Below the pieces are notes generated by a model, which was not told the origin of the DNA, made no database searches, and saw nothing but the letters and a program-made list of their open reading frames with translations. Shown in pieces: positions 1-34,949 of a stretch of DNA of 34,949 nt; position 1 is the first letter of the stretch; each line of letters begins with the position of its first letter. The stretch comes from Deinococcales bacterium (lineage in GTDB: Bacteria; Deinococcota; Deinococci; Deinococcales; JAAFIG01): assembly GCA_031414595.1 (NCBI GenBank), contig JANNVX010000077.1, positions 1 through 34,949 on the forward strand, in the 5' to 3' direction. Position numbers and translations under genes: made by a program.

Positions 1-140
1 GGTCACAGGGCGGACACGGGGGTCCGCCCCTACCTGACGTATTTTTATGGATTTTGTAGGGACAGACCCCTGTGTCTGTCCTGCTAGAAACAATGTTTCA
101 TCATTTCCAAATAGGGAAGTTATTTACGGACAAATCCTTA
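1..140. mobile_element. Partial non-autonomous repeat element (MITE/REPIN-like) containing a GTAG-REP doublet; left copy
   Basis: 1-140 is the reverse complement of 34804-34943 with one mismatch (position 5). It contains REP hairpins at 7-33 (GTAGGGGCGGACCCCCGTGTCCGCCCT on the minus strand) and 56-82 (GTAGGGACAGACCCCTGTGTCTGTCCT). Identity stops at a TA dinucleotide in both copies. Confidence 0.75.
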
Positions 141-266
141 GCTGTGTATCAGTGGACTTTGAGATGCACTCGAGCATGACTTAACATACGCTCAAGCAAC
201 TCAGGAATTATCATTTTTTCACCTGAAAAACAGTTAGACTACAGAGGCTGTATAGTAGGGGGGACT

Positions 267-419
267 ATGAACCAATCAAATAAGGCTCGAGCCGAGTACC
301 AAACACCGTGTCTCGAGGCACAAGCCAACTACACACTCACCACAGGAATTTCGCTGCCAGTTGGCACAAGTATCCCAGATAGTTTTGAGATGACCGATGT
401 TTTGGGAGAAGAACTATGA
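267..419 (+). CDS. 50-aa peptide with lasso-RiPP-type leader motif (YxxPxL...T-T-G)
   Basis: Manual translation: MNQSNKARAEYQTPCLEAQANYTLTTGISLPVGTSIPDSFEMTDVLGEEL*. A G-rich SD (AGGGGGGA) lies just upstream, and the TGA stop overlaps the ATG at 416 (ATGA). It is shorter than any ORF in the supplied track. Confidence 0.7.
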   Translation: MNQSNKARAEYQTPCLEAQANYTLTTGISLPVGTSIPDSFEMTDVLGEEL

Positions 420-1822
420 AGCCCTTTTTGACCATTGGCGCAATTGCTTTGCTGGGTTTAGCCGCCTGTAACCAAGCCACACCACAAGCCAGCAGCAGCA
501 AAGTGTTAGGTACACTCGAGCTAACCATTGGTGGCAAATCCGGCGAGAGCAAAGCCGTACTGCGCCCACTTGTCAGCACACCAGAGGCGGATACATCCAT
601 CACCATTGGTGCAGTGACTAACGTGTATGGTGTAGATGCCAATTTTAGGTATGTGACTGCACAATTTTCGATTACCGCCAATCAAGCCTTTAATAACTTA
701 ACGCTCTATGCGTACAATAAAACAGGTAATTTGGGTGGTACAGCCCTTAAAGGTTTAACCAATTTTACTGGTGGTGCGGTGGCTGGTACAGCCCAGAATT
801 TGCTGCCAATTCATGCCCGTACCAATCTTGGCGCAATCAATACCGCAGTGGCTGATTTTCAAGCCTTCTCGAGCGCCGATATTGCCCCAGTCCAAGCCTT
901 TGTACCGGGTGAAACAGTTTTACAGTACGGCTTTGTGGCGCGTAAAGATGCCACCACCCGAGCCTTTGCCAATGGCGAAACAGGTTCGATTACAGTGGCT
1001 TACAAAATTCCAATTGGTTCACAAAACGATGATACTTATAAATTTACCGCAACCTTTGTAGTGGCAAACGAAACAGTTAGCCGTGTGACAAGGGATATAG
1101 ACGAAACCACAACCCAAGCTGATGCTCGAGCCACTGCACTTAGCGCAACTCAAGTGGCATTATTAGGGACAGACTCTGATACTACTTCGGCACCCGGTGC
1201 AACCACAGTTCGTATTAATTCTGCAACCATTGGTGCGGCAGTTAATATGTACGAAGAAAACTTTGATTTACTTAACACAGGTCTACCAGCCAACTGGAGT
1301 TTGTACACTGGTGCAACAGCGAGCGCCCTTGGAACAGTTGTAACTGCTGCCCCTGCTATTACAAATTGGGCAAGTACAACTGGTGCTTTCAAAAACTTTT
1401 CTTCTAATTCATGTGGAAGTGCAGGTGAATCTGGGTGTGCTAACCGCGCCCTTGGTGTTCGTCAAACTGGTAGTTTTGGCGACCCTGGCGCTTCCTTTGT
1501 TTACACTTTGGCAAATACCACCAAATTTGGAAACTACACAGTCGAATTCCAAGCCCAAATGTTAAGTGTTCAAACGCGTTCAACCATTTGGACTCTGGAT
1601 TATCGAATAGGTACTGGGTTATTTACCACGCTTGGCACATATGCTGACCCAGGAATATTTGGTTCGACACCTACCACTGGAACTCTAGGTGTAAATGCTA
1701 ACAATCAGGCTCAGGCAGTCGAATTCCGCATCTCAGCCCTGACAAGTTCCACTGGTACTGGCAGCAGAGATAGTTTCGGAATAGACGATTTTAAGGTCAA
1801 AGCAACCCCTATTATCCCGTAG
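416..1822 (+). CDS. Secreted lipoprotein, two beta-rich domains
   Basis: Signal peptide ending in lipobox LAAC (Cys18). Thr/Ala/Gly-rich mature part; C-terminal domain runs from YEENFD to FGIDDFKV. Confidence 0.85.
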   Translation: MKPFLTIGAIALLGLAACNQATPQASSSKVLGTLELTIGGKSGESKAVLRPLVSTPEADTSITIGAVTNVYGVDANFRYVTAQFSITANQAFNNLTLYAYNKTGNLGGTALKGLTNFTGGAVAGTAQNLLPIHARTNLGAINTAVADFQAFSSADIAPVQAFVPGETVLQYGFVARKDATTRAFANGETGSITVAYKIPIGSQNDDTYKFTATFVVANETVSRVTRDIDETTTQADARATALSATQVALLGTDSDTTSAPGATTVRINSATIGAAVNMYEENFDLLNTGLPANWSLYTGATASALGTVVTAAPAITNWASTTGAFKNFSSNSCGSAGESGCANRALGVRQTGSFGDPGASFVYTLANTTKFGNYTVEFQAQMLSVQTRSTIWTLDYRIGTGLFTTLGTYADPGIFGSTPTTGTLGVNANNQAQAVEFRISALTSSTGTGSRDSFGIDDFKVKATPIIP

Positions 1823-1836
1823 CAAAACATAATCTC

Positions 1837-1872
1837 AAAACCCCCGCACTCCTCAAGAGGCGGGGTTTCTTT
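1837..1872. terminator. Intrinsic terminator between convergent genes
   Basis: AAAACCCCCGC...GCGGGGTTTCTTT hairpin with A- and T-rich flanks directly after the lipoprotein stop. Confidence 0.7.
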
Positions 1873-1925
1873 GGCTCGAGCTTAAGCGCTGTTGTGTCTG
1901 TACTTGACCAAGCCTAAAGAATTTA

Positions 1926-2411
1926 TTACGGTATTTCGATTTCGATTTGTTTGGGGAATCCCTTTGCAAATACCGAAGCCTCGAGTTCGCCGCCTGTATC
2001 ATAAAATTTAACTACACCGTTCAAATCGCATGTCCAAACTTCAATTGCGCCGCGTTCAAAGTACAGTTTGCGTTTACCAGTTATTTCTTTAGTGCTGTTG
2101 TTTGGTGATAAAATTTCTACGCAGAGTTCTGGGGCTTGGCTTAACTCGAGTTCATCACGGTGTAACTTAAAGAATTCATAGCTTGACCATGCGACATCAG
2201 GTACTTTTACGCCTTTGCGTGTCCAAATGGCGGTTTCGCTGCTGACCATGCCTTTGGAAAGATATTGCTTCATCATTTCACCCATACGAATCTGATAAAT
2301 GCCGTGAAGATACTTGGTTGGACTCATAACCACCTGCCCATATTCGTTGGTTTCAATTTTGAACGGTAAATTACTTAAATCTTGATGGTTGACTACTTCT
2401 TGCCATGTCAT
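1926..2411 (-). CDS. Uma2 (DUF820) family PD-(D/E)xK endonuclease
   Basis: Motifs MSP...H, VPDVAW, APELCVEILSP, K..LYFERGAIEVW; SD GAGGTG. Confidence 0.9.
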   Translation of the reverse strand: MTWQEVVNHQDLSNLPFKIETNEYGQVVMSPTKYLHGIYQIRMGEMMKQYLSKGMVSSETAIWTRKGVKVPDVAWSSYEFFKLHRDELELSQAPELCVEILSPNNSTKEITGKRKLYFERGAIEVWTCDLNGVVKFYDTGGELEASVFAKGFPKQIEIEIP

Positions 2412-2426
2412 TGTCTCACCTCTTGA

Positions 2427-2462
2427 TTGTCATTGTAGCAAAACCATAGACTCGAGCCATGA
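2427..2462 (-). promoter_or_regulatory. 36-bp duplicated promoter-like cassette (copy 1, upstream of the Uma2 gene)
   Basis: Reverse complement TCATGGCTCGAGTCTATGGTTTTGCTACAATGACAA is identical to 11740-11775 and contains the extended -10 TGcTACAAT. Confidence 0.65.
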
Positions 2463-2551
2463 TGCACCCTTTGATTCTTTCTGGTGAGGTTGCTAAACGT
2501 GCTTTAACTCGGTCTTCTGGTCAGCCCGAAGTCACCCCTATTATGCTCGGG

Positions 2552-3832
2552 CTATGGATACAACCCACGCAATGCCCGCGCCTCGAGGACTCGAGTACAT
2601 GCCACAATAAAAGTTGCGGTTCGCATCGTCACATTTTTATCTTGGGCGACATCCCAAATGCCCTTGAAGGCTTCCACCATGATTTTTTCTAAACGTTTGT
2701 TGATTTCGTCTTCTGTCCAAAAGAAACTGCTAAAATCCTGCACCCATTCAAAGTATGAAACCGTTACACCACCAGCATTTGCTAACACGTCCGGCACAAC
2801 AATAATGCCGCGTTCACGCAGGACATCATCGGCGGCTGGAGTGGTCGGTCCGTTTGCGCCTTCGACCACAATACGGGTTTTAATTAAGTGGGCGTTCTCG
2901 AGGGTGATTTGTTTTTCTAAAGCGGCAGGGATTAAAAATTCGGTTTCGACGCTCCAGAAATCGTTTTTGGCTATGGTTGTGGCTTTTGGATAGGCGGTCA
3001 CATCTGGGTTTTGTTTCATAAACTCGAGCAGGTCATGTGGATTTATACCGTCGCCATTAAAAATCGTGCCAGACACATCCTGAATCGCTACAACTTTTGC
3101 CCCGTGGTCATGAAAAATTCTTGCCGAGGCATTACCGACATTCCCAAAACCCTGCACCGTGACTCGAGAACCCGCAATTTCTAAACCAATACGATTGGCG
3201 GCTTCGCGTCCCGCCACAAAGACACCGCGCCCAGTCGCATCGCGTCGTCCGAGGCTGCCACCAAGGGCAATTGGTTTACCGGTGACCACCCCTGTGGCGG
3301 TGCGTCCTTGGTTCATGCTGTAGGTGTCCATCATCCATGCCATCGTCAGTTCGTTGGTGTTGACATCGGGGGCTGGAATGTCTTTGTCTGGTCCAATAAT
3401 AAAATTGATTTCCGAGGTGTAGCGCCGAGTCATCTTCTCGAGTTCACCACGCGATAGTTTGCGTGGGTCTACCCGAATTCCGCCTTTAGCGCCGCCGTAA
3501 GGCAGGTTTACCGCCGCGTTTTTAACCGTCATCCAAGCGCTTAATGCCATCACTTCCGAAAGCGTTACATCTTGGTGATAGCGCACCCCTCCCTTACCGG
3601 GTCCACGAGAAGAATTATGCTGTACACGGTAGCCTTCAAAATGGGCAATGCTGCCATCGTCCAGTTGAATTGGCACATCCACAATCAAAATACGTTTTGG
3701 TCGCTTTAAGGTCTCGACCCAGTAGGCAAGTTTCCCAAGGTAAGGAGTCACACGGTCTACTTGCTCGAGGTAAATTTCCCAAGGTCCTAGGTTATCATGA
3801 TTTAAGTAAGAAGGAACTTCATGTTGGTGCAT
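2552..3832 (-). CDS. gdhB: Glutamate dehydrogenase, catalytic subunit (Thermus GdhB-like)
   Basis: [40 protein letters not shown]-terminus SYL...[13 protein letters not shown] resembles Thermus GdhB. Start moved to ATG 3832, which follows AGGAG. Confidence 0.9.
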
Positions 3833-3848
3833 AGTTTTATCTCCTGTG

Positions 3849-3884
3849 AAGGGGAAGGCAAAGGGCGAAAGGCGAAAGGCAAAA
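3849..3884 (-). repeat. Heptamer tandem array (TTTYGCC)n
   Basis: Minus strand CTTTTGCCTTTCGCCTTTCGCCCTTTGCCTTCCCC, between the gdhA stop and the gdhB RBS. Confidence 0.75.
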
Positions 3885-3902
3885 GATTTTTTCCTCTTTC
3901 CT

Positions 3903-5189
3903 CTACGGGTATAAGCCACGTAAGTTGGTGCTTTCGTTGATTCGGCTGACTGCCAGAATAAATGCGGCTTGACGCAAATTGACATTGCGCTCGAGTTTTA
4001 CAGTATAAACACTGTCTAAGGCGTGTTGAATGTGTTGTTCTAGGTTGCTGCGAATCTCGTCTTCTGTCCAGTAGAGGTTGTTAAAATCTTGTACCCATTC
4101 ATAATAAGAAACGGTTACACCACCCGAATTGGCTAAGTAATCGGGGATAATCACCCGTCCCTCGCGCTCGAGAATGGTATCGGCTTGTCTGGTGATGGCA
4201 TGATTTGCGCCTTCGGCAATAATTTGGGCTTCGACTTTGGCGGCGTTACCAGCGTGAATTGCGCCTTCACGCACGGCTGGAACTAAAATATCTACGGGCA
4301 GAGTTAAAAGCGATTCATGGTCTATGCGTTTTGCGCCATTAAACCCAATGATTGTGCCGTGCTGATTTTTGTACTCGAGCAGGGCTGGAATATCAAAACC
4401 ATCATGGGCATAAATCGCGCCACTCGAGTCAGAGACCGCCACAATTCGCACACCGCGTTCAAATAGCCCGAGGGCAGCATAACGCCCGACCATGCCAAAA
4501 CCTTGGATGGCAGCACTGGCTTTCTCTAAGTTAATGTTTTCGCGCTTGGCAACCCCAAAAATGCTGTAGGCAATGCCGCGCCCAGCCGCTTCGACCCTGC
4601 CAACACTGCCGCCAAGGGCTACGGGTTTACCGGTTACCACACCAGTCACGGTGCTGCCTTTGTTTTGGCTAAAGGTGTCCATAATCCATGCCATCACTTG
4701 TTCGTTTGTACCAGTGTCTGGGGCGGGAATGTCTTTGTCGGGTCCGATTAAGTCCACCAGTTCGGAAGTGTAGCGCCTCGTCATGCGTTCAATTTCAGGT
4801 TTTGAGAGGGTTTTTGGGTCTACGTCTATACCACCTTTTGCACCACCGAACGGGAGGTTCATGACCGCACACTTAATGGTCATGGCGGCGGCTAAACCAC
4901 GTACTTCATCTAAGTTTAAGCCCGCCCGGTAACGGATTCCACCCTTCGAGGGTCCGCGTGAAATGCTGTGTTGAACTCGGTAGCCCGTAAAAAAACGCAC
5001 CGAACCATCGTCCATACGAGCAGGTACAGAGACCGTGACCATACGTTTAGGATGACGCAGATACTCGAGGGTTTCTGAACTGGCTCTAAAGTAGTTTTGG
5101 GTGGTTTCGATTTGATCAATAAAGGCGTGCCAGAGGTTTAAGTCCTCGGTTTGGGGTTCATTGCGAGCTTGTGGCTCGTGTTGGTTCAT
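3903..5189 (-). CDS. gdhA: Glutamate dehydrogenase family protein (Thermus GdhA-like partner subunit)
   Basis: [43 protein letters not shown]. Directly upstream of gdhB with the same RGLYP C-terminus; SD GGAGG. Confidence 0.85.
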
Positions 5190-5258
5190 GTGTCCTCCGT
5201 GGGGCGTAACAAATCCTCAAAACTGCCTCGAGGTTCTTAAGTTGTGCTTCGGTGGAGG

Positions 5259-5284
5259 ATTATACACCCCTTGCAAACGTTTGT
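5259..5284 (-). promoter_or_regulatory. gdhAB promoter -10 with adjacent palindrome
   Basis: TATAAT on the minus strand at 5259-5264; perfect palindrome CAAACGTTTG at 5274-5283. Confidence 0.5.
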
Positions 5285-5332
5285 TTGGTTAATGCCAGAT
5301 GAGACCGCCTAGTCAATCGAGCTATGGGCGTT

Positions 5333-8026
5333 TCAGCCAACCGAGGTACTTGGGCTACGCGGGGCTTTTAAGCGCCCCAACAAATCCATGGCTGCCACAG
5401 GTTTGGAAAAATAATAACCTTGCGAACGATCCACCGCTAAATCCCGCAACGCCAAAAATTGCTCCCTTGTCTCCACGCCTTCCGCCACGACGCTCATTCC
5501 AACATGCCGCGCCAGCAAAACAATCAGTTTAACCAAAGACCAACCCGAATCACCCGGCTCGAGGTGCGAAACAAAACTGCGGTCAATTTTTAAGGAGTTG
5601 ACTGGCAGTTTTTGTAAATACGCTAGGCTCGAGTAGCCCGTTCCAAAGTCATCTATGGCGGTTTGAATTCCTTGGGCTTGTAAACGCTGTAAACGCTCGG
5701 CAGCAAGGGCTGTATCGTTCATCAAAGCACTTTCGGTGACTTCTAGTTCAAGCGCTTTTGGGTCAAAATTGGTTTCTCGCAGCACCTTTGATACCGTATC
5801 CGAAAAATCTGCCCGCATTAACTGCTGCACATCTATGTTGACTGCCAAAGCCACATTTAAGCCGTCGCGTCGCCATTGACCGACTTCTTGGCAGGCTTTG
5901 CGTAAAATCCATTCACCCATTGGCACAATCAAACCAGACTCGAGCGCCACTGGTAAAAACCGCCCCGGTGCAACCAAACCTTCTTGCGGGTGCTGCCAAT
6001 AGAGCAACGCCTCGACCACAATCACTTGTTGGGCAGCATTGACTTGCGGCTGATAGCGCACCACAAATTCGTTGCGTTCAAGCGCACGGCGCAAGGACAC
6101 TTCGGTGTTTAAGCGTTCTTTGGCAAGGCTGTTCATGGCAGGGTCAAAACGTCTAAAATTACTTTTACCACTGCGTTTGACCCCATTCATGGCGGTGTCG
6201 GCATTTCGCAGTAGAATCGTGGCACTTGTGCCGTCGTCTGGATAAATGGCTGCCCCAATACTGGCGGATAAAAAAAGTTCCACCCCACGAAGCGAAAGCG
6301 GATACGACAGGGCTTTGAGCATTTCTTTTGCCAAGGCTTCGGCTTCCGAGACTTGCTCTAAATGATGCACCACCAAAGTAAACTCGTCGCCACCCGGACG
6401 CGCCAACATATCCCGAGACGGCAAAATAGTACGCCAACGGTCAGTCACAGTTCGCAGCACCTCATCGCCGACCTCATGTCCAAGGGTGTCGTTGATTCGC
6501 CTAAAACCATCTAAATCTATTTGTAGCACCGCCAATTTCCAGCCGCGTTGCAACGCCACTTTTAAGGCACCCTCAAGGTGACGCTCGACCCCGTAACGAT
6601 TCGGTAATTTGGTCAGGGTATCGGTGCTGGCTTGGTCATCTAAGCGGTCAATTAGGGTACTTCGTTCAATCACCAAGGTGGCTAAACGTGCCACATTTTC
6701 AAAATGCTCGAGTTGACTGGGGGTTGGCGCACTGCTGCGTGAAAAATGCAGTTCAAGCGCCCCAATCACCGCGCCATCGGCAGAAGAAATCGGGACTGCC
6801 CAAGAACTCGCCACCCCACTCATCAGCATTGCCCTGTCCATATTGATCCAACGCGGGTCGTCTTGAATCGCTTCAACCACGGCTGGCACAGCCTCGAGAA
6901 TCGCATAAGAAGCCGTCCCATGCCCTAAACCAATCGGTACACCATCCAGCAGCGAACGCACCAGTGGTCGCCAATTGGGAGCGACTTGTAAAACCAAACG
7001 CTCGGCTTTACGCATAAAAACACCCGCCGTTGACCCGGCAAAAATCTTCTCGAGTAAGCCCGTTAAAGTTTGCAGCGTTTCGTTGAGGGGCGCACCACGC
7101 AGCGCCAACTCAAGAACCCGATTGCGGTAGGCTTCCAGAAGTTCGTTGCTTTTGCGTTCAGTAATATCGCGCCGCCACGAAACACGATTGGTAATCACCC
7201 CCAATTCGTTGCGAATCGGCACAATCGAAAGTTGCACCCAAAGCGGTGTGCCGTCTTTTTTATATTCAATCGTTTCTAAATCCACCGATTTACCAAGTCG
7301 CAAATCGGCTTTGGCACGGTGGTACAAATCGGTGTCGCCATAAGCCCCGCGCAGTAAACCAGCCGTCTGCCCAAGCGACTCTTGGGGCGAAAAGCCCATC
7401 AGATTAGAAAAAGCCGCATTGACAAAAATAATTTTTGAATTCTGTTCGTTGCCATCGTCTGGGACAGCGATTTCACTGATTAAAACACTCTCATCGGCGT
7501 TCAGCACAGCACTTTCAAAGAGTTGTAAGCGCTGATCAAACTCTGAAAGTGTGGCTTTATCCTCGGCTCGAGCTTGGGTCTGTTTTTTAGATTGCTGGCG
7601 CAAAAAACCGTTTTCTAAGGTCGAAGCCACCAACACCGATAAACGCTCGAGTTGAACCACTTGGGCTGGGGTCAGTTGCACCGCTTGGCGGTACATCAGC
7701 ATCAAAACCCCTGCCACGGTATTTTCTAAAATCACTGGCACTGCCGCCACCACCGAAACGACTTGTTGAATCGTGCGTTCTGACCAATGCAGGTATTGTT
7801 GTACCACCAAAGGTTCGGCACTTGCCCAGACCCGCCCAGGAACATCCACCCCTTTATCAAAACTGGTGGCAATCTCTAAAGCCATACCTTCTGCCAGCAC
7901 ACGCTGCATCGAAGTTCCAGCCACCACATAAAGCGCCACACCATCGGGTATAAAAACTGTTGAACACAATGCCATGATTGTTTGTAAAGCATCACGGTCA
8001 GAAGAAAGCGGCTTTGAAACTTGCAT
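5333..8026 (-). CDS. GAF-PAS-GAF-GGDEF-EAL diguanylate cyclase/phosphodiesterase
   Basis: PAS/PAC (FVNAAF, KKDGTPLWV, DITERK), DLDGFRRINDTLGH, GGDEF, EALL, LELEVTES, DDFGTGYSSL, LKIDRSF, AEGVET, QGYYFSKP. Confidence 0.95.
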   Translation of the reverse strand: MQVSKPLSSDRDALQTIMALCSTVFIPDGVALYVVAGTSMQRVLAEGMALEIATSFDKGVDVPGRVWASAEPLVVQQYLHWSERTIQQVVSVVAAVPVILENTVAGVLMLMYRQAVQLTPAQVVQLERLSVLVASTLENGFLRQQSKKQTQARAEDKATLSEFDQRLQLFESAVLNADESVLISEIAVPDDGNEQNSKIIFVNAAFSNLMGFSPQESLGQTAGLLRGAYGDTDLYHRAKADLRLGKSVDLETIEYKKDGTPLWVQLSIVPIRNELGVITNRVSWRRDITERKSNELLEAYRNRVLELALRGAPLNETLQTLTGLLEKIFAGSTAGVFMRKAERLVLQVAPNWRPLVRSLLDGVPIGLGHGTASYAILEAVPAVVEAIQDDPRWINMDRAMLMSGVASSWAVPISSADGAVIGALELHFSRSSAPTPSQLEHFENVARLATLVIERSTLIDRLDDQASTDTLTKLPNRYGVERHLEGALKVALQRGWKLAVLQIDLDGFRRINDTLGHEVGDEVLRTVTDRWRTILPSRDMLARPGGDEFTLVVHHLEQVSEAEALAKEMLKALSYPLSLRGVELFLSASIGAAIYPDDGTSATILLRNADTAMNGVKRSGKSNFRRFDPAMNSLAKERLNTEVSLRRALERNEFVVRYQPQVNAAQQVIVVEALLYWQHPQEGLVAPGRFLPVALESGLIVPMGEWILRKACQEVGQWRRDGLNVALAVNIDVQQLMRADFSDTVSKVLRETNFDPKALELEVTESALMNDTALAAERLQRLQAQGIQTAIDDFGTGYSSLAYLQKLPVNSLKIDRSFVSHLEPGDSGWSLVKLIVLLARHVGMSVVAEGVETREQFLALRDLAVDRSQGYYFSKPVAAMDLLGRLKAPRSPSTSVG

Positions 8027-8052
8027 GGTTTCTATTATGCCTTAAACTTTTG

Positions 8053-8071
8053 CAAATTGTGGTACAATTTG
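8053..8071. promoter_or_regulatory. Inverted repeat overlapping an extended -10 in a divergent promoter region
   Basis: CAAATTGT-GGT-ACAATTTG; contains TGgTACAAT. Confidence 0.5.
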
Positions 8072-8150
8072 GCTTTACGTATTAAGCCTTTTCCTAAAAC
8101 CAAACTTTGGATTGGTCACAACCATACACTAAAGGGAGTATTGTCACCAC

Positions 8151-8510
8151 ATGGCTCGCATTAACCCAAATTCAACTGACCAACTCCCTAATTCCTCTAA
8201 GGTCTGGCGGGCTGAGCCGCAACTCAATAATTTTTTATTGGGGGCTTGGAGTGCAGCCTCGGCGCGTCAATCGTGGACAAGTTTTGTGGTTACTCCAGAC
8301 CAACGGGTGAAAATTACGGCTGGCAGTAAAATCATGAGCGGCATGATTGAAAGCCATGCCAGTGGCAAGCTATTACTGACCTTATACGCTGGGGCTGGCG
8401 AAAGCACCGCTCAACTTGAAGGCACATGGCACATTAGCGGGCAAGAACTTCGACTCGAGTTCAAAGCCACCGATATGATTTTTAATCAAACCAAAGCCAC
8501 GAATCATTAG
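8151..8510 (+). CDS. Hypothetical protein, probably a small beta-barrel
   Basis: 119-aa ORF filling the gap, with AAGGGAG upstream and repeated LxGxW strand motifs (LLGAW, LEGTW). Confidence 0.6.
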   Translation: MARINPNSTDQLPNSSKVWRAEPQLNNFLLGAWSAASARQSWTSFVVTPDQRVKITAGSKIMSGMIESHASGKLLLTLYAGAGESTAQLEGTWHISGQELRLEFKATDMIFNQTKATNH

Positions 8511-8541
8511 CCACTGGTGTCCCAGACGGGTTTCTCGAGTT

Positions 8542-9699
8542 CTATTGCATCGTCTCGAGAGCAGAAGCCCGCATCGCCTCGAGTGCCGCTTCTAAACCAG
8601 TCGTTTTTAAGCCGCTCCCTTGGGCTAAATCTGGTTTTCCGCCACCTTTACCATCAATAAACGGTAAGCCAAGCGCTAAAATATCCCGCGCTTGGGTTTT
8701 GGTATTACGCCCACAAATCACCGCTAAAAGTGCTTTTGAACCATCCACTGCCCCCAAAATGGCAATCAGGTTTTCACGCAAAATACAGGCTTTGGTAAGT
8801 TCTGGCAATAGCGTCGCATCATCTAGCAGATATACCACCACACCACGCAGAAAACTCGAGGCAATGCGGGCTGCCAATTGAGTCCGCAATTGTGAAATTT
8901 CTAGTTTGCAAGCCCCGAGTTCATTCAAGGCTGCCACAGTGCGTTCAGGGACGGAATCCAAGCCACTCGAGAAACGCAAACCCAAAGAAGCCACAAAATC
9001 GTGTTTGAGACGGTAATCCTCGAGCAAGCGTGTTCCGCAATTAAAATAAATTCTGGTTGCGCTGCCTTTAATCCGTTCAATTTTCAGGATTTTAAGAAGT
9101 CCGACTTCGGAGCTTTTACTGGTGTGTGTTCCACCACAAGCGGTGTAATCAAAATCGCCAATCTGCACCACCCGAATCAGACCCTGCACTTTTGACGTGC
9201 GGCGCAACGGAACGGTATGAATTTCCGAGTCTGGTACTTCATATGTACTAATTGGCAGCGCCGCCATAATCGCGTCATTGACCATTTGCTCGGCTTGCAT
9301 TGCCATTTCCCAAGTTGTGACCTCGGTCAAATCCAAAGTACAAACCGAGTGTTCCATATTGACCGCTAGAACATGGAAACCAAGACGAAAAAAAGCCTGT
9401 CCAAGCAAATGCTCGCCCGTGTGCTGCTGCATCGCGTCAAAACGCCGCACCCAATCAAGCTGACCATGTACCTCTGTGCCAAGACTTAAATCGGTATCCA
9501 AATGATGCCAAATTTTTCCTTCCTCGAGACTGGGTTTTTGTACAGGTACACCATTAAGTGCGCCAAGGTCATAAACTTGTCCACCGCCACCGGGATAAAA
9601 TGCGGTTTGAGACAGACAAACTGCGCCTTCTCGAGCCTCAACAACGACAGCCTCAAACGAAGATAAATAAGCATCAGAACGAAATAATTGAACAGTCAT
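8542..9699 (-). CDS. Alanyl-tRNA editing protein (AlaX type) with C-terminal DHHA1 domain
   Basis: TAFYPGGGGQ, Zn ligands QQHTGEH and ACGGTH, C-terminal GKGGGKPDLAQG. Confidence 0.9.
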   Translation of the reverse strand: MTVQLFRSDAYLSSFEAVVVEAREGAVCLSQTAFYPGGGGQVYDLGALNGVPVQKPSLEEGKIWHHLDTDLSLGTEVHGQLDWVRRFDAMQQHTGEHLLGQAFFRLGFHVLAVNMEHSVCTLDLTEVTTWEMAMQAEQMVNDAIMAALPISTYEVPDSEIHTVPLRRTSKVQGLIRVVQIGDFDYTACGGTHTSKSSEVGLLKILKIERIKGSATRIYFNCGTRLLEDYRLKHDFVASLGLRFSSGLDSVPERTVAALNELGACKLEISQLRTQLAARIASSFLRGVVVYLLDDATLLPELTKACILRENLIAILGAVDGSKALLAVICGRNTKTQARDILALGLPFIDGKGGGKPDLAQGSGLKTTGLEAALEAMRASALETMQ

Positions 9700-9768
9700 C
9701 AAACACCCTCACTCGAGAATTACAAATCCAATAACAAGAAATAGAGCAGAAAACGGATTACTCAGGTT

Positions 9769-9792
9769 GGACGAGGCATGCCTCGCCCCTAC
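9769..9792 (-). repeat. Single GTAG-family REP
   Basis: Minus strand GTAGGGGCGAGGCATGCCTCGTCC: GTAG followed by a GC-rich hairpin. Confidence 0.75.
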
Positions 9793-9820
9793 GGTAAAGC
9801 GATCTTTAATCATCGTACTT

Positions 9821-10429
9821 TCACTCGAGAATACAACGCGCTGGAGCGCCATCTGCACCCTCTAAGTTCAGTGGCAAACAGACCAAACGATACCGCCCAG
9901 CTTGAACACCATCCAAGGCTAAACTCTCGAGAATACAGACCCCACTTTTAGCCAATGCCGCATGACCGGGTAAATCGGTGCTGGTTAGGGTATCGGCGCT
10001 TGGTGCGTCTGTACCGATTAAATCAATTCCGTGTTGCGCCAAAAACGGCGGTAAACTTGGGCTGACCACTGCCCACTCGAGCGGAAAAGACTGCCACGCA
10101 TTTGGCTGCCCGGTATAAAATAAAACCTTGGTCACACCCGTTAAATCTAAGTTCCCGAGTAGAGCGGATGTGAGTTCAGTTGCCCCAACCGCATCCACCA
10201 CCAGACACGCCCCGACCCACGTTTTGAGCGGAATTTCGTGGAGTTTAAGACCACTGTCTAAGTAATGCCAAGGGGCATCCACATGTGTCCCCGTATGGGT
10301 ACTCATGCTTATTGCCCCAACATTGACTGGCGCACCCTCGGCAATTTTGACCGGCACGGTGTACGAAACTGGGGTATCACCAATCCAATTTGGACTAGAA
10401 TTTGAGATTCGGCGTGTAATATCAATCAT
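9821..10429 (-). CDS. kynB: Cyclase family protein / kynurenine formamidase
   Basis: HTGTHVDAPWH, IGTDAPSAD, ILESL, DGAPAR. ATG 10429 overlaps the prmA stop (ATGA). Confidence 0.8.
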   Translation of the reverse strand: MIDITRRISNSSPNWIGDTPVSYTVPVKIAEGAPVNVGAISMSTHTGTHVDAPWHYLDSGLKLHEIPLKTWVGACLVVDAVGATELTSALLGNLDLTGVTKVLFYTGQPNAWQSFPLEWAVVSPSLPPFLAQHGIDLIGTDAPSADTLTSTDLPGHAALAKSGVCILESLALDGVQAGRYRLVCLPLNLEGADGAPARCILE

Positions 10430-11244
10430 AAGACCGCCTCGAGCAGCACCCAATCCGCCATTTGTTCACGCCGTAAGAGCTTAAAACCATGCTCGAGTAA
10501 CACATTTAGCACCAAGTTTTCACGCCCACTCGAGGTATCCCACGTGATTTGTTCGGCTGCATCAGCTTGCTCAGTTCCCGCTAAAATGCCCGTTAAAATT
10601 AAACGCCCATCCTTTGCCAAAGCTGATTTATACTGCGACATAAGCATCGCGTGAAGCTCGGCAAATAAATTTGCCACAACCACATCAAACGGCGCAAATG
10701 GCAACATATCCTCGAGAACCCCAGCTTGGAAATCTATCTGTACATGGTTTTGAGTCGCATTCTCGAGCGCCACTTTGAGGGTACTGGCATCATTGTCCAC
10801 ACCAAAGGCTTCTGCCCCAAGTTTGGCTGCCACGATTGCTAGAATTCCTGTACCAGCCCCGACATCCAAGACTTTTTTACCCTCGAGATTAAGACCCTGC
10901 AAGGCTAAAATTGCCATATGGGTTGTCTGATGCTGCCCCGTGCCGAATGCCAAACCGGGTTCAAGCAACAACTGCACCTTGGCATGACCAGCAGGCTCGA
11001 GCCACGGCGGGGTAATGGTTACATCGCCAATACTGACTGGCAGTACACTGGCACGGTAGGCGGCGATCCAGTCGGTATCATCGGCTTTGGTCCATGTGCC
11101 AGCAAAAGGCAAAGGAATTTGAGTCTCAAAAAAAGCCAGCACCGAACCATCATCTTCGGTTAAACCCTGACAGCCAGCCTCCCAGAGGTCTGGGGTGACG
11201 GCATCTAAATTCTCGAGCGTTCCAAGTAAACGGTATATGTACAC
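10426..11244 (-). CDS. prmA: Ribosomal protein L11 methyltransferase
   Basis: LEPGLAFGTGQHQTT, VLDVGAGTGIL, VVANL; leaderless GTG start after TAGAAT. Confidence 0.9.
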   Translation of the reverse strand: MYIYRLLGTLENLDAVTPDLWEAGCQGLTEDDGSVLAFFETQIPLPFAGTWTKADDTDWIAAYRASVLPVSIGDVTITPPWLEPAGHAKVQLLLEPGLAFGTGQHQTTHMAILALQGLNLEGKKVLDVGAGTGILAIVAAKLGAEAFGVDNDASTLKVALENATQNHVQIDFQAGVLEDMLPFAPFDVVVANLFAELHAMLMSQYKSALAKDGRLILTGILAGTEQADAAEQITWDTSSGRENLVLNVLLEHGFKLLRREQMADWVLLEAVL

Positions 11245-11269
11245 CTTTGCATTCTAAGGGTCTTACAGT

Positions 11270-11305
11270 AAAACAAAAAAGGGCGAACACAAAGTTCGCC
11301 CTTAC
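11270..11305 (-). terminator. rpsO terminator formed by a REP-like hairpin
   Basis: Minus strand GTAAGGGCGAACTTTGTGTTCGCCC followed by TTTTTTGTTTT; same family as the REP at 16961-16987. Confidence 0.7.
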
Positions 11306-11310
11306 AGATG

Positions 11311-11354
11311 CCCAACTGCTTTAGCGGCGCATGTACCCAACTGCTTTAGCGGCG
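11311..11354. repeat. 19-bp direct repeat duplicating the rpsO 3' end
   Basis: CCCAACTGCTTTAGCGGCG at 11311-11329 and 11336-11354. Confidence 0.85.
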
Positions 11355-11615
11355 TAAGCCCAAGCGTTCAATCAGTTTCTTATAGGCTTCTGGACTATTC
11401 TCGCGCATATAACGCGATAAACGATTACGTTGACCAACAAGAAGTTGCAAACCACGTTGACCGTGCTTGTCTTTTTTATTGCCATTTAAGTGGCTCGACA
11501 AGTTGTTAATGCGGTGGGTCAGAACAGCAATTTGAACTTGGGTGCTGCCTGTGTCGCCCTCGAAGGTGGCGTAATCCTTAATCACTTTGGTTTTTTCGGG
11601 TGGTAAAAATGACAT
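11346..11615 (-). CDS. rpsO: 30S ribosomal protein S15
   Basis: [32 protein letters not shown]; 89 aa from ATG 11615 after GAGGT. Confidence 0.97.
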
Positions 11616-11722
11616 GTGTAATACCTCTTTTTTTTTAAGTCCGGCAAGCTTGAGCCACGCCAAAGGTGCGTACCCTTACTCCCGCGAGGGAAGACGGTAT
11701 CACACCTGACTCGAGAAGACAA
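11616..11722 (-). promoter_or_regulatory. rpsO promoter and putative S15 autoregulatory leader
   Basis: TTGTCT-17 nt-TACCGT with upstream TG (11722-11694). The leader can pair TAAG/CTTA enclosing ACGC/GCGT and GGC/GCC stems (three-way junction) next to the SD. Confidence 0.55.
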
Positions 11723-11739
11723 GGGCAGTTTTGGGTGAG

Positions 11740-11775
11740 TCATGGCTCGAGTCTATGGTTTTGCTACAATGACAA
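11740..11775 (+). repeat. 36-bp duplicated promoter-like cassette (copy 2, no gene downstream)
   Basis: Identical to the reverse complement of 2427-2462. Confidence 0.8.
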
Positions 11776-11815
11776 GTGGTTCGAGCAGCACGTTCTTGCC
11801 AATAGTATTACAGGT

Positions 11816-12235
11816 CTAATTCAAAATTCGTTTATTGCTCGGCTCGAGATTGGGCAAATTCTGCGAAATAAACCCCGGCGGTTCGTACAACATAAAAAGC
11901 GGCAGTTCAGCTTGAAAAATCGCGCCATCAGCCGCAATAAAAGTGTAATAGCCACGCATTGAACCCGGCGGGTTTTGAATTGGAACAATGCTGTGATAGC
12001 GATATGTCTGCCCAACAGCAATGATTGGTTGTTCGCCAACCACGCCTTCGCCTTCTATTTCTTGTTCAAAGCCTTGGGCATCCCTAATAAAAAAGTGTCG
12101 TCGCAATAACTGAGCGCTTTGTATTCCACAATTGTGCATCGTAATAAAGTACACATAAACCAAACGGGTTTCGGTTGAATGGGCAGGGGAATACACCACC
12201 TCCACCGAAATATCCACAAGATGCTGACCTTCCAT
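11816..12235 (-). CDS. apaG: ApaG protein
   Basis: YVYFITMHN, QLLRRHFFI, GEGVVGEQP, GSMRGYY. Confidence 0.93.
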   Translation of the reverse strand: MEGQHLVDISVEVVYSPAHSTETRLVYVYFITMHNCGIQSAQLLRRHFFIRDAQGFEQEIEGEGVVGEQPIIAVGQTYRYHSIVPIQNPPGSMRGYYTFIAADGAIFQAELPLFMLYEPPGFISQNLPNLEPSNKRILN

Positions 12236-12280
12236 AGACTGAGCTTAGAACAAAAAGAGGCAGCAAGGCAAGGCGAAAGT

Positions 12281-13009
12281 TTAACGCTCAGAGCTTTTTA
12301 CCCCAACATGAATCGCAGCCAGTCCAGCCGTGAGGACGGTGTAGCGGGTTTCAAAACCAACTTCCTGCATCAGGGCAGCTAAGATTCCTGGTTTTGGAAA
12401 AGCAATCACGCTTTCGGGTAGGTACTTATAGGCTTCTGGTTTGCCTGAAATGACTCCACCAATGAATGGCAAAATATGCTTAAAGTACAAGGTATAGGCT
12501 TGACCGAGCAGATTCTCTGGAGGTGGTGGAAACTCGAGAATCACACAACGCCCACCAACCCTTAACACGCGGTGAAATTCTGTAAGTCCCTGCCTAAAAT
12601 CGGCAAAATTGCGAAAACCAAAAGAACAGGAAACCGCTTCAAAACTCGAGTCGGCATACGGCAGGGCGAGGGCATCACCTTGTTCAAATGGAATCTCGAG
12701 GTTTAAGGCTTTGGCTTTGACTCGAGCAATTTCAAGCATTTTTGGGGCAAAATCCGAACCTGTCACTTTTGCATTTGGGGCAAGTTTTTGAATCGCTATC
12801 GCAAAGTCGCCTGTTCCAGTGGCAATATCGAGGATACTTTTTGGATTATTCCCCAGAACTTCTTTGGCGGCTGCCACCCTCCAGCCCTTGTCCACACCCA
12901 TCGAAAGCACTCGGTTTAGGAGGTCGTAGCGCGAGGCAATCGAATCAAACATGGCTTGGACAGCTTTGCCTTTATCTGGGTTTTCGCCAACTTGCGGAGC
13001 GCTTTTCAT
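12281..13009 (-). CDS. menG: Demethylmenaquinone methyltransferase (UbiE/MenG)
   Basis: VQAMFDSIASRYDLLN, ILDIATGTGD, GDALALPY, SFGFRN, AYKYLPES. The second Met was chosen because TG-N-TACCTT lies 6 nt upstream. Confidence 0.9.
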   Translation of the reverse strand: MKSAPQVGENPDKGKAVQAMFDSIASRYDLLNRVLSMGVDKGWRVAAAKEVLGNNPKSILDIATGTGDFAIAIQKLAPNAKVTGSDFAPKMLEIARVKAKALNLEIPFEQGDALALPYADSSFEAVSCSFGFRNFADFRQGLTEFHRVLRVGGRCVILEFPPPPENLLGQAYTLYFKHILPFIGGVISGKPEAYKYLPESVIAFPKPGILAALMQEVGFETRYTVLTAGLAAIHVGVKSSER

Positions 13010-13050
13010 AGGCATAAGGTAACACTGCTTGGTGGCTTTAGTTGTCCCAT

Positions 13051-13800
13051 TTATTTTTGTAGTTTTTTAGCCGCTTCAAACCATTCACGTTCCTGATTTC
13101 TGTATTGCGGTGCAGCCCGTTTTTGGTTTCGCTCGAGTTCACGCAGTACGGTTTGGGCTTCCTCGGTCTTATTTTGGGCAAGCAGTACACTGGCAAGACG
13201 ATAACGCGGTTCTTCGCCACGCACCCCAAGCGCCGCACGGTATAGGTTTTCGGCTTCGGTGTAGGCTTGGCGTTGTTCTAAAATTCGACCCAGTAAAACT
13301 CGAGCCACCCCACGAAGTTCTTCTGGGGCGTTGGGCAAGAGTTCTACGAGTAAATCTTCGGCTTGTAGGGGTTTATTTAGCCCAAATTTGATGCTGGCTA
13401 AGTCAAAGGTCATATGGGCATCATTGCGGTAGACCCCTTGGCGGGTCTGCTCGAGTAAGCCCTCGGCTTTTTCAAACTGACCAGATTCTCGGTAGGCTAC
13501 AGCTAGAGCAATTCGGTTTTGGGCGGTGTCCACATCTTCGAGTTGTTTTTCGAGGTCACGAACCCGCATTGAAACGGGTTTAAGGGTCTCAAAAGCCGCC
13601 CCGAAATTGGCTCGACGCAATTCTGGTAGGACATAGGCAAAAAAATAAAACAATGACCCAAGGTAGGGAATAAACAAGATGATAAAAAACCAGTAAAAAT
13701 CGGCTCGGCGCGATAAGGCATGAATCAAGCAAATAATGGTGATAATCGAAGAAATCCAACCCCAAGGACTCGAGAGAAAAAAGTTTTGCAACCAACCCAT
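13051..13800 (-). CDS. Membrane-anchored tetratricopeptide repeat protein
   Basis: Two N-terminal hydrophobic segments (...W.FIILFIPYLGSLFYFF) followed by TPR-like helices. Confidence 0.8.
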   Translation of the reverse strand: MGWLQNFFLSSPWGWISSIITIICLIHALSRRADFYWFFIILFIPYLGSLFYFFAYVLPELRRANFGAAFETLKPVSMRVRDLEKQLEDVDTAQNRIALAVAYRESGQFEKAEGLLEQTRQGVYRNDAHMTFDLASIKFGLNKPLQAEDLLVELLPNAPEELRGVARVLLGRILEQRQAYTEAENLYRAALGVRGEEPRYRLASVLLAQNKTEEAQTVLRELERNQKRAAPQYRNQEREWFEAAKKLQK

Positions 13801-13827
13801 CTGTGCAGTTTACGATATACTTGGGCA

Positions 13828-14385
13828 ATGATGGCAGGAGTGCATTTTATTCCCAGTGAAGCCGCCGAGTATAAACTCAGGTTGCTGACTCGAGAAGATG
13901 CGCCTTGGAAAATTTCCGACCTTTGGGAGATGCACGGCACACTTCTACTCGAGATTGGCTTAGAAGCCCCACTGAACTTATCGTGCAGTAACCCGATTCG
14001 TTTTGGACTCGAGCCACTGACCGAACTTGCGATGTGGGTAGCCACTGGGCGCACCCCGTTTTTTTCGAGGGTACTTGGCACAAGCAGCCTTGGTACGAGC
14101 AACCATTTGTATCACCGTTGGCGTGGTCAGTACGATGCGGTGCTGCTGCTTGGCGAGCGCGACAGTACCATTGGAATTCAAAAACTCGAGAATGAATATA
14201 AAATTACGGTCTTAGAAACCGATGACCAAACCAGTTTGGAGGATCAAAGCGTGATGGTTTCTCGAGAAGCCCTGCTTTTACTGCCACAAGTTTTTTGGGA
14301 TGACTTAAACGCCTTAGTACAACTGCTTGGGGTCAGGCTCGAGGGTAAAGAACAACAAAAATGGGAGAAATTGCGCCCTTCGTAA
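13828..14385 (+). CDS. Hypothetical protein
   Basis: ORF fills the gap. Start placed at ATG 13828, 6 nt after TATACT, which avoids overlap with the divergent gene. Confidence 0.65.
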   Translation: MMAGVHFIPSEAAEYKLRLLTREDAPWKISDLWEMHGTLLLEIGLEAPLNLSCSNPIRFGLEPLTELAMWVATGRTPFFSRVLGTSSLGTSNHLYHRWRGQYDAVLLLGERDSTIGIQKLENEYKITVLETDDQTSLEDQSVMVSREALLLLPQVFWDDLNALVQLLGVRLEGKEQQKWEKLRPS

Positions 14386-14429
14386 GCCGCATCACAGCTT
14401 AATAATTCTAAATAGCGCACAATAAACCC

Positions 14430-14711
14430 ATGAAAGCCATTTGGAACGGTGTTGTGATTGCAGAGTCCTCGAGTACAGTCGTGGTGGAAGGCAACCATTA
14501 CTTTCCCATAGAAAGCGTCAAGCCTGAATTCTTGCGACCCTCGAGTACCCACACGACCTGTCCGTGGAAAGGGATAGCCAGTTATCACACCCTCGAGGTC
14601 GGCGGTAAGACCAATCCTGATGCGGCGTGGTACTACCCAAGCCCCAAAGATGCCGCCAAGCAAATTACAGGACGGCTGGCTTTTTGGAAGGGTGTGCAAG
14701 TCTCGAGTTAA
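14430..14711 (+). CDS. DUF427 domain protein
   Basis: WNGVVIAES, VEGNHYFP, TTCPWKG.ASY, AAWYYP, AFW. Confidence 0.92.
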   Translation: MKAIWNGVVIAESSSTVVVEGNHYFPIESVKPEFLRPSSTHTTCPWKGIASYHTLEVGGKTNPDAAWYYPSPKDAAKQITGRLAFWKGVQVSS

Positions 14712-14712
14712 A

Positions 14713-14747
14713 GAAGAACACCCCGCCAGTTTTTGCGGGGTACTTTT
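14713..14747. terminator. Hairpin terminator between convergent genes
   Basis: ACCCCGC...GCGGGGT stem followed by ACTTTT. Confidence 0.55.
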
Positions 14748-14756
14748 AGATTAGGC

Positions 14757-16871
14757 TTACTTTGGTAAGACAGCTAATCGTAAGTCAACCAGTACCCGAT
14801 AATTGGCATCGGCTGCGACACAACGGGTAAAGGCATCCCGAGCGGCTGTGACATCCGAGCTTGTGCCAAAAGCCTGATAGGTTTGAAAGTAAATGCTACC
14901 AAGTACAAAGTAGCCTCGAGCATAGGTTTTATCTAAGGCAATGGCTTTATTGGCAGCTTCGATGGCTAAGTCGTAGCGTTGCCTGCCAAGTTCTGCCACG
15001 GCTAAAAATGCGTAAACCACAGCGTTATTCGGCGCAAGTTTAACAAGGTCAATAAAGGCATCTCGAGCCTCGTCGGGGTTAGCGGTTTGCAGTAAGGCAA
15101 TCGCTCGGTACAAAAGGGCGTGAATATCAGTTGGCGCAAGTTTAACTGCACGGTTTAGCGCCGTTAATGCCTCGAGTGGATTTTGTGAATCAATTAAACC
15201 TTGTCCAAGTCGGAATTGGTAGAGGGCTTCACCCGTTAGTTTTGGCACACCTAAACGACGCACATCGGGGACTTCGGTCAGCGAAGCCTTGACTAGATTG
15301 TTGGTATTGTTTAATTTAATGGCGGCATCTAAGGTTTTGCTTGCATCATCGGCACGGTATTCGCGTAACGCCGTAATACCAGTCAAGTACAGCACATCAA
15401 AATCGGTTTGCGGCAATTTAGCTAGAATTGCTTTTGCCCGCTCGAGTCTGCCTGTTTGAATGTACATCCGCGCCACCAGTTTTTGATCTAAGTTGCTTGG
15501 GTAAACCAGTTTAAGGGTACTTTCGGCTTCGTCAAATTTACCTTGTTTAGAAAGCGTGGCTGCCAGTACAAGGTTAGCCCGTTGGAATTTTGGGTCACGT
15601 CCAAGACCTTCGCGGTAAGCTGCAACTGCCCCTACATAATCGCCAATCCGTTCAAGCAAATTACCTCGAGCCAAAGCAAGAATCGCACTGCTCGAGTAAC
15701 GGCTTTCGCCACCAGCAATCAATTGGTTCGCCGCATCGGTATCAAATAAACGACTTGCTAAGCTGTAGACCGTATCTGGCACATCAGGATAGGTTTTAAT
15801 CACTTCTTGTAAATAACTGACCGCGCCTTCACGGTCTAATTCCATCAAGGTATCCAAAACACGGTTGTGCAAACCAACATCATCAGGCATTCTGGCAACG
15901 AGGGCAGTTAATACACTGATTGCCCGTTCAGTATTGCCGTACTGCTCGAGAATATCGGCGGCAGTCACGGCTGCCTCTAAGTAACGCGGGTTATACTGCA
16001 AGGCGAGTTGCAGGGAGTCAAGGGCGCGTTGTACCACGGCTTGGGTGACTGGTGTACTTGAACGCATGATGTAACGCCCATTTAAGTAATGAATTTCTGG
16101 TTTGGCTGGATTGAGTTTAATTGCCGCTTCGATGGCAATTTTGGCTTCTGGGTTTTTACGGGCTGCCACCAATGCCACCACATGAGCCGCTTGCACAAAA
16201 GGGTCGCTTGGGGCTGCTTTGGCGGCTGTATTCATCAGTGCTAAGCCCTCATCGTTTTTATTTGCGCCAATAAAGACCAATGCCCGACCCGCCAACGCCC
16301 AAGGATTCTGACCCGCTTTCTCGAGAATCGCGCCGTTGCCTTCCGAACCGGGTGCTGCACTGGCTGTGACCACATCGGCGGCGGGCAAACTGCGTTCTAC
16401 AGCCGCCAGTTGTTGTGTATCGGTGCTGTTTGGTTTTAAGCCAAGGGCAGTAATTAAACTTGCGTTGGAATTTTTGACCAAGGCTGCAAAATCTGCCCCT
16501 CGAGCCACGGCGCTCTTGGTTTCTGTACCGCGTTTTAGGCTGTAGGTAATGGTGTACGCTCCTGCCGTCCCCTCGAGTTTACCGCTTACAAGGGTTTCTA
16601 AGGAAAAAACTTTATCGAGCGTGGCTAAAAAAGCTGGGCGTTGGCGTACCGCACTAAATAAATCCAGTGGAGCGGGCAGAATTGCCCCGTCTATGGTTTC
16701 TAAGCTGCGAGCCACAGCCGTGGGGACAGCCAATGCCAGCACAGAATCGGATGTCTCGAGCGGGTACATGCCAATGCGTTGCCCATTGGCACTACCTGCC
16801 AAAGCAAGCGCAGCCAGAGCAGCGACGGTTAAGAATCGTGATTTCACGCCCGTCATCTTAAAGTCTGGCAT
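14757..16871 (-). CDS. Exported tetratricopeptide repeat protein
   Basis: Signal peptide (FLTVAALAALALAGSANG), an alpha/beta N-terminal domain, then many TPR motifs (A..L.P pattern). Confidence 0.85.
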   Translation of the reverse strand: MPDFKMTGVKSRFLTVAALAALALAGSANGQRIGMYPLETSDSVLALAVPTAVARSLETIDGAILPAPLDLFSAVRQRPAFLATLDKVFSLETLVSGKLEGTAGAYTITYSLKRGTETKSAVARGADFAALVKNSNASLITALGLKPNSTDTQQLAAVERSLPAADVVTASAAPGSEGNGAILEKAGQNPWALAGRALVFIGANKNDEGLALMNTAAKAAPSDPFVQAAHVVALVAARKNPEAKIAIEAAIKLNPAKPEIHYLNGRYIMRSSTPVTQAVVQRALDSLQLALQYNPRYLEAAVTAADILEQYGNTERAISVLTALVARMPDDVGLHNRVLDTLMELDREGAVSYLQEVIKTYPDVPDTVYSLASRLFDTDAANQLIAGGESRYSSSAILALARGNLLERIGDYVGAVAAYREGLGRDPKFQRANLVLAATLSKQGKFDEAESTLKLVYPSNLDQKLVARMYIQTGRLERAKAILAKLPQTDFDVLYLTGITALREYRADDASKTLDAAIKLNNTNNLVKASLTEVPDVRRLGVPKLTGEALYQFRLGQGLIDSQNPLEALTALNRAVKLAPTDIHALLYRAIALLQTANPDEARDAFIDLVKLAPNNAVVYAFLAVAELGRQRYDLAIEAANKAIALDKTYARGYFVLGSIYFQTYQAFGTSSDVTAARDAFTRCVAADANYRVLVDLRLAVLPK

Positions 16872-16960
16872 CTGAGAGATGTAAGAACACGATGAACTTT
16901 AGAACCTACGAAAGGTCTTTAATTTTAGAAGTTTTTTATTGAATACGTGAATGGAAAAAC

Positions 16961-17077
16961 AGGGCGAACACAGGGGTTCGCCCCTACCTCACGTATTGTT
17001 TATGCCATGCCTGTAGGGACAGGCGACCATGCCCGAAGGTGCGCGTATATGGTCAAGACACCCCTGTGTCTGTCCTG
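16961..17077. repeat. GTAG-REP doublet (BIME/REPIN-like), second REP interrupted by a 37-bp insert
   Basis: AGGGCGAACACAGGGGTTCGCCCCTAC, a spacer similar to 34-55, then GTAGGGACAG[37 nt]ACCCCTGTGTCTGTCCTG matching 56-83. Confidence 0.8.
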
Positions 17078-17121
17078 TAACTAACGACGAAATGGCTTTC
17101 CTTTAGAGGCTCTAATGAACT

Positions 17122-18570
17122 TTAGATTTTTCCAGACACAAAAACCGCAATCAGGCTCGAGATAACCACCAGCCAGAATCCATCCCACCAATGATGATTG
17201 CCAAAAGCTGTAACTCGAGTTGGAAAGCGGTATGCCCTTAAGAGTAATAAGTAGGCAATGGTTGCCGAAACCAAAAACCATAAAAAAAAGTCTGGACGAC
17301 CATCAAAATCAAAAAATAACTCAAGCATAAAAACGGCGCTAAATACAGCCAGCAATGTAATAAAAACCCGCCGCAGCACACTGACTGGTTTTTTTAGACC
17401 ACGCCAAAAACCAAGCGGTAACTCGAGCAGTCCCGTGTATCCCCAAGAAGAAAGCATGGCTAAAGTGACTTGAAAAATTCCAACTACCACAGTCTCGAGA
17501 AAAGCAACTTCTGGAATCCAGCCAAGGATTAGCCACAGCCCGACCAGTAAAAACCCAAACGCCAGAAAAGCCAGAAAGTCTGGGTTATACGCCCAGAAAT
17601 CGGGTTGTAAGACTGGTTTGGGATTGGATACAGTTTTTACCGAGGCATTGCGCTGCAAGGCTAACTTGGCAAAAGCGGCAGCATCGGCGGGACGGTCTGC
17701 CATCTGCAACGATAAACCCTGTTCAATGGCTTCACGCAACCCAACACTAAAATTAGCTTTTAAGGGGGTTAAAACTGCGCCATTCATTCGTTCAACCGCC
17801 GTTGGTGGCATTACCCCAGTCAGGGCATGGTAGAGCGTGGCTGACAGGGCATAAACATCGGTGGCAGTTCCGACTCGAGCTTCGGTGCTGTACTGCTCGA
17901 GTGGCGCGTACCCGGGCGTAACCATTCGCGTATGGCGCATGGTGCGACCATCCTTAAAAGTTCTGGCACTGCCAAAATCAATCAGCACGGTACGACCAGT
18001 AAGGGTTAAGAACACATTGGCGGGTTTAATATCACGGTGCAATAAACCTGCCTGATGGACTGTTTTAAGGGCATCACAAAGCTGTTCGGTAATTTTACGG
18101 ACTTCTCCGGCTTTGAGTTTCCCAAGTTTAAGAATCCGTGCCTCGAGGGTTTGACCTTCTAAAAGTTCCATCACCAAATAGGTTGTGCTGTTGGCTTCAA
18201 AGGTCTCAAAGACATCCACAATCCCCGTGTGGTTTTGTCCACGCATAAACTGCTTTAGAATCCGCAATTCCTCGAGAAACTTAATTTGTAAATCCACAAA
18301 TTCAGATGCCGAAATGGTACTTGGAGGAGTCACCCGCCCTTGGACTCGGCTCGAGCCTTCAGGAAAAAATTCTTTAATCGCCACCTCTTGCTGCCCCGAC
18401 TTTGCTCGGTACGTGATGCCAAACCCACCCTGACCAAGCATCTCTAAAATCTCATACCCTTTTAATGGCGTACCACTGGGCAAGTAGACACTGACCAAAT
18501 GAGCGCCACAAGTCGGGCAATTGGTATCTGATGGCTCGAGGTTTGAGCCACACAAAAAGCAGACGCTCAT
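17122..18570 (-). CDS. Hanks-type Ser/Thr protein kinase with N-terminal zinc ribbon and C-terminal multi-pass membrane domain
   Basis: CFLC...CPTC, GQGGFGITY, AIKE, HRDIKPAN, DFG, GYAPLEQ, DVYAL; about 5 hydrophobic C-terminal segments. Confidence 0.92.
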   Translation of the reverse strand: MSVCFLCGSNLEPSDTNCPTCGAHLVSVYLPSGTPLKGYEILEMLGQGGFGITYRAKSGQQEVAIKEFFPEGSSRVQGRVTPPSTISASEFVDLQIKFLEELRILKQFMRGQNHTGIVDVFETFEANSTTYLVMELLEGQTLEARILKLGKLKAGEVRKITEQLCDALKTVHQAGLLHRDIKPANVFLTLTGRTVLIDFGSARTFKDGRTMRHTRMVTPGYAPLEQYSTEARVGTATDVYALSATLYHALTGVMPPTAVERMNGAVLTPLKANFSVGLREAIEQGLSLQMADRPADAAAFAKLALQRNASVKTVSNPKPVLQPDFWAYNPDFLAFLAFGFLLVGLWLILGWIPEVAFLETVVVGIFQVTLAMLSSWGYTGLLELPLGFWRGLKKPVSVLRRVFITLLAVFSAVFMLELFFDFDGRPDFFLWFLVSATIAYLLLLRAYRFPTRVTAFGNHHWWDGFWLVVISSLIAVFVSGKI

Positions 18571-18614
18571 AGGGCTAGTTTATACGATACAGGCGGTCTC
18601 GAGGGTTGGGGTGA

Positions 18615-19100
18615 TTAAGCCATACGCGAGGCAATTCGGTTTGGTGGGTCAGCGTATTCGGGTTTTTCTGGCTCGAGTCTGGTTTTTAAGAACTCGAGGG
18701 CTAAGCGGTAGCCTTGTGCGCCTAAACCAATAATGCTACCCATACAAACAGGGGCAATCACACTGCTGTGCCTAAATTCTTCTCTGGCATGAACATTACT
18801 TAAATGAACTTCAAGAACTGGCAGTGACTGTCCTGCAATCGCATCGCGCAGGGCATAACTGTAATGTGTCCATGCCCCCGGATTAAGAATAATGGCTTTA
18901 TACCCAAGTTCAGTCGCCGTTTGTAGCCACTCGAGCAGCGCCCCTTCAAAATTACTTTGCTGGCAAACGACCGTAAAACCAAGTTCAGCACCCCATGTTT
19001 TAATCTGTGTTTCAAGTTCACTTAGGGTTTCTGCACCGTATACTTCGGGTTGTCTTGTGCCAAGCCGATTGAGATTTGCGCCATTCAAAACTAAAATCAT
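18615..19100 (-). CDS. aroQ: Type II 3-dehydroquinate dehydratase
   Basis: LNGANLNRLGTRQPEVYG, QSNFEG, NPGAWTHYS, EVHLSNVHAREEFRH; start moved to ATG 19100. Confidence 0.95.
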   Translation of the reverse strand: MILVLNGANLNRLGTRQPEVYGAETLSELETQIKTWGAELGFTVVCQQSNFEGALLEWLQTATELGYKAIILNPGAWTHYSYALRDAIAGQSLPVLEVHLSNVHAREEFRHSSVIAPVCMGSIIGLGAQGYRLALEFLKTRLEPEKPEYADPPNRIASRMA

Positions 19101-19185
19101 GAGAAACTGTACCACTCGGGAGCAATTCTCGAGTAGAATAAAACCACAAGCCAATAGGTGGCATTCTTTTTTTGAGGTGAAAATC

Positions 19186-20814
19186 GTGACATTGCGCGAA
19201 GCCCTAGATATACTTGAATTAAATCCCAATAGTTTAGATCGTCAAGTGCTGGAAAGCACCCTAAGAAAAAACTTAGAGAGTATTGAATTACGCAACGTCA
19301 TGCGCTTACTCGAGGCATACCGCAAAGCCAATGCTTTTATCAACCCAACCCTTGCCACGCATGGTGATGTCCGCGTGACCATGATTGACGAACCCGTCCC
19401 AGATGGTCCACCGCTTAACCAGCGCCCTGCCGCAAAGCGTTTAGCCGATGAATCAAAGCAAAAATTAAAACGCGATTTTGTTCCTGGCGCAACTTTTGAC
19501 GAGTCGATTCTTAAAGCCCCAAGAACCAGCAGTCCCCCAACCCTATCGGATGCTTCTATCTATGCGACACAAGAAATCATGCCGAGCGAATTACCCGCCC
19601 CGATTGTCCAAGGGCGAAAACCCAAGAATAATGTCTTAATCACCCCAGAAGACCATGCCCCACAAACCAAAGGCGTGAGTATTCTCTGGGCTGGATTAAC
19701 GGCTGCGGCAGGAATTGCTGCCGCCTATTTTCTGGTTTTCCCAGCCCTTGCCACCTACTTTCCATCAAACTCTGGAATACGAGCAACTGTCCCGCCAGCC
19801 ATTACCAAACCAGTCAACACCACAAAACCAGTCATCTCGAGTAACACCACAAACCCCACGAACACCACCACAAAACCAGTCATCTCGAGTAACACTACAA
19901 AACCAGTCATCTCGAGCAACACCACAGCCACGCAAGCCGCAAAACTACAAGCTCAGAAGCTCGAGGCTCAAAAGTTGGCAGCACAAAAACTCGAGGCTCA
20001 AAAAACAGCAGCACAAAAACTTGAAGCACAGAAGTTAGCAACACAGAAGCTCGAGAATCAAAGACTAGCAGCACAAAAACTCGAGGCGCAAAAATTAGCC
20101 GCACAGAAGTTAGCAACACAAAAGCTCGAAGCTCAAAAGACAGCCGCACAAAAACTCGAAGCACAAAAACTGGCAGCACAAAAGCTCGAGGCGCAAAAAT
20201 TAGCTGCTCAGAAACTCGAGAATCAAAAAACAGCCGCGCAGAAGTTAGCCGCACAAAAACTGGCTACTCAAAAGTTGGCAGCCCAGAAACTATCCGCACA
20301 ACAAGCCCAAGCCGCAAAACCCAGTACCTCAACATTTACTCCAAATAATGCAACTGCACAACAAAACGCCCAACTTCAAGTCCAAGCCGCCCAACGACGT
20401 GCTGCCCAACAACGTGCCGCAATTCGTGCCGAAGCCAATCGGCGTTACTTAGCACAACAACGACTAGAAGCCCAGCGCTTAGCCGTCAGACGCGCCGAAC
20501 AACAAGCCGCAGCCAGACGTGAAGCTGAGCAAGCCGCCATCAGACGTGCCGAACAACAAGCCATCGCCAGACGTGAAGCCCAACAAGCATCAGCACGAAG
20601 GGCAAGCCAACAAGCTGCCGCCAAACGCGCCAGTGTTTCGGTACGCAGTCTCAATCAAGGTAGTTTTAGTGCTTGGGACAGATCGGGTGCAGTTTTACGC
20701 TACTCGAGTTGGGCAGCTATTCCAGATTCAGTACGGGCGTTACCCACAGCCCAATTTAGGGCGCAAGTCTATGTGGCATCTTCGCCAGCCAACTTGCCCG
20801 GCTTACCACGATAG
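19186..20814 (+). CDS. Bitopic membrane protein with J-like N-terminus and TolA-like AQKL(E/A) repeat spacer
   Basis: GTG 19186 after GAGGTG gives MTLREALDILEL, homologous to the next gene's start. One TM helix (ILWAG...FLVF), a repeat region and a conserved C-terminal segment. Confidence 0.8.
   Translation: MTLREALDILELNPNSLDRQVLESTLRKNLESIELRNVMRLLEAYRKANAFINPTLATHGDVRVTMIDEPVPDGPPLNQRPAAKRLADESKQKLKRDFVPGATFDESILKAPRTSSPPTLSDASIYATQEIMPSELPAPIVQGRKPKNNVLITPEDHAPQTKGVSILWAGLTAAAGIAAAYFLVFPALATYFPSNSGIRATVPPAITKPVNTTKPVISSNTTNPTNTTTKPVISSNTTKPVISSNTTATQAAKLQAQKLEAQKLAAQKLEAQKTAAQKLEAQKLATQKLENQRLAAQKLEAQKLAAQKLATQKLEAQKTAAQKLEAQKLAAQKLEAQKLAAQKLENQKTAAQKLAAQKLATQKLAAQKLSAQQAQAAKPSTSTFTPNNATAQQNAQLQVQAAQRRAAQQRAAIRAEANRRYLAQQRLEAQRLAVRRAEQQAAARREAEQAAIRRAEQQAIARREAQQASARRASQQAAAKRASVSVRSLNQGSFSAWDRSGAVLRYSSWAAIPDSVRALPTAQFRAQVYVASSPANLPGLPR
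19951..20295 (+). repeat. 23 x 15-nt coding tandem repeat (AQKLE/AQKLA/AQKTA)
   Basis: Counted from the translation; many LE units are encoded by CTCGAG. Confidence 0.9.
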
Positions 20815-20823
20815 GTTGAGATT

Positions 20824-22650
20824 ATGACGCTGCGCGAAGCCATGAAATTACTGGAACTGAATGAACGAACCCTTGACATCAGTATGCTTGACAGTGCTGC
20901 GCGGCTGCGTATGGACAGTTCAGAGTCTTCGCTGGAACGCGACCAGATTTTAGAAGCATACCGTCGGGTACGAATTTTTCTTGACCCCAGTGCCGATGAA
21001 CGGTTTACCTTACGTGGCTCGAATGTCTTGGCAGCACTGTCGGAAACTCGAGAAGAAAAAGCAGTTATACGGCAAACTCATTTTGATCAAGACCATGAAG
21101 TGGTGATGGTAGACGATGATGCTTTCGTACTCGATGCTTCAGCACAGCCATCATCCCTAGAATCAGTGGCTTTTGATGCCGACGACACAACTTTTGATTT
21201 AGAACTGGATTTTGGGTTAGCCGAACTGCCAAATTTGCCTGAACCTATGGGCTTGGCAGAGTCATCTGTGAGCCTAGAACCTTTGGGGCTATCCGAACCT
21301 TTGGGATTCTCTGAACCTTTGGGATTCTCTGAGCCTTTGGCTGTTTCCCAACTCCCAGTGCAATCCGAACCAGATATTCGTACAACGGCGGAATTGCCTT
21401 TATTGTCCATGTCCGAATTTGGTTTGGAATCAACACCAGCCGCCAACCAAATCCAACCCGCCGAAGTCAGCTTAGATTGGTCACAACCAGTATCTCTACT
21501 CGAGTCAACCCAAGCAGAAGTCCATTCGGAATTCGACGATTCTTTACTGAAAGCCGTCCCACCACCCAAAGATGAAACAGCTTTAACAATTATAGATGAA
21601 TCGCCCCATGATGACTTACCACTAAACAGAGATGTTTTGCCAAAACCAGAAAAAAAGGTTGTTCCAGCACCAAATAACATACCTAAAACAACAGCACCAG
21701 CACCAGCCAGACCCAAACCAGCCAGTAGCCCAACAACCCAAAAGAATCCAACTTCAAACCCTGAACGCCGTGTTTCTCGAGCCGCCCAAGTATCTGGGGT
21801 CAGTAAAGCCTATACCCCAGCCAAGAAAAAAACCAGTAATCGCCCGCCAGTCTGGGCATGGCTGATTGCTTTAGCGATGCTGATTAGCACTGGGATTTTT
21901 GCCGCACCAATCTTAATTAAACAATTTGCAACAGCCCAACCAAAAAAACCAGCGCCTAGCCTGAGTGTCACCGATGTACCACAAGCACCTATTGCTAAAC
22001 CAATTGTTAAACCCGTGGCTAAACCAGTTGTTAAGCCCGTGGCTAAACCAATCGTTAAGCCCGTGGTCAAACCAGTGGCTAAGCCCGTGGTCAAACCAGT
22101 TATTAAGCCAGCAGCCATTAAACCAGTCACTACACCAACACCACAGGTCAGCGTCAGCAAACCAGCCGTTATTGCGGTAGTGACACCAAGACCAGTGGTC
22201 AAACCACCTAAACCAGTGGTTGCACCTAAAAAACCAGTTGTACGTGATTCAAATAGTGCTGCCAATTTACCACCAATCTCAGCCGCTCCAAAACTAAAGC
22301 CCGTGGTTAATAAGCCAAAACCAGTCGTGACCAAACCCAAACCAGCCGTAAACAAGCCAGTGGTCAGCAAACCCAAACCAATAGCAGTGGTCATTCCAAC
22401 CCCAACTCCAGTTACACCACCTGTTGCTACTACCCCAGCCATGAAAATCGAACCACCCGCAGAAGTGGTAGACCCAAATAACCTGACCAGAGAACAAATC
22501 GGACGGCGTTTTTTGAACGAAAAATACTATGCCGATTGGTTATCGAGAAAAGCCCAACTCAAATACCCAAGTTGGGACGAGATTCCAATTGCCACACAAG
22601 TCTTGGCTTACGCCGATTTTCGCAGTGTGGTGTTAATTTCGTTACCGTGA
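20824..22650 (+). CDS. Bitopic membrane protein, paralog of the upstream gene, with TonB-like Lys-Pro spacer
   Basis: MTLREAMKLLEL N-terminus, acidic linker with EPLG(L/F)S repeats, one TM (VWAWLIALAMLISTGIFAA), KPVV repeats, and a C-terminal LN...W...LKY.SW..IP segment. Confidence 0.8.
   Translation: MTLREAMKLLELNERTLDISMLDSAARLRMDSSESSLERDQILEAYRRVRIFLDPSADERFTLRGSNVLAALSETREEKAVIRQTHFDQDHEVVMVDDDAFVLDASAQPSSLESVAFDADDTTFDLELDFGLAELPNLPEPMGLAESSVSLEPLGLSEPLGFSEPLGFSEPLAVSQLPVQSEPDIRTTAELPLLSMSEFGLESTPAANQIQPAEVSLDWSQPVSLLESTQAEVHSEFDDSLLKAVPPPKDETALTIIDESPHDDLPLNRDVLPKPEKKVVPAPNNIPKTTAPAPARPKPASSPTTQKNPTSNPERRVSRAAQVSGVSKAYTPAKKKTSNRPPVWAWLIALAMLISTGIFAAPILIKQFATAQPKKPAPSLSVTDVPQAPIAKPIVKPVAKPVVKPVAKPIVKPVVKPVAKPVVKPVIKPAAIKPVTTPTPQVSVSKPAVIAVVTPRPVVKPPKPVVAPKKPVVRDSNSAANLPPISAAPKLKPVVNKPKPVVTKPKPAVNKPVVSKPKPIAVVIPTPTPVTPPVATTPAMKIEPPAEVVDPNNLTREQIGRRFLNEKYYADWLSRKAQLKYPSWDEIPIATQVLAYADFRSVVLISLP
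21997..22104 (+). repeat. 9 x 12-nt coding tandem repeat KP(V/I)(V/A/I)
   Basis: KPIV KPVA KPVV KPVA KPIV KPVV KPVA KPVV KPVI. Confidence 0.85.
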
Positions 22651-22995
22651 TTTTGTCAAAAAAACGGCTCTTAAAAGCGGCGACCAAAAGACCGCATCTA
22701 ATAAAAATACAAATGCCCCAAAACGCAATTTGAAGACAGCCGCCATCAGTAAAATCAGGAATTGAAAAGCAAATGTGCCAAAAACCGCAAAAACCAACAG
22801 TGCATTGGGATTGCGGTACGAGACCGTTAGGTGTGTACTGAAACGGTGCAGCCCAAACGAAAGCGCAAATACAATGATTGGCTCGAGTAAAACCAAAGGC
22901 TCAAGCTCAAGTAGAAGGCGTAATAGTAACCAAATCGGTGTAACCAGCAAAGCAATTTGTAAGGAAGAACGCAGGCTCGATTCAAAAAACCACAT
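22642..22995 (-). CDS. Small integral membrane protein (about 4 TM)
   Basis: Highly hydrophobic 117 aa; TAAAAT-N6-ATG leaderless start. Confidence 0.65.
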   Translation of the reverse strand: MWFFESSLRSSLQIALLVTPIWLLLRLLLELEPLVLLEPIIVFALSFGLHRFSTHLTVSYRNPNALLVFAVFGTFAFQFLILLMAAVFKLRFGAFVFLLDAVFWSPLLRAVFLTKSR

Positions 22996-23004
22996 GGGTG
23001 TATT

Positions 23005-23991
23005 TTACGAGGTTGCTCGTGGGAAAATCCCAGTCTCGAGGTAGCTGCGTAAACGTTGTTCGCTAGTCTCGAGGTAGGCTTGCGCTCGGGCTTGAAGGTC
23101 AGCTGTTTCGTTGGTTAAAAGGTCATTTGCCAGCAACAATTGCCGCCCAGCGATGATTGCTTCGAGTTCGGCTTGTTGGTAGTTGGGCAGATTCCCGTGA
23201 CCAAAAAGCAGCGCATTCTCGAGGGCAGCACTATTTTTTAGACGGCGCAAATAAAAAATACTAATCCCAAAATCTTGTAAAGGTACACCTATGGCGCTGT
23301 CATCAAAGTCAAAAACTGAAAGCTGCCCCCTAAACCATTTTATATTCCAAAAATGCAAATCGGCATGGAGCGGCTGGGCTTTGAAACGCTGATACAGTGT
23401 TTCGTGAACGGCTTTAACTTGCTGATGAGCAATTTTGAAGACTTCGAGCCGAGCGGCTGGCATGGGTGTATCAAAAATCACGACTTTAGAATCTATGAAG
23501 ACATCCAAGGCATTTTGAAATTGGCAACCCTTGGGAATTTTCCAAGTCGCAGCATGCTGATGCAAGGTCTTTAGGGCTGCACCTGTGGCTTGGAGTTGCA
23601 CAGGTGTGGCACTCGAGCCAAGGTCTTTACCTGCCAACCACGAAAACAGCACCGCCACGGTATTGCGCCCTAATGTTTTTGAATAAAAACTCGAGATTAA
23701 CCCGCCATCTTTACGTGCTATCGGATGTGGCAAAATTAAATCGGTTTCTTTAGATAGTGCCTCGAGCCAAGCAATTTCGGCGCTTAGGGCTGGCATTGGA
23801 CGGCGTGAATTAACATTGATTCGCAGTGCAAATTTTTGTCCACCTGCGGTGTCTACTCGAAATGTGGTGTTAAAACCATGATTGATACAACGCAACCGAG
23901 CCACAACAAGTGGGTACTGCTCGAGAATTTTTAAGGCATCAGCGCGAAGTCGCAGAATTTGCGCCCGTCTGGAAAGTTCGGCAAAAGTCAT
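23005..23991 (-). CDS. Phosphotransferase (APH / type II homoserine kinase-like)
   Basis: N.TFRV, ALRI, EIAWL, LHADLHFWN, FDFDD; start moved to ATG 23991 after TAGACT. Confidence 0.85.
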   Translation of the reverse strand: MTFAELSRRAQILRLRADALKILEQYPLVVARLRCINHGFNTTFRVDTAGGQKFALRINVNSRRPMPALSAEIAWLEALSKETDLILPHPIARKDGGLISSFYSKTLGRNTVAVLFSWLAGKDLGSSATPVQLQATGAALKTLHQHAATWKIPKGCQFQNALDVFIDSKVVIFDTPMPAARLEVFKIAHQQVKAVHETLYQRFKAQPLHADLHFWNIKWFRGQLSVFDFDDSAIGVPLQDFGISIFYLRRLKNSAALENALLFGHGNLPNYQQAELEAIIAGRQLLLANDLLTNETADLQARAQAYLETSEQRLRSYLETGIFPRATS

Positions 23992-24078
23992 GCTACCAAG
24001 TCTACAAAACTGTCTCGAGTAAACGCATATGCAGTTTGGCGGATGCAAGCACTAGGTAAAAAAATTTAGACTACACCC

Positions 24079-25017
24079 ATGCAAATCCGTGATTTTATAA
24101 TGACTGACTTAAGCCAAGTGGTGCAGATTCAAAATGCTGTCGTGCCACTCCAAGCCCAGAGTAAGAACGAACTCGAGCATGACCTGACCAAACTCGAGGA
24201 GAATGTCCGCCCAGTCTTTATTGTTGCCCAAGAATATGGCACAGTGATTGGGGCAGCCAATCACCACCGTTTTGCGGGAGCGTACCACCCCAATAAATTT
24301 GGCATTGAACTCTGGGTACAACCCCAGTCTCAGGGGCGCGGCATTGGCAGCGCCCTTTATGCGGCATTGCTCGAGAAACTTGCGCCACTCGAGCCAATGT
24401 CCATCAATACCCAAGTGCGCGAATCCGATGCTCGAGCCATGCGTTTTGCCCAGTCTCGAGGCTACAATGAAATCAAACGCGATTTTGAGAGTTTACTCGA
24501 CATTGGTAATTTTTTAACTGCGCCATACCAAGCCAAAATCTTGAATCTCGAGTCAAGCGGGGTGCAACTGGTCACTTGGCAAGAAGCTGATAGTTTAGAG
24601 CGCCGCCAAGAATTCCATGAGGTCTTTGAAACGGTGCGCTTAGATGTGCCACGGGCTGAACCAGCCACCCGAATCACATTTGAATTCTTTAATGAAAACA
24701 TTCTTTCGGACGGCGAAACGCTCCAAGAAGCCTCGTTTTATGCGCTCGAGAACAACAAAATCATTGGCTTTACAGGTTGCTTTAGAGGTGCAAGAGAAGG
24801 CTGGGTAGACCAATGGCTAACCGCTACGACAAGGGAAGCGAGGGGACGCGGCATTGCCACTGCTCTAAAAATTAAGCAAATCGAAGTGGCGCAAAAACTT
24901 GGTTTTAACACCATTCGTACCGACAACGACACGCGCAACACGGCAATGCTGGCGATTAACAACAAACTTGGTTTTGTTCGCCAACCCGCCGTACTGGTCA
25001 TGAAAAAAGAATTTTAA
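24079..25017 (+). CDS. Tandem-domain GNAT acetyltransferase
   Basis: VQPQSQGRGIGSALY; LTATTREARGRGIATALK; NDTRNTAMLAINNKLGF. Confidence 0.9.
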   Translation: MQIRDFIMTDLSQVVQIQNAVVPLQAQSKNELEHDLTKLEENVRPVFIVAQEYGTVIGAANHHRFAGAYHPNKFGIELWVQPQSQGRGIGSALYAALLEKLAPLEPMSINTQVRESDARAMRFAQSRGYNEIKRDFESLLDIGNFLTAPYQAKILNLESSGVQLVTWQEADSLERRQEFHEVFETVRLDVPRAEPATRITFEFFNENILSDGETLQEASFYALENNKIIGFTGCFRGAREGWVDQWLTATTREARGRGIATALKIKQIEVAQKLGFNTIRTDNDTRNTAMLAINNKLGFVRQPAVLVMKKEF

Positions 25018-25053
25018 CTTTTGCCTTTGCCTTTTGCCTTTCGCCTTCCCTTT
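25018..25053 (+). repeat. Heptamer tandem array (TTTYGCC)n
   Basis: CTTTTGCCTTTGCCTTTTGCCTTTCGCCTTCCCTTT, between the GNAT1 stop and the GNAT2 RBS (GGAG). Confidence 0.75.
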
Positions 25054-25061
25054 GGAGACCT

Positions 25062-26015
25062 ATGTTTGAGATTAAACCCTTCACCCCAAACGATTACCAA
25101 GCTGTAGCCAACCTCGAGAACTCGGTTTTTACTGATGAATTCTTTACGGCTCAGAGTATTACAGACGACGATGAGCGCCGTCCTGCACACATTAAGCACC
25201 AGCGTTTTATGGTTTGGAATGAGCAGCAGCCAGTAGCCTACGCCGAGTATTTCCAAGATGTTGGGCAGTATCATCCGCAGCGCTTTCGGTTTTGGGGTGT
25301 TGTCAAACCAGAATTTCAACGCCGTGGTATTGGCGCAGAACTTTTTGAAACACTAAACAGCGCAACAATAGAATTTAATCCAATTGGCATTGTCAGCAGT
25401 AACCGCGAAGATAAGTTTGGCTTAGACTTCTTAAAGGCTCGAGGGTTCACTGAAAAAATGCGAACTTGGGAAAACCGAATTGATGTCGCAAGTTTTAAGG
25501 CTGCACCATACCTGCACTTACACTCAGAACTCGAGCAGCAAGGCATAGAATTACTTACGCTTGAGCAAATCCTAAGCCAAGAAAATGCTGCCCAAAACTA
25601 TTATCAACTCCATACCGAAGTTGGACATGATGTACCACGAGCCTATCCCGCGACTGAACGTGGCTTTGAAGACTTTGCGGTTTGGAATCTCGAGAATCCA
25701 AAGGTACTGCCCGAAGGTACATTTATTGCTGTGCAGAACAACAAATTAATTGGTTTATCGCAACTTTTTAAGTCAGATGGTAATTACCTAACCATTGGTT
25801 TGACGGGTGTGCGCCGCGAAGCAAGGGGCAAACACATTGCTTTAGCCCTTAAAGTGGCGTGTCTCGAGTGGGCAAAGAATAATGGCTACCCAGAAATTCG
25901 CACTTGGAACGACAGCAATAACATTCCAATTTTAGCTTTGAACAGCAAACTTGGTTTTAGGCAATGCCCAGCTTGGATTGAATGTGTCAAAGAATTACAA
26001 GGAGAAACCCCATGA
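25062..26015 (+). CDS. Tandem-domain GNAT acetyltransferase (paralog)
   Basis: VKPEFQRRGIGAEL; LTGVRREARGKHIALALK; NDSNNIPILALNSKLGF. Confidence 0.9.
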   Translation: MFEIKPFTPNDYQAVANLENSVFTDEFFTAQSITDDDERRPAHIKHQRFMVWNEQQPVAYAEYFQDVGQYHPQRFRFWGVVKPEFQRRGIGAELFETLNSATIEFNPIGIVSSNREDKFGLDFLKARGFTEKMRTWENRIDVASFKAAPYLHLHSELEQQGIELLTLEQILSQENAAQNYYQLHTEVGHDVPRAYPATERGFEDFAVWNLENPKVLPEGTFIAVQNNKLIGLSQLFKSDGNYLTIGLTGVRREARGKHIALALKVACLEWAKNNGYPEIRTWNDSNNIPILALNSKLGFRQCPAWIECVKELQGETP

Positions 26016-26455
26016 ATGGTTTAACGATTAAACATAAGCTCGGTAGTGGTCATGCGTTTAACACCGCCGAAAGTATCTTAGCCAATCTCGAGCCAAATGT
26101 GGCAGTACACATCCCCGAAAATGCGCTGCATAGCATCGCTGGTCATGTGGCGCACATGGCGTGGTGGCAACGTCAAGTGCTGCAAGACATTGCCTTGGGC
26201 AAACGCCAACGCCAAAGCAGTGATGAATTCCCAAATACGGTCACGCTCGAGGAATGGAACTTTGTTAAACAAGACTTTCTTGATGGTCTCGAGGACTTAA
26301 AAAAATGCTGCGATGACCCTGTTTTACTCGAGACAAAATATATTCATACCTCAGAAACCATTGCCGAGGCACTGCTTGATTTTGCGATTCATAATGCTTA
26401 TCACCTTGGGCAGATTGTGTTGCTGCGGCGTTTGCAAGGCGCTTGGAATTCGTAA
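26012..26455 (+). CDS. DinB family protein
   Basis: HSIAGHVAHM and HNAYHLGQI His triad; ATG 26012 overlaps the upstream stop (ATGA). Confidence 0.88.
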   Translation: MNGLTIKHKLGSGHAFNTAESILANLEPNVAVHIPENALHSIAGHVAHMAWWQRQVLQDIALGKRQRQSSDEFPNTVTLEEWNFVKQDFLDGLEDLKKCCDDPVLLETKYIHTSETIAEALLDFAIHNAYHLGQIVLLRRLQGAWNS

Positions 26456-26522
26456 AAATCCACCTTGAGTTCGCTCGTACTCGAGAATTGAAGTACCAAA
26501 AGCACCATATACCCTTGAAATG

Positions 26523-26552
26523 CGTACATCGGATACGGGTATCCGATGTACG
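26523..26552. repeat. Perfect 14-bp inverted repeat
   Basis: CGTACATCGGATAC-GG-GTATCCGATGTACG. Confidence 0.8.
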
Positions 26553-26554
26553 GG

Positions 26555-26602
26555 TTTGCTTTTTTGCTTTCGCCTTTCGCCTTTCGTCTTTTGCCCTTCG
26601 TT
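26555..26602 (+). repeat. Heptamer tandem array (TTTYGCC)n
   Basis: TTTGCTTTTTTGCTTTCGCCTTTCGCCTTTCGTCTTTTGCCCTTCG, upstream of the cinA promoter. Confidence 0.75.
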
Positions 26603-26613
26603 CCTGCTAGACT

Positions 26614-26644
26614 TTGACAAAGCCCCATTTGTCTGGTATAAAAT
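26614..26644 (+). promoter_or_regulatory. Sigma-A promoter of cinA-recA
   Basis: TTGACA (26614-26619), 17 nt, then TATAAA preceded by TG-N (TAAAAT 2 nt further is an alternative -10); SD AAGGAG follows. Confidence 0.7.
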
Positions 26645-26661
26645 AAGAAGGAGTGATTACG

Positions 26662-27909
26662 TTGTTAGCAGAAATAATCAGCGTTGGAACAGAACTACTG
26701 ATGGGTGAAATCACCGATTCCAATGCGGCATTCATCGCATCGGAACTCAAAAACCGTGGCGTTTTTATCCACTGGAAAACCACGGTCGGCGATAACTTAG
26801 GGCGTTTACAAGAAGCCATTACTCGGGCTTTAAGCCGTTCTGATTTGGTTATTTTAGGCGGAGGACTGGGACCGACCGACGACGACTTGACTCGAGAAGG
26901 TATTTTAGCCACCATCGGCGAAGAGGCGGTGATAGACGAGGAATACTTGGCTAAACTTCGTGCTTGGTTTGAGGCAAGGGGACGCAGTTTCCCAGAACAA
27001 AACATCAAACAAGCATGGATTTCTAAAAGTGCTGCCGCCATACCTAATCCAGTCGGTACAGCCCCGGGATGGTTTGTGCGTGTTCCCAACAGTCAAAAAA
27101 TTATTGTGGCGATGCCCGGACCGCCACGCGAAATGAAACGCATGTGGACAGAACAGGTGCTGCCGCGTCTCGAGTTACCGCAAAGTGGTTTTTACTTTAA
27201 GACCTTTCGTACCGTTGGGATTGGCGAAAGCCATTTAGCAGAACGCCTAGGCGAACTTGCCAAGCAGCAAAACCCAAGCATTGGTACATATGCTCGGCGT
27301 GACGGGGTGCATGTGCGGGTGGCTGCTAGTGGCAGTACACTCGAGGCAGCCCAAGAACTGGCGCAGTCTAGCCAACACGCCGTCCAAGAAAAACTAACTG
27401 GCTTTATTTACGGCACAGATGACCAGAGCCTCCCAGAAATTATTCTCGAGCAACTGCGGCAAAAAAAACAAACCTTGGCGGTTATCGAAAGTATCTCTGG
27501 CGGTATTATTAGCGATGAACTTTCTAATCCCAAAGGTTCAAGCGATGTTTTTCAAGGTGGGGCGGTGGTCTACTCGAGTGCGGCAAAAATAAAACTTGGA
27601 GTCAACCCAGAAATTATTAAACAGCACGGCGCAATCAGTCAAACCACGACCACAGAACTGGCTAAAATTGCTTTGTCAAACTTTGGCGCAGACTGGGGAC
27701 TGGCTTGTACAGGCGCAGCCGACAATACTTACGGTGATTCAATGCCAGCCGGAACACTGTTTGTTGCCATTGCCACACCAAATGGTGAGCTTTTAGAACA
27801 TCAACTGATTGTCGCAGGAGACCGCCGCACCATGAAAGAACGGGCGGCTTTTACGGCACTCGGCACACTTTGGAGGGAAATGATAAAGCACAACTCAGAC
27901 CACAGATAA
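26662..27909 (+). CDS. cinA: CinA (MocF-like domain plus NMN deamidase PncC domain)
   Basis: EIISVGTELL.G, VGDN, GGLGPTDDDLT, NPVGTAPG, MPGPPREM, ES.SGG. TTG 26662 is better spaced from the SD than GTG 26653. Confidence 0.92.
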   Translation: MLAEIISVGTELLMGEITDSNAAFIASELKNRGVFIHWKTTVGDNLGRLQEAITRALSRSDLVILGGGLGPTDDDLTREGILATIGEEAVIDEEYLAKLRAWFEARGRSFPEQNIKQAWISKSAAAIPNPVGTAPGWFVRVPNSQKIIVAMPGPPREMKRMWTEQVLPRLELPQSGFYFKTFRTVGIGESHLAERLGELAKQQNPSIGTYARRDGVHVRVAASGSTLEAAQELAQSSQHAVQEKLTGFIYGTDDQSLPEIILEQLRQKKQTLAVIESISGGIISDELSNPKGSSDVFQGGAVVYSSAAKIKLGVNPEIIKQHGAISQTTTTELAKIALSNFGADWGLACTGAADNTYGDSMPAGTLFVAIATPNGELLEHQLIVAGDRRTMKERAAFTALGTLWREMIKHNSDHR

Positions 27910-27964
27910 GAAACCCAAGCCTCTATGAGTACCACCACAGCCAAGCGCCCGAAAAGGAAAAACC

Positions 27965-29062
27965 ATGTCATCCAAACCTGCAAAAAAAGAAGCCGCCCCA
28001 GACACCTCCGATATGTCCGCCGCACAACTGGCTGTCCATAAGAAAAAAGCCTTAGACAGCGCCATGAGCCAAATCGAAAAGGCATTTGGTAAAAACGCGA
28101 TTATGCGCCTTGATGCCTCAAGTAAACTCCAAGTTGAAGTGATTCCGACGGGCAGCATGAGTTTAGACCTTGCGCTTGGCGTGGGCGGCGTACCACAAGG
28201 GCGGATTATCGAAATTTATGGTCCTGAATCGGGCGGAAAAACCACCCTGACCCTAACGATTGCCGCACAATGCCAAAAAATGGGTGGGACGGTGGCTTTT
28301 ATAGATGCCGAACACGCCCTAGACCCAGTGTACGCCAAAGCCCTTGGAGTCAACACCGACGAACTGCTGGTTTCACAACCCGATACTGGTGAACAAGCCC
28401 TCGAGATTGCCGAGTTATTGGTACGTTCCGGCGCAGTAGATATGATTGTGGTTGATTCGGTAGCGGCGCTTGTGCCAAGGGCTGAAATTGAAGGCGAAAT
28501 GGGCGATAGTTTACCGGGGCTTCAAGCCCGTTTAATGAGCCAAGCACTGCGTAAATTGACCGCAATTTTACATAAATCCAACACCACGATGATTTTTATT
28601 AACCAAACCCGTGAAAAAATTGGCGTGATGTACGGCAACCCAGAAACCACCACAGGTGGCAAAGCCCTAAAATTCTATGCCAGTGTCCGCTTGGATATTC
28701 GCCGTATCGGACAACCGATTAAAGTCGGCAACGATGCCGTTGGCAACAATGTCAAAATCAAAGTCGTGAAGAACAAAGTTGCGCCGCCATTCAAAGAAGT
28801 CGAAATTCAAATTTACTTCGGTAAAGGCATAGACCAACTCAACGACCTTGTGAACCTGTCCTCGAGCCTAGAAATTCTCGAGAAGGCTGGAAGTTGGTTT
28901 AGTTACAACGGTGAGCGCATCGGGCAAGGCAAAGAAAAAGTGGTCGAGTACATCAAAGCCCGTCCAGCCTTAGAAGAAGAACTGCGTTCAAAGGTCTTTG
29001 ATGCGATTCGTTCAGGCAAAGGTGATGCTTTGGTCAGCGTAGCCAGCCCATCTGAGGATTAA
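27965..29062 (+). CDS. recA: Recombinase RecA
   Basis: [56 protein letters not shown]. Confidence 0.99.
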
Positions 29063-29068
29063 AAAATA

Positions 29069-29117
29069 CTAACCCATGAAAAAGGCGAGCCTATGGCTCG
29101 CCTTTTTCATGGGTTAG
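29069..29117. terminator. 23-bp perfect hairpin after recA
   Basis: CTAACCCATGAAAAAGGCGAGCC-TAT-GGCTCGCCTTTTTCATGGGTTAG. Confidence 0.8.
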
Positions 29118-29126
29118 ACTCGAGCC

Positions 29127-29423
29127 ATGAAAGGAACACATTTGGTTCGGGTCAGTAAAAGCAGTGGTGGTTTTCCGATTCCGTTAGCTGGGGTGAAAGT
29201 TGAAACCCTGCGGCTCGAGTTGCCACAAGACATTTTGAGTGATCAGGAAGTGTTGTATCTTTGTCTCGAGTCCGAAGTAGTGATTGACATGGGCTTGGAT
29301 TTCGCCCATTTGCGTCCACTCGAGGCGTTTACGGTACGAGGAGCGCATAAACTTTCGCCAGTCAACAGCAGTAAGTCGGCGTTGGTTGGGGTTTGTATTT
29401 TATTGCGAATAGCCAAAGTTTGA
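29127..29423 (+). CDS. Hypothetical protein (possible cupin-like beta fold)
   Basis: 98 aa; TAGACT-N6-ATG start; LCLESEVVID...FAHLRP.E strand pattern. Confidence 0.6.
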   Translation: MKGTHLVRVSKSSGGFPIPLAGVKVETLRLELPQDILSDQEVLYLCLESEVVIDMGLDFAHLRPLEAFTVRGAHKLSPVNSSKSALVGVCILLRIAKV

Positions 29424-29552
29424 TGAATAGCATCCTGCTGGAAGCGTTTAACTTGACATTCTTGTTCGGCTTGCACAGCATTGTAGCCAGATTTTGTTTA
29501 GGGTACTTGCCGAATCACAAGGTCTTTGTTAGTATCTTCGCGGAGGCAAAAA

Positions 29553-30341
29553 ATGAGTTTGCGTGTCGCACGGGCATATGACCGAAACAGGTATCATCCG
29601 CCGGAGGTTTCCGGAAAGATAGCCACTTCGATTGTCGAACCGCTCGAGCGAGAATACAAAGGGTCGCAGCATATCTTAGAAGTTGGGGTTGGCACGGGCA
29701 GAATTGCCATGCCGATTGTGGCTCGCGGAATGCAGTACACTGGCGTAGACATTGACCCCGAGATGATGAGTGCTTTTCGTGGCAAATACGCTGGGGTCTC
29801 GAGACGGGTGACTTTGGTCACAGCCGACGCTCAAGAATTGCCTTTTGCTGATAATAGTTTCCAAGCTGTCATTGCTGTCCATATCTGGCATTTAGTGCCG
29901 GATTTAACCACTGCCTTAGACGAAGCCGTGCGGGTTTTAAGCCCAAACGGTTTTCTTTTTGAAGGTTGGGATTCGCCTGATGCCAGCAGTGCCGAATTTG
30001 AAATTCAGGACGAATGGTGCAAAGCCCTCGAGAAACTCGGACATCCGATTCAACGCGGTGGACACCGAGCCGCCTTAAACACCAGTCAGCGTTACCTCGA
30101 AGAACGTGGTTTTACCCCCAACGAAGTGGTCATTTCGAGGTGGGAAGTCTCGCATTCGCCGCTAGAAGTGGTTGAAGCGCTCGAAGATGGGCTGTATAGC
30201 TTTACCAAGAATGTACCGCTCGAGCTTCGTTTTGAAGCTGGGCGAGCCATTAAACCATTTCTTGAATCGCGCTACAAAGAACTCGAGACGCAGATTAAAA
30301 CCCCGTGGAGTTTTCATTTACGCACCACCCGTATTCCATGA
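29553..30341 (+). CDS. Class I SAM-dependent methyltransferase
   Basis: ILEVGVGTGRI, GVDID, ADAQELPFADNSF, VLSPNG; ATG 29553 after GGAGG. Confidence 0.9.
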   Translation: MSLRVARAYDRNRYHPPEVSGKIATSIVEPLEREYKGSQHILEVGVGTGRIAMPIVARGMQYTGVDIDPEMMSAFRGKYAGVSRRVTLVTADAQELPFADNSFQAVIAVHIWHLVPDLTTALDEAVRVLSPNGFLFEGWDSPDASSAEFEIQDEWCKALEKLGHPIQRGGHRAALNTSQRYLEERGFTPNEVVISRWEVSHSPLEVVEALEDGLYSFTKNVPLELRFEAGRAIKPFLESRYKELETQIKTPWSFHLRTTRIP

Positions 30342-31261
30342 ATCAATCCCTGACCGCCTTAATAGGGGTTCGGGTGGGACATTGGACAAATGTAGAAGCC
30401 CGCACTGGTTGCACAGTTATTCTTTTCCCAACCGGTGGTGTGGTGATGAGCGCCGAAGTACGTGGCGGAGCGCCCGGAACACGCGAAACCCCGTTACTCG
30501 CGCCCGACAAAGCTGTCGAAAAAGTTCATGGCTTACTTCTCACGGGCGGCAGTGCCTACGGTTTAGCGGCTGCCACGGGCGTAATGCAGTGGCTCGAGGA
30601 TAACGGTGAAGGGGTGCTGACCCCCGGAGGACGAGTTCCAATTGTGCCAAGCGCGGTTATTTTTGATTTAGCAGTCGGAAACCCTCTAATCCGCCCAAAT
30701 GCCGAAGATGGTCTTGCCGCTTGTCAAACCGCCTCGAGTGACCCGATTCAAAACGGTCAGATTGGGGTGGGTGCTGGAGCAATGACTGGTAAACTGCTTG
30801 GTTTTGCTCATGCCCAAGCTGGGGGTATCGGCAGTGCGCTCCTACAAGTTGGAGGCGCAACCGTCACCGCACTGGTTGTGGCAAATCCGACAGGCGACAT
30901 TGTTGACTCGAGCGGTACTGTGATGGCTGGGACAACCAAACCCGATGGTACACGCCTGACCGACCCCGAACGGCTCGAGATTCTAGCAATGGGTCAAAAT
31001 AAGTTCATGCAACACACCAACACGACCTTAATTGCCGTTGGTACAAATGCCAAACTTTCTAAACTCGAGTGCAGTATCCTCGCCCAAGCTGCCCAGATGG
31101 GCTTAGCCAGAGGAACTCGCCCTTCACACACGCCGCACGATGGTGATACAAGTTTTGTGTTCAGCACCAATGAAGTGGAAAGCCCACCGCTTATTGCTTT
31201 GGTTGCAGCCGTGCAGAGCGTGGTGCATATGGCATTATTAAACGCGGTTACTCGAGAATAA
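30338..31261 (+). CDS. P1 (DmpA/S58) family peptidase
   Basis: GVRVGH, TGCTV, RGGAPGTRET, GGSAYGL, NTTL, HTPHDGDT.F; ATGA overlap with the upstream stop. Confidence 0.9.
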   Translation: MNQSLTALIGVRVGHWTNVEARTGCTVILFPTGGVVMSAEVRGGAPGTRETPLLAPDKAVEKVHGLLLTGGSAYGLAAATGVMQWLEDNGEGVLTPGGRVPIVPSAVIFDLAVGNPLIRPNAEDGLAACQTASSDPIQNGQIGVGAGAMTGKLLGFAHAQAGGIGSALLQVGGATVTALVVANPTGDIVDSSGTVMAGTTKPDGTRLTDPERLEILAMGQNKFMQHTNTTLIAVGTNAKLSKLECSILAQAAQMGLARGTRPSHTPHDGDTSFVFSTNEVESPPLIALVAAVQSVVHMALLNAVTRE

Positions 31262-32756
31262 ACTCGAGTGGAAAAACCCCAGTGAACAATCTGCTCCACG
31301 CTAAACTCGAGCCGTGCCAGACCAGGTTAGTGTTCTCTAAGCGTGGTGCAAAATGCGTGGCGAATAATTCAAATGCTAAAGGTTTGATGCGCTTTTCTAT
31401 TTCGGCTTCAGCAACCCCCTTTAATTCTCCTAAGTCAAATGGACTTGGGTTATTCATGGCTTCACGCACTTCGGAACGCACAAGCGACTGGTACAAATAA
31501 TCATCCACCAGTCTCGAGAAATTGGCTTCGGAAAGGGCTGTTTTATTGCTGCAATGAAGCGCACAAATACCCGAGGCAATCGCACTGCCAAGCGTATTGC
31601 CGGCGGTGTTCCAAGCCGCAAAACCAGCCAGTTTTGTAACATCGGCTCGAGCCAGAAGCTGCTTGATAAAACGTGGTTCTGCGCCGTTGGCATAGGCAAC
31701 ATCTGCCACCGTCACGGCTCGAGAATGATTTAGGTCATCACAAATATCATCTATAAAGGCTGATAAGTGCCGATTCGCCGTGTCCACCACTTCAAAATCT
31801 GGGGCGCGGTGAGCTTGTTTAATGGCGGGGGCATTGACCGCAAAAATCAGGTCGGCGGTACTGGCACGGGCGGCTGGAACTCCACCCGCTGACCGAATAT
31901 GGGCTTTGACCAGTTCGCCAAGCAGACGGTCTTCGTAAAGCATGATGCTGTTCTCGGCTTGAACACTGGGGTAACGCACAAAGACACTGGGTTTACGCCC
32001 ACCAGCATCCACAATCGCTCGAGCCAAAAGCGCCGCCGCCACTTCATCCGCTCCGGGGTAAACATCGGCTTTTTCCCAAAGTTCAAGTGCATCTATTCGC
32101 GCCTCGAGCCTGCGACGGTCACGGGCGGCTAGACCATAGGGTGTAGTGTCATCAAGCGTTAAACATAAATGCTCGAGGATACCTTCAGCCAGCAATTCAA
32201 GGGCGCGTTGATGCAGGGCATGATTTCGGTCCCTTGTCCCTAGCCAATCTTCAAGGATTTCTTCTGGGATGGCTTTTTTAGCCGCTTTTAACTCATCATC
32301 ATCTGCGCCACGTTCTACCCTGTCTATCCATTCGGAGACTTTGCGTAAATCTGCGCCAAAACGCCCATAGTACGATTTTTCTTCAAAAGGGTCGTTGTCG
32401 TGTGCGACACGCACAACCACACCATAGGCATAAAGTTTTATTTGGGGATTCAGGCGTTTGACTTGCCGCAGCACCTCGAGCCGAGCCAGTGCATCCTCTA
32501 GTGGGTCTGAGACACGCCGCGCTGGAATCATTCCGCCAAGGCAAAGTGTCTCGAGGGTAATAATTGCGGCATCGGCGGTTAGGGCATTCTCGAGCAGCCA
32601 TGTGGCGATTTTTTGGGTATCACCGGGGGTGTTCAGGTTATTCAGCATCTCGAGTGGCGGCACACGCATCTCGAGTCCAGCCACTTTTGCCAGTTGCATA
32701 GGCAATTCAAGGGTTGGTGGGCGGGTATCGCAGGGCAGCAGTAAAACCGTTTTCAT
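31248..32756 (-). CDS. DUF4127 family protein
   Basis: LLPCDTRP, GGMIPARR, LDDT, YPGADE, DVAYANG, AAWNTAGNTLGSA, DDYLYQ..VR, WSRLF. Confidence 0.8.
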   Translation of the reverse strand: MKTVLLLPCDTRPPTLELPMQLAKVAGLEMRVPPLEMLNNLNTPGDTQKIATWLLENALTADAAIITLETLCLGGMIPARRVSDPLEDALARLEVLRQVKRLNPQIKLYAYGVVVRVAHDNDPFEEKSYYGRFGADLRKVSEWIDRVERGADDDELKAAKKAIPEEILEDWLGTRDRNHALHQRALELLAEGILEHLCLTLDDTTPYGLAARDRRRLEARIDALELWEKADVYPGADEVAAALLARAIVDAGGRKPSVFVRYPSVQAENSIMLYEDRLLGELVKAHIRSAGGVPAARASTADLIFAVNAPAIKQAHRAPDFEVVDTANRHLSAFIDDICDDLNHSRAVTVADVAYANGAEPRFIKQLLARADVTKLAGFAAWNTAGNTLGSAIASGICALHCSNKTALSEANFSRLVDDYLYQSLVRSEVREAMNNPSPFDLGELKGVAEAEIEKRIKPLAFELFATHFAPRLENTNLVWHGSSLAWSRLFTGVFPLEFILE

Positions 32757-32762
32757 TTGAGC

Positions 32763-33317
32763 TTATTCAAACATAAAAGGCTCGAATAATGCAGCCACCT
32801 CGAGTTCAAAGTCTGGCAAACAAGGTACGGTCAATCTCTGCCCAATACCAAATTTTCTTGGTTTTGCTTCACCAAGTTCAAAAACCAGCACCTTTTGATC
32901 TTCAGAGTCTATTGCCCAGTAGGTTTCCACAAAATTACGTTGGTATAACTGCACTTTTTCGGTCAAGTCCCGAATTCGAGTGGATGGCGACAAAACCTCA
33001 ACCACAAAATCTGGAGCGCCAACCAAACCTCGAGACGAAAGCAACTCCAATCGTTCTGAACGAATAAAAATCAGGTCTGGGACAACAATTTGATTGACCT
33101 CAATAAAAACATCGAGCGGCGCAAAATAAACTTTGCCACAAGGATGATGCCGTAAATAAGTCTGAATCTGGTAACTCAATTCATCAAGAATAGCTTGGTG
33201 TGTACTTGTTGGTGATGCCGTTTCGATCAACCTCCCATTTAATAACTCAAAACGCTGGTTACTATCTTCAGGCAGCAGTAACCAGTCCATATAAGTAAAT
33301 TCTCGAGTCTCGAGCAT
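32763..33317 (-). CDS. Uma2 (DUF820) family endonuclease
   Basis: FELLNG, SP...HQ, APLDV, VPDLIF, GAPDFVVEVLSPST..RD..EK..LY, YW.ID. Confidence 0.92.
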   Translation of the reverse strand: MLETREFTYMDWLLLPEDSNQRFELLNGRLIETASPTSTHQAILDELSYQIQTYLRHHPCGKVYFAPLDVFIEVNQIVVPDLIFIRSERLELLSSRGLVGAPDFVVEVLSPSTRIRDLTEKVQLYQRNFVETYWAIDSEDQKVLVFELGEAKPRKFGIGQRLTVPCLPDFELEVAALFEPFMFE

Positions 33318-33326
33318 ATTAGAAGT

Positions 33327-34745
33327 CTACTCCAAACCGACAGCTTTGTTCAAAATGCCCCGAATCACTTCTGGGTTGGCTTTACCACCCATTTCTTTCA
33401 TCACTTTACCAAATAAACTGTTGACGGCTTTGGCATTCCCAGCCGCAATTTGGCTTAGTACATCAGGGTTCTCGAGAATAATTTTCTGCACTGCCGTCTC
33501 AATTGTGCTGGTATCCGAAACTTGGAGTAAACCACGTTCGATCACCAAAGTCTCGGGGTTTGCGCCGTTGATTACCTCTGGCAAAATATCCTTAGCAATT
33601 CGTCCCGAAATCGTACCAGAATCTATCAGTTTTAAGAGGGCTGCAAGGTGTGCAGGTGTTAAACCCGTAGCGTTCAACTCGAGGGCGTGTTCGTTCAAAA
33701 ACCCTGCTATATCGGCATTTAGCCAATTGGCGATTTTTTGGGCTTCGCCAGCGTACAAGGCTTTACAGGCTTCAAAAAAACTTGAGGCACTGGCATTGTA
33801 GGCAATTTGTTCGGCATCGGCTGAGCGCAAACCCAAAGCACTGTACTCGAGAATTTTCTGGTCTGGTAATTTTGGCATGGTGCTGCGAATTCGCGTAATC
33901 CAAGCCTCGTCAATCTCGAGCGGCGGCAAATCTGGTTCTGGGAAGTAACGGTAATCGGCTTCGCCTTCTTTGGTTCGCATTAAAAAAGTCCTGCCGCGCT
34001 CATCATCCCAACCCATCGTGTCTTGGGTAATTTTGCCGCCACCACGCACGATTTTTGTTTGTCGGTCAATTTCATAATCGAGGCTTCGGGCAACGCTTCT
34101 AAAACTGTTTAAGTTTTTAACCTCGACTTTTGTACCAAATTCGGTGTTTGGTAAATGCACCGAAACATTGACATCACAACGCATTTTGCCTTCTTCGGGT
34201 TTGGCATCACCAATGCCTAGGGCTTGAACAATGGCTTGAATTTTTTGCAAAAAGGCTCGAGCTTGCTCAGCATCCACAATGTCTGGTTCTGTGACCATTT
34301 CGATTAAGGCACAACCCGCACGGTTCAAATCCACCAAGCTGTAGGCAGCATCAGACGGATGAATCAGCTTTCCTGCGTCATTCTCGAGGTGAGCGCGTTT
34401 AATTCGCACGGTTTTACCCAGCACTGTGATAAAACCATCCCGAGCTATTGGACGGTCATACTGAGAAATCTGGAAATTATGCGGTGAATCTGGATAAAAA
34501 TAGTTTTTACGGTGAAACTGCGTAAACCCCGAGACATCACAATTTAAGGCAAGCCCAAACATGATTGCGTTATCCACAGCCTGTCTGTTAATAGTCGGCA
34601 ACACACCCGGTAAACCAAGACTAAAGGGGTCGGTAAACGAATTTGGCGCACCACCAAAATAATCAGCACTAACGCTCGAGAACATCTTAGACTGGGTGGA
34701 TAACTGGATATGAACTTCTAAACCAATGGTTGCTTCGTAACTCAT
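33327..34745 (-). CDS. gatB: Asp/Glu-tRNA amidotransferase subunit B
   Basis: [67 protein letters not shown]. Confidence 0.98.
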
Positions 34746-34803
34746 AAACGCAGTTTACCGTGTCTCGAGTGACCGATGTAGCCATTGTTTTGTGCAAATG
34801 GCT

Positions 34804-34943
34804 TAAGGATTTGTCCGTAAATAACTTCCCTATTTGGAAATGATGAAACATTGTTTCTAGCAGGACAGACACAGGGGTCTGTCCCTACAAAATCCATAAA
34901 AATACGTCAGGTAGGGGCGGACCCCCGTGTCCGCCCTGCGACC
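34804..34943. mobile_element. Partial non-autonomous repeat element (MITE/REPIN-like); right copy, inverted relative to 1-140
   Basis: 139 of 140 positions identical to the reverse complement of 1-140; begins TAAGGATTTGTCCGTAAATAAC. Confidence 0.75.
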
Positions 34944-34949
34944 AATTGT

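Follow-up and report, generated by a model that had tools for sequence, protein, structure and literature searches.

CTCGAG is a highly iterated palindrome in a lineage of Deinococcota, a counterpart of cyanobacterial HIP1

Introduction

The DNA uptake sequences of the Neisseriaceae (DUS) and Pasteurellaceae (USS) are asymmetric words of 9-12 bases, present at ~1 per kb and often set as inverted pairs in terminators; they leave their mark on the proteome, are evenly spaced and conserved, fall into lineage-specific dialects, and have an established role in the recognition of self DNA. In E. coli, Dcm/Vsr very-short-patch repair enriches CCWGG, with an effect that is small and specific to T:G products. 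The highly iterated palindrome HIP1 has, to our knowledge, been without explanation for three decades and been regarded as a cyanobacterial peculiarity. Its sequence is GCGATCGC, and alternate HIPs also occur in cyanobacteria (Elhai 2015, PMC4390886; Xu, Lawrence and Durand 2018, PMC5861425); HIP1 is also reported to be distributed periodically, on a scale of 10-90 kb. In the portions of these sources available to us, Elhai sets out a model of methylation-coupled repair (PMC4390886), Xu, Lawrence and Durand argue for a selected protein-binding site (PMC5861425), and HIP1 is reported to increase transformation efficiency (bioRxiv 10.1101/2024.09.10.611283) and to be correlated with genes for pili and competence, its association with methyltransferases being non-significant (PMC13756078).

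Here we find that the hexamer CTCGAG is the counterpart of HIP1 in another phylum. Like HIP1, it is a short GC-rich palindrome that is over-represented many-fold in spacers and in all frames of genes, conserved between genomes beyond control words, missing from compositionally foreign DNA, and lineage-specific with exceptions within the lineage. It differs from HIP1 in phylum and in word, in length (six bases versus eight), in density (about 5-7 per kb versus ~1 per kb), in avoiding 8-base palindromic extensions, and in that no conserved cognate methyltransferase was found among family representatives; moreover, its one-letter variants are depleted and unstable, whereas those of HIP1 are reported to be conserved (PMC5861425, in part). 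With DUS and USS it shares a genome-wide dispersal that shapes peptide content, fairly even spacing, conservation, scarcity in recently acquired DNA and differences between related lineages, and the competence channel ComEC is encoded in CTCGAG-enriched genomes; unlike them it is palindromic, only 6 bases long and five times denser, with no information beyond those six bases. CCWGG offers the precedent that repair bias can raise a methylated palindrome and lower its deamination product, but the CTCGAG excess is 24-fold, every neighbour is depleted, and the source genome lacks Vsr. The six bases are identical to the target of XhoI/PaeR7I-type enzymes; restriction targets, however, are avoided whereas CTCGAG is enriched, and none of 28 enriched genomes has an XhoI-family nuclease. 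We found no published report of CTCGAG as such an iterated word.

CTCGAG in the window

The window is the whole stretch analysed, 34,949 nt at positions 1-34,949 of contig JANNVX010000077.1, and its source genome is denoted G000. A direct count gives precisely 188 copies of CTCGAG, the approximate figure of a first-pass annotation of this DNA, the first at 169 and the last at 34764, with a mean spacing of ~185 bases. Base composition predicts 8.0 copies, where 7-8 had been estimated, so that the excess is 23.5-fold and the ~25-fold given earlier was sound; dinucleotide-preserving shuffles yield a mean of 4.09 (sd 1.98, maximum 11, n = 100), corresponding to a ~46-fold excess, and none of the 100 attains 188. 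Outside the 31 ORFs used we find 22 of the 188 sites, at 6.8 per kb versus 5.2 per kb within them. The in-ORF sites occupy all three reading frames, as had been claimed, with 111 read as CTC-GAG and 30 and 29 in the remaining two; the 170 observed compare with 16.9 under a synonymous-codon shuffle (maximum 29, 200 shuffles). Ten sites had been offered as intergenic examples, and nine of these lie outside the ORFs; the tenth, given as 24015, is really at 24014 and falls inside ORF 23005-24048 when that ORF is read at its longest, among its first 35 bases.

The features of the window considered here are as follows.

169..34769, no strand assigned: dispersed CTCGAG copies (n = 188), with flanks that share no sequence
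2552..5189, minus strand: two tandem glutamate-dehydrogenase-type genes, with 12 sites traceable across up to 17 relatives
11710..11751, no strand assigned: the spacer separating rpsO from an ApaG-domain gene, with a CTCGAG pair 36 bases apart, a non-coding example
19836..20220, plus strand: nine sites in 385 bases of a repetitive histone-H1-like (HC2, PF07382) ORF of 640 residues
27965..29062, plus strand: recA, a highly conserved gene that nonetheless carries 3 sites, at 28400, 28861 and 28877

The glutamate-dehydrogenase-type genes show family-wide retention at site 3023 (13 of 17 relatives) and site 3764 (14 of 16), and also hold species-specific sites such as 2897 (1 of 17). In the HC2-like ORF, where the sites fall at 19836, 19884, 19911, 19960, 19990, 20050, 20080, 20185 and 20215, five of the eight intervals measure 27-30 or 60 bases, and here CTCGAG is carried along by the repeated Leu-Glu of the protein. 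Among named genomes, RecA has its closest records in two 'Trueperaceae bacterium' MAGs, at 66% identity, and is too conserved a protein to place the lineage.

Excess across the genome and its effect on the proteome

The excess is present throughout the source genome and is not confined to one contig, a point that the first-pass annotation had marked for checking. The assembly (120 contigs, 94% complete) holds 23,235 copies in 4,488,778 bases, 23.9 times expectation, which makes CTCGAG the commonest hexamer, with triple the count of the runner-up; the lowest density on any of the 120 contigs is 2.3 per kb. The 16S rRNA was not located in this assembly using two primer-like motifs. The flanks from -10 to +10 are featureless genome-wide, every base having a frequency of 0.17-0.30 at each position, and a dispersed repeat element (REP, MITE) is excluded, as the copies have no sequence in common beyond the core. 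An extended palindrome or hairpin is likewise rejected, 8-base palindromic extensions being under-represented (0.191 versus 0.258 expected). CTCGAG is thus a bare six-base word and not a piece of a longer repeat.

Such a word could in principle be the by-product of a Leu-Glu or CTC-GAG codon-pair preference, and 60% of the genic sites in the source genome do lie in the CTC-GAG frame, with CTC and GAG being frequent codons in high-GC relatives. Against this, 7,913 sites lie in the other two frames, the density is as high in 185 kb of strict intergenic gaps (5.52 per kb) as in coding DNA (5.14 per kb), and the profile is flat across gene starts and stops. Outside CTCGAG, only 7.9% of Leu codons are CTC and only 20% of Glu codons are GAG, and the reversed word GAGCTC occurs only 6 times. 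ORFs of the source genome contain 19,618 sites versus 1,838-1,913 after synonymous-codon shuffles, an enrichment of about tenfold that persists under the very control proposed earlier. The Leu-Glu dipeptide stands at 2.23 times expectation and Glu-Leu at 0.98, and 68 of 91 CTCGAG-encoded Leu-Glu pairs align with different dipeptides in orthologues of G197, a relative of equal GC without the excess. The codon shuffles and the Leu-Glu analysis agree with the earlier claim that amino-acid usage is insufficient as a cause, and the by-product explanation, refuted by codon shuffles, codon usage outside the word and intergenic density, retains virtually no probability; the same holds for its companion, a sequencing or assembly artefact, considered below with the relatives.

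Near-miss words, conservation and spacing

We took G197 as the baseline for word frequencies, sampling 196 kb of it. Relative to this sample, the frequency ratio of exact CTCGAG is 21.6, falling to 0.63 for words that differ at one letter and 0.75 at two, and returning to 0.97 at three letters and 0.98-1.04 at four to six. Depletion of one-off words, which the first-pass annotation had suggested looking for, is found against this sample in all nine strand-symmetric classes, with the transition neighbours least depleted and the transversion neighbours more so. Near-miss words are also unstable: they are conserved at 0.20-0.40 versus 0.31-0.59 for all hexamers, and 22-35% of transition neighbours align opposite a full CTCGAG in a relative.

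The exact word, in contrast, is conserved at 85.6% in G001 (58.8% for all hexamers), 75.6% in G004 (46.1%) and 76.9% in G003 (30.5%, or 31.1% for hexamers of the same composition); non-coding copies are conserved in G003 in 78 of 101 cases versus 35.5% of hexamers. Between different genera at ~70% identity, anything from 1 of 11 to 4 of 7 window sites is common to both. Sites fewer than 20 bases apart are found at 0.3-0.5 of the frequency that an exponential distribution predicts, the variance/mean ratio in 250-base bins is 0.84 versus at least 0.97 for 15 control words, and the gamma shape of the spacings is 1.43 versus 1.06-1.17 for controls. In the G003 comparison, 47 of 231 lost sites have a species-specific site at a distance of 7-30 bases, versus 64 of 751 conserved sites and 469 of 3,828 random positions; this effect is absent at 101-200 bases, and the closer pair, G004, gives a weak signal (p = 0.03-0.6). 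Variation in rate along genes could exaggerate this compensation signal.

Conservation, depleted and unstable variants, even spacing and nearby replacement together indicate a pressure on the DNA itself, which maintains the exact hexamer at a set density. This bias opposes all one-letter and two-letter variants, prevails over synonymous codon choice and some amino-acid choice, and keeps sites between species. It is saturating: genes and spacers are equal in density, close pairs are under-represented, and the loss of a site is made up for in its vicinity. That a fixation bias acting on the exact hexamer at the DNA level is what keeps ~5 copies per kb chromosome-wide is our tentative account.

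Distribution among relatives

The excess recurs in 19 of 19 genomes of the family, one of them a single contig (G013), which rules out the library or assembly artefact that the first-pass annotation had itself doubted; independent assemblies, single-contig genomes included, repeat the pattern. Comparison across the phylum, also suggested there, shows that the excess is common to relatives and reaches beyond a single uncultured family. Outside that family, another extreme lineage adjoins a congener without the excess (7.0 versus 0.3 CTCGAG per kb), and sister genera contrast at ~3 versus ~0.9 per kb. Several other genera show milder enrichment, among them few-contig genomes that are 99-100% complete (one a single contig) and probably come from cultured strains; genera g9 and g7 have no excess or a deficit. 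The first-pass annotation was right to see here an iterated palindrome of the HIP1 kind within the Deinococcota.

Methyltransferases, nucleases and a possible repair drive

One origin for the excess, raised in the first-pass annotation together with a possible orphan XhoI- or TaqI-like methyltransferase, is a drive in which a cognate methyltransferase marks CTCGAG while methyl-directed or very-short-patch repair turns near-sites into sites and restores damaged ones. The analogy with HIP1 recommends it (PMC4390886, in part), as does the abundance of DNA methyltransferases in the source genome, with at least 25 matches in four Pfam families. There, 42 of 64 six-base palindromes lie under 0.2 of expectation, a scarcity that argues for an intense methylation biology. 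One-letter deviants at the outer two positions are commoner than those at the inner four (0.83 versus 0.57-0.59 of expectation, hand-computed from counts), resembling the pattern that Elhai describes for HIP1, and part of a hot-spring metaepigenome preprint (10.64898/2026.06.24.734251) reports methylated CTCGAG and TCGA common to one host-phage group, whose phylum may differ.

The enzymes found and the neighbour spectrum speak against such a drive. Neither Vsr nor an XhoI-family nuclease (PF04555) is present in the source genome at 94% completeness, and among 45 genomes searched the latter occurs in one, G021, which is not enriched, and in 0 of 28 enriched genomes. An XhoI-type system is rejected on these counts, and the PF01555 methyltransferase adjoining the G021 nuclease has no relative exceeding 29% identity along most of its length in the source genome or the family representatives. 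Two TaqI-like methyltransferases of the source genome (L010 and L012) are rejected as the cognate enzyme, being sporadic (4 and 3 of 19 family genomes, respectively), and the TaqI_C domain, absent in 12 of 19 strongly enriched genomes searched, does not follow enrichment. At a threshold of at least 40% identity, no methyltransferase cluster spans more than three of six family representative genomes; the single-contig genome G013 is without a PF01555 enzyme and G010 without a C5 enzyme. D12-class enzymes occur in each of the five genomes searched, with those of the source genome sharing only 25-28% identity with the rest. Depletion is stronger for transversion than for transition neighbours, the opposite of T:G-specific repair, and extends to all one-letter variants, beyond those that T:G repair would remove. 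A word driven by very-short-patch repair is accordingly rejected, given the lack of Vsr in G000, the lack of a C5 enzyme in G010 and the least depletion at transition neighbours. A HIP1-style methylation link is unsupported because no conserved methyltransferase, XhoI-type nuclease or Vsr was found in these searches, and we consider a repair drive unlikely; CTCGAG may be methylated by varied non-orthologous enzymes.

Discussion

We favour, with low confidence, the reading that CTCGAG tags self or kin DNA in natural transformation, during uptake, recombination of incoming DNA, or both, a role of the kind now proposed for HIP1. The whole word would be read by a sequence-specific factor of these lineages, and DNA richer in sites would be favoured for uptake or recombination; under this proposal, site-creating changes would therefore spread by molecular drive. 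Natural competence is known from model species of the phylum, and ComEC (PF03772) is found in 44 of 45 genomes searched, including the source genome and all 28 with strong or moderate enrichment. Genomes that lack the excess encode ComEC just as regularly; its presence is thus necessary to the uptake reading without discriminating in its favour, fails to refute it and, being near-universal, is uninformative as a tracking gene. The tag reading has weak points: a candidate reader protein was not found, a 6-base palindrome, expected by chance once in about 4 kb of any DNA, discriminates poorly, and g9 and g7, which we take to be the model competent genera of the phylum, are without excess or show a deficit.

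Positional conservation and local compensation suit a selected structural binding site equally well, and a lineage-specific nucleoid or chromosome-organising protein that binds CTCGAG, maintained by ordinary selection with diminishing returns, would account for conservation well above background in coding and non-coding DNA alike, for even spacing and equal gene and spacer densities, for retention of the exact word alone, and, through a plausible footprint, for the avoidance of pairs closer than ~20 bases; HIP1 has been argued to be such a site (PMC5861425, in part). However, a candidate protein was not found, positional turnover between genera is heavy, and a range from none to extreme between two congeneric species would be odd for core architecture, so that we think this protein improbable. 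A Chi-like signal, bidirectional because palindromic, which shields self DNA against a resection nuclease and promotes recombination, would fit a whole-word bias, selection against long site-free stretches and absence from foreign DNA, the longest site-free stretches having 32-39% GC versus a genome average of 47%. Known Chi sites, however, are asymmetric, strand-skewed and only modestly over-represented, and a Chi-like role is very unlikely here, although a component of this kind has been suggested for HIP1 (bioRxiv 10.1101/2024.09.10.611283, in part).

Returning to the self-DNA tag, a joint reading would make CTCGAG the shortest and densest uptake or recombination signal known, under a pressure that is old and widespread in the Deinococcus-Thermus order, weak in several few-contig genomes, at its most extreme in two mid-GC lineages, elsewhere lost or reversed, and convergent with HIP1, neither needing a dedicated methyltransferase; as a whole we judge this to be rather unlikely.

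A second, denser iterated word in an unrelated phylum makes the phenomenon general and provides an independent system for testing explanations. New here are the enrichment beyond one family, the contrast of extreme and absent excess between congeners, the mild versions in other genera and the lack of a conserved methyltransferase in our searches. Given the natural contrasts in site density, comparative genomics can seek the responsible gene, and the mild form in probably cultured strains makes methylome, DNA-binding and uptake experiments feasible. The pressure doubles a dipeptide proteome-wide, which matters for codon-usage models, foreign-DNA detection and XhoI cloning in these organisms.

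The window also encodes two Uma2 (PF05685) nucleases, members of a family that is expanded in cyanobacteria. Uma2 copy number was rejected as a correlate of site density, which it does not follow: first-look candidates number 2-22 in the non-excess genus g9 and 5 in G253, and G196 is not among the matches listed. Among the matches listed, viral contigs with three close CTCGAG sites mostly have 63-72% GC and also carry many GAGCTC.

CTCGAG is over-represented throughout the genome

We find exactly 188 copies of CTCGAG in the window, the number estimated by the first-pass annotation, which had also put the count expected from base composition at 7-8 (computed value, 8.0); dinucleotide-preserving shuffles of the window give a mean of 4.09 sites, with none of 100 above 11. 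The excess is genome-wide: the source genome, G000 (4,488,778 bases, 120 contigs, 47% GC), of which the window is contig C77, carries 23,235 sites, or 23.9 times as many as its base composition predicts, and even its poorest contig has 2.3 sites per kb. The next-commonest hexamers, at one third of the CTCGAG count, are its own five-letter overlaps. The 10 bases on each side are uninformative (each base at 0.17-0.30) and palindromic 8-base extensions are under-represented (0.191 vs 0.258 expected); the unit is therefore the bare hexamer and not a repeat element.

With 3,324 long ORFs (85% of the genome) as proxy genes, CTCGAG density is 5.14 per kb within ORFs, 5.34 per kb outside them and 5.52 per kb in inter-ORF gaps of 30-400 bases (185 kb total), and the profile is flat over gene starts and stops (4.0-6.9 per kb). 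Synonymous-codon shuffling within each gene, which keeps both the protein and a codon usage already inflated by CTCGAG, yields 1,838-1,913 sites where 19,618 genic sites are observed, and 16.9 as compared to 170 in the window. The excess thus survives a codon-preserving null and, given an equal density in spacers, amino-acid usage is insufficient as its cause, as the first-pass annotation had argued; a coding explanation is disfavoured by this evidence. The CTC-GAG reading frame accounts for 60% of genic sites; when the word itself is excluded, 7.9% of Leu codons are CTC and 20% of Glu codons are GAG. No dipeptide of G000 exceeds expectation as strongly as Leu-Glu (2.23 times; Glu-Leu, 0.98). 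Across 27 orthologue pairs with G197, a genome of the same order, Leu-Glu occurs 136 times in G000 and 69 times in G197, and CTCGAG-encoded Leu-Glu lies opposite another dipeptide in 68 of 91 cases, most often Leu-Asp, Val-Glu, Leu-Ser or a similar pair.

Distribution across the order

The main new result is the distribution of the excess in the phylum, obtained from a survey of 301 genomes, all of one order (the unpublished genome G265 is included, with no claim based on it). Our literature search, with subscription journals mostly outside its coverage, found no publication on a CTCGAG excess in any genome.

CTCGAG density in the surveyed genomes (reverse word, GAGCTC)
Family f1, that of G000, 10 of 10 survey genomes (19 of 19 in the wider family set): 4.3-6.8 per kb
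G253 (family f3, genus g36): 7.0 per kb (24,536 sites over 3.5 Mb), with 30 copies of the reverse word
G197 (genus g36, as G253): 0.3 per kb (683 sites over 2.3 Mb)
G196 (genus g35): 3.6 per kb
Genera g13, g18, g19 (f5), 29 genomes: 1.4-3.5 per kb; reverse word mostly several-fold to >40-fold rarer
Several genera of family f2: 1.5-2.6 per kb
Genus g9, 31 genomes: about 0.6-1.6 per kb, on a par with the reverse word
Genus g7, 100 genomes: 0.01-0.3 per kb, a deficit

At the level of the order the excess is thus not shared by every relative, G197, g7 and g9 being exceptions. The likely identities are Deinococcus-like for g7 and Thermus-like for g9, with g13, g18 and g19 as their mesophilic or moderately thermophilic sisters. 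Samples of individual genomes give CTCGAG at 29 times expectation in G253 (9.3 per kb outside ORFs; Leu-Glu, 2.32) and at 1.3 times in G197, with a shuffle ratio of 1.0. CTCGAG is the top hexamer in both G196 (67% GC; shuffle ratio, 3.5; Leu-Glu, 1.97) and G090 (shuffle ratio, 2.8), and reaches 5.9 times expectation in the single-contig genome G043 (shuffle ratio, 3.1; 1.16 per kb outside ORFs; Leu-Glu, 1.50 vs Glu-Leu, 0.94). In 18 orthologue pairs, G000 and G253 have 31 site positions in common, of 91 and 122 sites, with about 0.7 expected at random, an overlap that either shared descent or convergence on the same permissive positions could explain.

Conservation and turnover of the word

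Alignment of DNA from three congeners to G000 reveals that CTCGAG is kept far more often than the average hexamer.

Conservation of CTCGAG sites relative to G000
G001: mean identity 89%; CTCGAG kept 85.6%; all hexamers 58.8%
G004: mean identity 85%; CTCGAG kept 75.6%; all hexamers 46.1%
G003: mean identity 78%; CTCGAG kept 76.9%; all hexamers 30.5%

Hexamers of the same composition are conserved like the average hexamer, and in non-coding DNA 78 of 101 sites are conserved in G003, vs 35.5% of hexamers. Non-conserved sites align chiefly to transition neighbours and to TTAGAA, a synonymous Leu-Glu spelling. One-off words are themselves poorly conserved (0.20-0.40 vs 0.31-0.59 for all hexamers), with 22-35% of transition neighbours lying opposite a full CTCGAG in other species. 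With G197 as the baseline (same order, 49.5% GC, without the excess, 196 kb sampled), the G000/G197 frequency ratio is 21.6 for the word, 0.63, 0.75 and 0.97 for words differing by one, two and three letters, and about 1.0 beyond. One-mismatch variants are thus depleted, a possibility raised in the first-pass annotation: 9 of 9 strand-symmetric one-off classes fall below G197, transversions (0.31-0.82) more strongly than transitions (0.70-0.86), so that the pull is toward the whole word from every direction. This pattern is not the signature of a single mismatch-specific repair. Separately, CTCGAG lies opposite CCCTTG/CAAGGG in 12 cases in G004 and 16 in G003 (strands pooled); the two words differ by three letters and are synonymous in no frame, and the pairing possibly reflects a repeated element.

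Sites are also spaced more evenly than chance. Pairs less than 20 bases apart are 0.3-0.5 times as frequent as an exponential distribution predicts, and a spacing of 6, which would make GAGCTC, never occurs; in 250-base bins the variance/mean is 0.84, compared to at least 0.97 for 15 control 5-mers of similar abundance. The gamma shape of the spacings is 1.43 vs 1.06-1.17 for four controls, much of it due to the short-range deficit of close pairs. Where a G000 site is missing from the aligned place in G003, 47 of 231 cases have a private G003 site at a distance of 7-30 bases; the corresponding counts are 64 of 751 around conserved sites (p = 2.6e-6) and 469 of 3,828 for random positions (p = 7e-4). 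The same holds in the opposite direction, the effect extends to roughly 100 bases, with none left at 101-200, and the closer pair G000/G004 shows a weak trend in the same direction; local rate heterogeneity could contribute. Between genera at about 70% identity, shared positions range from 1 of 11 to 4 of 7 alignable window sites, and density holds at 4.3-6.8 per kb in 19 of 19 f1 genomes (from rounded genome sizes) despite this positional turnover.

The longest CTCGAG-free stretches of G000 (2.9-4.9 kb) are C46:36668-41609, C30:4280-7535 and C14:37566-40432. At 32-39% GC, vs 47% for the genome, they are compositionally foreign, and are probably recently acquired islands.

Candidate readers of the word

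We conclude with high confidence that the excess is real and that active maintenance acts on the DNA itself, holding CTCGAG at a saturating density, which fits a reader of the whole word. Our leading but tentative reading is that CTCGAG would act as a tag of self DNA, recognised when DNA is taken up or recombined; HIP1, the highly iterated palindrome of cyanobacteria, is proposed as an uptake sequence in a 2026 GBE paper (PMC13756078). ComEC, present in 44 of 45 genomes searched, offers no contrast between enriched and other genomes. Ranked after the self-DNA tag, a structural binding site is a rather doubtful alternative, and a Chi-like signal ranks lower still, as an improbable one.

A methylation-linked drive, ranked level with the structural site, is likewise unlikely. 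A 2026 hot-spring preprint (10.64898/2026.06.24.734251) describes methylated CTCGAG in hot-spring genomes, the phylum not being stated in its text, and PMC13756078 gives no significant correlation of HIP1 with methyltransferases. DNA methyltransferases are numerous in G000, but none behaves as a conserved partner of CTCGAG; the first-pass annotation had proposed looking for an orphan XhoI/TaqI-like enzyme. The two TaqI-like enzymes of G000 are found in 3 and 4 of 19 f1 genomes; among representatives of the five f1 genera, no PF01555 enzyme was found in the single-contig genome G013 and no C5 enzyme in G010; and when all methyltransferase matches from five Pfam families were clustered, the widest groups spanned no more than 3 of 6 genomes. 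D12-class enzymes occur in 5 of 5 genomes searched, at 25-28% identity between G000 and the others. Of 19 genomes with strong enrichment, 12 are without TaqI_C, which is present in 5 of 5 g9 genomes, and Vsr was not found in G000. A nuclease of the XhoI family was found in 1 of 45 Deinococcota genomes (G021:C1:74896-76793; locus L316:8897-10794), where it adjoins a PF01555 methyltransferase whose full-length f1 matches are at most 29% identical. A methylation-directed repair drive is disfavoured by the evidence, though non-orthologous enzymes could methylate CTCGAG. Uma2 (PF05685) nucleases were rejected as the machinery, since their copy number is unrelated to CTCGAG density and they are abundant in g9 too.

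Other features of the genome and window

G021 does not avoid CTCGAG despite its XhoI-type nuclease (3,937 sites, 1.7 per kb). In G000, 42 of 64 six-base palindromes have less than 0.2 of their expected count, and many are all but missing (GGGCCC 0, CGATCG 3, GAGCTC 6; 0 GAGCTC in the window). The same is true of 33 of 64 in G253, with its extreme CTCGAG density, and of 5 in its non-enriched congener G197; extreme palindrome avoidance and CTCGAG excess coincide in both lineages. Locus L010 (C89:286-1962, on a 2.1-kb contig of G000) encodes a methyltransferase like the orphan CAAAAA methylase CamA (PDB 7lni, E = 6e-26) and M.BseCI; CAAAAA is among the commonest hexamers of G000, at 4.1 times expectation.

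Further features of the window
1-140 and 34804-34943: 140-base repeat, 99% identical, inverted at both ends; also at the ends of at least 11 further G000 contigs; probably an insertion-sequence end at which the assembly breaks
1926-2411 and 32763-33317: two putative Uma2-family (PF05685) nuclease genes, with about 26 candidates in G000
16900-17114: dispersed repeat, about 215 bases long and MITE-like in appearance, in the spacer separating a TPR gene from a protein-kinase gene; copies 86-88% identical on C97, on C112 and in G001, G005 and G007
2552-5189: tandem pair of glutamate/leucine-dehydrogenase-type genes, with an 83-base overlap between their longest reading frames
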